DNA of 64,000 nt, taken from positions 25,242 to 89,241 of the IMG/VR virus record IMGVR_UViG_2799112330_000001. The stretch is one strand, 5' to 3'. Made by a program: the position numbers and the translations under genes. Source of the DNA: a virus. A model generated the notes under the pieces. It was not told the DNA's origin. It did not search any database and saw only the letters and a list, made by a program, of their open reading frames with translations. Shown here in pieces: positions 1 to 64,000 of the stretch (its first letter is position 1; every line of letters starts with the position of its first letter).

Positions 1-327
1 GCAAATAAAAAGATAGGTGTATGGAGAATTCCTGCTGTTCCTGTAAATTATATTACTGAATATGAAATTACTAGAAAAATAAATGGAACTACAATGACTA
101 GTAAAGGACGATTTACTTTACAAGAAGCAATAAATGCTGATTTCTTTACTAAAGATACTTATAAAAAATATTCTAGAATAATGATTGGTAATAGAGCATT
201 TACATATGCTGCTAGAGATATAGGTAGTGATATTCTATTTGGTGTAATGGAAACTACCGAAATTAAATTAGTCAATAATAAGACTCTTAAAGATATAGAT
301 TTTGTTGATGCTGAGATAGTCAATTAA
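1..327 (+). CDS. hypothetical protein, C-terminal fragment (gene starts left of the window)
   Basis: The frame of track ORF 94..327 is open from nt 1 (ANKKIGVWRIPAVPVNY...), with no upstream stop. No motif recognised. Confidence 0.6.
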   Translation, partial: ANKKIGVWRIPAVPVNYITEYEITRKINGTTMTSKGRFTLQEAINADFFTKDTYKKYSRIMIGNRAFTYAARDIGSDILFGVMETTEIKLVNNKTLKDIDFVDAEIVN

Positions 328-371
328 ATCTTTAAAAAAGAAAATATCTCAAACAAACATTTATTAACAAA

Positions 372-387
372 TTTAAAAGCTTTTAAA
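372..387. repeat. 16-bp perfect palindrome TTTAAAAGCTTTTAAA directly upstream of the 391 ATG
   Basis: Read directly. It shares the TTWAAAAGCT half with the intergenic AGCTA-N4-TAGCT boxes. Confidence 0.6.
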
Positions 388-390
388 AGT

Positions 391-1197
391 ATGAAAACTT
401 TTGGTGCAGAATTAGGACTTTCGTTTGTAAACGCAGGTCAACGTCAAGTTAACGACAAAGCAGAACTCGTAGTTAATTCTACTCGTGGTGGTTTTACTCT
501 TAGTGGTGCAGCAACTGCATTGCTTGGTATTGCTCATGGCGATTATGTTCAGTTTGTTAGCAATGTTGCTAAACTTACTACAGAGATTAAAACTAGTGCT
601 AAGGCATTTGTAGATTTCTGTACTGAACATGGTTTAACTCCTGGCTCTAATGAAGCAACTGATGCTTATATGCAGACAGCCCGTTTCTATATTGGTAAAG
701 GTACTCAAGTTCTTGATAAGGTTGGAAAGCCTGTCATGACTTCTGAGCGTCTTTCTGCAGAAGATAAGAAGGCTTATGCTGCTGATAAGTTTGATGAGAT
801 GCTTGAAGCTGCTCTCAACAATGGTAAGGAAGAGCTTGTTGAAAGTCTCAATCGTGAAGGTATTACTAAAGATGAGCAGATTGAAATTCTTGCTCAATTT
901 GTAAGCATTGAAACTGAGAAATATACAGGTTCTAAGTGTGCAAGTTCTTCTAAGGCTAGTGGCACTGGTGTTCCTTTGAAGTTTAGCGATGGTAATGTAT
1001 GGTCACAAATGAAGCGTGATATCGCTGAAGATGATCGTACTTCTATCAATCGTATTTACACTCTTGATGTAGCTGAAGCTGGTGTTATGAAACAGAATAA
1101 TGGATTTGAGGATGTTGATGTAGTTCTTTATCCGCTTGTTTATGTTTCTGATGAAGCTCCTATGCGTCGTGGTCAAGGTGGTGAAGCTGCAGAGTAA
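391..1197 (+). CDS. hypothetical protein, probably abundantly expressed (early block)
   Basis: 268-aa ORF with visibly higher GC and different codon choice (cgt, ggt, gct, ctt) than its neighbours. It is followed by a strong terminator. No motif recognised. Confidence 0.75.
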   Translation: MKTFGAELGLSFVNAGQRQVNDKAELVVNSTRGGFTLSGAATALLGIAHGDYVQFVSNVAKLTTEIKTSAKAFVDFCTEHGLTPGSNEATDAYMQTARFYIGKGTQVLDKVGKPVMTSERLSAEDKKAYAADKFDEMLEAALNNGKEELVESLNREGITKDEQIEILAQFVSIETEKYTGSKCASSSKASGTGVPLKFSDGNVWSQMKRDIAEDDRTSINRIYTLDVAEAGVMKQNNGFEDVDVVLYPLVYVSDEAPMRRGQGGEAAE

Positions 1198-1225
1198 TAA
1201 ACTACAAGTTCTACTTTAGTTGTTC

Positions 1226-1273
1226 GAGCCGAAGATTTAATAGATAATACTATTGAGTCTTCGGCTCTTTTTG
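1226..1273 (+). terminator. rho-independent terminator
   Basis: 10-bp stem GAGCCGAAGA / TCTTCGGCTC (1226-1235 / 1258-1267) followed by TTTTTG. Confidence 0.7.
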
Positions 1274-1299
1274 TTCTTAAAAATTAAAATTCGAATTTT

Positions 1300-2187
1300 A
1301 TGTCAGAAGAAAAAGTTAAAAAAGTAGGTCGTGGTATTGGTACTGCTCGTGGTACTACACGACTTAAATTTAGTCATGAGCATGCAAATAGTAAAAATGG
1401 CTTATTTCTTGCTCATATCGACAGTGTTGTTTTAGGCACTGCTAAAATTGGTGAAGATACTACTGGAATGCCTTCATTCAATGGTATGGAAATTCCTCGT
1501 TTAGCAATTGTTTTTGCAAGTAATGAAAGTGAAGCTGCTAAACGTAAATATATTACTCTTTCTTGGAATGCTGTAGAAAGTAATGTAAATACTATTCAAG
1601 GTGGAAAAGAAGCTTGGAAAGTTGATAGTATTTTTGACTATATGAAACATATACTTGATGTATTTGTTTTGAAAGGTAAAGAAATGACTGCTGATATGGA
1701 AGAAAAACTTACTCTTCCGTTCAATGATACTGATGAAAATGGGGAATATTCTCCTGTTGAACCTGAAGTAGTTATTGCAGGTTGGACTACTTTATTCCAA
1801 AACTTTGTAACTATTCTTACAACTGGAAATGATGGAAAGCCTGTATATCAAACTAAAGAAGGTACTCCTATTACACTTTGGATTAAATTACTTCGTTTCC
1901 AAAAACAAGGAAAAGCTTGGAAAGCTCTTAATAGTCGAGGAGATTTAGCATTCCCTGCATTTGTTGGTGAAGGAGTTATTGAAATATATAACCAAAATAC
2001 TCCTCCTAGCATTAAAATTAATGTTATGCGAGAAGATATTAAACCAAGACAAATTGAAGAAAGGAAAGAGCCTAATCTTCCTGGTATTAGCGGTCCAGCT
2101 ATTTCTATTCCTCCTACTGGTACTGCATATGGTGCTAATTTAGACCCATTTGATGGAAATAATGGTATTGATGACAGTCCATTTTAA
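1300..2187 (+). CDS. putative single-stranded DNA-binding protein
   Basis: 295-aa ORF ending in a flexible Gly/Pro/Asn tail with the acidic tip ...NGIDDSPF. This resembles the DDDIPF-type C-terminal tip of bacterial and phage SSBs. It lies next to the primase gene. The OB fold was not verified. Confidence 0.5.
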   Translation: MSEEKVKKVGRGIGTARGTTRLKFSHEHANSKNGLFLAHIDSVVLGTAKIGEDTTGMPSFNGMEIPRLAIVFASNESEAAKRKYITLSWNAVESNVNTIQGGKEAWKVDSIFDYMKHILDVFVLKGKEMTADMEEKLTLPFNDTDENGEYSPVEPEVVIAGWTTLFQNFVTILTTGNDGKPVYQTKEGTPITLWIKLLRFQKQGKAWKALNSRGDLAFPAFVGEGVIEIYNQNTPPSIKINVMREDIKPRQIEERKEPNLPGISGPAISIPPTGTAYGANLDPFDGNNGIDDSPF

Positions 2188-2210
2188 ATTATACAACTAA
2201 TTAACAATTT

Positions 2211-2248
2211 AGCCTCTATACCTTAATGGTATAGGGGCTATTTTTTTA
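2211..2248 (+). terminator. rho-independent terminator
   Basis: 12-bp stem AGCCTCTATACC / GGTATAGGGGCT (one G-T pair), 5-nt loop, then ATTTTTTTA. Confidence 0.75.
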
Positions 2249-2254
2249 TAGGTT

Positions 2255-3445
2255 ATGGGAAGGCATATAAATTCTAATACATATACTAAACAATATATCT
2301 TATCTAAAGTTAGTCAAGAACTAATTTTTAGTACCTATTTTCATATACCTATAGATATTATCAGAGATTGCATAGATAACAATACGTTAATAATATCTCC
2401 GATAAGAGAAGATAAACATCCTACTTGTGGTTTTCGTTATAATAATATAGGAATGTTAAAATTCCGAGATTTTGGTGGATATTTTTGGGGAGATTGTTTT
2501 GATGCTGTAGCATTAGTAATAAGTAAAGCTTATAATAAAACTTATGATATTAGTAATAAAAAAGATTTTATTCAAATACTAAAGCATATTTCATTAACAT
2601 TTAAAGATATTATAAATAATGAAGAAACTGATCCGAATATTATAACGAAAATCAATGAAGGAATATCTAAACTTCGTAAAGATAAACCAATTATTGATTT
2701 AGTTGTAAGAGAATGGAATAAAGAAGATATAAATTATTGGAATAATTTTGGTATAACAATACAAGATTTAAATATTAATTTTGTTTATCCTATAGAACAA
2801 TATTATATTAATAGAAAACAAAATCCAGAACCAAAATATTTTTACGATTCTAAAGATCCTTGTTATGCTTATTATTTAGGAAGAGGTAGTGATAATATAA
2901 ATAATTATAAATTATATTTTCCTAAAAGAACAAAAGATTCACATAATAGATTTATATGTAATTGTAATCATCTTGAAGGTATTTTAAATTTATCTGAAAG
3001 AGAATATACATATATTATTATAACAAAATCTACAAAAGATAGAATTGCATTATTTAGAGCTATAAAATATTATAGTTCACTCTACAGGGAAGAAAATATT
3101 AAAATAGGTGTAATAAATATTCCACATGAAACATATAAACTACGTGATATAGAACTTTCATGGTTACAAGATAAACTTATTAATAATGGAGAAATAGTTA
3201 CACTTATGGATAATGATAGAACTGGTATGATAGAAGCCTTATATTTTAAGAGAACTTTTAATTTTAAAGCTATATTAATACCAAAAACATATGAAGCAAA
3301 AGATTTTGCAGAATTGATGTCAAAGTTACCAATAAATAAAATTTGCGAACTAATTAAATCAACAATCAAAAAAATAAAAACAAGTAATGGAAAAAATATA
3401 TCAAATTCCAATTGTAGGGAACAAAATACTTCTTTACCGTTTTAA
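2255..3445 (+). CDS. DnaG/Toprim-like DNA primase
   Basis: The N-terminal segment SPIREDKHPTCGFRYNN...FRDFGGYFWGDCFD resembles a degenerate primase zinc-binding region. The C-terminal Toprim-like signature is IIITKSTKDRIAL ... TLMDNDRTGMIEA (DxD). Confidence 0.6.
   Translation: MGRHINSNTYTKQYILSKVSQELIFSTYFHIPIDIIRDCIDNNTLIISPIREDKHPTCGFRYNNIGMLKFRDFGGYFWGDCFDAVALVISKAYNKTYDISNKKDFIQILKHISLTFKDIINNEETDPNIITKINEGISKLRKDKPIIDLVVREWNKEDINYWNNFGITIQDLNINFVYPIEQYYINRKQNPEPKYFYDSKDPCYAYYLGRGSDNINNYKLYFPKRTKDSHNRFICNCNHLEGILNLSEREYTYIIITKSTKDRIALFRAIKYYSSLYREENIKIGVINIPHETYKLRDIELSWLQDKLINNGEIVTLMDNDRTGMIEALYFKRTFNFKAILIPKTYEAKDFAELMSKLPINKICELIKSTIKKIKTSNGKNISNSNCREQNTSLPF
3078..3089. repeat. GC-rich palindrome family copy (CACTCTACAGGG, 1 mismatch)
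   Basis: Inside the primase CDS, read as S-L-Y-R-E. Confidence 0.6.
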
Positions 3446-3842
3446 AGGAGAAAGAACTCATATTTCCGTATATATGGAAGGACTTACACAAGATGAATAT
3501 GACACAATAAAAAATAGACCTAAATCATGGTTAAATAGAGATAATAGAAAAATTGATATAACTGATAATACTTATATAGGTAAATTTAATATTAATGATG
3601 AAAATTTTGTTAAATATCTAGATTCTTTATTTGAAATTGATGAAAGAGGTAAATTTATAAATTCTAAATTTGATTTTGAGGCTTCAACTATTTCAACAAC
3701 TGAGGGTATTATGAAAGGCTATCCTACATGGATACCTTCTAAATATATTAAATATTGTTATTGTCAAATAGAAAAGCCTAAATATGTTATAATATATAGT
3801 TACACTTGTTATAATTATAAGAAAAATGGAACTAATACATAA
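3387..3842 (+). CDS. hypothetical protein (start uncertain; alternative ATG at 3474)
   Basis: 151-aa ORF overlapping the primase 3' end by 59 nt. The in-frame ATG at 3474 would remove the overlap. Confidence 0.55.
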   Translation: MEKIYQIPIVGNKILLYRFKGERTHISVYMEGLTQDEYDTIKNRPKSWLNRDNRKIDITDNTYIGKFNINDENFVKYLDSLFEIDERGKFINSKFDFEASTISTTEGIMKGYPTWIPSKYIKYCYCQIEKPKYVIIYSYTCYNYKKNGTNT

Positions 3843-4032
3843 TTTTATAATAAAATTAAATAATAAAATAATAGCATCTACTTGTGATAAAAATATAGCA
3901 TGGGAAATTTATGAAAATAAATCTGATTATTATGAAAATTTACAAGCAGAAAATAAATTATCTGAAGAATATGAATTAGTATTATTTGATTTAAATAAAA
4001 ATTGTGAATTAGCAAAAGCTAATTTTTATTAA
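3826..4032 (+). CDS. hypothetical small protein
   Basis: 68-aa ORF packed tightly in the co-directional gene array. Confidence 0.45.
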   Translation: MELIHNFIIKLNNKIIASTCDKNIAWEIYENKSDYYENLQAENKLSEEYELVLFDLNKNCELAKANFY

Positions 4033-4037
4033 ATAAT

Positions 4038-4685
4038 ATGGAAATTGAATATACATGTTTGGATTATTATAATCCTATAGAAAAAGCATGTGATTTATTA
4101 AAAATTGTTAAAATGCCTCTTAATAGGATGCGTTTAGCAAATTTACAACCATATAAAAATGATAATGATTTAAGAAAAATATTAACAGGTATATTAAAAG
4201 ATTTAGATTTAAGTAAAAGAATTGAAGGAATTATGCCTTTTAATACAAATAGCCCTAAATATCAAAGTTTACTTTCAGAATATATTTATTATTTGGAACA
4301 TTTAGAAAATCATTTAGAATATAATATATGGATTGATAAATTACTTGCTTTTCATGCTTCAAATTTAATTGAAGAAAAAAATTATATACCTCCTAAACAG
4401 CCTAAAAAGAAAACAACTAGTGGAAAATCTATCAAAAATGCTTTTTATAGAAGACAAACTACTGATTTATTTACAAATGATACAATATATGAATATATAA
4501 ATCCAAAAACTGGTACTATTATAAAAAGTGATAATCCTAATTTATGTGATAAATTAAATGCTGAAATAGAGCAAAATATAAAATATAATAGAGCAAGAAG
4601 TCATGCTAGAAAAAATCAAGAAAAAAGAGAATTTATTAGAATAAATACAAAGCCAGATTTTAATAAACTTAAATTTAAATTTTAA
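4038..4685 (+). CDS. hypothetical protein
   Basis: 215-aa ORF, co-directional with short spacers. No motif recognised. Confidence 0.6.
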   Translation: MEIEYTCLDYYNPIEKACDLLKIVKMPLNRMRLANLQPYKNDNDLRKILTGILKDLDLSKRIEGIMPFNTNSPKYQSLLSEYIYYLEHLENHLEYNIWIDKLLAFHASNLIEEKNYIPPKQPKKKTTSGKSIKNAFYRRQTTDLFTNDTIYEYINPKTGTIIKSDNPNLCDKLNAEIEQNIKYNRARSHARKNQEKREFIRINTKPDFNKLKFKF

Positions 4686-4688
4686 ATT

Positions 4689-5918
4689 ATGATAGAATCA
4701 AAAAATGAACATAAACTTCTATATAGAAGAAACAATAAAGGTCAACCTTGCTATTGGTGGGGAGAACCAGATAAAATTGATAAAGTAATAAGATTGCATC
4801 ATGGTATAGTAGGAAAAACTGATATTATTGATATGATTGTTACTAATAGAGATGTTGAAAAAGAATATCAATCTATGATTAATGAAAAACGTAAAGCTGG
4901 TTATAAATATATTTGGGAACTTAAAGACAATAATGATACCCCTGTAGAGGGAACATTGCTACAATATCTGAATACTTATCTTCCTTACGATAGAACTACT
5001 TCTGATGGAATGATGCTTTCTATGTTAGCTAAAACTTATGATAATGAAAATAATAAAGTATTTAATAAATGTCCTATATATTACGGACAATGGAAGATTA
5101 ATGGTTTAAGATGTTCTATTAGTGCTCATTATAATCAAGGAGATTTATTTAAACCTATAAGTTTAAGATTTCAAAGTCGTGAAGGAACTGTATGGAATAG
5201 TTTATCTGATTTAGAGAGCTATCTATTAAGTATTCTTCCTGCAAAATTATTAAATGATATGCTTGAAGAAGAATATATTCTTGATGGTGAAATTTATTTA
5301 CCTGGTCATACAGTTAACGAAATAAATCATTTTGTAAAAGATCCTAAATGTAAAGAAAATAAACTTCTTCAATATTGGTGTTATGATATTGCTATTCAAG
5401 ATTGTATACAAAGTACTAGAGAAAATATTAGAATAAAATATTTAGCAAATTTTGTTCCGTTTATTAAAACTAAACAAATGCACTATGCTAATCAACATAG
5501 ATTAATTGCTCTTCCAAGTATTGACATTTGTAATCATGAACAAGCAAGAGTTGCTAGAGATTTAGCTATTGAAAATGGTTTTGAAGGATTAATTCTTCGT
5601 AATCCTGATAAAGAATATCAATATGGCGCAAGAAATATGGCTATGATTAAATATAAACGTAGTACTGATGGAAAATTTATTATAGTTGATATTAAACCAG
5701 AAGGAATTAAACGACCAGATATACCTTTATTTGTTCTTAAAAATGATATAAATGATTCATTATTTGAAGTACATGTAGGAGGAAAATTTGATTATCAAAA
5801 ATTTATATTAAAAAATAAAAATTTATATATAGGAAAATTTATGTTTGTTGAATATGGAGAGAGAAGTGGTGTAGAACAAGTTCCTTTCCATGTTAAAGAA
5901 ACATATATAATCGATTAA
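4689..5918 (+). CDS. ATP-dependent DNA ligase
   Basis: Nucleotidyltransferase motifs appear in order. Motif I is WKINGLR (KxDGxR with D to N), III is ILDGEIYL, IV is YWCYDI, and V is EGLILRNPDKEYQYGARNMAMIKYK. Confidence 0.85.
   Translation: MIESKNEHKLLYRRNNKGQPCYWWGEPDKIDKVIRLHHGIVGKTDIIDMIVTNRDVEKEYQSMINEKRKAGYKYIWELKDNNDTPVEGTLLQYLNTYLPYDRTTSDGMMLSMLAKTYDNENNKVFNKCPIYYGQWKINGLRCSISAHYNQGDLFKPISLRFQSREGTVWNSLSDLESYLLSILPAKLLNDMLEEEYILDGEIYLPGHTVNEINHFVKDPKCKENKLLQYWCYDIAIQDCIQSTRENIRIKYLANFVPFIKTKQMHYANQHRLIALPSIDICNHEQARVARDLAIENGFEGLILRNPDKEYQYGARNMAMIKYKRSTDGKFIIVDIKPEGIKRPDIPLFVLKNDINDSLFEVHVGGKFDYQKFILKNKNLYIGKFMFVEYGERSGVEQVPFHVKETYIID
4940..4951. repeat. GC-rich palindrome family copy (CCCTGTAGAGGG, exact)
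   Basis: Inside the ligase CDS, read as P-V-E-G. Confidence 0.8.
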
Positions 5919-5920
5919 AT

Positions 5921-6259
5921 ATGTTTAATTATGAAACGTTAACAACAAATAAAAAATATCCTAAATATAATAAGGATAGACACACAATTTATACAAAATT
6001 TGATAAACCTTATAGGTTTTATCTTGAAGTAAGAGATTACAATGCTGAATATAATACATACAATTATTATATATTGTTAGGAGAAACAAAATTTGATGAA
6101 AATTGTAAAAGTATTACATTTGACGATTATGGCAGAAGTAAAATAAGATGTTGTAATAATATTCATAATGAAATAATGAATTGTCTTGAAAATAAAAATT
6201 CATTTGATTTAATACGTGAAAAAAGTAATGAAGAATATGATTTATATAGTATTCAATAA
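5921..6259 (+). CDS. hypothetical protein
   Basis: 112-aa ORF starting 2 nt after the ligase stop. Confidence 0.55.
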   Translation: MFNYETLTTNKKYPKYNKDRHTIYTKFDKPYRFYLEVRDYNAEYNTYNYYILLGETKFDENCKSITFDDYGRSKIRCCNNIHNEIMNCLENKNSFDLIREKSNEEYDLYSIQ

Positions 6260-6290
6260 GGTGGTGGCAGTAGTCATCACCTTATTTTAT
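6258..6290 (+). terminator. rho-independent terminator
   Basis: Stem AAGGTGGTG / CATCACCTT (one mismatch) followed by ATTTTAT. It overlaps the stop codon of 5921..6259. Confidence 0.6.
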
Positions 6291-6321
6291 GCTATAAATA
6301 GTCGATAAAAATTGTTTAAAA

Positions 6322-6335
6322 AGCTATTTTTAGCT
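6322..6335. repeat. intergenic AGCTA-N4-TAGCT box (AGCTATTTTTAGCT)
   Basis: Part of the conserved string GTTTAAAAAGCTATTTTTAGCTT. It lies between a terminator and a promoter. Confidence 0.7.
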
Positions 6336-6380
6336 TACAAATCAAAAATTTTTATTTCGCTAACTGATTGACTAACAAAA

Positions 6381-6398
6381 TTTTAGAGCCTCTAAAAC
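6381..6398. promoter_or_regulatory. 18-bp palindrome TTTTAGAGCCTCTAAAAC-type (8-bp arms), candidate operator
   Basis: TTTTAGAG cc CTCTAAAA read directly. It sits about 30 nt upstream of the -33 element at 6428. Confidence 0.35.
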
Positions 6399-6427
6399 AA
6401 AAAATTTTATTCTCATAGGGCTGTACA

Positions 6428-6459
6428 TTTGCGAATTTCAAAAATTTTTTGTATATTTG
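6428..6459 (+). promoter_or_regulatory. Bacteroidota-type promoter (TTTG-N20-TATATTTG)
   Basis: TTTG at 6428-6431, a 20-nt spacer, then TAtaTTTG at 6452-6459. This matches the Bacteroides -33/-7 consensus TTTG / TAnnTTTG. Confidence 0.65.
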
Positions 6460-6466
6460 CAGTGTT

Positions 6467-7267
6467 ATGATAAACAATAAACAAGATAAAAGACTTATTG
6501 TTACAATTCAAGGTAACGATTATTTTGCAAATAATATTGTTGCTTTGATGCTATCTGAAATATTAGATAAAGGTGTACAACATAGTAATTATTTAGATTG
6601 GCATAAAAAATATATTAATTTAAAAGAAACTAAAGATAATGTTATAAATTTATGGGATAGTTTAAAAGATATAGCAGAAGTATTAACTGGATTAAATAGA
6701 GAAATATTTGATGATTATCCTGCAATGTATTGTAAATATTGGGTATATGGAACAAAACATATAATAGATGAAAATCATATAAAAGAAAATATTGCTCCAA
6801 AAGGATTAACTTCTGCTAATACAAATTTATATACTATTGTTAATCCTGTTGAAACAACGTTTAATAATTGTCTTAAAGATGCCTATAAAAAAGAAACTAT
6901 GCCAGTTATAAAAATAATAGATTATTTAATGTATTTAAATGAATATTTTATAAAAAGATTTTATGATGAAAATTATTTACTTAAAAAACTAATTGATAAA
7001 ATAAAAGAAACAAAATATGAATTTTATATTATACCAGATGTTAAATTTTATTATGAATTAAAAGCTATAAATGGTGTAAAATTATCTTATATTTATCAGA
7101 ATTTTAGAATATTTAATATATTTGTTGGAACTGATGATAAATATGTTAGAGAAAATGATAAAAACGATGTAGGATTATTTGATTATTATCTTCCAATTAA
7201 AGATGCTATTGTTAGTTATAAAACTTGGATAGAAGTACTTAAATGTATACAACATATTTTATTTTAA
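6467..7267 (+). CDS. hypothetical protein
   Basis: The track ORF starts at a TTG at 6449, which lies inside the -7 box. The first ATG downstream of the promoter is at 6467 (MINNKQDKRL...). No P-loop or other motif recognised. Confidence 0.65.
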   Translation: MINNKQDKRLIVTIQGNDYFANNIVALMLSEILDKGVQHSNYLDWHKKYINLKETKDNVINLWDSLKDIAEVLTGLNREIFDDYPAMYCKYWVYGTKHIIDENHIKENIAPKGLTSANTNLYTIVNPVETTFNNCLKDAYKKETMPVIKIIDYLMYLNEYFIKRFYDENYLLKKLIDKIKETKYEFYIIPDVKFYYELKAINGVKLSYIYQNFRIFNIFVGTDDKYVRENDKNDVGLFDYYLPIKDAIVSYKTWIEVLKCIQHILF

Positions 7268-7271
7268 TATT

Positions 7272-8315
7272 ATGATAATAACAAAACCAAACGTAGAATT
7301 GTGGATACCACAATCTGAAATTCAACATATTGCACGATGTGCAAGTGTATGTTATGGAAGTAAAGGAATTAGAATTCCAAATGATGTAAAAGATTCAGAA
7401 TTAGTTAATAATCTAATAAATAATAATCATGTTTCTGTATTTAGACATTCTAGCGTATATTATATTGTTCCTGCTACATATTTTTCAGAAGATGAATATA
7501 AATATTATACATTAATAGGATTAAAAAATAATCCTTATGTACATATACAATATTTTGATGCTAGATATTTTATTTCTACTAACAAACAATGGGAAATGGA
7601 AAATAGTCTTCAAGCAGCAATGTTATCTCCTTATGTGGTAAATGAAAATACTTTTATAGAATTTAGTAAAAAAGATAAAGAAAATTTATTAAGAAGATTA
7701 ACTTTTTGTATAACAACTCAAATAAGTACATCTCGCGAATTAAATCGTGTAAGTCCAAATAATATTACTGAAGAATCAACAAGATTTTGTAATTATTCTA
7801 AAGACAAATATACAAATGATATAACAATAGTACAGCCTCATTGGATAGATTTATTTAAAGATTATGATTATGAATCTATTAAATATGACGGTAAAAACTT
7901 ATTAGCGACTTGTGGTGATTTTACTTTAGATATTACATTAAATAAATTTCCTATAGAAAGTTATATATTGAATAGAAATATTTCAGCAAAAGCCGCTAAA
8001 AGATTTTTTGGAAAACTTCATAAAGAATGCACTCATTATTTAGAAACATTAAATGATGGCTTTGCTCCTCAAGATGCTAGAGAATTACTACCGTTATGTA
8101 CAGCTACAACTGTAATTTATACATATACTGTAAAAGAATGGATTAGAATACTTGCATTAAGATATTATGGAGCAACTGGAGCTCCTCATCCAAATGCTAA
8201 AATAATAGCAGGATTAATAAGAAACGAATTGATAAAATTAGGATATAATGTTGATAAATTAGTAAATACAATATTAAAATCTTTTTACAAAGAATCTTTA
8301 TACAATGTATACTAA
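7272..8315 (+). CDS. thyX: ThyX-like flavin-dependent thymidylate synthase
   Basis: ThyX-like blocks are HVSVFRHSSVYY, TSRELNRVSPNNITEESTRFCNY (a divergent RHRxxS...S.RY motif) and ARELLPLCTATTVIYTYTVKEWIRILALR. Confidence 0.6.
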   Translation: MIITKPNVELWIPQSEIQHIARCASVCYGSKGIRIPNDVKDSELVNNLINNNHVSVFRHSSVYYIVPATYFSEDEYKYYTLIGLKNNPYVHIQYFDARYFISTNKQWEMENSLQAAMLSPYVVNENTFIEFSKKDKENLLRRLTFCITTQISTSRELNRVSPNNITEESTRFCNYSKDKYTNDITIVQPHWIDLFKDYDYESIKYDGKNLLATCGDFTLDITLNKFPIESYILNRNISAKAAKRFFGKLHKECTHYLETLNDGFAPQDARELLPLCTATTVIYTYTVKEWIRILALRYYGATGAPHPNAKIIAGLIRNELIKLGYNVDKLVNTILKSFYKESLYNVY

Positions 8316-8571
8316 ATTTAAAGATATAAGTGGAGTTATAGTTAAAGTAACGACACAACAATATGCTGTAGGATTGTACGTTTTTACAACTATAGGAGAT
8401 AAAATAAGCCAATTTGGTTCTGATGTAAAAGAAAGAGATTTTCATATAAATATAAGAAAGAAATGTTTAAATACTGGAGGTGTATTATTAGATGGTACTA
8501 TAATACAATATAAAGGAAAACTTAATATTAATAAATTTGAAGAAAGAATAACTGATATAGTTCAAAATTAA
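8305..8571 (+). CDS. hypothetical protein
   Basis: 88-aa ORF overlapping the thyX end by 11 nt. Confidence 0.5.
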   Translation: MYTKFKDISGVIVKVTTQQYAVGLYVFTTIGDKISQFGSDVKERDFHINIRKKCLNTGGVLLDGTIIQYKGKLNINKFEERITDIVQN

Positions 8572-8578
8572 ATAATCA

Positions 8579-8596
8579 TTTCCCTCTACAGGGAAA
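8579..8596. repeat. GC-rich palindrome family copy, intergenic (TTTCCCT-CTAC-AGGGAAA, 7-bp stem)
   Basis: The exact core CCCTCTACAGGG is at 8582-8593. It lies between the stop at 8571 and the ATG at 8612, with no T-run after it. Confidence 0.8.
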
Positions 8597-8611
8597 CAAT
8601 AATAAACAATT

Positions 8612-9385
8612 ATGGAAAGTTTATATAATATAGAGCAAGATATGATTGCTCTTTATGATAAAATTGAAGAACAAGGAGGTGAAATACTTCCTGAAGATGA
8701 ACAAGCTCTTGCCATTAATCATGAAAATTTCATGAATAAAATGGAAGGTTATAATCATTATTTACATAAACTTGATAATGATATTTCTGCATGTAAAGCA
8801 GAAGAAGATAGAATTAAAGCTCTTCGTAAAGGAATGGAATCGCGAAGAGATACTGCTAAAAAGAATGTATTAACTGCTGTACAAAACTTTGGAGTACCTA
8901 CTAAAACTGGTGGATATGCAGTAGAGTTTGCTACATTTAAATTTAGTACTAGGCGTTCAGAATCTGTAGTTGAAGATGAAAAACGTTTAGAATATTTAAA
9001 CAAAGAATTAAATAGATTTATATATAGTTTATATGATAATGGAATGCTTAATCCTGATATAAATTGGGATTTACAAGGATTATGTGATTCAATTAATGCA
9101 AATATAAAAGCAGAAATGGAATCAGATGGTTGTGGTCATTTATATATTCCATTTACTCCAACTGATTTAGATTTAATTAATATTGATGTAAAATCTTCTT
9201 GTAAATTATCTTCTTTATTTAAAATTGATAATGGTATGGCACAAGTATTGTGTAAAGGAGCAACACTTTCTGCTGAATTAAGTATTGATAAAACAACTGC
9301 TAAAAATTATTTAAAAGCAACACAAGACGTTAACGTTATTAGTTGCTGTCATAAAGAAGTTAATTATAGTCTTCAAATGAAATAA
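8612..9385 (+). CDS. Gp157-like protein (phage recombination/host-nuclease-associated family)
   Basis: The N-terminal coiled-coil pattern MESLYNIEQDMIALYDKIEEQGGEILPEDEQAL...EDRIKALRK resembles the siphovirus Gp157 family. Judged by eye only. Confidence 0.4.
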   Translation: MESLYNIEQDMIALYDKIEEQGGEILPEDEQALAINHENFMNKMEGYNHYLHKLDNDISACKAEEDRIKALRKGMESRRDTAKKNVLTAVQNFGVPTKTGGYAVEFATFKFSTRRSESVVEDEKRLEYLNKELNRFIYSLYDNGMLNPDINWDLQGLCDSINANIKAEMESDGCGHLYIPFTPTDLDLINIDVKSSCKLSSLFKIDNGMAQVLCKGATLSAELSIDKTTAKNYLKATQDVNVISCCHKEVNYSLQMK

Positions 9386-9388
9386 TAT

Positions 9389-10405
9389 ATGGATTTAAAT
9401 ATTTTTAAACCAGATGATTCAGATAGAGCTTTTATCGCTTATATTAAGAGAGAAGCTCTATCTGGAATTACATGTCATCAAAACGGTGATGTAAAACAAT
9501 ATTGGTATGATTATTATAAAGCTTTAATGGAATTATGTAAAGCAAGTGCCGAATCTATTGTTAAAGACTCTTATGATTTTATATCTAATATTATATCAAA
9601 ACAAGATTATTTGAGATATAATATACCTTTATATCCTATAGATATTACTAAAAATGATTTTGAAATTATTGATAATGAAATATTATGTCATCATAAAAGA
9701 AGTTTTGATTTAGTTTGGATTTCTGTTCATAAATTAACTGATGAAAAATCTATTTATTATAGAAATGCTTATAGTTTACAAATTAAAAAAACTTTTGATT
9801 TTATTGAAAAAAAAGTTTATGATAAAAAACATAATGATTTACAATATACAATATTTATTTCAAAAGGTGGAGTAATTAATGGTGATTTTATAGATTTTAT
9901 ATTTATTCGCACAAAAGATTATGAAAAAGGTAATTTAAGATTAAATTTACCTATTAATATTCCTGTTTGTGAAGTATTTTTTAAAGATAAAGATGATAAT
10001 AAATCTCTTATTTATGCTGTAGATCATAGAGAACCAAATCTTAAATTATTAATGGAAAAATATAATTGTCCTATTTGTAATAATACTGAAATAAAAGAAT
10101 TAAAATTAAATTTAAGATATTGTACAAATGATATTAAGAAAACAAATTATGATAATATAATTTTTAAACCTTTAAATTTAAATGAAAAAAATGATTATAG
10201 AGTTACTGAAGAAAATCAAAGATATGATTTACATTGTAAATTAGGAGTTATAGCAAGTATAAAAGATGGTCATTTAACAGTATATTATAGTAAAATTAGA
10301 TATAAGAAAATAGATCATACTTATTTTACTTGGTTTACAGGATATACACTTGACCAACTTAAAAGAATTTTAAATAGTAATAACCAAAATATAACATTCG
10401 TATAA
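9389..10405 (+). CDS. hypothetical protein
   Basis: 338-aa ORF with a CPICNN...YC possible zinc-ribbon fragment. No firm motif. Confidence 0.6.
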   Translation: MDLNIFKPDDSDRAFIAYIKREALSGITCHQNGDVKQYWYDYYKALMELCKASAESIVKDSYDFISNIISKQDYLRYNIPLYPIDITKNDFEIIDNEILCHHKRSFDLVWISVHKLTDEKSIYYRNAYSLQIKKTFDFIEKKVYDKKHNDLQYTIFISKGGVINGDFIDFIFIRTKDYEKGNLRLNLPINIPVCEVFFKDKDDNKSLIYAVDHREPNLKLLMEKYNCPICNNTEIKELKLNLRYCTNDIKKTNYDNIIFKPLNLNEKNDYRVTEENQRYDLHCKLGVIASIKDGHLTVYYSKIRYKKIDHTYFTWFTGYTLDQLKRILNSNNQNITFV

Positions 10406-10407
10406 TT

Positions 10408-11448
10408 ATGGGATATTTAAAAAAAGGTCTTCCTTTTAGTTATAAAGGAACTATAGATGTTAGTGATTGTGTAACATCAGAAGATGTTATTAAAAAAGCA
10501 AAACTTGATTGGGAAGTTGCTAAATGTGAAATTGTTGCTAAAATGCCTATGAATTTAAATCCAGATTCTAATAGAGATGGATTTAATTATGGAGGAATGC
10601 AATACACTCCTGTAGAAAGTATGTATGCTACTTATAGAACAGATTTAAATTTTCCTTTAGGTGTAGTAAAAGAAAAATATACTCCAGTGCAAAATATAGA
10701 TGCTTTTAAATTCTTTGATGATGCTATTGGTAAAAATAAAGCAATATGGCAAACCGCAGGATTCTTTGGTAATGGAGAAAAAATATTTGTAACTGCAAAA
10801 TTACCTCAAAATATATTTGTAAATGATGATATAATAGATAATTATTTAGTTTTTGCAACTTCTCATGATGGAACTATGGGAGTTAAAATATTACTTACTC
10901 CTATTCGTGTAGTATGTGAAAATACATTAAATGCTGCATTACAAAATAACGATGCTTATATTTCTTTTAGACATACAGAAAGTGTTCATGGTAGAATTGA
11001 TGCTGCAAAAGAAATATTAGGTATATGTGATGTAAAAATTAAAGCATTAAATGAATTATATCAAGGATTTAATAAAATTAAATTAACAGATACACAAGCT
11101 GCTGAATATTTTGCTAAATTAATTTTAAGTAAATCTGAATATGATAATTTATATCTAACTGGACATAATGCAATGCAACTTGTATTACGTAGTTCTAGTG
11201 CTATGTCTGATGCAGAAATTAGTACACGTAAATGTAATGTTATTGCAGAATTATATTATTATTATCTTAATGGAATAGGTCAAGAACAATTTAGAGGAAC
11301 TGGTTGGGGAGTATATAATGCAGTAAATGGATATTATTCTAATGTAGATAATATTGATGGTGTTAAACGAATGGATAGTCTGTTGTTTGGTGATAAGGCT
11401 AACAAAATTAAACAGAGCGGTGCTTTATTATTACAACTTGCTTCTTAA
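10408..11448 (+). CDS. DUF932-family (phage/plasmid-associated) protein
   Basis: The core TSHDGTMGVKILLTPIRVVCENTLNAAL matches the characteristic SHDGS...R.VC.N block of DUF932. Confidence 0.6.
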   Translation: MGYLKKGLPFSYKGTIDVSDCVTSEDVIKKAKLDWEVAKCEIVAKMPMNLNPDSNRDGFNYGGMQYTPVESMYATYRTDLNFPLGVVKEKYTPVQNIDAFKFFDDAIGKNKAIWQTAGFFGNGEKIFVTAKLPQNIFVNDDIIDNYLVFATSHDGTMGVKILLTPIRVVCENTLNAALQNNDAYISFRHTESVHGRIDAAKEILGICDVKIKALNELYQGFNKIKLTDTQAAEYFAKLILSKSEYDNLYLTGHNAMQLVLRSSSAMSDAEISTRKCNVIAELYYYYLNGIGQEQFRGTGWGVYNAVNGYYSNVDNIDGVKRMDSLLFGDKANKIKQSGALLLQLAS

Positions 11449-11485
11449 TATGATTAATCACACTACGAGGATTCAATTATAGTTC

Positions 11486-11497
11486 CCCTGTAGAATG
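11486..11497. repeat. GC-rich palindrome family copy, intergenic (CCCTGTAGAATG, 2 mismatches)
   Basis: Located between 11448 and 11527. The left arm TCCCCTGTAG is intact. Confidence 0.5.
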
Positions 11498-11526
11498 ATT
11501 GATAATATCTTCAAACATATTTTATT

Positions 11527-11838
11527 ATGAATACAACAATAATTGTTATTTGTTTTATAATAACATGGGTTATTATATTATTATTGTTTATTACTACTCA
11601 TTATAATACTACAGAAAGACTTCGTTCTATACGTCATTATGTTGCTAATTATTCTGATAATTATAGTTATTTTGAAAAAATTAAAAAGCAATATGAGACT
11701 TTAACAAAGAATATAGAATGTTTAAATAAAAAGATTGATAAATATATTGATAAAGTAGAAATTAATAAAGATTATTATCATAAGACAGCACAAAATAACG
11801 AAAATACAGCCTCTTTGAAGGACTCTAAATCAAAATAA
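11527..11838 (+). CDS. small membrane-anchored coiled-coil protein
   Basis: N-terminal hydrophobic helix TTIIVICFIITWVIILLLFITT followed by a charged helical tail. Confidence 0.55.
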   Translation: MNTTIIVICFIITWVIILLLFITTHYNTTERLRSIRHYVANYSDNYSYFEKIKKQYETLTKNIECLNKKIDKYIDKVEINKDYYHKTAQNNENTASLKDSKSK

Positions 11839-11875
11839 TACATTTATACTATTTCGATAATAAAGTCGTGTATAA

Positions 11876-11889
11876 AGCTAAAAATAGCT
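11876..11889. repeat. intergenic AGCTA-N4-TAGCT box (AGCTAAAAATAGCT)
   Basis: On the - strand it reads CGTTTTAAAAGCTATTTTTAGCTT, nearly identical to the 6314-6336 string. Confidence 0.7.
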
Positions 11890-11960
11890 TTTAAAACGAA
11901 AAATTTATATCGATTTGCTATACAAAAACGGACTATAAATAGTCTACTATCAACAAAATT

Positions 11961-12006
11961 GGCTCTTGCAGTACCTTTTCGGGTATTTGCAAGAGCCTTT
12001 TTTTTA
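11961..12006. terminator. bidirectional rho-independent terminator at the convergent junction
   Basis: Stem GGCTCTTGCA / TGCAAGAGCC with an inner CC/GG pair. There is a T9 run on the + side and AATTTTGTT on the - side. Confidence 0.8.
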
Positions 12007-12035
12007 TTAATTTATTTGTTACAGATTATACCAGA

Positions 12036-15000
12036 TTATTCTTTTAATGATTTACCTATTTCACGAAGACCAGCTTGAGCTTTAGAATTACCTGTACCAC
12101 CATTATAATAACTATTTCTAGCACCCATATTAAGAATATTTTTATAAATACGATACACAGGAATATTTCGTGTAGCAAGTACTTCAAGTTTATATCTTCC
12201 TTTATATTGACCTGTAGTATATTTTGGATTAAAATCATCATTAAATAAAATTTCACTTAATATTTCAAAACCTTTCATAATATCTTTAATATTGCTACTT
12301 CCAGCAACTGGACTAGCCCACAAAGAATCAAATTCAGAAATCATACCTGTAGGTAAATACATATAAGCTTCAGAGAACATACGATTAGCAGTATAAAGAG
12401 TATTCGCTAATAATAAATCATCTTTAAAATCTTCATCATCCCACATAGCATACATTCCAATAACTAATAATGCTGTACCAATAATTCCAGCAATATCACC
12501 TATTGCTCTAAGAATATTTCTTTGTTCCCAAGCAGGTAATAAATTCCAATTTAATGAAATATGTGTAATAGTAGCAATAAATGCATGAGCAATATTTTGT
12601 AAAGATTCTAATGCAGAAATATCTGTATCAACAATATTACCGTTTTCATCAATTATTTGTTTTTTCTTTAAATCTAAATTTCTAAATTCTGTAGATAAAA
12701 ATCTTAATAAAGAAGTATAACTACCCATTTCAACACCTTCAAGAAGTTCATTATAATATCCACCTCCACCAAATATTCCACGATATCTTTTCATAATACC
12801 AGGATAAATATGTTTGTGATATTGCATTACTAATGAACCCCAAAATTCATTTTCAATAGTAGCTCTTCCTAATTTATCATATACACCATGAATCTTTTTA
12901 TTAACATATATAATTCGTCTTGTAAATTCTTTAAAAGTAGTATTTCCTATAGTACTATCTAATTCTCCAGTTGAAGGATTTATATTAAGTTTAGAATCAT
13001 GTTTTATTCTAGTAACTCCACGACCATCTCCATTTTTGTTAAGTTTAAATTCAAATTGATCAATAAGTCTATCTTTAGTTTCAAATTCTTTTTTAGCTTT
13101 TTCTATAGCTGATTTTCTTCTTTTAATATATTCATTTGCTAATTTAGAATTATCATTTGCTTGTCTAGTTATTAACTGTATAAAATCCATACATATATCT
13201 TTTTTAAACGTATCATAATCATATTGAACTTTTTTATCTTTCTTTATATTTTTAATATAATTATTAAATAATGTAATTATAGAAGTACTATTAATTTTAT
13301 ATGAATCTCCCCATTCTGTTATAATTTCTTTTAAAGTTTCTATTTCTATATCTCTCATATAATCATTTATATTTCCAATTCTATATCCTCCATTTCCATC
13401 TTCATAAATTCTAGCATCTTCAATCATAGCGAGAGCTGCTGTATTTTGCATAAAATGTTCACCCATACTATTAGGACTAAATAAAAAATCATTTAATCTT
13501 CTAGCAAATTCAACAGCTGTCGCAGATTTAACAAGTTCTCCATTTATTTCATCATAATCTACTGCATTTATTAATTTTATTAATCCATTAGTAAAACTAC
13601 TAGCGTCGTCATAATACATATCAGCAATTGCAGATAATACATTTGCTCCATATTTAGCTTCTGCTTTCCACCATGCTTTATTACTAAAATATTCTCCTGC
13701 AAATCGCTCTGCTAAAATATTAACTAAACCTGTACTTACGTTAGCAATACCACCATGTATATTTAACATCATATATTTAGAACTTGTAAATCCTTGTAAC
13801 AAATTAGCAGCACCAGTTAATTTATGTTGTTTTTTATATTCATCATATATAACTCTTCTAGCAAATGTTTGCATAATTTTAAAAGCATGTTCTTGTTTTT
13901 CAGTTAAATATTTTATCATTTCAGGATTATTGCTAGAATTTTTATTAACAATAGGTTTACCTGTAATACGATTTCCTTTTATGGCGTCATTTTCTAATAA
14001 ATCTTCTAATAAAAGATAAAGACTATTTTTTGCTTTATTTCTGGCTAAATAATTTTCTCCATTTAAAACTAATTGACTATATACTTCTCTCCAATTACGA
14101 TTTAACATTGCACTATCTAACTCTAAATTATTTTTATGTATTTCTTCATTTTCTTTTTTAATATCATTTAAATATTTACTATATTGTTCGTCTGTCTCTC
14201 CTTCATTTCTAGGTCTTGCTTTAACTCTCTCTTTATATCCTTCATTTTTCAACAATTCAAACATTTGAAAATCTGGATCAGAATCATATAAATATCCAAT
14301 TTCTTCATGCCATTTATCATTAGCAGAACTTCTATAATTTACACCTAATATATCTAATACAACATTTCTTCTAAATTTTTTATCAGCTCTATGTTCCATT
14401 AATCTCGGAGCATAAGTATCAGCAAAACTTCTTTGTCCATTATTAATAACATATTTTCTTGCTGTATTTATTAAAAAATTAAGCATTTTTATTTCATTAT
14501 CGTTTAAATTAGCTTTTGAATATTTTTCATTTATATATTTTTTATCAGCAGTATCTTCTTTAAAATGAGAGCCATAAGTTTTATAATTTGGATTTCTATA
14601 GTCAACTTCATCATCATGCCTCGGATTTCTTTCACTATTATCAAATGTTGGAATATATTCATATTTGTTTCTACTTACTTCATTTTTAATTCTCATATTA
14701 GACCAAATAGGTATAGTTTCATATCGTTTAGTAAATTGATTATAAATATGATTTGCTTCAAACCATTCTTCAAAAGCTCCATTGTTAACCGCATTATCCC
14801 AAGCTTCTTTATAATATTCATTTGTTACATATTCAATATTTTCATCAATAAAATTTCTTGCAGCAGTTTTTTCTTTATCTATATATTTATCTTTTTGAGA
14901 TTCAATAGGAGATCTATATCCATAAAATAAATATTCAGGCACATATGTATTATCTTCCATAACTAAATCACCAGTTTCACTATCATGTTCAACGAACATT

Positions 15001-18000
15001 TGTAACCATATTGCAAATTTTGCAGGTTCAGATGTTTGAAAATGAGATTTAACAGTTAAATAATCTGCTTTAAAAGATTCATTATCTGTAACTTTTTCAG
15101 TAAGCGCTTTAAGTCTATTTCTTATATCTTTTGGTAATTTTTTACCTTTTATTTCTCTAAGTTCATTTATTTTATCTCTTAAATTTCTTAATTCTTCTAT
15201 ATTCAAATGACTTAATAATAATATCATATCTATACCTTTAGAAGTAACAGCATTTGCATTAACAAATATTTTATTTATTTCTTTAATTTTTTCTAATTTA
15301 TCAGCATTTTGAGAAAAATGTTCTCCACCATACACATCTAAATAAAATTTATCTTTATAAATAGGTTTTTTAAATCTAACTTGATTTATTAAAGCATCAT
15401 CACTTAATATAGAAGCATTAGAGCGCAATTTAGAATTTTCCATAGCATTTTTAATACCACGTTGTTGTTCTAATGATAATTTTCTTCCATCAATTCTACC
15501 AAATTCATCAACAAAACCATTACGTTTACACCAAATAGTAATATTTTTAAAAGTAGAATGTTTACTTCCTCTTAAAATTTCATAATTTTTAGAAATTTCT
15601 TTTAATGTTTTTTCATTTATACTATATATAGAATTTTTATTTACCCATACATATGCTTCTTTATAAGAAGGATTTTCTAATTTAGCATTTAAAGAAAGTC
15701 CTGGATGAAGTTTATCAAATTCAGAAATAATATCTAAATAATGACGAATAGTTTTAACCCATGAATCAGTAGGCTCATATTCTTTATATTTAGAATTTAT
15801 TTCTTTTAACGATTTTATATAATGATTAAGTATTTGTGCTTGTCTATCGATATAAATATTATCAGACGACATCGAAATTATTTCTCCATCTTCAGTTGTA
15901 TCAAATTCACCTTTAGTTTCTTGTGTTAATTCAGATAATCTAGAATGTATTTCTTTAATTCTTTTTATATCACTTTCTGTCATAGCAGAAGCATCATATG
16001 TAAACCCAGATAATTCATCTTTAAGTTTATTATATTCAATAAAATAATTAATAGCATTTTCTCCATTTATAGTTTCATCACCATATAAAATTCTTCTAGT
16101 AGCTTCATTTATAGCATCATAATATTCTTTTACTAAAAGTTGTTCAACATTTTTAGCAAACCATTCATCTCTTTCTAATTTTGCTTTTAACGCTTGTTCT
16201 GAATATTTACCATATTTAGCCATTGCTTCTATATAATTATCTATAACAGTTTGTTTATCTTCAAAATATTTATCATTATATTTTTGTATATATTTTCCAT
16301 GTTCATCTATAATTTTATTCATATCTATATTTCCAGATTTCATTATATTATCATATTTTTCTTGAAATTCTCTAACTGCATCTGGAGCTTCAATATCTCT
16401 AACTCTATCTATAATACCATAAACAAGTTTTAAAACTGTTTGTATTTGTTTATTATTTGTAAATCCTGCATCAGCAATTTGTAAATCAAACCAATTTATA
16501 TCACCAAACTGAGTACGAAGTTTTATTAAATCATGTCTAATTAATGGATTATTTGAATATTTTTTAGCAATATAAATATTAAATATATTACTAATCGCTC
16601 CATTTTCACCATTAAGAAGATTATTATTTCTAATTAAATTTATAGACTTTCTTATAGTTTCTATACTTTTATTAATAATTTCATCCTCTACTTCAACGTC
16701 TAAACTAAATACTTCACCTATATCTCTACCAAAATTTTTAGCATTGAGAATTAACGCAATCAAATCATCATAATATTCAGGATATTTTAATAATTCTTCA
16801 TATAAATTTGGATTACCAATATTAAAATCTTTTTTATTTTCTCCTTCACCTATAACATAATGTTTCATTCTATCTAAAAGAAGATTTGCTTCTTGTTCAT
16901 AATATGAAGCTGCAGAAACAAATATATTTCTTTTATTTTTTATAACAGAATCTTTATCATCTACAATTAATTCACCAGTAGAAACTTTTCTAGCAAATCT
17001 TTGTATTATACTATTATCTGAACGTTTTGAGCGATTATACATTCTTTTTGCTAATTCTCCAGCAAATTTATCTATAGGTTCAACTTTTGAGTCTAAAGGC
17101 CTACTTACATCATCTTCATCTATAAGTAAATTAGTTACAGCTGCTTTAATTTTTCTTTCATTATCTTCTTCTTTAACAGCTTCATTTAATTCCTCATCAG
17201 TTTTATATCCAATTTCTACACTCAATAACATATGTTTATCAGCAAATTTATTTTTAAATAAATAATCTATTAAATTATCTTCAGCTTTATTAGAGGTATA
17301 TTTTTTCTTACCACTTATAGCATTATCTCTTAAAATTCTTTTAAGACTTTCTAAGTTTTTACGTTTATAAGGTTTTATTATTATTGTATGAAGTTCTCCA
17401 TCAACAAGTATATCTTGAATTATAGAAGTATTTTCTTTAAATAAATTCATTAAATAAGGATTTAAAGTTGCAGCAACAGTATATTTCTTTATATCATCTC
17501 CTTCTACAGGGGTTTTAATAAAATCAGTTATTTGTTCAATAAACATTTCTATTCCTTTTTTAGAACTTTCATCTCCTTTTTCTCCATTTAATATTTGTTG
17601 AAATTCATCATTTTCCATTTTTTCAGCAGCATAAACAGGAATTTTATAATTTTCTACTTTATCTTCAGCTGTCGCTCTATTTTCATATTTATATTTATCT
17701 AAATCTACAGTAGGTAATACTTTTATAATATCTTTAAATTGAGTTTCATAATACTCGTGTTTATATAAAGGATTATTCTCTTCTTTTACAGAATAATCAT
17801 TATATTCATTTTCTTCTAATATTCCAATAGGATATAAATATATTCCATATAAAGCATTTTCTATTTCTATTCTTTCTACTTTATATAATTCAATTTTATC
17901 ATTCTTTGATTTTATTTTTACAAATCCTTTAGTTTGATCAGAACCTAAAATTTTCTTTATCAAAGATTGATTTGGACTATTTTTATTGCCTACTTTTATT

Positions 18001-21000
18001 AAAACACTTCTATCAGAATTTGTACTATTATAAAATATACTTTTTTCACTTGAATTTGTATCTTTTGAAATAGTAGTATTTAAATTTAATTCTTTTATAA
18101 ATGTATGATGTTGTCTAATAAATCTTTCTATAAATGTATTTCCAGATTTTTCTCTAATATCTATATCATGCAATTGAGAGCTTAATTCTTCTACAAAACT
18201 ATAATTAGGATTAATTGTAAATCCATAATCATTATTAGATGTATAAAGAAAATCATTTGTTATAATTCTAGAAATTCCACCAAATTTAAAATTATCTCCT
18301 TCAACAATAAATGCATATTTAACTAAATCTGCAGCAGCTAATTTAATTAAAGGATTTTTACTAAATGCAGCTTTTCTAAAAGCAGAATATAAAATTTCAA
18401 CATCATTACCAAATTTAACTTTCAGGCTATTTATGTTTACCCCGTAGAGGGAATAACTGCCACGAGAAATATAATTTGTTTCAATATAATTAAATATTTC
18501 AGCATTATTTCTAAAATGTAATTTAATCCAATCTACTTTTTGTGCAGGAGTTAATTTACTAAAAGCTTTAATTTCTTCTTTTGTAGGTTTTTCTATATTA
18601 TTTACTTTAATATCCCTATATCCTTGTACACCAAATCCAAAAATTCTCATTTTTTCTCTATTCCAATAATTTGCATGAGGTGTAACAGTATTAGCATCGT
18701 TTTCTGTATTTTTTTCAGAAATATCTAAATTTTCAATATCCGGAATAAATCTATTATATTTATCTACAATTAAAGGTGTAACAAGAGTTTTATTTTCATT
18801 AAATACACTGCTTACAATATATTTTTTATATTCTTTGTATTCATCATTTGTTAATCTTCTACCTAATTTATGTTCTATTAATTCACATAAACTAAATGTT
18901 TTATTATCATTAAATAGTTCTACTAATCCATAATAACCTAAACTAAATTCAGGACTTTCTAAGTCAAATAATTGACTATTTATTACAACAGATGGAATTG
19001 TAGTATACTTTAAAAAACTTGCTAAATATTCATAAGAACTATCTTTTTCTCTTAATCCACTACGTTCAAATAAACCTGGATACAAAGATTGTAAAAATGG
19101 AATATCTTTATCATTTGTAATTTCAAATATAGCATCATTATTTGCATTAAATCCATAATTATATATATTTATTAAAGCTTCTTTAGTATCATGAATAGTT
19201 TGTTTTGCACCAAATTTATCAGGATTACAACATTGAACTAAATTTTCTATATTTTTTGTTATACCATTTAATTGAGAATAAATAGAAAGAACTTGAAATT
19301 GATGTAATAAAGTATCATTTCCATTTAATGCATTATATAAATCTTTAACGTTTATTATATTTTCATCAGAAAGTTTAAAAAATTCTTTTCCCTTTTTTAT
19401 AACTGTTTTTAAATCAGAATAATTACTAACTTCATTATATCCAGCTTCATTTAATATTTGAACCATAGTTTCAACTATAGCATTATTATTATCATTTATA
19501 TAAATAGATTTATTATTATTAAAATTTTTAACTAATTTAGTAATAGCAGGTTGAGCCAAAAATCCTATAGCTGTGCTATAATCTATTCCTAAGTCTATTA
19601 ATGTTTTAAATATTCCAAATGTGTCTTCAGTTTCATTTATAATAGCACCTTCTTTTACAGCATCGAGAATATGAGCAGTTGTTTCAGAAGAATATACTGT
19701 CATTAAACGACCTAAAATATTGCGATTTGTAGTTTTACCATTATGTGAATGCCATCCTAGTTCATCATGAGCAACAATATATTCATCATCATTACTTTCT
19801 CTATATTCGTTATATAAGCTTTTTAAATTATCTTTTTTATCTTTTAAAGTTTCTCCTTCAAATATATCTTCATAAGATTTTTTATCACTATTATATATTT
19901 GCTGATTTAAATCATAAGCTACTAAAATAGGAGTTTTTAATTTTCCATGTATTTTATTAGAAACAGATAAAAATGTATCACGTTGTACAGATAGTGCTTT
20001 TAATCTAGCTCCCATAATAGCATCTTCAAAAAATTGAATTTGTGTTAAAGTATTTGCAACAGCTTGATTATGTTTTGATTTTATTGCTTCAAGTTTAGAG
20101 ATAGTTTTATTAACAGCAGTTATATCATCAAAATTAGAACGTGACATATTTTCTTCAAATGAAGAATCATTTTTAAGTATCTCTAAAAAATTATCTATTA
20201 TATTATTATTTCTTGCTTCTCTAATTTGTTGTTCTAATATAGGTAATTTTATAAATTCGTCATATTTTATAAGATTATATTCATTTGCTAAATCGTTTAT
20301 AGCAGATAATAATGCAGCGTGATAAGATTCTTTTTCAGATTCTATTCTATTCCAATTATCAGATATATTATTTAATTCATTTGTAATAGCTTTTCTATCA
20401 TTTATTATATCTATTAGTTCTTGTATAGAACTTTTAATTTGAGGATTAATTTTAGGACTTTTTAAAAATATTTTAAATTGTTCAATATAATGTTTATCTC
20501 TTATTTCTAAATCACCATAAGCATCATTTATTTTTTTCATATTTCTGCTAATCATTTCTTTTATATTAGCAGGTAATGATTGAATTAATTCATTTTGTTG
20601 TTTATAATTATTTTTAAAATAATCAGTATTTTGTAATTTAGCTTGTATATTATTAATATCTTTTAAAATATTAGATATATTATTTCTTTTTTCTTCATTT
20701 AAAAGTTTATTATCTTTGTTTAATGTATCTTGTAATGTTTTTATTCTACCATTTTTAATTAGTTGTTTTATATAAGCTATATATCTATTTTCTCTATCTA
20801 ATTGAGTATCTTTATTATTTTCATTTATTTTTTCAAAATTTTTAGTTTTTTCATTATATCTAAAATTATGACATATACCATAAATAGAGTCAACATCAAA
20901 GTCAGAACCTGTTTGAGTAACCCATTCATTAGGAACAAATATTGTACTACCATAAATATCATCGACAAAACCAACAACTTTCATTATTGCAACAGATTGT

Positions 21001-24000
21001 TTTCCTTCAGTAGGAATACGATAGCCAATATGTTCTAATAATTTAGCATCATTTAATTTTTTAAGAATTTCTTCATCAAACTTTTGTTGTTCTTTTTCTA
21101 TTCTAGTATAATATACATCATTACTTTCATTTTCTTTTTTAGGCGTACGTTTATATTTAGGAATATTCATACTCCAACGAGGAATAAGAACTTCTATATA
21201 TGGAACATAATTTCCTTTCTCGTCACTATGATATTTTAATGTACGTATTTTTCCAGTAGTATCTCTAACACCTGTACCTACACCTGATACTTGTGCCATA
21301 TGCCAACCTGGAAGAGTTTGTTTTCTAACTGAAGAATTAAACAAAGCTTGAGTAACACTTTCTTGTTTTTCACTATTTATATTCATAAAATTAGGCATTT
21401 TAGGATAGCCAGCAGTTTCATCTATTTCAAAATATTCTTTAAAATTACTATCCATTCCAAGTCTTTCTGCTTCTTGTAATGCTCTTATATAGAATTCTCT
21501 AAAATCAAGTAATTCTTTTCCATTGCTACGATTAACAATTCTTCCAGTATTTTTATCAATCATCCAACCCATATTAAAAAGCATTTGATCATAACTTGCT
21601 TTAATATTAGTTGAAAAATTAGTTATAAATGCGTTTACAAATTTATCTACATCTTCTGTAGCATTATCAATTATTTTCTTTGTAATTTGTAAACCTGCTT
21701 TATTAACTTCATCTTTGGTATGTTCAGCTACATCTTGCTGTTTCCAAAGATTTCTATAATAATAATCTTCTACTACATTATAATTATAATTTCTATTATC
21801 TCCATCTAAAGGGGAACTAATTTGAGAAATAAATTCATCATAATTAACAACTTTTTGATTATTATCCCAAAATGTTAAAATATCTCTATTGGCTGCTTTA
21901 GAAGTTTCTATTGTATTAACTTGATCTATACCAGCTTCAACCATAGCGTTATATAATTTCTCTAAATCAGTTCCAACTAATAATTCAGGAATAAGTACAA
22001 ATTCAGCATTTTTTATTTGACGAGGATACATTGTTCCTGTCTTTTTATCTGTTTGTATATCAAAATAAAAATTCTTTTGTACTTGTATTCTTTTATTTAT
22101 AGAATTAATATCAACGTCTGCAAGAGTTATTTCTTTAGAACGAAGTTTATTAATAGTTTCAATTAAATCTTTATATTCATTATAAGTGCCATCAGCATAC
22201 CTACGTCTTATCCATTCTTCAAAAGTTATATACGATTGAGCATCATTAACTTTAGTTTTAGCATTAGTAAAAGCGTCACTTAAATAATTTACTAATCTAT
22301 TAGCAACAGATTTAGAAACAATACCATCTGCTACTTTTTTATCCATAGTTTTTTGCAATTGTTTTTTAATAATATCTCCTTGCTCACTTGTTTTTACTGT
22401 ATTTTCAATAGTTATTGCTCTAAAACCGTTTCTTGCATATATAGGAACTTGTTTAATTATCCATTTTTCTTTTCCATTTTCATCTTTAGTTCTAACTTTT
22501 ATATTAGATGTAGTTATTAATTCTTCTTTTCCGTTATATTTTAAATTATGTATATCTGTTCCAGGTTGCTCATAAATATCACCACCATAATAAACTTGTC
22601 CACCAGCTTGAACTTCTTTTGCTCGTTTTAAAAAAGTACGTATATCATCTTGACGATTACCTTCATCGTCTTCAGACCATTTATTATAAAATTTATTATC
22701 ACCTGTAATTATAGGTTCTGTGGCAAGTCTTATATAAGTTGTCGCTAAAACAAAATTAACAACATCTAAGTTTGTTTTATTTAATTTTTTAAGATTTATA
22801 TCCAATACATTAGAATATTCATTTAAAGCATCTGTAGTATCTTTTTGAAATTCCATTAGCCAATCTGATACAACATCATCTAAAATATTATCTATTTCTT
22901 CAGTATATTTAAAATCTACAATAACTTTTTGTCCTTTTTTATTTATATTAAGTTTTATAATATCAGAATCTTCATTTATATATAAATTGTCTTTATCATC
23001 TGTATAAAATAATGAATTAGTATTTACATCCCCGTAGAGTGATAATTTATTATTTAATATGCTATCTACATCAAAATTACCAATTTTAAATAATTTATCA
23101 AATCTAAAGAAATTACCAACTAATTTTCCATTTTCTATTATTTTATTGCCTTTTCTATGAACTAAATTAATAAGTCCTTTTTTAGATTTAGCTATTTTCC
23201 AATTGTTTCCACCAACTTTATCATTATCTTCAGTTTCTATAACATTTCCTAGTTGATGTATATAATTATATAATTCAGATTTTAATAATTGTTTGTAACC
23301 TAGAAATATTTCAGAATTTTTATTTATTTTTCTTTCTATAGAATTCTCTTCAATTTCATTTTCTATAATATTATTTTTAAATATGCTTACAAATGTATCT
23401 GTTAATGTATCTTCTAAAAATTTATTTTTTAATACATATAAATTATTAATTTCACTAAATTTAAATATTTTTTTACTATTATCTACATATTCTATTTTCA
23501 TTTCTAAATAAAATGTAGTATCGCCTTCTTTATAAATTATTGGAACAGTAGAAACCCCATTACTATTTTTAATCGAGAAAGCATAACTTCTATATGTATC
23601 ATTATTTTTACCAATTAATGTTCTAAAAAATTTAGATTTGTCAAAATTATGTTGTTCTCCAAGTCTGTTTAATTTATTATTTAATTCATATTCAAAATCA
23701 GTTTTAGCCAATTCATTTATTTTTGTAACTTTATTATTATAAAGTGATATAAATTTTGCAACAGCTACAGAATCTTTTCCATCATAACTAAAAATATCAT
23801 CTGTTTTAATAGGAGGAACAGACATTATATAATTTTTTTGAGCATCTGATGGAGTATCTAAGAAAAATGCTAATCCTTTTTCTTCTGTGCCTGGTTGATT
23901 AATACCATTAAAAAATGCTAAAAGTTGTGTAAAGAAATAATCACTTTTTGTAGCAGATTGATATGTTACTGATTGGCTATAATCTGTTTTTTGAATACCA

Positions 24001-26207
24001 TCAAAAAGAAATATATCAAAATACTTTTTAAAATTTTCATTTACAACTATATTTCCTTCATTATCTTTTATAAATAAACCTGGTCTTATAATTCTACCTT
24101 TTCTATCTTTTAATCCATAAAAAAATGGATTTTCTTCTATTTGACTTAAATTACCATATCTTCTAATTAAAGTTCTACTTCCTTTTAAACTACTTTCTTT
24201 AATAGCCTCAAAAAGATTACTAATATGGCTATTTGCTATAAGATTAGAAGAATTATTACCATTTGCATTAGGTGAATTTAAATCAATTGTAGTAGTATTA
24301 TAACTTGTTAAAAGTTTTGTTATTGTAATTAAAGAAGCTTTAATACTTTTTTCATTTTCTATATCAATTGTTTCTTCTAAACTAAAAGTTGGACGTATGG
24401 GAGATTTAAGATTTGTACTTTTTATAACATTATTAGCTAAATCTTCCATTTCTTTATCAAAGGCTCTTCTTTTTTCTCTATATTCGCTATATTCTTTATT
24501 AAATTTATCTCTTCCATTACTATATTTTTTATATAATCTGTCAATTTCTTTAGAAAGTTGTTTTACATGGTGTAATAAATTAAGTACATCGGCATAAGGA
24601 GCATTTTCTATAAAATCAGAAATTGCTGTAAAATTATAATTTGGTGCAATAGTTCTAAAAAAATCAATAATAGGTCCAATAAGTTTAATTTTTTCTTCAT
24701 TAGACATATTTTCACTAATATTTAATTTAGAAATTTTTTCTTGTAATTCAGAAGAAACATTCAAAAAATTAATTGTATAATCATTACGCAATCTTAAATA
24801 TTCTTTATTGACTGCGTCTGCATCATTATTACTTCTAGAAAATTCAAATTGATTTGTTTCTGGATTTATTTTTACAGTAGCTTTTTTAACTTTGTAATGA
24901 GCTAAATTTCTATATATATTTCTAGCAAAAACAGGATTATTTTTCATTTCTACAATCATTGGCATAATTCCATAAAATTCAGGAATTTCAGTAGCCATTT
25001 TAGTAAGTTTTTCTATAAGAGACTCTATAGAATTAAAACTATCTATAGTTTTGACATTTTTAATCAATTGAATATAAAGATTTTCTCCATCATAATTTTC
25101 TTTTACTCCTAAAGGATTATTTCTAGAATAGTTAGGAATTTCATTTTCTCCAGTTGTATAAGGAGAATCTAATTTATATAATACAGTTCCTAAATATATT
25201 TGAAAATTACTATCAATTAATTTTTTATAACTATTGGCTACTTTACCTTTATCCCAACCATTATCTTCATTTCTATCTTGTTCTGCATTTTCAAAATCTA
25301 TAGCGTCGTCGAAATCTGTGACTTCATAAATATCATCAACGTCTAATTTTGAAAATTGTTGACTAACTTTATTAACTGTAGCTAAAGATTTTACTTCAGT
25401 AAACCAAATAGCATAATTATACATAACTTGATTATATAATGCAGTATAATTTTTAACTTCAGTAGTTCCAAATATTTCTATAAAATTTAATAAAAATGCA
25501 TTTCGTTCAACAGCTTTAGCTTTTAATAAATCATTTATTTCTTTTTTATTTTCAGCAGCAGCATTTTTAAAATCATTTTGCAATTGTATCAATTCATTAT
25601 TTAATTTTTTTAATTCTATTAATTTAGAACTTAAAATTTTTTCTTCATCTGTTAATTTATCAGAGTTATTTTCTATTTCTGATTCTTTAATTTTAATAAA
25701 TGATGGAAGCACATATCCATAATATTCATCTTTTATTTCATTTTTAGTAATATCAAATATTTTTTCAATAGATTCATTTTGATGTTTTAAATAATTAATT
25801 CTTATTCTATTTGCAGTATAATTTTTTCCATATTCTAATGCAATTTGATTTTCAAATCCTCTAAGCTCATATCCTTCTCTTATAGCAGCATAATCTTTAA
25901 CATTTTCGTTAGTTACTCTATAGTATCTGTTAAAAATTGCACTTAATTGATTAAAATTATAATTTTTTAATTCTTCGATAGTTTTAAGTTTATTATCTTC
26001 AGAATAATTTAATCGTAAATCGCTATTTATACTTTCTAAATATTGATTTGCAATTTTAACTACTTCATCCAAATGATGTTCTAAACCATAAGCAATAGTT
26101 ATTGCTTTAAGTTTATTGTTTCCTGCAACTTGGTCACTTTCTATGACTCTTTTTATACTCGGAGTTATTATTTCCGATGTATTTAAATGAAAAATAAGAC
26201 AATTCAT
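12036..26207 (-). CDS. giant virion-associated protein containing a multisubunit-RNAP-like (beta-prime DPBB) catalytic module
   Basis: Uninterrupted 4723-aa ORF. The segment YRIPTEGKQSVAIMKV...IFVPNEWVTQTGSDFDVDS (DFDVD encoded at 20889-20903) parallels E. coli beta-prime NRAPTLHRLGIQAF...HPLVCAAYNADFDGD. Giant DxDxD proteins next to the tail genes are typical of crAss-like phages. Confidence 0.7.
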   Translation of the reverse strand: MNCLIFHLNTSEIITPSIKRVIESDQVAGNNKLKAITIAYGLEHHLDEVVKIANQYLESINSDLRLNYSEDNKLKTIEELKNYNFNQLSAIFNRYYRVTNENVKDYAAIREGYELRGFENQIALEYGKNYTANRIRINYLKHQNESIEKIFDITKNEIKDEYYGYVLPSFIKIKESEIENNSDKLTDEEKILSSKLIELKKLNNELIQLQNDFKNAAAENKKEINDLLKAKAVERNAFLLNFIEIFGTTEVKNYTALYNQVMYNYAIWFTEVKSLATVNKVSQQFSKLDVDDIYEVTDFDDAIDFENAEQDRNEDNGWDKGKVANSYKKLIDSNFQIYLGTVLYKLDSPYTTGENEIPNYSRNNPLGVKENYDGENLYIQLIKNVKTIDSFNSIESLIEKLTKMATEIPEFYGIMPMIVEMKNNPVFARNIYRNLAHYKVKKATVKINPETNQFEFSRSNNDADAVNKEYLRLRNDYTINFLNVSSELQEKISKLNISENMSNEEKIKLIGPIIDFFRTIAPNYNFTAISDFIENAPYADVLNLLHHVKQLSKEIDRLYKKYSNGRDKFNKEYSEYREKRRAFDKEMEDLANNVIKSTNLKSPIRPTFSLEETIDIENEKSIKASLITITKLLTSYNTTTIDLNSPNANGNNSSNLIANSHISNLFEAIKESSLKGSRTLIRRYGNLSQIEENPFFYGLKDRKGRIIRPGLFIKDNEGNIVVNENFKKYFDIFLFDGIQKTDYSQSVTYQSATKSDYFFTQLLAFFNGINQPGTEEKGLAFFLDTPSDAQKNYIMSVPPIKTDDIFSYDGKDSVAVAKFISLYNNKVTKINELAKTDFEYELNNKLNRLGEQHNFDKSKFFRTLIGKNNDTYRSYAFSIKNSNGVSTVPIIYKEGDTTFYLEMKIEYVDNSKKIFKFSEINNLYVLKNKFLEDTLTDTFVSIFKNNIIENEIEENSIERKINKNSEIFLGYKQLLKSELYNYIHQLGNVIETEDNDKVGGNNWKIAKSKKGLINLVHRKGNKIIENGKLVGNFFRFDKLFKIGNFDVDSILNNKLSLYGDVNTNSLFYTDDKDNLYINEDSDIIKLNINKKGQKVIVDFKYTEEIDNILDDVVSDWLMEFQKDTTDALNEYSNVLDINLKKLNKTNLDVVNFVLATTYIRLATEPIITGDNKFYNKWSEDDEGNRQDDIRTFLKRAKEVQAGGQVYYGGDIYEQPGTDIHNLKYNGKEELITTSNIKVRTKDENGKEKWIIKQVPIYARNGFRAITIENTVKTSEQGDIIKKQLQKTMDKKVADGIVSKSVANRLVNYLSDAFTNAKTKVNDAQSYITFEEWIRRRYADGTYNEYKDLIETINKLRSKEITLADVDINSINKRIQVQKNFYFDIQTDKKTGTMYPRQIKNAEFVLIPELLVGTDLEKLYNAMVEAGIDQVNTIETSKAANRDILTFWDNNQKVVNYDEFISQISSPLDGDNRNYNYNVVEDYYYRNLWKQQDVAEHTKDEVNKAGLQITKKIIDNATEDVDKFVNAFITNFSTNIKASYDQMLFNMGWMIDKNTGRIVNRSNGKELLDFREFYIRALQEAERLGMDSNFKEYFEIDETAGYPKMPNFMNINSEKQESVTQALFNSSVRKQTLPGWHMAQVSGVGTGVRDTTGKIRTLKYHSDEKGNYVPYIEVLIPRWSMNIPKYKRTPKKENESNDVYYTRIEKEQQKFDEEILKKLNDAKLLEHIGYRIPTEGKQSVAIMKVVGFVDDIYGSTIFVPNEWVTQTGSDFDVDSIYGICHNFRYNEKTKNFEKINENNKDTQLDRENRYIAYIKQLIKNGRIKTLQDTLNKDNKLLNEEKRNNISNILKDINNIQAKLQNTDYFKNNYKQQNELIQSLPANIKEMISRNMKKINDAYGDLEIRDKHYIEQFKIFLKSPKINPQIKSSIQELIDIINDRKAITNELNNISDNWNRIESEKESYHAALLSAINDLANEYNLIKYDEFIKLPILEQQIREARNNNIIDNFLEILKNDSSFEENMSRSNFDDITAVNKTISKLEAIKSKHNQAVANTLTQIQFFEDAIMGARLKALSVQRDTFLSVSNKIHGKLKTPILVAYDLNQQIYNSDKKSYEDIFEGETLKDKKDNLKSLYNEYRESNDDEYIVAHDELGWHSHNGKTTNRNILGRLMTVYSSETTAHILDAVKEGAIINETEDTFGIFKTLIDLGIDYSTAIGFLAQPAITKLVKNFNNNKSIYINDNNNAIVETMVQILNEAGYNEVSNYSDLKTVIKKGKEFFKLSDENIINVKDLYNALNGNDTLLHQFQVLSIYSQLNGITKNIENLVQCCNPDKFGAKQTIHDTKEALINIYNYGFNANNDAIFEITNDKDIPFLQSLYPGLFERSGLREKDSSYEYLASFLKYTTIPSVVINSQLFDLESPEFSLGYYGLVELFNDNKTFSLCELIEHKLGRRLTNDEYKEYKKYIVSSVFNENKTLVTPLIVDKYNRFIPDIENLDISEKNTENDANTVTPHANYWNREKMRIFGFGVQGYRDIKVNNIEKPTKEEIKAFSKLTPAQKVDWIKLHFRNNAEIFNYIETNYISRGSYSLYGVNINSLKVKFGNDVEILYSAFRKAAFSKNPLIKLAAADLVKYAFIVEGDNFKFGGISRIITNDFLYTSNNDYGFTINPNYSFVEELSSQLHDIDIREKSGNTFIERFIRQHHTFIKELNLNTTISKDTNSSEKSIFYNSTNSDRSVLIKVGNKNSPNQSLIKKILGSDQTKGFVKIKSKNDKIELYKVERIEIENALYGIYLYPIGILEENEYNDYSVKEENNPLYKHEYYETQFKDIIKVLPTVDLDKYKYENRATAEDKVENYKIPVYAAEKMENDEFQQILNGEKGDESSKKGIEMFIEQITDFIKTPVEGDDIKKYTVAATLNPYLMNLFKENTSIIQDILVDGELHTIIIKPYKRKNLESLKRILRDNAISGKKKYTSNKAEDNLIDYLFKNKFADKHMLLSVEIGYKTDEELNEAVKEEDNERKIKAAVTNLLIDEDDVSRPLDSKVEPIDKFAGELAKRMYNRSKRSDNSIIQRFARKVSTGELIVDDKDSVIKNKRNIFVSAASYYEQEANLLLDRMKHYVIGEGENKKDFNIGNPNLYEELLKYPEYYDDLIALILNAKNFGRDIGEVFSLDVEVEDEIINKSIETIRKSINLIRNNNLLNGENGAISNIFNIYIAKKYSNNPLIRHDLIKLRTQFGDINWFDLQIADAGFTNNKQIQTVLKLVYGIIDRVRDIEAPDAVREFQEKYDNIMKSGNIDMNKIIDEHGKYIQKYNDKYFEDKQTVIDNYIEAMAKYGKYSEQALKAKLERDEWFAKNVEQLLVKEYYDAINEATRRILYGDETINGENAINYFIEYNKLKDELSGFTYDASAMTESDIKRIKEIHSRLSELTQETKGEFDTTEDGEIISMSSDNIYIDRQAQILNHYIKSLKEINSKYKEYEPTDSWVKTIRHYLDIISEFDKLHPGLSLNAKLENPSYKEAYVWVNKNSIYSINEKTLKEISKNYEILRGSKHSTFKNITIWCKRNGFVDEFGRIDGRKLSLEQQRGIKNAMENSKLRSNASILSDDALINQVRFKKPIYKDKFYLDVYGGEHFSQNADKLEKIKEINKIFVNANAVTSKGIDMILLLSHLNIEELRNLRDKINELREIKGKKLPKDIRNRLKALTEKVTDNESFKADYLTVKSHFQTSEPAKFAIWLQMFVEHDSETGDLVMEDNTYVPEYLFYGYRSPIESQKDKYIDKEKTAARNFIDENIEYVTNEYYKEAWDNAVNNGAFEEWFEANHIYNQFTKRYETIPIWSNMRIKNEVSRNKYEYIPTFDNSERNPRHDDEVDYRNPNYKTYGSHFKEDTADKKYINEKYSKANLNDNEIKMLNFLINTARKYVINNGQRSFADTYAPRLMEHRADKKFRRNVVLDILGVNYRSSANDKWHEEIGYLYDSDPDFQMFELLKNEGYKERVKARPRNEGETDEQYSKYLNDIKKENEEIHKNNLELDSAMLNRNWREVYSQLVLNGENYLARNKAKNSLYLLLEDLLENDAIKGNRITGKPIVNKNSSNNPEMIKYLTEKQEHAFKIMQTFARRVIYDEYKKQHKLTGAANLLQGFTSSKYMMLNIHGGIANVSTGLVNILAERFAGEYFSNKAWWKAEAKYGANVLSAIADMYYDDASSFTNGLIKLINAVDYDEINGELVKSATAVEFARRLNDFLFSPNSMGEHFMQNTAALAMIEDARIYEDGNGGYRIGNINDYMRDIEIETLKEIITEWGDSYKINSTSIITLFNNYIKNIKKDKKVQYDYDTFKKDICMDFIQLITRQANDNSKLANEYIKRRKSAIEKAKKEFETKDRLIDQFEFKLNKNGDGRGVTRIKHDSKLNINPSTGELDSTIGNTTFKEFTRRIIYVNKKIHGVYDKLGRATIENEFWGSLVMQYHKHIYPGIMKRYRGIFGGGGYYNELLEGVEMGSYTSLLRFLSTEFRNLDLKKKQIIDENGNIVDTDISALESLQNIAHAFIATITHISLNWNLLPAWEQRNILRAIGDIAGIIGTALLVIGMYAMWDDEDFKDDLLLANTLYTANRMFSEAYMYLPTGMISEFDSLWASPVAGSSNIKDIMKGFEILSEILFNDDFNPKYTTGQYKGRYKLEVLATRNIPVYRIYKNILNMGARNSYYNGGTGNSKAQAGLREIGKSLKE
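17500..17511. repeat. GC-rich palindrome family copy (CCTTCTACAGGG, 1 mismatch)
   Basis: Inside the giant ORF. The sense strand reads P-V-E-G. Confidence 0.6.
18440..18451. repeat. GC-rich palindrome family copy (CCCCGTAGAGGG, 1 mismatch)
   Basis: Inside the giant ORF. The sense strand reads S-L-Y-G, which is the opposite orientation and a different frame from the 17500 copy. Confidence 0.6.
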
Positions 26208-26338
26208 AATTTTAATTTTTAGAGCATAACTTTTAGGAATATGCTCATTTATTATTAAATTATTTATTATTTATAGGATAGTGCGAAATAAAGCATATAT
26301 TTGCGTTATAAACGCACTAACCTATAAAACAATATAAA

Positions 26339-33075
<6,737 letters not shown>

Positions 33076-33076
<1 letters not shown>

Positions 33077-34773
33077 TATTGTTGAAATTTATTTTTATAG
33101 GCTGTTCTAATATTGCGTCTAGTTTCATCCACAGATTGTTCTCCTAAAATAGATAATATTTCTTGAGTTGTAGCTCCAGAAGCATTGTTATATTCAGTCA
33201 TTAAAGAATCAAACCAATCTTCTGTTATAACACCCAAATTAGTATAAGTATTTAATTTATTTTGAGCAGTTATTACTTGCCAAAGTGCGGCTTTTGCTGC
33301 TTGCGGACTTCCAAATATTTGATTTAAATTAAATTGTGTGCCATTGGAATTATTATATAAATATACATAATTACCATTAAAATCTGAACCTACTTGATAT
33401 GTTCCTTGAGAATTACTACCTTGTAATCTTACACTTTTTTTAAACTTAGGCATATGATAGCCTTCCATAGTTTTTATTTCATCTCTTGCAATAACACCTA
33501 AATCATTTTTATATGCGGCAATAGCTTCTTTTTCAAAAAAATTATTAACAAAAACTTTATATCCAGGATGTACTTGTTTACTACCGTCTTTATTTTCTCT
33601 AGCAGGAATATAAATTATATGACCATAATTTTCTCCATCTGTGGCAGGTTTAATAGATACTGCATCCGATTGATTTTCCATAGCATATGCTATATCTTGA
33701 ATTATTTGATCTCTAGTGACATCATTTGTGTTAGGTTCGAATTCACCACCTTCAAATGTTTCTCTTTTAAATTCATTTCCGTTAATAGTCCATACAGGAA
33801 AATTAGCAGCATTAGTACCAACTAGTTGATTATAAAACGTTTTTTGTATTTCTTGTTTATTAAATTTAGTTTCACCAGCTTTAATACCAAAATTTACTCT
33901 ATCCATATAAGCTTGCATTTCTTGAAAACTTCCTAATCCATTACCTGTTTTTATTTGTCCATTATCTACAAAAGCAAATGTATCTATATAATCTAACGAT
34001 GAATGAACAGGAACATTATCTACAACGGGATTTTGATATTTAGAATTAAGTTTGTTATATCTATAATCAAATTCAATTAAAGCATATCCAGCTTTATTTA
34101 AATATCCTCCATCGCCAACATTATGAAAAATTGTTTTAACAGGATATTCTTTTGTAATAGAATTTATACTTTTAGCTAAAACCATAAAAGCGTTTTCATC
34201 ATGAGGAATTGTAACAGTTCTATTACTTTTATCTACATATATACCATATTTAGTTAAATCTATTTTATTATTATTTGTATATTTTTCTAAAGCGTCGAAA
34301 TACCATTCATTAAAATTAATAGTTTTACTATCTTGAATTTGTCCATTTTTAGTAAACAATTCATTATAATTTTTAATTATTTCTCCAAATCCATCAGGAT
34401 AATAAGTATTATCTGCTTGTCCAACTGGATTAATATTAGGGGCACTACTTCTGAAAAAACCACTTTCATTAGGTTTATAAAAGTTTGAAGCTTCGTCCCA
34501 CTTTCCACTAATTAACAAATTATAAAAATTATATTTTGCTTTATCTTTATCAGAATATCCCTCTATAGCATTCTTATAATTATCTATTTTTGTTTGTTGT
34601 ATTCTTTCTTCATCATTAAATTTCATTAAATATTCATTATATCTATCTTCATTTATTTTTCCATTTTCAAAAGCAGACTTTACTTTATTTCGCCTATCAT
34701 TATAATCTATCAATTGAAAACCATATTCCAATTGAGAATTAACATCAAAATTTTGTTCAGGCATAATTATCAA
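33076..34773 (-). CDS. hypothetical virion-block protein
   Basis: 565-aa ORF. Its stop overlaps the next start by 1 nt. No motif recognised. Confidence 0.65.
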
Positions 34774-34776
34774 TAA

Positions 34777-35865
34777 TTAAAAAGTTATACCATCTTCTCC
34801 TGCCATATCGTCACTAGAAGCACCATTTACGCTTTCTGTTGTATCACTAGTTCTATTTGTAGTTCCAGCAGATTCTCCACCTAAATCACCATATCCAGGA
34901 GTTTCATTTATATTATTTTTTCCTCCACCTTTAAATAAATAAGGATTAAATAAATTAACATCTCTAGAAGTAACAAGTTTTCTATATTTACTACCCTCAA
35001 TACTATTCACAAATGTATATTGAATAAACTCTAAAGGACTTCTTTCAACCCCACTAGCAGTATATAATCCATAATCTGTATTATCTCCATGTTCTTTAGC
35101 CCATTTAGCATATTTAATTTTTTGATTAATATGAGCTTGATAAGCTTGATTATGTTCATATAAACCTATAACACTTTTAAATAATTTATCACCTGTTACT
35201 TCTTCTTTCATATTTCCATATTTATCTATTATAGCAGCACTAACAATATCTTCACTATTTGCTCCAACTTCTTTTCCATTTATATCATAAAATTTAAGAG
35301 TCTCACCAGAAGTTACATCAGGTCTAGTAAATTTAATTACTTCTTCAAACATTTTAGTATCATCTATATAACTTACTGGTCTATCTATCGGCTCCCATTT
35401 ACTACCTCCTATAATTTTACTTCCATCTTGTGAATATTTATCTTCATAATAATAAGGATTTTTATCAATATACATGTCTTTCATATATTCAGGAATATCA
35501 GTACGTTTTAATATTTCATCTTTAAATGCTTTATAATCTTGTTGCGCTCTTAATCTTCCTAATACTCTAGGATCGCTCATTATTTTACCACTTTTAGCAA
35601 TAATATCATCTAAAGCGTAATACATATTTCCATATTTAATACTATCGTCAATTGTTTGTTGTAATTCATCTAATAATTCTTGTTTAGTTCCATCCTCTTT
35701 TTCATTAAAATCAAGTTGTCCAATAGCAGTTTGTAATTGACTAGCTGCTTCTACTGCTTTTAAATGACCAGCTTCTAATTTATCAGAAGTTGATATTAAT
35801 TGGTCAATAGCAGCTTTTCTTGATTCAGCTGTACCATCTTGATATATATAATTTCCAAAAGTCAT
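34777..35865 (-). CDS. hypothetical virion-block protein
   Basis: 362-aa ORF, tightly packed. No motif recognised. Confidence 0.65.
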   Translation of the reverse strand: MTFGNYIYQDGTAESRKAAIDQLISTSDKLEAGHLKAVEAASQLQTAIGQLDFNEKEDGTKQELLDELQQTIDDSIKYGNMYYALDDIIAKSGKIMSDPRVLGRLRAQQDYKAFKDEILKRTDIPEYMKDMYIDKNPYYYEDKYSQDGSKIIGGSKWEPIDRPVSYIDDTKMFEEVIKFTRPDVTSGETLKFYDINGKEVGANSEDIVSAAIIDKYGNMKEEVTGDKLFKSVIGLYEHNQAYQAHINQKIKYAKWAKEHGDNTDYGLYTASGVERSPLEFIQYTFVNSIEGSKYRKLVTSRDVNLFNPYLFKGGGKNNINETPGYGDLGGESAGTTNRTSDTTESVNGASSDDMAGEDGITF

Positions 35866-35880
35866 AATTGTATAAATTTA

Positions 35881-37812
35881 TTAAACATGTGACATAGCTT
35901 CAACAGAATTTGGATTTCCAGCTAAAGCAGCTTTATATCTTAACCAATTATATATAGTATTTCCTCCAGCATTAGCAAATTGATTTACAATACCTGCATA
36001 AGTTTCTAACATTTTAGTTTCATTTTCACTACGTTTATCAAGTAATTGCATATTTAACATTGCTTTCTGATGTTCAACATTTTGTGCATTTTGAATATTT
36101 TTAGCAATAGTTTGACCTTGTTGCAATAAATTTTGATTAATTAAATTTGTTTCAATATTTTCTTTTTGTCCATATAATTTCATATTTTGTAAAGCAGTAT
36201 TATATCGTGCGCCATGTTTTCTTGCTAAAGCTACTTGAGAACTAGCTGTATTTGCATCTATATCTCTTAATGTTAAACCTAAGTTTCTTCTATTTTCAGA
36301 TAATTGAGGATTTATATTAAATCTTGTTTTTAAACTAATTAAAGGTATATCATAAGATTTAATACTATCTACAATAGATTTCATTTTATTTAAATAATGC
36401 GCATTAGATAGAACATTTGCAGAAGCTCCAGCCAATCCAGTCAATGCAGATGCTCCATGTAAAATAACATTACCTAAAAAATATCCTGCACCTTGAGGAC
36501 CATATTTATCAGTTAATTTTTCTCTTATAGATTTCTTTTTAGCAGGAATATTATTTTCTGTTAGTTTATCTTCAGGTTTTGGATTTTCAATAACTCTATA
36601 AGGAGATTTAACTTTATCTACAGTTTTATCACCTATTTTATAACTTTTTGGTTCAAGTAATCCAGTTTCAGGATTAATATTATATTTAAAATCTGTAGCA
36701 ATAATTGGAGTAACTCCTATAGGCATATCTTCTTTTCTTTCATACCATTTTCCGTCTGTACCCCAAAGTGCTCTTTTTCTATTATTTGATTGATATTGTT
36801 TCCCTGTAGAGGGAACATATCCTAAAAGACTTGCATTTTTTTCTTTGTTTGTCATACCACCATATTGTTTTTTTGTTCTTTGACTATTTCTAATTTTTTC
36901 GTCTAAATCTTTATTTTTATTTTTAAATGTATTATATAACATATTGTTTAAATATAATTTATCTTTTTGATTTTCTCCAGTTGCTATAAAACTGCTATAA
37001 TTTTTTGTTTCATTTATAGGTATATTTTTTAATAAAGATTCTGCATTATAAATATTAACTCCGTTTGATTTTAATTTATTTAATATTTGTAAAGCATTAG
37101 AATCACCCATATTATAAGCCATAAGAGCTTTAATTGTAGTAACAGTATCATTTTCATTATTAGGATTATTTATCCAAGGTCTATTCATATATCCATCCAT
37201 TAATTTATTTCTAACCATTATTGCTGTATCAGTATTTAAAACACTTTCATAAGAAATAGAATCGCCAGTTTGTCTATTATATTCATCTACGCCAATAGGT
37301 CTAATTTGAAATAATCCTCTTGCATTTTTACTATTTGTTGAAGTAGTGTCATATTTACTTTCAGCATAAGCTTGTCTACTAGCAACATCTTCTAAATAAT
37401 TGTTTTCTCCCTCTAAAGGGGATTTATTACTATTTCCGCCAAATAATTTTTTAACAAATTCTTTTATTCCAAATTTAGCTTTTTTCTTACTGCCATCATC
37501 ATTAATTCCATTAATCTGCTTATATTGTTCTTGTGCTGCAAATATTAAATTTGGATTAGCACCTTTTAAAACTAAATTTGCAGGACTTTCACCACCTAAA
37601 AATTTTTGTGCACTAAACACTCTTACTTCATTATTGTTTTTATCTTTTTTAACTATTTCTCCATTATCAACAGATAATTTAGCAATACCATTTTTTAGTT
37701 TTACATCTGTATCTATATCATCAGTTTTATTCGGATTTTTACCTATCATTAAATAATAATCATTTCCAATAGGTAATGCTAAACCTTTTTTTGTAGTAAT
37801 ATTGTTAATCAT
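35881..37812 (-). CDS. virion protein with lytic transglycosylase (SLT) domain
   Basis: AYAESKYDTTSTNSKNARGLFQIRPIGVDEY matches the SLT ES...GL(M/F)QI signature. The C-terminal half carries a Gly/Ala-rich hydrophobic segment (GAGYFLGNVILHGASALTGLAGASA) and helical repeats. Confidence 0.65.
   Translation of the reverse strand: MINNITTKKGLALPIGNDYYLMIGKNPNKTDDIDTDVKLKNGIAKLSVDNGEIVKKDKNNNEVRVFSAQKFLGGESPANLVLKGANPNLIFAAQEQYKQINGINDDGSKKKAKFGIKEFVKKLFGGNSNKSPLEGENNYLEDVASRQAYAESKYDTTSTNSKNARGLFQIRPIGVDEYNRQTGDSISYESVLNTDTAIMVRNKLMDGYMNRPWINNPNNENDTVTTIKALMAYNMGDSNALQILNKLKSNGVNIYNAESLLKNIPINETKNYSSFIATGENQKDKLYLNNMLYNTFKNKNKDLDEKIRNSQRTKKQYGGMTNKEKNASLLGYVPSTGKQYQSNNRKRALWGTDGKWYERKEDMPIGVTPIIATDFKYNINPETGLLEPKSYKIGDKTVDKVKSPYRVIENPKPEDKLTENNIPAKKKSIREKLTDKYGPQGAGYFLGNVILHGASALTGLAGASANVLSNAHYLNKMKSIVDSIKSYDIPLISLKTRFNINPQLSENRRNLGLTLRDIDANTASSQVALARKHGARYNTALQNMKLYGQKENIETNLINQNLLQQGQTIAKNIQNAQNVEHQKAMLNMQLLDKRSENETKMLETYAGIVNQFANAGGNTIYNWLRYKAALAGNPNSVEAMSHV
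36800..36815. repeat. GC-rich palindrome family copy (TTCCCT-GTAG-AGGGAA, exact core, 6-bp stem)
   Basis: Inside the SLT-protein CDS. The sense strand reads V-P-S-T-G-K. Confidence 0.8.
37409..37420. repeat. GC-rich palindrome family copy (CCCTCTAAAGGG, 1 mismatch)
   Basis: Inside the SLT-protein CDS. The sense strand reads S-P-L-E-G. Confidence 0.55.
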
Positions 37813-37873
37813 AATATTATATTAAATTTAATTTATTTTAATATTATATTTAAGTTAAATAAAATATTCATAT

Positions 37874-38392
37874 TTAAAATGGCCATGTTAATACATTTTT
37901 ATTATTTTTTAAATATTTATATACATCATCATCATTTGATAATTCTCCTAATCTTTTTTCTAAGTTTTTTTGACGCCAACAATCTTTATATATTGCAAAT
38001 GTTTTTCTATTTTTGTCTCTATTAAATGTTGGAGGTTCAAGTTCATAAACTTCATTGTTTTTTAATATTTTTTTAACATTATGTAATTTATGATATTTAT
38101 TTTCTTTAAATATATTTTTAACAGTTTTAACACCTTGTTTAACAGTTCCATATCCAGGAACAATATAAGGTATCATAGCTTCAGTATGTCCTTGACTAAC
38201 ATCTTTAAAAGGAAATAACATTTCGGCAAAAGGATTACCTGTTAATTTATCTAAATATCCTTCTACATTTTCTTTAATTACTTGTCCATAACTACGATTA
38301 GTTCCAACTGCTGATGGTACTGTATCACCACCATTTTTAAATAAAATACGATCAATACTATTTTGTTGATTAACTTTTTTAATTGTTTTCAT
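37874..38392 (-). CDS. small basic protein, paralogous N-terminus with 39095..39733
   Basis: 172-aa ORF starting MKTIKKVNQQNSIDRILFKNGG. It has a 4-nt ATGA overlap with the upstream gene. Confidence 0.6.
   Translation of the reverse strand: MKTIKKVNQQNSIDRILFKNGGDTVPSAVGTNRSYGQVIKENVEGYLDKLTGNPFAEMLFPFKDVSQGHTEAMIPYIVPGYGTVKQGVKTVKNIFKENKYHKLHNVKKILKNNEVYELEPPTFNRDKNRKTFAIYKDCWRQKNLEKRLGELSNDDDVYKYLKNNKNVLTWPF
38326..38392. repeat. about 66-bp direct repeat, copy 1 (encodes the shared N-terminal leader)
   Basis: It aligns with 39667-39733 at roughly 85% nucleotide identity by eye. Confidence 0.7.
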
Positions 38393-38985
38393 ATCATTTT
38401 ATGTTTATATTTAAGATAATTTAATTTATTTCTTAAAATATTAATTTCTGCTCTCGCTCTGAAATTATATTTTAAGGCACCTAAAACTTCATCGGAAAAT
38501 TGTTCTGCTATTTCTTTATGTGTTAAGCCTTTTGTTTCAGGAGGTAAAGTATTTGTTGGAACAATACACACATCATGGCTACCAATTATATCCGATTTAA
38601 TTACCATAGCTCTTATTTTATAATCAGTATCTTTATATACTATACATTCTACTCCGTCATAAGCTATTCCTGCTTTAGCATAATCTTCAGCTTCTTGTTT
38701 ATCATAAATTTTAATACCTTTTGCAAGTAATTCTTTTTTCTTTCTTTGAGTAGCAGGCCAGTCTATTACATTATGTTTTTTAACAAGACTCATATCTTCA
38801 TATTCTATTAATAATATTCCAAGACCATTTGTAAATCTTACTCCATTACCTTTTACAACTTCATTCATTACCTCAATATAATGCCTACAAATAAGTCTTT
38901 TATATTCTTCAAATGAAATATTTTTATAAGATTGTGTTCGACTTATAAAATCATTATAATAATCTTTTATTGTTAAACTTTTCAT
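38389..38985 (-). CDS. HU/IHF-like DNA-binding protein (tentative)
   Basis: The N-terminal region ...YIEVMNEVVKGNGVRFTNGLGILLIEY resembles the HU/IHF helix plus G..V.L.G.G.F core. IHF-like genes are known in the structural block of crAss-like phages. The C-terminal extension is unassigned. Confidence 0.35.
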   Translation of the reverse strand: MKSLTIKDYYNDFISRTQSYKNISFEEYKRLICRHYIEVMNEVVKGNGVRFTNGLGILLIEYEDMSLVKKHNVIDWPATQRKKKELLAKGIKIYDKQEAEDYAKAGIAYDGVECIVYKDTDYKIRAMVIKSDIIGSHDVCIVPTNTLPPETKGLTHKEIAEQFSDEVLGALKYNFRARAEINILRNKLNYLKYKHKMI

Positions 38986-39086
38986 GTTGTATAAGATTAT
39001 ATAATTTGACTTCGTTTTATTCGTTTTAAGACAATCTTTGTTGTCGCTTATTGTTTGATTTAGTTAATGTTTTAATTTTAATATAA

Positions 39087-39100
39087 AGCTAATTTTAGCT
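39087..39100. repeat. AGCTA-N4-TAGCT box (AGCTAATTTTAGCT)
   Basis: It overlaps the stop codon of 39095..39733. The flank TTTTAATTTTAATATAAAGCT resembles the 49613-49632 flank. Confidence 0.65.
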
Positions 39101-39733
39101 TAAATATAAAGAATTTAATTGTCCTCGACGGCGTTTTATTAATTCATTTTGCTGTCCATTATATATAGAATTTCTTTCATTAATTGTTTCTCTAATATTA
39201 TTAAAATTAGGAGTTACATAATTATATTGTTTACCAATTCTACCAGCAGCTGCAAGTGCGAGTTCGTTATTTTTTAATTGAGCATTTGCATCTATTATAT
39301 TACTAGTTATATTACTTCCAACTCCTAAAATAGAAGATATTAAATTTCCAGTATCACTTGCTCCCCATTCTGCTTTTTTTCTACATTTTTTAAATTTACC
39401 TCCCATTTTAGCTGCTAATAAAGATTTTTTAAAATCATCATATACATTAATATTAGAATTTATTTTATTATAATATTCATTTTCAGCATTTTGTTTATTT
39501 TGTGCATCTAATTTATCCATTAATTCTTTTTGCTGTTTATAATTTTGCATAGCAATATCTTGTTGTTTATTTGAATTTATTACAGAATTAATAATATTTC
39601 CAATGGCACTTACTCCAGCACCTATAAGTGCTCCCCAAAAGGCTTTTTTACGAACTTTTTTTGTACTACCACCACATTTAAATAAAATACCATCAACATT
39701 GTTTTGTTGATTAATTTTTTTAATTTTTTTCAT
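39095..39733 (-). CDS. small basic Gly/Lys-rich protein, paralogous N-terminus with 37874..38392
   Basis: 212-aa ORF starting MKKIKKINQQNNVDGILFKCGG. Internal repeats are GGSTKKVRKKAFWGA and GGKFKKCRKKAEWGA, plus a hydrophobic segment ALIGAGVSAIGNIINSVI. Confidence 0.6.
   Translation of the reverse strand: MKKIKKINQQNNVDGILFKCGGSTKKVRKKAFWGALIGAGVSAIGNIINSVINSNKQQDIAMQNYKQQKELMDKLDAQNKQNAENEYYNKINSNINVYDDFKKSLLAAKMGGKFKKCRKKAEWGASDTGNLISSILGVGSNITSNIIDANAQLKNNELALAAAGRIGKQYNYVTPNFNNIRETINERNSIYNGQQNELIKRRRGQLNSLYLS
39667..39733. repeat. about 66-bp direct repeat, copy 2
   Basis: See 38326-38392. Confidence 0.7.
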
Positions 39734-39735
39734 AT

Positions 39736-42700
39736 TTACATATTATTTGTTTGTTGAGTTGTATTTACAACTAATGATTGAATTTCAAATTTATCAGATT
39801 CATCATTAAAATTATTTACATTAAAACCAAATTCTATAATAAAATAATTTCCATATAATCTTGCTCTATCGTCTGCTTTTGTATAATCTTTTCCAGATAT
39901 TTTAGAATAATTTATATCATTTATCTTATTTCTTATATTTCTAAACATATTCATTATCCAATCACCTAAATAATAATAAGGTAGGTCATAATTATTTCTA
40001 TCGTTAAAATTTTGATTTTGTGCATTTTTAATATCAATCCAACCAGTATCAATATTTTCATTATAAATTCTTACATAATCTCCACAGAAAGGTATTCTTA
40101 TATTTTCAATTGGATCATTTGTAAAATCAATACTATTTTGTGTGTTAGGATCTTCTGATTTAGTATATTTAAATAATTTAAACATTATATTTTCTAAAAA
40201 TTTAATTCCATTATAATTATAATTATATACAAATCCTAATTTATTAGTTAATTCAATATATTCACTATTTTGATTTAATATTTTAAATATATTTTTTTCA
40301 AATTTATAATTATTAAAACATTTTATAGCAGAAGTTTCATAAGTAAGTCCATTATTTATAAATTTATTATTTTGTAACAAATATAATTTATTTTTAGTAT
40401 TATATGCTTCTGTAAACCAAAATATATTTGAGTTTAATGTACTAATAAATGTATTTATTGCATAATCATATAATAGTATTAATAATTTTTCTTCGTTATT
40501 TACAATATAATTAAATTGAATTAATAAATTATTTCGTTCTACATCATTTGCAAATCTTACTTTATAAGGTTTATATTTTTGTAACCATTCTAAAATAGGA
40601 TAATCTATATGAATTAATTGATTATTATCTAATCTTAAAATACGATTTATATCATTTTCATAAAATATATATCCAAATGATCCTATAATAGCAGCATCTT
40701 TATCTTGTAGACCTGCATAACCTTTATCTGTAGGCAATAATTCTTTATATGAAATATCTTTAATAGAAGATTGAGTAATTTGTAAACTTTCTTCTGTTGT
40801 AGCAAGATAATCTTTAAATTGTAATAAATAAATAGATTGTTCACAATGTATAAACATTGACTCTCCTAACACAAATAATTTTACTATTTTTCCTTTATTT
40901 TCAGATATTAATTTATATGATTCTACTTCTATTTTATTCCAAGTATTTATTTTTGATTCATCTCCATATACATTTGTAAATAAAATAGTGTTTGCTTTAT
41001 TTTCAATGTTTCTATCATCAAATTTATAAAATGGAAATAATATAGATTTATGATAAGATTCTAAACTTATATCAAACAAATTTAATGAATTTATAGGTAA
41101 TACATAAGAACAATCTTTTCCTATATTTCCAACACTTTTTATATATAGACTAGATTCACCAGTATTGTCTATAGTATAAAGTATCTTACTTAATAATTCA
41201 GCTTTTCTATTTTCGTCAATTGTAGTTCTAGGATTATTTATTTCAAGATTCCATTTAAACCCTCTTTCATCATATATATTTGAAGTTTTTGTATACATTA
41301 CACTATCACCTCCAATAGGAAAATTGTCTTTAAATGTATTTATTTCTCCACATATATGTAATTCTTCATAAGTGTCATTAATATTTAAATAATAATTATC
41401 TGAATAATTCAATAATAATATAATATCTAATTCATTTAATATTGTAAGATTAGAAAATAAATCCCTATATCTATCATCTAAAGATATATCATAATCATTA
41501 ACTTGAATTACAGTTCCTCTATCTGGTCTATGTGTAGATGGTTCTCCAGCCAAACATAATCTAGAATTATTTATTTTTAATAAAGCTCCATTTACTTTAT
41601 TTCTAATTGCATCAAATATATTATAATTATCGTTTGTTGAATAAATTTCATATAAATAATTAAATACAGGTTTTGCTTTTATATTAAACATGTTATCATA
41701 AATAATTCCAAAATTTCTCCAATCGTTAGAATAATATTTATATATAAACCCTCTACATTGATATAAAACATTTTCACACGGCTTAGAACAACTTATATAA
41801 TAATTTTTAAATATTTCTTTATTTATATAATTGTTATTATCAATTATATTCATTAATACAATATTATTTATTTTTTCTATAGGAGCTACAAAAAATGATT
41901 CTCCTAAAACATTTATATATCTTCCAAATCCAATATTACCATTTGTAACAACATTTCCATTAGATATTTCTAACAATCCTATAGATAAACAACTAGAATT
42001 AAAATCTTCAATCATTAATGTATTATTTATTTGAGTTCCATCTAAATTAAATTTCCATAAATTATTATTAACTTTATATACATTGTTTACTCTATAAAAT
42101 ATTGCATTTTCATCAAGTTTTATATTTTCTTTTATTACATAAAATCCTTTATATATAGAATAATCATTTCCTTCGCCCATTGCAGAATAATTTAATATTC
42201 CTGGTAAATATACTAAAGTATAATTATCATTATCTGCATTATTATCTCCATTTTTTAATAAAGTATTATTTTTTAATCTTATTCCAGTTGTAATATTTCC
42301 AAAATTATCTACTAAATGTATATAAAAATTATAAATTTGTAATGGTCTTAAAGATATATTTTTTGAATTATTTTCTCGTGTTATAAAAATAGGATAATAA
42401 TCTTCAACATCAAAAATATTTTTATTTATTTGCATATCTTCATAATAAGAATTGCTTGAAAATGCAGTAAAATTACTAACATTTAAATCATTCCAATTAA
42501 CTTTATCATCACTTGTAAGTATTCTTATTCCTTTTCCATAATTATTAGATAATCCAAGATGTGTTGATACTCCATAAATATTGTCAGTTAAAACTGAACC
42601 ATTACTATTATATCCTATTATTAATTGAAATGCATATATTGCTAATTTATTATTTCCGTCATCTACAAGTTCTGAATTTAATTGTAAAGCTCGTCTTAAA

Positions 42701-44259
42701 CCAGCTCTTCTATTATAACTTGCTATTATAGTTTCTGGTACTTGATTTAATCCTTCTGAAACATCATCTATATAATTTGTAAAATCATAAGATTCTATTA
42801 TTCCATCATGATATATAACACCTAATAAATATATTTTTAATCCATTTTGTAAAAATAAACTTATTTCATTTCCAACACTTCTACCATTAAGCCATCCTTT
42901 ATTATCAATTATATCATAAAGTATACTTGTGCCACTTAAATTTATTACTGATTTATTATTTATATATCCTTCAGCATTATATCCTTGTATTAAAATATAT
43001 CTTTTTACAGCATTTATATCAAAATTATTTCCTAAAATAGATCTCAAAATATAATATTTATCTGCAAAAAAAGATTTTTTAAAATTTACATAATTTTGAA
43101 ACCATCTATCAAATGAAATATTTGGTATTGATGAAACAGGAATTAAATTTACATTATTAGCTAAATTTCTATTATATTCTTTTAAAATATCTGTATAATT
43201 ATTTTCTTTATAAGAAGCAATATATAAACGATTTTTATAAGCTATCATATTATTTATATTGCTTATATAATAATTAAAATTTTCAAATTCTTCTTCATAA
43301 ACATTATTAATATCTAATGTATATTCATTTACAGTTGTATTTATTTTTTTAGTTACATACTTTTTTAAAGAAGTTCTATTATGAACTATAATTCCCAAAG
43401 AAAAATATGTATAATTAGTATCTAAATTATCAAATATTAATTTTAAAGTATTATTTATTATATCATTATTGTTATTTAACATCGCATTATGATCTTCAAT
43501 AGTTTCGCTATCATTTAATTTATATCTTAATAAAACTTTTTTTTCTAATTCTAATAATATAAAATTATTTAATAATAAAAAATATTTTGTTTTATTTATA
43601 TCATCTGTATAATAAGAAATATAAATATCTATATATCCAGAATAAAATTTACCATTTACTTTAGAAACATTTAATAATTTTGGTAAAGAAATTAAAGGAT
43701 TATTAAATAATTTATTTTCTTCTATATCTATATTTTCAATTGTTCTTTTTAAATTAATAATGGAATAACCATTTTTAGAATTACTTTCCGCAAAAGAAAT
43801 TATTAAATCTTCATTATTATATATATATTCTCCAACATATTTTCCACCATAATAAGTCAATGCTGAATAAACTCTATTTATTACTTTTGTTCGTTCATCA
43901 TATCTAATTAATTCAACACATTTTGAACCATTTGGATTAATAACTTTAGACAAACTTTTATTCCAAACAAATAAAATTAATTCATTATTACATGGTAAAA
44001 TATAAAGTATTTTATAACCTTTAATATATCCTACTAAAGGATTAATATAAACATCAGGATAAATAGATTTTAAATAATTCATTATAATTTCATTATCTCC
44101 AACTTCTTCAATATTTTGTAGAGCCATTCTATCATTACTCATTCTCATATTTATAGTATCATGAAGACTATAATTTGGAACACCATTTATGTGTTTATTA
44201 AGGCTCATCATAGGAACAATATTACCTAAAGCCTTCCATTCTTGTTGTTCTTGAGCCAT
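39736..44259 (-). CDS. large tail structural protein (tail hub/muzzle-class candidate)
   Basis: 1507-aa ORF, Asn/Tyr/Ile-rich and beta-rich in character. It lies between the cargo-like genes and the small head-tail genes. Function is inferred from size and position only. Confidence 0.45.
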   Translation of the reverse strand: MAQEQQEWKALGNIVPMMSLNKHINGVPNYSLHDTINMRMSNDRMALQNIEEVGDNEIIMNYLKSIYPDVYINPLVGYIKGYKILYILPCNNELILFVWNKSLSKVINPNGSKCVELIRYDERTKVINRVYSALTYYGGKYVGEYIYNNEDLIISFAESNSKNGYSIINLKRTIENIDIEENKLFNNPLISLPKLLNVSKVNGKFYSGYIDIYISYYTDDINKTKYFLLLNNFILLELEKKVLLRYKLNDSETIEDHNAMLNNNNDIINNTLKLIFDNLDTNYTYFSLGIIVHNRTSLKKYVTKKINTTVNEYTLDINNVYEEEFENFNYYISNINNMIAYKNRLYIASYKENNYTDILKEYNRNLANNVNLIPVSSIPNISFDRWFQNYVNFKKSFFADKYYILRSILGNNFDINAVKRYILIQGYNAEGYINNKSVINLSGTSILYDIIDNKGWLNGRSVGNEISLFLQNGLKIYLLGVIYHDGIIESYDFTNYIDDVSEGLNQVPETIIASYNRRAGLRRALQLNSELVDDGNNKLAIYAFQLIIGYNSNGSVLTDNIYGVSTHLGLSNNYGKGIRILTSDDKVNWNDLNVSNFTAFSSNSYYEDMQINKNIFDVEDYYPIFITRENNSKNISLRPLQIYNFYIHLVDNFGNITTGIRLKNNTLLKNGDNNADNDNYTLVYLPGILNYSAMGEGNDYSIYKGFYVIKENIKLDENAIFYRVNNVYKVNNNLWKFNLDGTQINNTLMIEDFNSSCLSIGLLEISNGNVVTNGNIGFGRYINVLGESFFVAPIEKINNIVLMNIIDNNNYINKEIFKNYYISCSKPCENVLYQCRGFIYKYYSNDWRNFGIIYDNMFNIKAKPVFNYLYEIYSTNDNYNIFDAIRNKVNGALLKINNSRLCLAGEPSTHRPDRGTVIQVNDYDISLDDRYRDLFSNLTILNELDIILLLNYSDNYYLNINDTYEELHICGEINTFKDNFPIGGDSVMYTKTSNIYDERGFKWNLEINNPRTTIDENRKAELLSKILYTIDNTGESSLYIKSVGNIGKDCSYVLPINSLNLFDISLESYHKSILFPFYKFDDRNIENKANTILFTNVYGDESKINTWNKIEVESYKLISENKGKIVKLFVLGESMFIHCEQSIYLLQFKDYLATTEESLQITQSSIKDISYKELLPTDKGYAGLQDKDAAIIGSFGYIFYENDINRILRLDNNQLIHIDYPILEWLQKYKPYKVRFANDVERNNLLIQFNYIVNNEEKLLILLYDYAINTFISTLNSNIFWFTEAYNTKNKLYLLQNNKFINNGLTYETSAIKCFNNYKFEKNIFKILNQNSEYIELTNKLGFVYNYNYNGIKFLENIMFKLFKYTKSEDPNTQNSIDFTNDPIENIRIPFCGDYVRIYNENIDTGWIDIKNAQNQNFNDRNNYDLPYYYLGDWIMNMFRNIRNKINDINYSKISGKDYTKADDRARLYGNYFIIEFGFNVNNFNDESDKFEIQSLVVNTTQQTNNM

Positions 44260-44274
44260 AATTAAATTATTTAA

Positions 44275-44787
44275 TTAAATAAGGTCATCAAACATTTTAT
44301 ATGTTGCTAATTGATGTTGATATTTAATTGCCTCTTCTTTCCATCTAGCACAAGCTTCTCTAGTGCCATTATATAATCTTTCTATATAATTATAACCGTC
44401 TGATAATTTCTTATTATGTTCTTCTAAAACTTTATTTTTATTTTCTAAATAATTAATAGCATTACATTGCTTATTAAATTTATTTGCTAATTCATTATAC
44501 TTTTCACATAAATTATCAAGTTTTATTTTATCATTTTTTCTTTCTTCAATTTCTTTATCTTTTTCAATAAGTAATTTTATTAATTCAACTTTAGTTAAAT
44601 TTTCATATTTATTTTTTATTTTATTTTTATTGGCACTTTCTTTTTCTTTTTCAACTCCATCAAAATTTATTTCTAGTTGAGTATCTTTATTTTTATTTAT
44701 ACTATCTACTATAGTTTTTTTAATATAATCGCATAATGTATTACGATTAATTGAATTATAATCCGGTAAATTTATTATAGCTATCAT
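44275..44787 (-). CDS. hypothetical coiled-coil protein
   Basis: 170-aa ORF with Lys/Glu heptad-like sequence. Confidence 0.55.
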   Translation of the reverse strand: MIAIINLPDYNSINRNTLCDYIKKTIVDSINKNKDTQLEINFDGVEKEKESANKNKIKNKYENLTKVELIKLLIEKDKEIEERKNDKIKLDNLCEKYNELANKFNKQCNAINYLENKNKVLEEHNKKLSDGYNYIERLYNGTREACARWKEEAIKYQHQLATYKMFDDLI

Positions 44788-44799
44788 AATTAAAATATT

Positions 44800-45174
44800 T
44801 TAATAACCAAACGTTTCTTTTTTCATTCTATATTTTACTATTGTTTTACTATATAATTTTTTAATAAATAAATATATTCTAATATATAATGCAGTATGTT
44901 TTTTATAAAAATCAAGTTCATTTGACAAATTACTAATTATAGTATTCTTTTCTTTATATATTTTTTTTATAGTTTCTTCTAAACATTCAATATTGTATTC
45001 ACAGAAATGAGCATAATGAAATAGTTCATTTTTATTTAATTTATCAAATTCATCATATTTACAATGAATTACAATATCGCTAATTGCATTTGAATTAACA
45101 CTTTTTTCATTTAAACAATAATCCTTGCGACAACCCGCTTTTACGGATATTTCCATAATTTCTTCTGTACTCAT
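44800..45174 (-). CDS. hypothetical protein
   Basis: 124-aa ORF in the co-directional array. Confidence 0.5.
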   Translation of the reverse strand: MSTEEIMEISVKAGCRKDYCLNEKSVNSNAISDIVIHCKYDEFDKLNKNELFHYAHFCEYNIECLEETIKKIYKEKNTIISNLSNELDFYKKHTALYIRIYLFIKKLYSKTIVKYRMKKETFGY

Positions 45175-45189
45175 AATATTTTTAATAAT

Positions 45190-46038
45190 TTAATTTCTTG
45201 GGTCAAAAGCTCCAATAAAGAAACTACTTCTCCATAAACGAGCAAGTTCTCCATTTAAAGCATCTTCAACACCATGATTGATATAACTTCTTTTTGCTTC
45301 TTCCATCAGAGATTGAGCTATATAATATGGATTTGTACCATATTGACTAGCATGTAAATTCATTACAGAATGTTTATAACCTCTAAGAAGCATTTTATAA
45401 ATACACCAATATGCTAAAAATTCTATAACTTTAGCATTATCAGGTATTTCTGGAAAATCACAATTATAAATATTACTATGACAAGTATTAACTTCATCAT
45501 GTTCTACAATAATATAATCTGTATCAAAATTTAATTCAATATGTTTGCAATCTACTAAAACATAATTTCTTCCTTCTACAGGGGAACTAGAATAAACCTC
45601 AGTTACATTATATCTACTACCATCTCCACCATTTACTTGTGTGATAACAACTTTATCTGGAACTTCAGAAGGATTACGATTTTCAATAATAAATGTAGTG
45701 TTAGAACCATTGCTTGCAATTTTTTGTATTTGATTCCCTGTAGTGTGATCATCTATTTTTACACAACAATCATTATTTTTAATATCGTCAAGTTCTTTAA
45801 TTTCACATCCGTTAGCATCATAAATTTTAATATTTCCTTTTAATTCGCATTTGCTATAAGCAACTCTTCCTATAACCTTAAATTTTTCTTTTACTCTTTT
45901 TGTTACATTAATATCTAACAAACCAAGTCCGTCATGAACCCATGCACCAACTCTTGGTATCCAATCAGAATTATCAGGATTAAAATCATTATCAATTTTA
46001 GCGATAATTCTATCAATGTTTGTTACTTTTTCTTTCAT
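45190..46038 (-). CDS. hypothetical structural protein
   Basis: 282-aa ORF. It contains two palindrome-family copies 164 nt apart in opposite orientation (45572, 45736). Confidence 0.6.
   Translation of the reverse strand: MKEKVTNIDRIIAKIDNDFNPDNSDWIPRVGAWVHDGLGLLDINVTKRVKEKFKVIGRVAYSKCELKGNIKIYDANGCEIKELDDIKNNDCCVKIDDHTTGNQIQKIASNGSNTTFIIENRNPSEVPDKVVITQVNGGDGSRYNVTEVYSSSPVEGRNYVLVDCKHIELNFDTDYIIVEHDEVNTCHSNIYNCDFPEIPDNAKVIEFLAYWCIYKMLLRGYKHSVMNLHASQYGTNPYYIAQSLMEEAKRSYINHGVEDALNGELARLWRSSFFIGAFDPRN
45572..45583. repeat. GC-rich palindrome family copy (CCTTCTACAGGG, 1 mismatch)
   Basis: The sense strand reads S-P-V-E-G. Confidence 0.6.
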
Positions 46039-46062
46039 TTAATTTTACAATTTAATTTTATT

Positions 46063-46764
46063 TTATCTAACTAAATTAGGAGTTGGAATTTTATCGTCAT
46101 CTCTTACTACATTAACATTAAATGTTTCTAATACTAATTTTTTAACATCATCAATCATATCTTCAGGTAAGAAATATTCATAATCGTCATCTATTTTATA
46201 AGTACCATCACTTCCTGTTTCCATTTCTACAATTTCTGGTTTTTCAAAAGGAGCTTCAATAACTATAGAACCAATGTCTGCAAGTTCATTTTCTTTTATA
46301 ACATTAATATATATATAATCATTAATGTAATCATATGTTATAGAAGGACAAAAACCAGGTAAATTAGCATAAAATTGACTACTAGCTTCTCTAACAAAAG
46401 GAATAACAATAGGATTTTTTACACCAACAGTTTTAACTGCACTAAAAGGTAAATTATTAGTAAGTCTTGTAGGTCTTGGTACTTTATTTAAAGTTCTTTT
46501 AATTATACCTGCTCCTATTTTATAATCTTTATCACTAATACCAGCACTAGCATAATCTATATCACCATCACCAACGTCAACAAGAGCAACTCTATATCTT
46601 TGTTGTATAACTCTGTCTATATAGCCATGAGTTTCATAGCTATGTCTAATTAATTTATTCCTTGCATGAATAATCGCAAGTTTAATCCCTCGACGAGTAG
46701 GGATATTATCTGCTCCTTGAACACTATGAGCAATTTCAGAAACTAATTGATTAATACTTGCCAT
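46063..46764 (-). CDS. hypothetical structural protein (start corrected to ATG 46764)
   Basis: The track start at 46800 lies upstream of the -7 box (46790-46797). The first ATG after the promoter gives MASINQLVSEIAH... This gene also holds the related hairpin ATCCCT-N8-AGGGAT at 46685-46704. Confidence 0.6.
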   Translation of the reverse strand: MASINQLVSEIAHSVQGADNIPTRRGIKLAIIHARNKLIRHSYETHGYIDRVIQQRYRVALVDVGDGDIDYASAGISDKDYKIGAGIIKRTLNKVPRPTRLTNNLPFSAVKTVGVKNPIVIPFVREASSQFYANLPGFCPSITYDYINDYIYINVIKENELADIGSIVIEAPFEKPEIVEMETGSDGTYKIDDDYEYFLPEDMIDDVKKLVLETFNVNVVRDDDKIPTPNLVR

Positions 46765-46789
46765 ATCTTTATAATTGTTAATTGTGATA

Positions 46790-46821
46790 CAAAGATACAA
46801 AAAATTTTTGACATTTGCAAA
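46790..46821 (-). promoter_or_regulatory. Bacteroidota-type promoter (TTTG-N20-TATCTTTG)
   Basis: The - strand reads TTTG (46821-46818), then 20 nt, then TATCTTTG (46797-46790). Confidence 0.65.
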
Positions 46822-46905
46822 TTTTTCGACAACTTTTTTTCAAAAAAATTTATTATATGCTGTATCATATCTAATATCATATACTTTATTATATAATCTA
46901 TAAAT

Positions 46906-46938
46906 AAAAAAAGTAGCTTATGCAAAAGCACAAGCTAC
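46906..46938 (-). terminator. rho-independent terminator
   Basis: The - strand has stem GTAGCTT / AAGCTAC (46932-46938 / 46913-46919) followed by T7. Confidence 0.65.
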
Positions 46939-46971
46939 TGTCTTAATATGGTTAAAAACAATTGATTTAGG

Positions 46972-47343
46972 TTATCGAGTTAAATAATTTCTTAATTCTT
47001 CAATATCATCTTTAGTAAAAACTAATTGTTTATCTATAAAAGGAATATCTATAGAAATTTTACCATTTCCAATAGTCAATCCATCTAATAGTTCAGGATA
47101 TGATTTAGAATTAGCAGTAATTAAATTATTAGCCATTTCTCCAAGTATTCCGTCAACATCTATCATACCATTTTCATCAGACAAAAGAGATAATAATTTC
47201 TCCATTTTACAAATTACTTTTTTAGATACTCTATGAATAACTGGTCTAAAAACCATTACAACAGAATTATTAATAGACATTTCGTCTACTTTATTATTTA
47301 TAAATTCTGTAAGTCTTTTGATAACATCTTCTTTATTTAACAT
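46972..47343 (-). CDS. hypothetical protein
   Basis: 123-aa ORF. Confidence 0.55.
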   Translation of the reverse strand: MLNKEDVIKRLTEFINNKVDEMSINNSVVMVFRPVIHRVSKKVICKMEKLLSLLSDENGMIDVDGILGEMANNLITANSKSYPELLDGLTIGNGKISIDIPFIDKQLVFTKDDIEELRNYLTR

Positions 47344-47348
47344 AACTT

Positions 47349-47837
47349 TTATTGTTTAATTGAGTTAATAAATTCATTATAAGTTAAATTGGGATTGATT
47401 TGAACAGCTGTTTGAAAACGTTTAAATAATTCAATTTCTTTATTAGATTCTTTTATAATAGCAGATTTCTTATCTTTAATATTAAGAAGTTGTTTTTCAA
47501 GTATTACTTTGCCTTCTTTAGAATTAGCAACTTTATTTTTTACTGAATCAACTAAAGCATTTTGAACAAGTTTTTGAAGCGCAGTATCATATTTTATATA
47601 ATCTTCGTCTTTACTTAATAAAACTTTTTGTTCATCTGTAAGACTATCTATTTCTTTATCAATTTGCTCCCATAATTTCATTCCTCCCTCTACAGGGGAA
47701 ACACCACCTGAAAGTTTTTCTTTAATAGCATTTAATTGAGCTACTTGTTGATTTATCATTGCAATATTTTGCTCAACACTTACTGTAGGTAAATATGGAG
47801 ATTGACCTCCAATATTAAAATTTAATGTTTCTGGCAT
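47349..47837 (-). CDS. hypothetical coiled-coil protein
   Basis: 162-aa ORF containing an exact palindrome copy. Confidence 0.55.
   Translation of the reverse strand: MPETLNFNIGGQSPYLPTVSVEQNIAMINQQVAQLNAIKEKLSGGVSPVEGGMKLWEQIDKEIDSLTDEQKVLLSKDEDYIKYDTALQKLVQNALVDSVKNKVANSKEGKVILEKQLLNIKDKKSAIIKESNKEIELFKRFQTAVQINPNLTYNEFINSIKQ
47687..47698. repeat. GC-rich palindrome family copy (CCCTCTACAGGG, exact)
   Basis: The sense strand reads S-P-V-E-G-G. Confidence 0.8.
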
Positions 47838-47900
47838 AACTTTATGAATTTATTGTTAAACAATAGTAGTAGGAGTATTTCTACTCCTACTTACTTTTAA

Positions 47901-48521
47901 TTAAGCACCAGCAGCAGAACTAGCAGTTGCAGTAGTTGTAGGAACAGTTAATACACCTTCAATCATACGCTGTGTACGAGCCATAAGATTAAAGTTATCT
48001 CTCTGTCCACAAGCAGCAATAGCTGCAGCAGTGACTTGATCACGATAAGGACTAATAGCTTTAAGAACAGCTACCTCTGTTTTGAGTTCGCCAATCTCTG
48101 AAACAAGTTGATCTTTAATATCACGAGTTTCTTTATAATTGGCAAAAAACTTATCGTTAGCGTCGGCTTTGACGGCTGCGATTTCTTTGTTTGTAAATAC
48201 ATAACTATCAAAGATTTTTTGATTAATACCAACTACATCATTAAAACGATTTTCCTGAGCACGAAGAGCATTACCCCAAATCTGATTTGTAAGCATTAAA
48301 ACATCAGCATTTTCTTTTGCAAGAATAGCATCACGTTCATGCTCTGCATGATGACCTCCACCAAACAAATCTAAGCCATGACCGTCACGACCAAATAAAG
48401 CTAAAGCAGTACCAGCGATACCTAAACCAAGAGCAGTACCAGCTACACCGCGAGAAGCACCTTTCTTACCACCCACCATAGAACTAATGGCATCGGTAGT
48501 TTCTTTATCAAGAATACTCAT
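47901..48521 (-). CDS. Gly/Ala-rich hypothetical protein, probably abundant
   Basis: 206-aa ORF with clearly higher GC and biased codons. It has an N-terminal Gly/Ala hydrophobic stretch (GVAGTALGLGIAGTALALFG) and its own -7 box. Confidence 0.65.
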   Translation of the reverse strand: MSILDKETTDAISSMVGGKKGASRGVAGTALGLGIAGTALALFGRDGHGLDLFGGGHHAEHERDAILAKENADVLMLTNQIWGNALRAQENRFNDVVGINQKIFDSYVFTNKEIAAVKADANDKFFANYKETRDIKDQLVSEIGELKTEVAVLKAISPYRDQVTAAAIAACGQRDNFNLMARTQRMIEGVLTVPTTTATASSAAGA

Positions 48522-48576
48522 AATTTAATTAGTTTTTAAATTGTTAATAAAAATTGTTTTGTAAACGTTTACGATA

Positions 48577-48584
48577 CAAAGATA
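48577..48584 (-). promoter_or_regulatory. -7 box TATCTTTG (no canonical -33 seen)
   Basis: The - strand TTTTTTGTATCTTTGTATC is identical over 19 nt to the 46790 promoter. A perfect palindrome GTAAACGTTTAC follows at 48561-48572. Confidence 0.45.
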
Positions 48585-48600
48585 CAAAAAATAATCCATA

Positions 48601-48636
48601 AAAATAGCACGCTTACAAAACTAATTGTAAACGTGC
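48601..48636 (-). terminator. rho-independent terminator
   Basis: The - strand has stem GCACGTTTAC / GTAAGCGTGC (one mismatch) followed by TATTTTT. Confidence 0.55.
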
Positions 48637-48665
48637 CAAAATCAACGATTTAACCAAAAAATGAA

Positions 48666-48980
48666 TTAAGAATGAGTTTTTCTATATTCAATAGCAGCTT
48701 TCATATCTTTTTTACTCCATCTAAGTTCTTTAAATCCAAGTTCTTTATAACCAGGAGGTATAAGACCCATAGAAAGATAAGTATTGAAACATGATTCGCT
48801 ACAATGTAAAACATAATCACATAAATATCTTTTACTATATCTTCTTGTACCATGATTAATTTTATTAATTGCTTCTAACGCTTCATTTAATTCTTCTTCA
48901 TTTTCAGTAGTATCTCCTGAATCAATATGATTAATCATTTCTACAAGAGCTTGCCTTATCAATTTTAATACGGGTTTCAT
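48666..48980 (-). CDS. small protein with possible MerR/excisionase-type HTH
   Basis: The C-terminal ...LGFKELRWSKKDMKAAIEYRK resembles the wing end of AlpA/Xis-type HTH proteins. The match is weak. Confidence 0.3.
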   Translation of the reverse strand: MKPVLKLIRQALVEMINHIDSGDTTENEEELNEALEAINKINHGTRRYSKRYLCDYVLHCSESCFNTYLSMGLIPPGYKELGFKELRWSKKDMKAAIEYRKTHS

Positions 48981-49363
48981 GTTTAATATCTTTTATATGT
49001 GAATAAGTTGCAGCAATTATAGATATGCATCCTATTGTACAGTAAAATAATAATATAAAAATATCATCTGCAGGAAGAAAATAAATAGAATCTAAAATAA
49101 CTACAAAAAGATTTATTAAATTACCAGTTATTAAATATCTGTGCCATTTACAATATCCTAATTTAATACTTAACAAATACATTAACATTATGAACAATAA
49201 TGAATTTCCTGTAGTGAAATCAAACAAATATAACACTTTGTTATCTATATCTAAATATGATAAAATATTATTTAATATCATTATCAGCATTTGTACAATA
49301 GGAATATACTTTATTAATATAAGTAATAATTTACTTATTAGAAGATTTTCCTCCTTCTTCATA
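48931..49363 (-). CDS. multi-pass membrane protein (about 4 TM)
   Basis: The track ORF runs to 49473, but hydrophobic sequence begins after the internal ATG at 49363 (MKKEENLLISKLLLILIKYIPIVQMLIMIL...). Several hydrophobic segments suggest about 4 TM helices. It overlaps the next gene by 50 nt. Confidence 0.5.
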
Positions 49364-49435
49364 ACGAGTTCTTTTAGCTGTTGAGTTTGCAGACTTTTTA
49401 CTGGCAACACCCATTCCACGACTACCTTTTGACAT
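49331..49435 (-). CDS. possible 34-aa basic peptide (MSKGSRGMGVASKKSANSTAKRTRYEEGGKSSNK)
   Basis: The track ORF 49331..49528 begins upstream of the -7 box at 49506-49513. Only the part from ATG 49435 can lie in a transcript from that promoter. Whether it is coding is uncertain. Confidence 0.25.
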   Translation of the reverse strand: MSKGSRGMGVASKKSANSTAKRTRYEEGGKSSNK

Positions 49436-49505
49436 AATTGTTTTATATTTAAATTGTTTAACATTATGAACATCTAAATCATTATTTAGAGTTCTATTAT
49501 CGCTA

Positions 49506-49537
49506 CAAAGATAATAAATATTTTTCAAATATGCAAA
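49506..49537 (-). promoter_or_regulatory. Bacteroidota-type promoter (TTTG-N20-TATCTTTG)
   Basis: The - strand reads TTTG (49537-49534), then 20 nt, then TATCTTTG (49513-49506). Confidence 0.6.
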
Positions 49538-49628
49538 TTTATTTGCAGAAAAATTTTATTTTTGTTTTAAGACACTAAAATTTTATTGTTGATGATTTAT
49601 ATTACTTTGGTATTTTAATTTAATTAAA

Positions 49629-49642
49629 AGCTAATTTTAGCT
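49629..49642. repeat. intergenic AGCTA-N4-TAGCT box (AGCTAATTTTAGCT)
   Basis: Located between the terminator (49664-49698) and the promoter (49506-49537). It is embedded in a longer AT palindrome, TTTTAATTT...AAATTAAAA. Confidence 0.7.
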
Positions 49643-49663
49643 ATTAAAATTAAAATTTATAAC

Positions 49664-49698
49664 CAAAAATAACTGCCGACTAATTATAATCGACAGTT
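49664..49698 (-). terminator. rho-independent terminator
   Basis: The - strand has stem AACTGTCGA / TCGGCAGTT (one mismatch) followed by ATTTTTGG. Confidence 0.55.
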
Positions 49699-49716
49699 AT
49701 TATCAATTTCATTATA

Positions 49717-52176
49717 TTAAATAGTAACAACTCCATCAATACAAATAACTTGACTTACTTGAGTATTTGCGAATATATCACTTCCTAATGTTATATTATT
49801 CCAATTATCCATTGTACTATTGTATTTTACAATTTTTAAATTAACACATTCTGCAAAAGCATAATCTCCAATTTCAATAATATATTTTTGTATAACTATT
49901 TCTTTTAATCTTGTTCCTTTAAAAGAATTATTTCCTATTCTATAAAAATCTTCATATTCTGGTAATTCAATTTCAATTAAAGAAGTTATATCTGCAAAAG
50001 CGTCGTCTTCTATTTCAGTTAAATTATTATTAAATACAAGAATTCCTTTTTCATTATAAGTTAGTGCTGTATATTGTTCTTGCATAGAAGGATAAATAAT
50101 ATTTTCATCAGAAGATTTATATCTTATTTCATTATTTTTAACAGGTTCTAAAATTCTAATTTTCCATTGTAAAGAGCTAATTACTTCTTGCAAAGTTTGC
50201 AAACCACTTGGTGCACCTGTTTCACCCTTAATGTGGATTCCGTCGTAGTTACCAACACCAAGCAAATAAACTTGTCCTGATTGCATTATTTCGAATGCGT
50301 TCTTTCTTGCATTGTCAGCAGTACCGATACCTGTAGAATGAACCGTATTTCCTGCATTACCATCGAAACTATCAGTTGCGTGGTGCGAAACATTATAAGA
50401 ACCTTGTGCGTGTTCTCCATTACATAATGTTTTTGTTGCCCTACCTTCAGCGTGTGAATTATCACCTTTTGCAAATGTCAGCCTGCCTTCTGCGTGGGAA
50501 GCAACACCATAAGCAATTGTTGCCAATCCTTCAGAGTGTGCATAATCACCTACTGATGCTGTTCTACTGTCAGCCGCTTTTGGATTAGTTGTTGCAGAAG
50601 CATAATTACCACCTGTTTCTGAATCATTACCCTCAGCGTGTGAAGCATATCCATTAGTAACTGTTAGTCGTCCTTCTGTATGTGAATTTACTCCTATAGC
50701 ATTAGTATTAAAACCTTCTGCGTGTGATTGAATACCTGTTGCAAAACAAGTAGTACCCTCAGCATGTGAAGCGCGTCCTACAGCATTAGTATTGATACCT
50801 TCTGCGTGTGCCATAATACCTGTAGCAACAGAAGGTGCACGAGTTGCACCACTATCATCTATATATCTGTCTCCTTCAGAAAAAGCACCACTTGATGTGT
50901 TAAATCTATAACCAACTGCTTTTATAGCATTGTTTGCGATATTAATATTATTTCCTGCTGAATAAGTTGTATCTGTTGCAGAAACTACACCATTTGCATC
51001 TATTGTTAAATTATTTCCAATTTTAATACCTCCTAATACAGAAGAATTAGCAGTAGGTAAAACATAATTACTTAATCCATCTAATTTAATTTTATCAGTA
51101 GAAGACATTAAACCTGCTGTAGTTTGAGTAGCATCGCTATAAGTTGTATCTGTAGCAGATATAGTACTACCATTTATAGTAATATTGTTACCAGCAATTA
51201 AAGTAGATTGTTTAGAACTTATTTCTGTTTCTATACCATTAACAATTGTTCCTATTTCTGATTTAGTATAATAATTAGACAAATCTATAGCAGTGTTTCC
51301 TATTAATTCCCAATTATTGTTAATATACATATATTCATTATAAATATTTGGAAAAGTTCCAGTAGGATTCGAAAGGAAATATATCGTATTTTGATCACCT
51401 GTTTCAGGTAATTCAGTTACAATTAAAACTGCAAAACCTGCACTTTGTACAGCAGATATAGTATTTCCTGTAATTATTATATTTGTACCAGCAATTAATT
51501 TATCTTGTTTTCCACTCCAAAGACTTTTTAAATTTGTACTATCTGATAAATCTTTAATATCAAAATCAGATCCTTCATAAGTTGTATCAATTGCAGATAT
51601 AACTCCATTTAATATTGTAATATTTTGACCAGCATTATAAGTTGTATTTGTAGCACTTATTATATTACCTTCTCTTATTGTTATATTGTCTCCAGCAATT
51701 AAAATATCTTGTTTTGAATCAATTTCAGTATTTAAATAATTAAATCTTTCACTTATATAATTTTTATTATAATAATCTGATAAATCTGCAGATATAACAT
51801 TATTTTCTATTATAATATGATCTCCTGCAATATAACTTCCTCCACCTCCTTCAATTATAATATTTTTATTACTATCAAATATTTTTTCACCATTTATTGT
51901 AGCAAATGGAATATTTCTACCTTGAAATAAACTATTTCCATTTAATCTATTAAGTAAATTAACATTTACATTAATAGAATTATCTGGACCAAATACAACA
52001 GTATCGCTTTCTTTATAAGTTAAAGATGTTCCATTAAACAATTTATTTATAGCTTCAACTATAGGTTCAAATATATCATACCAAAATATATTTTCTGGTG
52101 GTATAGGATTAGCAACAAGGCGCCCTGTTTTAGGACGCCTATTGCCATAAATATTTATAGATTTTCTAGTTTTCAT
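49717..52176 (-). CDS. mosaic tail fibre: N-terminal ISAxDTTY repeats, YadA-head-like SHAEG repeats, C-terminal BspA-type leucine-rich repeats
   Basis: The repeats AHAEG/SHAEG/SHTEG/AHSEG occur at least 8 times (about nt 50370-50830, visibly GC-richer). Four or more xISAxDTTY units are present. The C-terminus reads IEDDAFADITSLIEIELP...IGNNSFKGTRLKEIVI...IEIGDYAFAECVNLKIVKY (LRR_5/BspA pattern). Confidence 0.7.
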   Translation of the reverse strand: MKTRKSINIYGNRRPKTGRLVANPIPPENIFWYDIFEPIVEAINKLFNGTSLTYKESDTVVFGPDNSINVNVNLLNRLNGNSLFQGRNIPFATINGEKIFDSNKNIIIEGGGGSYIAGDHIIIENNVISADLSDYYNKNYISERFNYLNTEIDSKQDILIAGDNITIREGNIISATNTTYNAGQNITILNGVISAIDTTYEGSDFDIKDLSDSTNLKSLWSGKQDKLIAGTNIIITGNTISAVQSAGFAVLIVTELPETGDQNTIYFLSNPTGTFPNIYNEYMYINNNWELIGNTAIDLSNYYTKSEIGTIVNGIETEISSKQSTLIAGNNITINGSTISATDTTYSDATQTTAGLMSSTDKIKLDGLSNYVLPTANSSVLGGIKIGNNLTIDANGVVSATDTTYSAGNNINIANNAIKAVGYRFNTSSGAFSEGDRYIDDSGATRAPSVATGIMAHAEGINTNAVGRASHAEGTTCFATGIQSHAEGFNTNAIGVNSHTEGRLTVTNGYASHAEGNDSETGGNYASATTNPKAADSRTASVGDYAHSEGLATIAYGVASHAEGRLTFAKGDNSHAEGRATKTLCNGEHAQGSYNVSHHATDSFDGNAGNTVHSTGIGTADNARKNAFEIMQSGQVYLLGVGNYDGIHIKGETGAPSGLQTLQEVISSLQWKIRILEPVKNNEIRYKSSDENIIYPSMQEQYTALTYNEKGILVFNNNLTEIEDDAFADITSLIEIELPEYEDFYRIGNNSFKGTRLKEIVIQKYIIEIGDYAFAECVNLKIVKYNSTMDNWNNITLGSDIFANTQVSQVICIDGVVTI

Positions 52177-52185
52177 AATTCTATT

Positions 52186-52512
52186 TTATTTTAATGTTTC
52201 ATCAAATTCTTTATATCCTATTTTAAACTTTTTCAAAATAGGTCTTAAAACCCAACTATAAAATACAGGTGCCGCAATTGCAGAATTTAATAAAATTTTA
52301 TAATCTTCATAACCAATTAATATATAAACTAATGTTATAACAATAATACAACAAACTAATACAATTCTTTTAACTAATGTAGAAACATTTTTATCTTTAT
52401 TCAAATAGTCAATTAATTTAATTACACCATAAGTTAAAATATTAACTATTAACATATATGCAAAATCAAAATTTGCAATAATGTTATCTATTACACCTTG
52501 AACGTATTCCAT
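52186..52512 (-). CDS. small membrane protein (about 3 TM; holin-like or flippase-like)
   Basis: 108-aa ORF with hydrophobic segments FAYMLIVNILTYGVIKLI, IVLVCCIIVITLVYILIG and AIAAPVFYSWVL, and a charged C-terminus. Confidence 0.5.
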   Translation of the reverse strand: MEYVQGVIDNIIANFDFAYMLIVNILTYGVIKLIDYLNKDKNVSTLVKRIVLVCCIIVITLVYILIGYEDYKILLNSAIAAPVFYSWVLRPILKKFKIGYKEFDETLK

Positions 52513-52544
52513 AATTATTTTCTCATAATATTATATTTTTTTTA

Positions 52545-53159
52545 TTAAAAAACTTTATTTCCAATATGACCACATCTAAAACGTGTATCGACAAAAGTTT
52601 TATATCCCAATGCTTCAGCACGTTTACAAAAAAGAATATCTTCTGAACATATTTTATCTTTTTGCCAAACATAATCAAAACATAATTTATCTTGCTCACT
52701 TTCTAACATTTTTTTAAATACATCAATTTTAACTAAAGTACAACCAAATCCACACGCTTTAACAATATATAATCCGTTAACTTTAGGTAAATCTTTTTCT
52801 AATATATTTGGAATTATTTCAGAATTTGGATCTTGAGGATTTGTTCCAAATAATTCACAAATATTTTGTCCCTCAACTTTTTTAATATAATATCCAGTAA
52901 CAATATCTTTATCGTCTTCAATAAGACATTTAAGAATGTCTTTATATAAAATAATATCAGAATCTATCCAAAAGATGTAATCACATTGTTGTTCTAATGC
53001 TTTTTGCACAAGAATATTTCTTGCTTGATGAACAGCATAGCCTTGAACTATTTCTAATACAGCCTGATAACCATCAGGTATAGAAAGATTGTATATAGTT
53101 TTAAATGTTTCAGTTTCGATAAATCGACTTGTCGGAACTGCTAAAAGAATCTTTTTCAT
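52545..53159 (-). CDS. GT-A fold (family 2-like) glycosyltransferase
   Basis: MKKILLAVPTSRF...HQARNILVQKAL...CDYIFWIDSDIIL...DIVTGYY gives the pattern VPT.R, ARN and DxD (DSD) typical of GT2-like enzymes. Confidence 0.6.
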   Translation of the reverse strand: MKKILLAVPTSRFIETETFKTIYNLSIPDGYQAVLEIVQGYAVHQARNILVQKALEQQCDYIFWIDSDIILYKDILKCLIEDDKDIVTGYYIKKVEGQNICELFGTNPQDPNSEIIPNILEKDLPKVNGLYIVKACGFGCTLVKIDVFKKMLESEQDKLCFDYVWQKDKICSEDILFCKRAEALGYKTFVDTRFRCGHIGNKVF

Positions 53160-53183
53160 AATTATTTATTTTTGATTGTTAAT

Positions 53184-54734
53184 TTATAATATTTCATGGA
53201 ATGAGCCGTCATTAAAATCAAATTTCCAGTCTTTATTATTATTACTAAGTATTATACCTCCAGATGAAATATCTAAATAATATGGGTCATTTTCTATATG
53301 AATTTTTCCTGTTGAATTTTGGTCAGTAGTTGCAATAGTAATCTTATTGCTAGCTTGTATATTAATTTTTGAATCTCTATCGTCATTAAATATTTTTAAA
53401 ATATCATTATCTTTTTTAATATAAGTATAATCAGAATATAATAAATTAATATTACTTCCACTTAAATTAATATAACTTCCGCTTAAATTAATTTCATTTG
53501 CACTTTTTATTTCTATAATGTCTTCATCACCGTTTATCACAATTGAATTATTATTATTTGAATTACATATTCTTATAGATTCTACATCATTATCTGAACC
53601 TTTAATGGTAACAGTTGTTCCAGAAAGTGTAATATCTTCCACATTAACATTAAGTTCATCATTACCCGATATATTAATAGTGTTACCACTTATATTAACA
53701 TTACTGCCAAATAATAATAAACTACCTGCGCCATTAGTACCAAAATATATATTACTACCACCATAAAGAAATAAATCGCCAGATGTTATACCTATATAAT
53801 TAGTACCACAATTAATAGTAACATCACCTACATGAGCTATAGGTCCAACAGTAGATCCTGATATATGTGTACTACGTAATTCTATACTACCACCAAGACT
53901 TATAGTACCACTAAAGTTTATACTGCCGCTACTATCAATATACATAACATTTCCGCTTATAGCTAATCCATTACTTCCAGATAATACAGGATACGAATTA
54001 TTAATTTTTACATTTCCTTTTATGTTTACACTATCGTCGTTAAATACAATTCCTTGATTTTTATTACTTTTTCCTATATAAAAATCTGCGCCAGTTATAC
54101 TTTCTATTGAACCTGTAGTTGTATTAGCAAATCTTATTAAATTTCCACTACTTGCTATTAAACTACCTAAAGGATTTTTTAAACTTACAGTAGTTATATA
54201 ATTTGAAGTAGATTGTGTAAAATAATCACTATTAAAATCATAATTATTGTTTATTATAATACTGCCGCTAGCATTAATTCCACCATATTTTTCATATCTT
54301 TGTTCTTCAACCAACCAAAAATATTCATCATATTTATTATCACCTGAAGCAATTCCATTAGATACAAGATAACGAATATTTTCTTCTCCAACTAATGGTA
54401 ATTCTTCAACTATCCTAAATTGAATATTTTTAATTAAATCTAATCTTTCATTTATAGTATCAATTTCATTAAATATACTTATTATTTCTTCTTCATCGTA
54501 TTTTTTTACAAGACCTTCGTCAGCAATTGTTTCTTGCCACCAATATTCTTTAACTATACCTTGAGCAGTTTCAATACAAATAGTTAAACCTATACTACGT
54601 TGAGTAATAGGTATTTTAAGACACGCCTCTTCTAAATTTCTATAAATGCCATATTTTTCATCTATAGAAACAGCAGGAGTGCGATTTTCATTTAATGCCT
54701 CATTTCTTAATCTAAAACCTATACTTTTACTCAT
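53184..54734 (-). CDS. tail fibre/spike with beta-helix-type repeats
   Basis: Repetitive G-S/N-x-I-x-(L/I)-S-G units (NISGNTINISGND, INLSGSYINLSGSNINL, TLSGTTVTIKGSD) follow a distinct N-terminal domain. Confidence 0.6.
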   Translation of the reverse strand: MSKSIGFRLRNEALNENRTPAVSIDEKYGIYRNLEEACLKIPITQRSIGLTICIETAQGIVKEYWWQETIADEGLVKKYDEEEIISIFNEIDTINERLDLIKNIQFRIVEELPLVGEENIRYLVSNGIASGDNKYDEYFWLVEEQRYEKYGGINASGSIIINNNYDFNSDYFTQSTSNYITTVSLKNPLGSLIASSGNLIRFANTTTGSIESITGADFYIGKSNKNQGIVFNDDSVNIKGNVKINNSYPVLSGSNGLAISGNVMYIDSSGSINFSGTISLGGSIELRSTHISGSTVGPIAHVGDVTINCGTNYIGITSGDLFLYGGSNIYFGTNGAGSLLLFGSNVNISGNTINISGNDELNVNVEDITLSGTTVTIKGSDNDVESIRICNSNNNNSIVINGDEDIIEIKSANEINLSGSYINLSGSNINLLYSDYTYIKKDNDILKIFNDDRDSKINIQASNKITIATTDQNSTGKIHIENDPYYLDISSGGIILSNNNKDWKFDFNDGSFHEIL

Positions 54735-54736
54735 AA

Positions 54737-55447
54737 TTATTCAACTTTTTGTAATTGTATAAATAGTTTTTTAACATTTGTTTTGTCATTATTAAAATAT
54801 ATAAACATACCATCTTCATTATAAATTGGAGTTATTATCGATTCACCTAAAGGGGAATTATAATAAACTCTATTTACAGAATATCCTTCTGGACAATTTA
54901 TAATAAAAACATCGTCTGTTAAATCTGCATTAAATAGTAAATCATCATCGTCGTCTATATAAATATAATTTTTATTATCAATAGCAAAATAATAATTATA
55001 CATATTATCAGATAAATATTCACTAATAAATTCTATAAAATCATCTTGAGTATTAAGTTCTTCTTCTTGCATAATTTGTTCAAAAGACTCATAATCTTCT
55101 AAAACAAAAAATGAACAATTTCCAAACAATACTTTAGGAGGTTCTTCTTCAAAATCTAATGTAGAATAATAATCTAAATCAAAATCAGTATTATAATTTG
55201 TATTTAATCTATTTACAACATCTTGAATAAGTATTAATGCAGAACGTTGATTTATTTCTACAGAAGCACAGGCTACATTAAATTCAATCCAACAAGCTAA
55301 AAGTTTTTTTCCTTTACCTGAACAAGCAGATGTACAATCTTCCATTATACTTATTCCTTGTTTAGTCATAAGTCTTAATAAAGTATTATAAACCGCTTTC
55401 CATTTAAAAGGCACTTTTAACATATAAAATCCATTTTGTTGTGTCAT
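54737..55447 (-). CDS. hypothetical protein
   Basis: 236-aa acidic ORF containing a weak palindrome-family copy at 54844-54856. Confidence 0.55.
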   Translation of the reverse strand: MTQQNGFYMLKVPFKWKAVYNTLLRLMTKQGISIMEDCTSACSGKGKKLLACWIEFNVACASVEINQRSALILIQDVVNRLNTNYNTDFDLDYYSTLDFEEEPPKVLFGNCSFFVLEDYESFEQIMQEEELNTQDDFIEFISEYLSDNMYNYYFAIDNKNYIYIDDDDDLLFNADLTDDVFIINCPEGYSVNRVYYNSPLGESIITPIYNEDGMFIYFNNDKTNVKKLFIQLQKVE

Positions 55448-55454
55448 AACTATG

Positions 55455-55667
55455 TTATATTAAATAATTATATAAATTTTCTATACTCTCTTTTGTTTCA
55501 TTTTCAGTACTTAATAAATCATAAACATCTTTCATTTTATAATTTATCCATAATATAAAATTTTTACAAATATTATCAGTTTTATTAACAATGCCTAAAT
55601 TAGACATATTATTATTACTTATAACAGACTCTGTATATAAGTCTAGCAATTTATCAAAATTAATCAT
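55455..55667 (-). CDS. hypothetical small protein
   Basis: 70-aa ORF with an ATGA overlap to the upstream gene. Confidence 0.45.
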   Translation of the reverse strand: MINFDKLLDLYTESVISNNNMSNLGIVNKTDNICKNFILWINYKMKDVYDLLSTENETKESIENLYNYLI

Positions 55668-56230
55668 TTTAAAGCTTTATTTTGCATATAACTAATATAT
55701 GTTTGAAATCTTATTGTAATTTTATTAATATATCCCATCATTTTATCTTCACGACTAAGACTTGGATTATAAATAGAATCTATTAAATCAGTTTCAATTT
55801 CTTTTAACCAATGAGCATCAATGTAATCTGAAATTCTACCATTATTAATAGAATATAGAGAAAGAGTTTGAAAAACTGTATAATATGCAGAATTTGCAGC
55901 ATTGTGAATATTAGCAAGAACACTATCTTTATTAGTATCAAGATGATTACTAATTAAAGTTCTTTGCATAAAATTTATAAGATTAAAAGCTGCATTATTG
56001 AAAGAATTGTCTATTATAATTTTACACTTTTCTCTATTTTCAGCTTCTCTCTTATTGTATATTTCATTCACGACTGTTTGAATATCTGTTATTGCTTCTA
56101 CTGTTTCTGTACTAATTTTAGTTTGATATTTTTCTTTTCTAACTCTTATAATTTCTATTATAATAAGATATAAAGCAATTACTATAGCAGGAGCTATTCC
56201 TTGCTCTAAAGCATTTAATAACAATTCCAT
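55664..56230 (-). CDS. hypothetical protein with N-terminal TM helix
   Basis: 188-aa ORF. GIAPAIVIALYLIIIEIIRV is near the N-terminus. Confidence 0.55.
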   Translation of the reverse strand: MELLLNALEQGIAPAIVIALYLIIIEIIRVRKEKYQTKISTETVEAITDIQTVVNEIYNKREAENREKCKIIIDNSFNNAAFNLINFMQRTLISNHLDTNKDSVLANIHNAANSAYYTVFQTLSLYSINNGRISDYIDAHWLKEIETDLIDSIYNPSLSREDKMMGYINKITIRFQTYISYMQNKALK

Positions 56231-56251
56231 AATAAAATAATAAAGAGGAGA

Positions 56252-56277
56252 TTATTGATAACGTTAATTATCAATAA
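56252..56277. repeat. 10-bp-stem hairpin TTATTGATAA-N6-TTATCAATAA in the 56231-56380 spacer
   Basis: Read directly. It lies just upstream of the 56230 start. Confidence 0.5.
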
Positions 56278-56345
56278 CCCCCTCTACTATTTAAATTATA
56301 CACTAATATTATTCTATTTGTACAATATCAGATTTGTATCTGTTA

Positions 56346-56357
56346 CCCTGTAGAGGG
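56346..56357. repeat. GC-rich palindrome family copy, intergenic (CCCTGTAGAGGG, exact)
   Basis: It lies 24 nt downstream of the stop of 56381..57310. It is flanked by ATTTGT / ACAAAT, which could extend the stem. A half-site CCCCCTCTAC is at 56278-56287. Confidence 0.8.
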
Positions 56358-56380
56358 ATTGAACAAATATCATTTTATTA

Positions 56381-57310
56381 TTAGCTTGCTACAACAAATC
56401 CTTTACCTTCTGCACCTGCTGCTACAAGACCTTGATACATACTATTGATAAGACCTGTACCAGTACCTGTTCCATGAGGCATTACAATAGTAACTTGCTG
56501 ATGTACTGTTTCTTCATGAGTTTTAAAGTCACGAGGTTCACCACAGTTAATAACAAGCATATCGAAAGAACCTGTAAGAGCTCCACCATTAGGATTAAAT
56601 GGATATTCAGGATAAATCAAATCTGCACCATCTTGATAAGTGTATTCGAAACCTGCATCGGCAGCAGCTTTAGAAGCTAACTCTGCAATTTTCTTTGCAT
56701 CTAATCCTCTACAATCTTTAGCGGGAGTAGTTACGGCTACAGTTGCCGTTTCCAATAAATCTGTTGCTTGAATTGTATAATCTGCAGTAGGCTCAGAAGC
56801 TGTAAGTGTGATTACATTACCAGCAACAGTAGCTGTAAGACCATGAGAATTTTTATTTGCATTAACACCTTTTGCAATAAGTGCAGCAACTTGAGCGTTG
56901 GTCATAGCTTTAGTAACATGATCGCTTACTGTCCAACTTGCACGTTCATTGAATTGAACACCTTTCTTTGTAATCAGCAAAGTAACATCACCGACTTCAT
57001 CGATTGCAGAACAAGTTACAGTAGCAACAAATGTAGTTCCAGGATTATATTCTACACCAGCTACTTTACATTCATTCATATGTAAAGGAAGAACTACAGG
57101 ACCACCATCTTCTTTAGGACGACCAAGAATTACATCAAACTTACCTTTACAGCCACTAGTCAAAGCTACTCGATTACCAGAGCCATTTAAATAAGAAAAA
57201 GTAAGTTTACCTTTAACCCCCAAATCGTTTATAGAACCACTAGTAGCACCACTAAAAGTAAATGCACCACTAGAAATACCTAATGAGGTACCATATAACA
57301 TTTGATACAT
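56381..57310 (-). CDS. abundant virion protein (capsid decoration/head-fibre class candidate)
   Basis: 309-aa Gly/Thr/Ala/Val-rich, beta-rich ORF with elevated GC and biased codons, in the capsid operon. Function is inferred from context. Confidence 0.4.
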   Translation of the reverse strand: MYQMLYGTSLGISSGAFTFSGATSGSINDLGVKGKLTFSYLNGSGNRVALTSGCKGKFDVILGRPKEDGGPVVLPLHMNECKVAGVEYNPGTTFVATVTCSAIDEVGDVTLLITKKGVQFNERASWTVSDHVTKAMTNAQVAALIAKGVNANKNSHGLTATVAGNVITLTASEPTADYTIQATDLLETATVAVTTPAKDCRGLDAKKIAELASKAAADAGFEYTYQDGADLIYPEYPFNPNGGALTGSFDMLVINCGEPRDFKTHEETVHQQVTIVMPHGTGTGTGLINSMYQGLVAAGAEGKGFVVAS

Positions 57311-57325
57311 AATATTATAATTTTA

Positions 57326-57991
57326 TTATTGTTTAACTTGATGTGTAGTAGCACCTACACTTTCAAAGAACTTTCGAACAGCTCGTTCGACTATTTCTTT
57401 ATGCACATATACAGGAAGATCACAATCTACATTATCGTCAAGTTTTACAACTTTAGGATTATTGATAGCATGAACAAATATTTGATACGGCTTATTTCCA
57501 TCAGTGTAAATATGAAACTCAGCTTTAATTGTTGTATCACTATCTATAAGACAGCATGGTTCAAATTTAGTAGGTTTATTACAATAATCATTGAGTATGT
57601 AAGCTAATTTAGCAGGCTCAATTATTCTGCAAGGATACCTATTACCATCAGACTCATAGTTAATATCAGCACCAATAAATGCAAGAATTTCTTTTCCACC
57701 TCTTTCCATAGACATAATATAACATCCATTCACAGGTCTTTGCTGTACAACTTTTGGAATTTCAGTATAAAGAGTTCTAAGAGCATTATACGGAACAATA
57801 GCATTATCTCTCAAAGAACGTTTATCAGCATATTGAGTACTACCATTTGCTGCTAAAGTTTCTCTACAGAAATCAATAATTGCTGCATTTAGATAGTCAT
57901 CAATTTCTTCTGGAAGTATAGCACGATTATGTTGCATACCTTTTTGCTGACCCAATGTACGAAACAAAGTGTGCATTTCAGAAATAGTCAT
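57326..57991 (-). CDS. hypothetical head-associated protein (head-tail connector class candidate)
   Basis: 221-aa ORF in the capsid operon. The N-terminal helix ...ILPEEIDDYLNAAIIDFCRETL resembles connector/adaptor N-termini. The match is weak. Confidence 0.3.
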   Translation of the reverse strand: MTISEMHTLFRTLGQQKGMQHNRAILPEEIDDYLNAAIIDFCRETLAANGSTQYADKRSLRDNAIVPYNALRTLYTEIPKVVQQRPVNGCYIMSMERGGKEILAFIGADINYESDGNRYPCRIIEPAKLAYILNDYCNKPTKFEPCCLIDSDTTIKAEFHIYTDGNKPYQIFVHAINNPKVVKLDDNVDCDLPVYVHKEIVERAVRKFFESVGATTHQVKQ

Positions 57992-58003
57992 AACGAGATA
58001 TTT

Positions 58004-59128
58004 TTAAAAATTCTTTAATTTAGCTTTATAAGCATTTACAAGAGATATGTTCTCAGGATTTTTAAACCAAGCTAAAGCCTCACTCATATTAGCACCTATC
58101 AAAACACCATCTGTAGAAACTATATTCTGATTGTATTCAGATTTTACAAGTTCTCCACGAGCAATTAGCATTTCAATATCTGCAAGTGTTCTAACATCTT
58201 TATTGGAATAAATCTTATTGAACTTATCAGGTCTTTCAGTAGCAAACTTGTGAAGTTCATTTTCTTTATCCATACGATCTTTTAGAACAGAAGTAAGAAT
58301 AGGCTTAGCATTTTCTGCACAATATAAAGTATAAACTGCATCAAATAATGCACTATCACCAAGTAAAAGAACATAATTTGAAACTGCTTTATTAACAAGT
58401 TCATGTTGCTTACGTTTTCTTTCTTCTTCTCTAGCATTGTCTTTAATGTAAAATCTAACATTAGCATCGGAATTTATAAATGCCATGTCTTTAGCAACAT
58501 CAGCATAAAGTAAACAGTGTCTATACATAATGTAATCTTCAACATTTAAAGGCATTCCATAAGAAGCTTTTTCTCTCTCAATAGAATCTAATTCGTTAAT
58601 ACGCTGTTTTAAAGCTTTACGAAGTTCAGCAAGATTATTTCTGTTAACCATTGAATATCTCCTTTCAACTTCGTCAATTTTAGCCTTAATTTTCAAATAA
58701 TCTCTTTTATGATCATAAATGAAAGTAGTATCAAATGTAACACCTTGTTCGTCAACAGCAATACGAATATTATTCAAATACTGTTTAACACGAGTAAGGA
58801 AATTATCATTATTAGGCATTATACCAACGATGTTAGGAAAATACTTATTAGTTTCATTTTTATCTGCCGCAAGTCTACGAGAACTTTCTATACAACTACC
58901 AATATAATCTATTCGTTTAGGCATAGTCAAACGATTTGCCCTACGAAATAACGAATAGTGCTCAACTAAAGCAACTGTTACACTAGATTTATCTTCATAA
59001 CGAGAATCTAAATCTTCAACTTCAACTTTAGTAGTAGGTACTGTTGTTGGTTGTGCAGTAGTAGCTTTATTGTCATCACCATTTGGATTAAATGTAAATC
59101 CTGACGGTTTATTAGATGTTTCAGCCAT
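58004..59128 (-). CDS. hypothetical capsid-operon protein
   Basis: 374-aa ORF immediately downstream of the putative MCP. Confidence 0.55.
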   Translation of the reverse strand: MAETSNKPSGFTFNPNGDDNKATTAQPTTVPTTKVEVEDLDSRYEDKSSVTVALVEHYSLFRRANRLTMPKRIDYIGSCIESSRRLAADKNETNKYFPNIVGIMPNNDNFLTRVKQYLNNIRIAVDEQGVTFDTTFIYDHKRDYLKIKAKIDEVERRYSMVNRNNLAELRKALKQRINELDSIEREKASYGMPLNVEDYIMYRHCLLYADVAKDMAFINSDANVRFYIKDNAREEERKRKQHELVNKAVSNYVLLLGDSALFDAVYTLYCAENAKPILTSVLKDRMDKENELHKFATERPDKFNKIYSNKDVRTLADIEMLIARGELVKSEYNQNIVSTDGVLIGANMSEALAWFKNPENISLVNAYKAKLKNF

Positions 59129-59149
59129 AATTTTATGATTTTAAAAATT

Positions 59150-60628
59150 TTAAAGAACACATTTAATAAGGAACATCTTTGTAGAATTATTTACTTGAAG
59201 TCCAAGACTACTCTTAATATGGAATTCGCTCTTATCAATTTCAGTTGCAATGAAATTAGACTCAGGAACTCCCCAAGAAGCAGGAACATCAGTCAGACCT
59301 TTAAGAACTTTAGCCTTATAAATCTGACCCTTTTGACGAACCAAACGAACATTCTGATGTCCATCATAAGTACTGAAATCAATAAATGCAGCTTGGTGAG
59401 AAGTGATAGGATAATGTGTACGAGGATGAACCATACCATTCATTTTAGCAGTTTCTGCAATAGTACTCTTATCAAAGAAAGAACAATGCTTAATTGTAAC
59501 AGTATGACCATCAATAGTCTTATAAGCACGGAAATAAGCTCCATATTCAAGACCATACCCATTGCCTTGAATTTCTTTTTCTCCAAGAGGAGTCAAGAAA
59601 CCATTTTCTTTAGCGTCTGTTTTAATAGCCTCATCAAAATCTTCCATGAAGCCTTTACCTGCCATAAGAACAATATTCATATGACCAGTATCAGTATCAC
59701 GATCAAGTACATCACCTACACTATGTTTAATCTTTTGAATAGTCAAATATTCTCCGTAAGTATCATAGTTAGATTCACGACAAATCTCTAACATACCTGC
59801 AGTATGAGGAATCGACTTTCCATTATCACGATCTTTCAAAAGAATTTCACCTTGAGCGTTACGGTTATATTCAGCAAGCCATAGACGCTCTTCATTCATT
59901 ATACGCTGTTGAAGATCAAATTGACGCATCTCTTCATTAATCCAAAGTTTAGAAGATTTGCCACTTTTATCTTTAAATTCGTATTTAGTAACTACATTAG
60001 CAAGGTTACCAGCAATCTCTTTAGTATAACGTTGATATTCAAGTTGAGAAGTCATTTTACCAGGACCCATAGTATTACTACGATTACCCTTTGAATAACT
60101 TTCAGAAACTGTAGGTGCAGTTAAACTCCAATATTTACCAACCTCGAGATTTTCATCGCTTACAATAGCTGTAGGATCAGGAGTAGTAAGACGTACCAAA
60201 TAACCATAACCATAAGGCGTAGCACCAAGATCTTTTTGAATACGAACTTGAGTTTGACCGTCAGGAGCCATAAGACCATATTGCTCAATAAAATTATGTG
60301 TAGCAAAATGTAACTCAAATTCTGTACCTCCAATACCAGTAGCACTGTTAACTTTAGCAGCATAAGTAAGTTTATCACTAAACTTCATACGACCCATAAC
60401 AGACCATGTCCACTGATTAGTATCGATATCTACTACACCACCTCTACCTTGACCTTCTGTCATAAAGCTAAGCGGGAACCGATCATCATCCATACCATAA
60501 TTATAAGTAAGGAATGAATTAATTTCAACAGGCTTAGTTAATTGAAGATTAGCAATACTTTCTTCATTGCTATACCCTCTGTCGTCATACTTGCCATGTT
60601 GAACGACACGCATTTTATACATTGCCAT
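59150..60628 (-). CDS. putative major capsid protein
   Basis: 492-aa ORF with the most biased, GC-richer codon usage in the block. It follows a scaffold-like gene and the portal gene (portal, scaffold, MCP order). No sequence motif could be checked by eye. Confidence 0.5.
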   Translation of the reverse strand: MAMYKMRVVQHGKYDDRGYSNEESIANLQLTKPVEINSFLTYNYGMDDDRFPLSFMTEGQGRGGVVDIDTNQWTWSVMGRMKFSDKLTYAAKVNSATGIGGTEFELHFATHNFIEQYGLMAPDGQTQVRIQKDLGATPYGYGYLVRLTTPDPTAIVSDENLEVGKYWSLTAPTVSESYSKGNRSNTMGPGKMTSQLEYQRYTKEIAGNLANVVTKYEFKDKSGKSSKLWINEEMRQFDLQQRIMNEERLWLAEYNRNAQGEILLKDRDNGKSIPHTAGMLEICRESNYDTYGEYLTIQKIKHSVGDVLDRDTDTGHMNIVLMAGKGFMEDFDEAIKTDAKENGFLTPLGEKEIQGNGYGLEYGAYFRAYKTIDGHTVTIKHCSFFDKSTIAETAKMNGMVHPRTHYPITSHQAAFIDFSTYDGHQNVRLVRQKGQIYKAKVLKGLTDVPASWGVPESNFIATEIDKSEFHIKSSLGLQVNNSTKMFLIKCVL

Positions 60629-60646
60629 AATTTTTAAATTTAATTG

Positions 60647-61933
60647 TTAAAAACCTAAATCAATTACTTTATTGTTGTCATTACTTTTAGGATTAAATCT
60701 ACGTGTTGTGTTTTTGTTATCTTTAGCTTTAAAACGAAGTGTTTTTACTTCTTTTTCTTTTATAGCCATTTCAACTAACGAAGAATAATCTCCACCAGTA
60801 AATTTCAAATATGCTTTTAAAATATTGTCTTCGAAATCTTTCTTAGGATCAGTTGCTTTGCAATCTTTAGCATATGCTGTTTCTCCATTTCTATCAACTG
60901 CCGAAATATAGTTTAAGAAATCAGTTGGAGTAGCCATCATAGCTTTACCATTACGTACAACTTTAATTTGTTCTGGAATTTCATATTTGCCTATTTTACG
61001 GCTTTTAATTGTATCGCTTACTTCTTTCCAAAATTCAGCAATTTGCTGTTGTTCTTTATTGTAAGCTTCTTGAGCAAGTCTCGCCGTTTCTTCTTCACGA
61101 GCTTTATCACTTTTTTGAAGTCCTTCAAGCTCAGTTTTAGCAGTACTCAATAAAATACCTGAAGATTTTAGATAAGCAATATAACTTTCTACATCACCAG
61201 TACGTTTTTGTTCTTTCCATGCTGTTCTAATTATATCTTCTTGTTGTTTTTCATTATTATCATCGATTGTAATTCCAGATCTATCTTCTTTAACATTCCA
61301 TCCTTCAAGACTATTTCCATTAGCAACATAATAATTAATAGCTTGTAGAGCAAATGGATATTTCTCAAATAAAGTGTTAATAGTAGCTTCTTTAATTTCA
61401 TCAATTTGCTGTTCAATTACATCTTTAACATAATTTTTAACGCCTTCTACATTATCTTCATACTCAATTTCTTTATCATTTTCATCTACAATTTGATATC
61501 CTAAAGCTTCTTTTATATTATTAAGATTTAAAGCATTTTTATCTTTATTATCATCATTATTATTAGTATCTTCATCTAAACTTTTTAAATACTCTTGAAC
61601 ATCTTTAGATTCTTTAAATACTTTTCCGTCTTTATCAATCAAATCTCCATTTTCTGCAACAGTATATTTATTTTCACCAATTTCAATAATTTCTCCAGGA
61701 TGAAGTTCAATATCATTTTTATCATTATCATGATGGTCATCATCATGATTATCGTGGTTATCGCCATTGTTGTCATTGTTTTTATCAATGTCATCAATAG
61801 GATTACCATTCTCATCTACCTGTTTATTATCGCCATCTAAATTATCTTTATTATCTGGCGTTACAGGATTACCATTTTCATCAAGCCTAACATCATCATT
61901 GTTATCTTGATTATTTCCATAACCTAAATCCAT
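60647..61933 (-). CDS. scaffold-like acidic protein (start corrected to ATG 61933)
   Basis: The track start at 62005 lies upstream of the -7 box at 61975-61982. The first ATG after the promoter gives MDLGYGNNQ... The N-terminus is a Asp/Asn/His low-complexity region with two DENGNP units, and the C-terminal half is a Glu/Lys-rich coiled coil. Confidence 0.45.
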   Translation of the reverse strand: MDLGYGNNQDNNDDVRLDENGNPVTPDNKDNLDGDNKQVDENGNPIDDIDKNNDNNGDNHDNHDDDHHDNDKNDIELHPGEIIEIGENKYTVAENGDLIDKDGKVFKESKDVQEYLKSLDEDTNNNDDNKDKNALNLNNIKEALGYQIVDENDKEIEYEDNVEGVKNYVKDVIEQQIDEIKEATINTLFEKYPFALQAINYYVANGNSLEGWNVKEDRSGITIDDNNEKQQEDIIRTAWKEQKRTGDVESYIAYLKSSGILLSTAKTELEGLQKSDKAREEETARLAQEAYNKEQQQIAEFWKEVSDTIKSRKIGKYEIPEQIKVVRNGKAMMATPTDFLNYISAVDRNGETAYAKDCKATDPKKDFEDNILKAYLKFTGGDYSSLVEMAIKEKEVKTLRFKAKDNKNTTRRFNPKSNDNNKVIDLGF

Positions 61934-61974
61934 AAAATTATTATTTAAATTATATTTAGTTGTTTGTACTGTTG

Positions 61975-62006
61975 CAAAGATACGAAAATTATTTGAAATA
62001 TGCAAA
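61975..62006 (-). promoter_or_regulatory. Bacteroidota-type promoter (TTTG-N20-TATCTTTG) for the capsid operon
   Basis: The - strand reads TTTG (62006-62003), then 20 nt, then TATCTTTG (61982-61975). Confidence 0.65.
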
Positions 62007-62135
62007 TAATTATCTATAATAATTCAAACAAAATGACTTGTAATATATAATACCATATATAATATAAAGCCGTATAAACGCATTTGTATATAAAGTAAAT
62101 AATCTTATCAACTGACAATATAAAATAAAAAATAT

Positions 62136-62149
62136 AGCTAAAAATAGCT
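62136..62149. repeat. intergenic AGCTA-N4-TAGCT box (AGCTAAAAATAGCT)
   Basis: The - strand reads TTATTTAAAAAGCTATTTTTAGCTA. It lies between the terminator (62158-62196) and the promoter (61975-62006). Confidence 0.7.
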
Positions 62150-62157
62150 TTTTAAAT

Positions 62158-62196
62158 AAAAAAATAGTCCGTCTGCATATTCACGCAAACGGACTA
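62158..62196 (-). terminator. rho-independent terminator after the portal gene
   Basis: 8-bp stem TAGTCCGT / ACGGACTA (62165-62172 / 62189-62196) followed on the - strand by T7. Confidence 0.75.
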
Positions 62197-62219
62197 AATT
62201 ATAATAAAAGTCTTATATC

Positions 62220-64000
62220 TTATTTTTTAGTACCTTTATCATATTTATTTTTATTAGCTAAAGCAATTCTATATTGAGTATCAATTTGCTTATCTTTTAA
62301 ATTTTGATCACGAATCTTTAACAAAGTATCTATTCTCTGTTGTTCTCTATCTAATCTAAGACGTTCTCTATCATTTTCCATTCTAGCTTCATTTAATCTA
62401 TCAATACCAGCTTGTTGTTGGTTTTGTCCAACTTCTGCATTATAACTAATCATATTTGCATCAGCTCTAATTAATTCAATATTTTCTTTAATTTGTCCTT
62501 CAAGTTCAACAGTCATTCTATCTTGTTCACCTTTAGCAGCAATAACATCTAAGTCATGTTGTTCTTTCATTTGTTCAAGTTCTATATCCATTTGTTTTAA
62601 TTGTTGTTCATGAGCTTGCATTTCTTCAGAGAATTTATTCATTAGTTTAGTTATTTCAGCAACATTATCTCCTTTTATTGCAGCAAGCGCAGATTTTAAA
62701 TCTCCATTTTGTGAAGCATTAAAAGCAAATTGTTTAAGTTGTTCAAGCTTTTCACGTTCTTTAGAACTATTCTTTGCTTTAATCAAATAATCAGCATATA
62801 TATGTTCATTAATGTTAAGACTTATATATTTGCGTTCTCCATTTTCATCTCTATATGAAGTATTTAATCCATCAATCCACGCTAATTTACTCATATCTAA
62901 ATCTCTAGCATAATCTCTTTCACGAAGCATATCTACCATATATTCTATAATTACAGAGCCCATACTACCTCTAGCTATAGCTTCTTCAGTTGTTCCTTTT
63001 CCAGCAGATGTCGCTATTTCTCCATATCTTTGAGGAGTCATATCAACTTGATTTTTAGCAGCTTGTTCAGTTTCTATCATTAAATCAGTAAGTTGTTTTA
63101 TATAATCTCCAATATCAGCGTTTAACATACGTATATTTTGAGTTCTTAACATTCCTGCATCATTACTATCATCTAAATATAAAGTGCCTTCTGCTAATGC
63201 TTTATATAATTTTTCTTCAGCATTTTTTCCTAATAAAGACATAGGTAGAAGTAATATAGAAAGTTTATTTCTAGCTATTGCCATTTCGCGAGCATAAGCA
63301 ACAATGTTATAAAATATTTGATATGGTAGTACTTCTTGAACAATACTAAATTTACCATATCCTGGAAATACTTCATTTATTCCATTATAAGGTAATTTAC
63401 CATTTCTATTATAAGCTATTGCTCTAGCCCCGTATGGGTAAATTGCATCATGTCTTCCACCAATTCTAACACTTTCATATACTTGAGGAACATATATCCA
63501 TTCTATATCTATATCACCTGCTTCTTTATTAAATTTATATCCATCAACTTCTTGACGAGTTGTTATTATTCCTATTTCATTAACATAAGTTACTATAGCA
63601 ACTCTACTATATGACCTCCATACTACATGCCATACATCATATAATCCATTATTTGATTCTCGTTCTAATACATCATTTGGATTATTTTTAAATAAATCCC
63701 TATATTCTTTATTATTATATTTATCGCATATATCTCCGTAATAACTATAATATTCGCCATAAGTTAAATCTATTGCTCCTGGATATCCTTGCTTTGCATA
63801 ATATTTTTCAAGAAATTCTCTATCTTTATCATCAAAATATTTATCATATCTATCCATAATTTCGCTATATGTTAATTTCATACGTCTTGCAAACATTTCA
63901 TCATCTTCTGTAAAAAAGTTATCTGTAGGAACAGGATAAGCATCTATTACTTTAACTACTTCTTTAATTATATTTTCTTTATCTACATCTCCATAAGTAT
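62220..64000 (-). CDS. putative portal protein, 5'-truncated by the window edge
   Basis: The frame stays open from 63896 to nt 64000 (...TYGDVDKENIIKEVVKVIDAYPVPTDNFFTEDDEMFARR...). The C-terminal region of roughly 150 aa is a Glu/Gln/Lys-rich helix, consistent with a P22-like portal barrel. It lies upstream of the scaffold-like and MCP genes. Confidence 0.55.
   Translation of the reverse strand, partial: TYGDVDKENIIKEVVKVIDAYPVPTDNFFTEDDEMFARRMKLTYSEIMDRYDKYFDDKDREFLEKYYAKQGYPGAIDLTYGEYYSYYGDICDKYNNKEYRDLFKNNPNDVLERESNNGLYDVWHVVWRSYSRVAIVTYVNEIGIITTRQEVDGYKFNKEAGDIDIEWIYVPQVYESVRIGGRHDAIYPYGARAIAYNRNGKLPYNGINEVFPGYGKFSIVQEVLPYQIFYNIVAYAREMAIARNKLSILLLPMSLLGKNAEEKLYKALAEGTLYLDDSNDAGMLRTQNIRMLNADIGDYIKQLTDLMIETEQAAKNQVDMTPQRYGEIATSAGKGTTEEAIARGSMGSVIIEYMVDMLRERDYARDLDMSKLAWIDGLNTSYRDENGERKYISLNINEHIYADYLIKAKNSSKEREKLEQLKQFAFNASQNGDLKSALAAIKGDNVAEITKLMNKFSEEMQAHEQQLKQMDIELEQMKEQHDLDVIAAKGEQDRMTVELEGQIKENIELIRADANMISYNAEVGQNQQQAGIDRLNEARMENDRERLRLDREQQRIDTLLKIRDQNLKDKQIDTQYRIALANKNKYDKGTKK

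Follow-up and report, generated by a model that had tools for sequence, protein, structure and literature searches.

Occurrence of the motif in the window

The window, which is the whole 64-kb stretch analysed here of the DNA of a crAss-like gut phage, has a base composition of ~25% G+C and carries a GC-rich signal of 12–13 bases, CCCTGTAGAGGGA. Its ~16 copies lie on both strands, within genes as well as between them (Table 1). One of the genes concerned, ORF 12036..26207, encodes a protein of 4723 aa of the virion RNA polymerase type; another, ORF 45190..46038, encodes a homologue of p-crAssphage (p-crAss) gp50, annotated as a P22 gp4-like tail tubular protein.

Table 1. Copies of the motif in the window. 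Matches are given relative to CCCTGTAGAGGG; for sites on the minus strand "exact" means that the reverse complement is present.
Position	Strand	Match	Location	Counterparts in related phages
3078..3089	-	CCCTGTAGAGTG, 1 mismatch	antisense in primase ORF 2255..3445, variable-length loop	p-crAss 16626, crAss002 74263
4940..4951	+	exact	sense in DNA ligase ORF 4689..5918, peptide TPVEG	p-crAss 18157, ctbg_1 76237; decayed remnant without indel in crAss002
8582..8593	-	exact; palindrome of 7 bp with the flanks included	between ORFs, 19 nt upstream of Gam-like gene 8612..9385	
11486..11497	+	CCCTGTAGAATG, 2 mismatches	between DUF932 gene 10408..11448 and small membrane-protein gene 11527..11838	
17500..17511	-	CCCTGTAGAAGG, 1 mismatch	sense in ORF 12036..26207	ctbg_1 62958
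18440..18451	+	CCCCGTAGAGGG, 1 mismatch	antisense in ORF 12036..26207	
21802..21813	-	CCCTTTAGATGG, 2 mismatches	sense in ORF 12036..26207	
23030..23041	+	CCCCGTAGAGTG, 2 mismatches	antisense in ORF 12036..26207	ctbg_1 58045 (mapping onward to p-crAss 39092 and from there to crAss002 53878); perfect copy in L135 at 1940
27635..27646	-	CCCTGTAAGTGG, 3 mismatches, decayed	in ORF 26339..33076	perfect copy in relative L135 (6462-)
30038..30049	+	CCCTGTAGATGG, 1 mismatch	antisense in ORF 26339..33076, adjoins (ATT)n run	L205 copy ~130 nt off in aligned coordinates
36802..36813	+	exact	antisense in ORF 35881..37812, peptide PSTG	same position in IMG/VR relative L081
37409..37420	-	CCCTTTAGAGGG, 1 mismatch	sense in ORF 35881..37812	
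41749..41760	-	CAATGTAGAGGG, 2 mismatches, weak	in ORF 39736..44259	
45572..45583	-	CCCTGTAGAAGG, 1 mismatch	sense in ORF 45190..46038, peptide SPVEG	p-crAss 58515, in another reading frame (TPRGG)
45736..45747	+	CCCTGTAGTGTG, 2 mismatches	antisense in ORF 45190..46038	p-crAss 58727, ctbg_1 36034
47686..47697	-	exact	sense in ORF 47349..47837	conserved with flanks in L107 at 20858
56346..56357	+	exact	between ORFs 55664..56230 and 56381..57310	identical 13-mer at equivalent spot in L107/L032

Exact copies of CCCTGTAGAGGG number five in the window and are absent from 100 dinucleotide shuffles. Allowing one mismatch raises the number to 11 sites, where such shuffles yield 0.04, and allowing two raises it to 16 distinct sites, where they yield 0.35. 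The motif is also the top enriched family of 8–10-mers in the window, exceeding the third-order Markov expectation 40–560-fold. Synonymous-codon shuffling inside the ORFs lowers the number of coding sites with at most one mismatch from 9 to ~0.16, this control being approximate because the frame was not kept in the shuffling of a few trimmed genes. The occurrence of the motif in the window is non-random, and both kinds of shuffling confirm the over-representation claimed in a preliminary description of this DNA. Against the ~17 copies counted there, the present count is about 16 good sites and one decayed site (27635). The positions given there for the exact copies hold apart from 47687, which is corrected to 47686, and the inexact copy placed at 23050 starts at 23030. 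Among the sites it regarded as weak or half, 27635 is the decayed copy and 41749 a copy with two mismatches, whereas 34558, 54844 and 56278 are half matches only and 46685 is a hairpin of a different kind.

Conservation of the motif among Intestiviridae

Each of the Intestiviridae genomes examined has a dialect of its own, present in 17–31 copies, and all share a core made up of a C-run followed by GTARAGG. The p-crAssphage dialect ACYCCCCGTRGAGGATGGA is present in 31 copies; 13 of the 15 nt of its core are invariant, and weaker conservation of the flanks reaches ~25 nt; crAss002 and ctbg_1 contain 26 and 18 copies of their own dialects, and cr3_1 contains 17 copies in 50 kb. In these four genomes, too, the motif is the top enriched k-mer family. 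The dialect of the window is shared by the relatives L107, L027, L081, L135 and L205. The dialects do not track phylogeny cleanly: those of cr3_1 and crAss002 are similar despite the different subfamilies of these phages.

Between 35 and 60% of the alignable coding sites (window, p-crAssphage, ctbg_1) are matched within 8 aa by an orthologous site in a phage of another genus, the chance of such a placement being ~1.5% as estimated, rather than simulated, from a density of ~1 site per 3–4 kb and a span of 51 nt. The orientation relative to the gene is the same in all cases, and the frame sometimes differs. Of the 403 invariant core positions, 2 differ between the crAssphage reference and strain O-152 of the same species, whereas the flanks diverge by 3.47% (P=8e-5), i.e. 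the core diverges ~7-fold less; one site is identical in 19 of 19 positions within a region of 74.5% identity. The intergenic 13-mer at 56346 forms an island of identity in DNA that is otherwise poorly alignable with L107/L032. The positions and orientation of the motif are conserved family-wide, with lineage-specific dialects. The alignment with related crAss genomes, suggested in the preliminary description with unconserved positions as the outcome that would speak against the motif, demonstrates that the DNA motif is kept where the protein varies and that its positions are orthologous in the proportion given above.

Architecture of the motif

The motif was originally regarded as an interrupted palindrome capable of forming a tetraloop hairpin. 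The full dialect of the window is yCCCTGTAGAGGGA, but its conserved part is asymmetric (yCCCTGTAGA..GA, with CCCTGTAG-A..GA as the invariant piece). The 3' arm drifts among the window copies (AGTG, AATG, AAGG, ATGG) and is the least conserved part. Of the cells of the proposed 6-bp stem, 67.7% are paired in the 16 window copies vs 68.2% in shuffles, no compensatory change was found in these copies, and in p-crAssphage, crAss002, ctbg_1 and cr3_1 the sequence core is retained in the dialect but the stem is not. The tetraloop hairpin is rejected as a conserved feature on these grounds.

A functional role of such a stem-loop, in RNA or ssDNA, as a pause, processing or promoter hairpin (e.g. of the N4 type), is already largely refuted. 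The window dialect can indeed pair CCCT with AGGG, up to 7 bp at 8579–8596, and a terminator scan picks this very copy; moreover, the crAss-like virion RNA polymerase transcribes ssDNA only (10.1101/2020.03.07.982082). In addition to the absence of covariation and of a stable stem in the dialects of p-crAssphage, crAss002 and ctbg_1, the genic copies occur in both orientations at ~50:50, and an Rfam search of the motif returned 0 matches. Phage N4 combines small GC-rich hairpins with a giant virion RNA polymerase in an AT-rich genome as well, but its hairpin promoters are three in number, stem-dependent and located upstream of early genes in one orientation, whereas the crAss stem is not conserved and the copies are spread genome-wide.

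Reading frames of the genic copies

Seven sites of the window are in sense orientation, six of them read as P[VL][ED]G and one as QCRG; six are antisense, three encoding SLY[RG] and three PSTG or HTTG; the remaining three are intergenic. The ratio of sense to antisense copies is thus ~50:50 (7:6 in the window and 9:12 in p-crAssphage). Orthologous copies in the primase are read as LYR/LYGG or as PLRG in different phages, and those in the tail tubular protein as SPVEG or TPRGG; the genic orthologous copies with differing frames sit within poorly conserved loops. Since orthologous copies in other phages use different frames, the target of selection is the nucleotide sequence and not the peptide. 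Retention of the motif at the same gene positions in related crAss phages, the prototype crAssphage among them, argues for selection on the DNA itself, and the near equality of sense and antisense copies favours DNA over mRNA, so that an RNA-level role is unlikely. The preliminary description had reached the same view on nucleic acid versus peptide from the translation of the motif in several frames and both orientations; the case it named against itself, one peptide module repeated in a single frame, does not agree with copies differing in frame and sense.

Spacing and orientation of the copies

The copies occur at a density of one per 3–5 kb and are placed more evenly than expected by chance: the coefficient of variation of the gaps is 0.43–0.58, whereas sites placed at random would give ~0.93 (P = 1e-4, 0.002 and 0.007 in the three complete genomes). 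Same-orientation neighbours less than 2 kb apart are absent (0 vs 24.4 expected, P<2e-4), whereas pairs of opposite orientation are at chance level (31 vs 29.3 expected). Convergent copies approach each other to 27–35 bp in p-crAssphage and crAss002, and close inverted pairs make up perfect long intergenic palindromes (p-crAss 22901/22928, crAss002 64741/64776). The strict alternation of orientation previously noted for the first ten copies holds for the first 8 robust sites of the window and belongs to a real, wider orientation pattern. In p-crAssphage large gaps are missing even from either orientation class by itself, the '+' class having a maximal gap of 8.4 kb vs 18.9 kb simulated; such a lack of large gaps within an orientation class is not seen in all genomes.

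Possible function of the motif

The 12-mer is probably (at about 0.55) the window phage's version of a family-wide signal that acts in cis and is recognised at the DNA level; the mechanism outlined here is drawn from sequence statistics of six genomes. The motif would be recognised as a sequence rather than as a hairpin, and its putative reader would be a trans-acting protein co-evolving with it and most probably encoded by the phage. The copies may be viewed as two interleaved arrays, one per strand, each self-avoiding (<2 kb) and independent of the other. Such a layout would be expected of a signal marking the phage's own DNA for a machine with a range of kilobases that works on a single strand or in a single direction, and the putative factor would need both strands covered genome-wide. 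Such a logic would be akin to that of Chi, DNA-uptake sequences or single-strand initiation (priming) signals. As a first and tentative guess the process served is replication/recombination; packaging is a markedly weaker candidate, and so, to a similar degree, is site-specific nicking. Known Chi sites are 5–8 nt long and primases normally read 3 nt; the 12–15-nt core is unusually long for either, which counts against both. In agreement with the preliminary description, no published account of the motif or its function was found in the searched literature.

No trans-acting factor was found among the candidates considered (IHF-like, RepL). RepL is missing from some motif-bearing genomes and was rejected as a universal factor. 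The product of 38389..38985, earlier proposed as an HU/IHF-like binder, has no Pfam or PHROG hit, and the crAss gene family annotated as 'IHF-like' is matched in the window by 46063..46800, which hits Pfam CrAss_Ring_2, a tail ring protein; this candidate was rejected as well. A host factor could still be the reader, because the dialects of cr3_1 and crAss002 are alike across subfamilies.

The orientation rule taken alone could be explained by avoidance of close direct repeats, which would be deleted via the phage RecT/exonuclease; the function would then perhaps be indifferent to orientation. That the motif is bound regardless of orientation by an architectural, condensing or packaging protein, which would require the genome to be evenly covered, with close direct repeats purged because they cause deletions through single-strand annealing, appears unlikely. 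Even spacing, the degenerate CC...GG symmetry of all dialects, the long palindromes formed by inverted pairs and the presence of RecT and a PD-(D/E)XK nuclease in the genomes agree with it, and the ~2-kb exclusion zone is on the order of the processivity of lambda-type exonucleases. It is less compatible with the strong conservation of the asymmetric central GTARA and flanks and with the above-mentioned gap distribution of the single-orientation class in p-crAssphage, and a candidate binding protein was not found. An origin of the copies as remnants of a selfish miniature insertion element, inserted in-frame into tolerant loops and functionless for the phage (compare yeast mitochondrial GC clusters and Rickettsia palindromic elements), is very improbable. 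It would account for a GC-rich quasi-palindrome within AT-rich DNA, for copies located in loops whose length varies and is smaller in outgroups, and for the occurrence of both orientations and all readable frames; however, sites are lost by point substitution and not by excision (e.g. in the crAss002 ligase), close relatives show no presence/absence indels, the core is under purifying selection within species, each genome has one dialect despite ancient positions, and neither even spacing nor same-orientation exclusion would be expected.

It is also rather doubtful that a site-specific nickase of the phage recognises the copies; precedents for such sites exist in T5, in the phiKMV-like phages and in tf, a LUZ24-like phage. 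Nick sites of these phages have an asymmetric consensus of 9–19 nt in 4–14 copies, some of them genic; their positions are similar between related phages, and their dialects are ascribed to nickase–site co-evolution (PMC3517423). In these four respects they resemble the crAss motif, and several HNH or GIY-YIG endonucleases are encoded in crAss genomes. The described localized nicks, whose function is unexplained after decades, are all on one strand in every case (PMC3517423), whereas the crAss motif uses both strands equally and forms close convergent pairs. If both members of a pair 27–35 bp apart were nicked, there would be a risk of double-strand breaks, and the sequence bears no sign of a nick. 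The probability that the phage borrowed a host signal of the Chi or DNA-uptake type, with dialects tracking the host species, is very small. Such a view would fit the deviation of the dialects from phage phylogeny and the resemblance to uptake sequences described below. In a scan of genomes of 185,579 species, however, the matches listed, two crAss-like contigs excepted, are single and chance-like and belong to unrelated taxa: none of the bacterial contigs among the 118 listed has more than one hit, and the contigs which do are only the crAss-like L135 and L205. About 69 kb of Bacteroidota DNA exhibit no enrichment of the core (a low-power test), and we know of no Chi that approaches 12–15 invariant bases.

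Comparison with other dispersed signals

The recognition signal proposed here may be compared with several known systems. Neisseria DUS and Pasteurellaceae USS likewise have a 9–12-nt core with weaker flanks, lineage dialects, equal orientations, even spacing and inverted intergenic pairs, and their genic copies occupy tolerant protein segments in particular frames. They are, however, chromosomal, occur at ~1 per kb (vs 1 per 3–5 kb in the viruses) and are read by the uptake machinery of the cell, while the crAss motif shows same-orientation exclusion and is not known to serve an uptake process. Chi, the signal for RecBCD/AddAB, is also dispersed and orientation-dependent, being read on one strand by an enzyme translocating over kilobases; it marks 'self' DNA and varies between species. 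Chi is a host signal of 5–8 nt strongly co-oriented with replication, whereas the crAss motif spans 12–19 nt, is orientation-balanced everywhere and is absent from the sampled host DNA.

The stoperators of Cluster A mycobacteriophages, which are temperate, are asymmetric sites of 13–14 bp in 20–35 copies, spread over the genome and partly genic, co-evolving with a phage protein (the repressor) and sharing many positions between relatives. Their orientation follows transcription, of which that of the crAss motif is independent, and the crAss phages have no known repressor or integrase. The signals ssiA/ssiB of RSF1010, ssi of the G4 type and mitochondrial OriL are structured, 40–140 nt long and present once or twice per replicon, i.e. 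not as a genome-wide array of 12–19-nt sites as in crAss phages. They are nevertheless strand-specific and read on ssDNA by a dedicated primase or RNA polymerase, and those of RSF1010 form an inverted pair on opposite strands.

Enrichment of the motif in the window

The window has a G+C content of ~25%, and its genes lie on the + strand as far as ~11.8 kb and on the - strand beyond. Its nearest published genomes are those of Intestiviridae crAss phages (~50% protein identity). A 4723-aa ORF can be aligned at ~30% amino acid identity to the p-crAssphage and crAss002 genes for the virion RNA polymerase; further genes include a primase, a ligase, ThyX and a Gam-like gene. By a wide margin, the most enriched k-mer family is that of the GC-rich 12-mer CCCTGTAGAGGG (the motif), which, counted together with its reverse complement, has five exact copies and none in dinucleotide shuffles. 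At most one mismatch is carried by 11 sites (0.04 in the shuffles) and at most two by 16 distinct sites (0.35 in the shuffles). Coding copies with at most one mismatch number 9 vs ~0.16 after synonymous-codon shuffling within ORFs, a control to be taken as approximate, since the shuffling of a few trimmed genes did not follow their reading frame. Counts so far above both controls bear out the preliminary description, which had regarded the motif as non-random. Two of its coordinates are corrected here (23050 to 23030 and 47687 to 47686), and from its weak sites only 27635 is added, as a decayed copy where a relative carries a perfect one; the others gained no support.

Thirteen of the 16 copies lie within ORFs (7 sense and 6 antisense) and 3 between them; the orientations are 8+/7-, and the copies use four reading frames over two orientations. 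A repeated peptide-coding module was rejected because of these frames and orientations, the intergenic copies and the differing frames of orthologous copies. A codon artefact was rejected as well, since coding copies vanish under the approximate synonymous-codon shuffling. The same holds for a promoter of the host or phage RNA polymerase: crAss middle promoters are intergenic and sense (10.1101/2020.03.07.982082), whereas the motif is mostly intragenic and half antisense. The second 9-mer by enrichment, TGCTAGAGA, occurs in the sense orientation only, each time in frame as Ala-Arg-Glu/Asp (ARE/ARD), and is therefore ascribed to a coding or codon-usage effect rather than to a DNA signal. Immediately beyond motif copy 30038 there is an (ATT)12 microsatellite, which gives an Asn run in the coding (- strand) frame of a 2245-aa ORF.

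The tetraloop hairpin suggested earlier for the motif is not upheld by the variation among copies. The invariant part is asymmetric (yCCCTGTAG-A..GA), and the 3' arm is variable (AGTG, AATG, AAGG, ATGG, TGTG) while CCCT is constant. Within the proposed 6-bp stem 67.7% of cells are paired vs 68.2% in shuffles; no compensatory pairs are seen across the copies, and departures give unpaired cells only. The CCCT/AGGG stem is particular to the window's dialect (a dialect being a genome's own version of the shared core), and those of p-crAssphage, crAss002 and ctbg_1 have none. A Rfam scan of the whole window gave no match at the gathering score. With covariation absent and the stem missing from other dialects, an RNA or DNA hairpin element is rejected.

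Dialects of the motif in Crassvirales

K-mer enrichment was rerun on published genomes with no preset motif, and a related motif was the top k-mer match in each of p-crAssphage, crAss002, ctbg_1 and cr3_1 (see the table). The core common to the dialects is a C-run followed by GTARAGG; in p-crAssphage 13 bases are invariant in a 15-nt core, with weaker conservation over ~25 nt. When viral contigs were scanned with a single 14-mer variant of the motif, crAss relatives with the same motif at equivalent places were found. Single-protein searches of viral contigs gave four loci for the MCP-neighbour ORF and no relatives for the ORF at 35881..37812. A contig of 92,923 bp (L135, CAMMMH010000002.1) filed in a 'Tenericutes' MAG proves to be the genome of a crAss-like phage that carries the window's dialect, with 68% nucleotide identity to the window in the RNA polymerase gene. 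Low G+C probably caused it to be binned wrongly into that MAG.

Outside Intestiviridae the picture is different. The Crevaviridae phage cr127_1 carries another GC-rich motif of ~30 nt, GGCCACAAGGGCGAGAGGTGTTCCGAAA, distributed in a similar style: in both orientations, intragenic as well as intergenic, with close pairs invariably inverted. Each copy is preceded by a TATAAT-like hexamer. In Crevaviridae this ~30-nt sequence may correspond to the motif, or it may be a promoter-like element. As for Steigviridae, no comparable motif was found in the first 50 kb of phi14:2, and the first 50 kb of crAss001 contains a weaker CTCCAGAAGGA-like sequence (17 copies in both orientations; 9-11-mers up to ~64 times expectation). 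Unlike the motif, it has same-orientation copies within 2 kb, and it may be analogous to the motif or may reflect coding (TPEG).

Conservation of motif positions

Sites were mapped between genomes via protein alignments, a site within 8 aa being counted as a match. When the window, p-crAssphage and ctbg_1 are compared with one another, 35-60% of the coding sites that can be aligned are matched in the other genome; positional conservation in relatives, which the preliminary description had set as a check, is thus seen. Matches against crAss002 are fewer. Gene-relative orientation is identical in every matched site. The window's RNA polymerase site had no direct mapping onto p-crAssphage or crAss002 sites in this analysis, and is connected with theirs stepwise through ctbg_1. 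The orthologous copies sit in poorly conserved loops of variable length and are read in differing frames, as LYR/LYGG vs PLRG in the primase and as SPVEG vs TPRGG in the tubular protein. This supports the earlier view that selection acts on nucleic acid and not on a peptide, as the copies do not form a single-frame module.

Between two strains of crAssphage there are 2 changes in 403 invariant core positions vs 3.47% divergence of the flanks (P = 8e-5); one site is identical in 19 of 19 positions inside a region of 74.5% identity. Amid intergenic sequence the 13-mer stands out as an island of identity. Judged by these comparisons, the motif positions are ancient and selection acts on DNA. In the crAss002 ligase, where the site is missing, a substituted remnant without indel is found. 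This decay by substitution led us to reject a miniature insertion element (MITE, RPE or GC cluster); no filled or empty motif alleles were found among close relatives or strains.

Positions, sequences and copy numbers of the features discussed in the text
Feature	Genome	Position	Sequence	Copies and orientation
Motif, exact	window	4940+, 8582-, 36802+, 47686-, 56346+	CCCTGTAGAGGG	
Dialect	p-crAssphage (Carjivirus communis)		..ACYCCCCGTRGAGGATGGA	31; 18+/13-
Dialect	crAss002		TCCCCCRTARAGGAG	26; 11+/15-
Dialect	ctbg_1		cTGGCCCGTARAG(gga)	18
Dialect	cr3_1		yTCCCCCGTARAGGAA	17 in 50 kb
Primase site	window = p-crAssphage = crAss002	3078 = 16626 = 74263		
Ligase site	window = p-crAssphage = ctbg_1	4940 = 18157 = 76237		
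RNA polymerase site	window = ctbg_1 -> p-crAssphage -> crAss002	23030 = 58045 -> 39092 -> 53878		
Tail tubular protein sites	window = p-crAssphage	45572, 45736 = 58515, 58727		
Palindromic pair	p-crAssphage	22901/22928		
Palindromic pair	crAss002	64741/64776		
Second 9-mer	window	210, 5552, 8075, 33596, 58428, 62902	TGCTAGAGA	6
Crevaviridae motif	cr127_1 (L239)	1767, 11354, 11910, 19697, 28696, 28869, 42038, 42230	GGCCACAAGGGCGAGAGGTGTTCCGAAA	8 in 50 kb
Microsatellite	window	30050..30085	(ATT)12	
DUF932 gene	window	10408..11448		+
Final replication-module gene	window	11527..11838		+
Final replication-module gene	ctbg_1	68377..68787		
HU/IHF-like candidate	window	38389..38985		
Ring-protein ORF	window	46063..46800		-
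MCP-neighbour ORF	window	58004..59128		
Lone hairpin	window	46685..46703	TCCCTCGACGAGTAGGGA	
Inverted repeat	window	56242..56283	TTATTGATAATTAACGTTATCAATAA	- strand view

Spacing and orientation of the copies

After sites <500 bp apart had been merged, the coefficient of variation of the gaps was 0.43, 0.58 and 0.55 in three complete genomes vs ~0.93 for random placement (P = 1e-4, 0.002 and 0.007), and 0.67 in the partial window. The alternation of orientation pointed out earlier in the window extends over five genomes, where 72 of 105 neighbouring pairs are opposite (P = 9e-5). Same-orientation neighbours <2 kb apart are absent (24.4 expected, P < 2e-4), and opposite-orientation pairs within 2 kb are at the chance level (31 vs 29.3 expected). 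The copies therefore behave as one array on each strand, each avoiding itself and neither depending on the other. In some cases opposite pairs lie very close and make up long perfect intergenic palindromes.

Possible function of the motif

Dispersed recognition motifs are a known kind in phages and bacteria, and the present motif fails a defining feature of every known family compared. Like DNA uptake sequences, it is dispersed in both orientations and evenly spaced, with intragenic copies; unlike host uptake or Chi signals, it is not over-represented in the bacterial DNA sampled, among the matches listed. Bacterial genomes, one for each species, were scanned; among the matches listed, and with limited power, there were single chance-like matches in unrelated taxa, multiple matches being confined to two mis-binned crAss contigs, L135 and L205. 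A low-power test on ~69 kb of Bacteroidota DNA showed no enrichment either. A host-derived signal (DNA uptake sequence or host Chi) thus found no support, and the motif does not seem to come from a host chromosome. The stoperators of Cluster A mycobacteriophages have an orientation tied to the direction of transcription and a cognate phage immunity repressor. In contrast to them, the motif is balanced between sense and antisense in the window and in p-crAssphage (9 sense and 12 antisense). No repressor-like family was detected among the ORFs scanned, though many of these match no family at all.

The balance of sense and antisense copies, the frame shifts between orthologues, the conservation of intergenic copies and the lack of structure point to a signal that would be read on DNA. 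Homogeneity within genomes despite ancient positions, along with lineage dialects, suggests a single trans-acting reader that would co-evolve with its sites, as has been suggested in the case of phage tf and its nick sites (PMC3517423). Even coverage of both strands would suit a machine that acts over kilobases, either in a single direction or on a single strand. Chi serves helicase-nucleases, uptake sequences serve DNA import, and single-strand initiation signals serve primases. By analogy with these we commit ourselves to a putative signal for self-marking or loading that would serve a DNA-processing machine of the phage, replication or recombination being our first guess for the process served. 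In its full form, to which we assign a probability of about 0.4, this reading supposes an undescribed Intestiviridae-wide system of cis-signals, the prototype crAssphage included, with a 12-19 nt motif in two interleaved strand-specific arrays, at positions that would have been kept from before the split of the genera and forced into coding loops, read by a phage machine. It would amount to virus-encoded self-marking of the Chi/uptake type or to sequence-programmed lagging-strand priming, Crevaviridae having another, longer motif in a similar style.

The main alternative is a binding site indifferent to orientation, in which case the orientation pattern would reflect only the purging of close direct repeats. 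Site-specific nicking at the motif would be a serious rival because of its precedents. Similarly to the nick sites of T5, phiKMV and tf, the motif is an asymmetric consensus repeated in the genome at positions common to relatives. However, all nick sites of a genome are on one strand in those phages (PMC3517423), whereas the motif uses both strands equally, and its close convergent pairs also speak against nicking.

Exact-sequence and keyword searches over 8 million papers and preprints found no mention of the motif, in line with the earlier remark that no function had been described; a prior description elsewhere is possible. It is unmentioned in the crAss002 paper, a Crassvirales review, Yutin 2021, the structural atlas and the virion RNA polymerase preprint. 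Phages of the crAss-like type dominate the human gut virome, with p-crAssphage as its most abundant virus, yet little is understood of how they replicate, are packaged and persist. Positional conservation across genera and the 31 copies in p-crAssphage provide a concrete experimental handle: sites for mutation, baits for pull-down of the reader, and spots at which nicks, primers and bound proteins can be sought. The motif constrains protein sequence, as seen from the recurrent PVEG, PSTG and SLYG tetrapeptides in loops, and recoding or engineering of these phages must preserve it. Dialects may act as lineage markers, and the copies are short repeats able to confuse assembly and recombination analyses. 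A signal that programmes priming or self-recognition would, if true, be a new principle for a virus.

Candidate readers and neighbouring genes

The HU/IHF-like gene product put forward earlier as a binder matched no family. The ORF adjoining the tail tubular gene matches Pfam CrAss_Ring_2 (tail ring protein 2, E = 1e-38) and occupies the position of p-crAssphage genes annotated 'integration host factor IHF subunit'; the long-standing 'IHF-like' label of this crAss signature gene therefore seems to denote a structural tail protein. Two of the three close intergenic motif pairs in p-crAssphage are located upstream of repL genes. RepL as an iteron-type binder was rejected as not universal, being undetectable in crAss002 and the window; at the 11486 site the small downstream gene encodes a membrane protein.

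Motif copies 8582 and 11486 bracket a block of the Gam-like gene, a gene of unknown function and a DUF932 gene (TIGR03299, 'phage/plasmid-related'). DUF932 homologues are present in 6 of 6 motif-bearing genomes examined and were not found in the replication half of the motif-less phi14:2. As this is a correlation in a widespread family, DUF932 is a weak candidate for the reader. PDB sequence searches with four unknown replication-module ORFs gave no relevant match, three of them having none at all and ORF 391..1197 weak matches only (E 0.0035-0.02), to designed helical repeat proteins.

The final replication-module gene abuts the 3' end of the giant RNA polymerase gene in both the window and ctbg_1. 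Its small product carries a transmembrane segment at the N terminus and, after it, a long region that is polar and charged, and a motif copy lies 10-30 nt upstream of the start in both genomes. Within the ring-protein ORF there is a lone hairpin with arms as in the motif and an 8-nt loop; by its sequence it falls outside the motif family. Immediately upstream of ORF 55664..56230 there is a separate inverted repeat, preceded by GTAGAGGGGG, which resembles an operator or leader hairpin and is unrelated to the dispersed motif.
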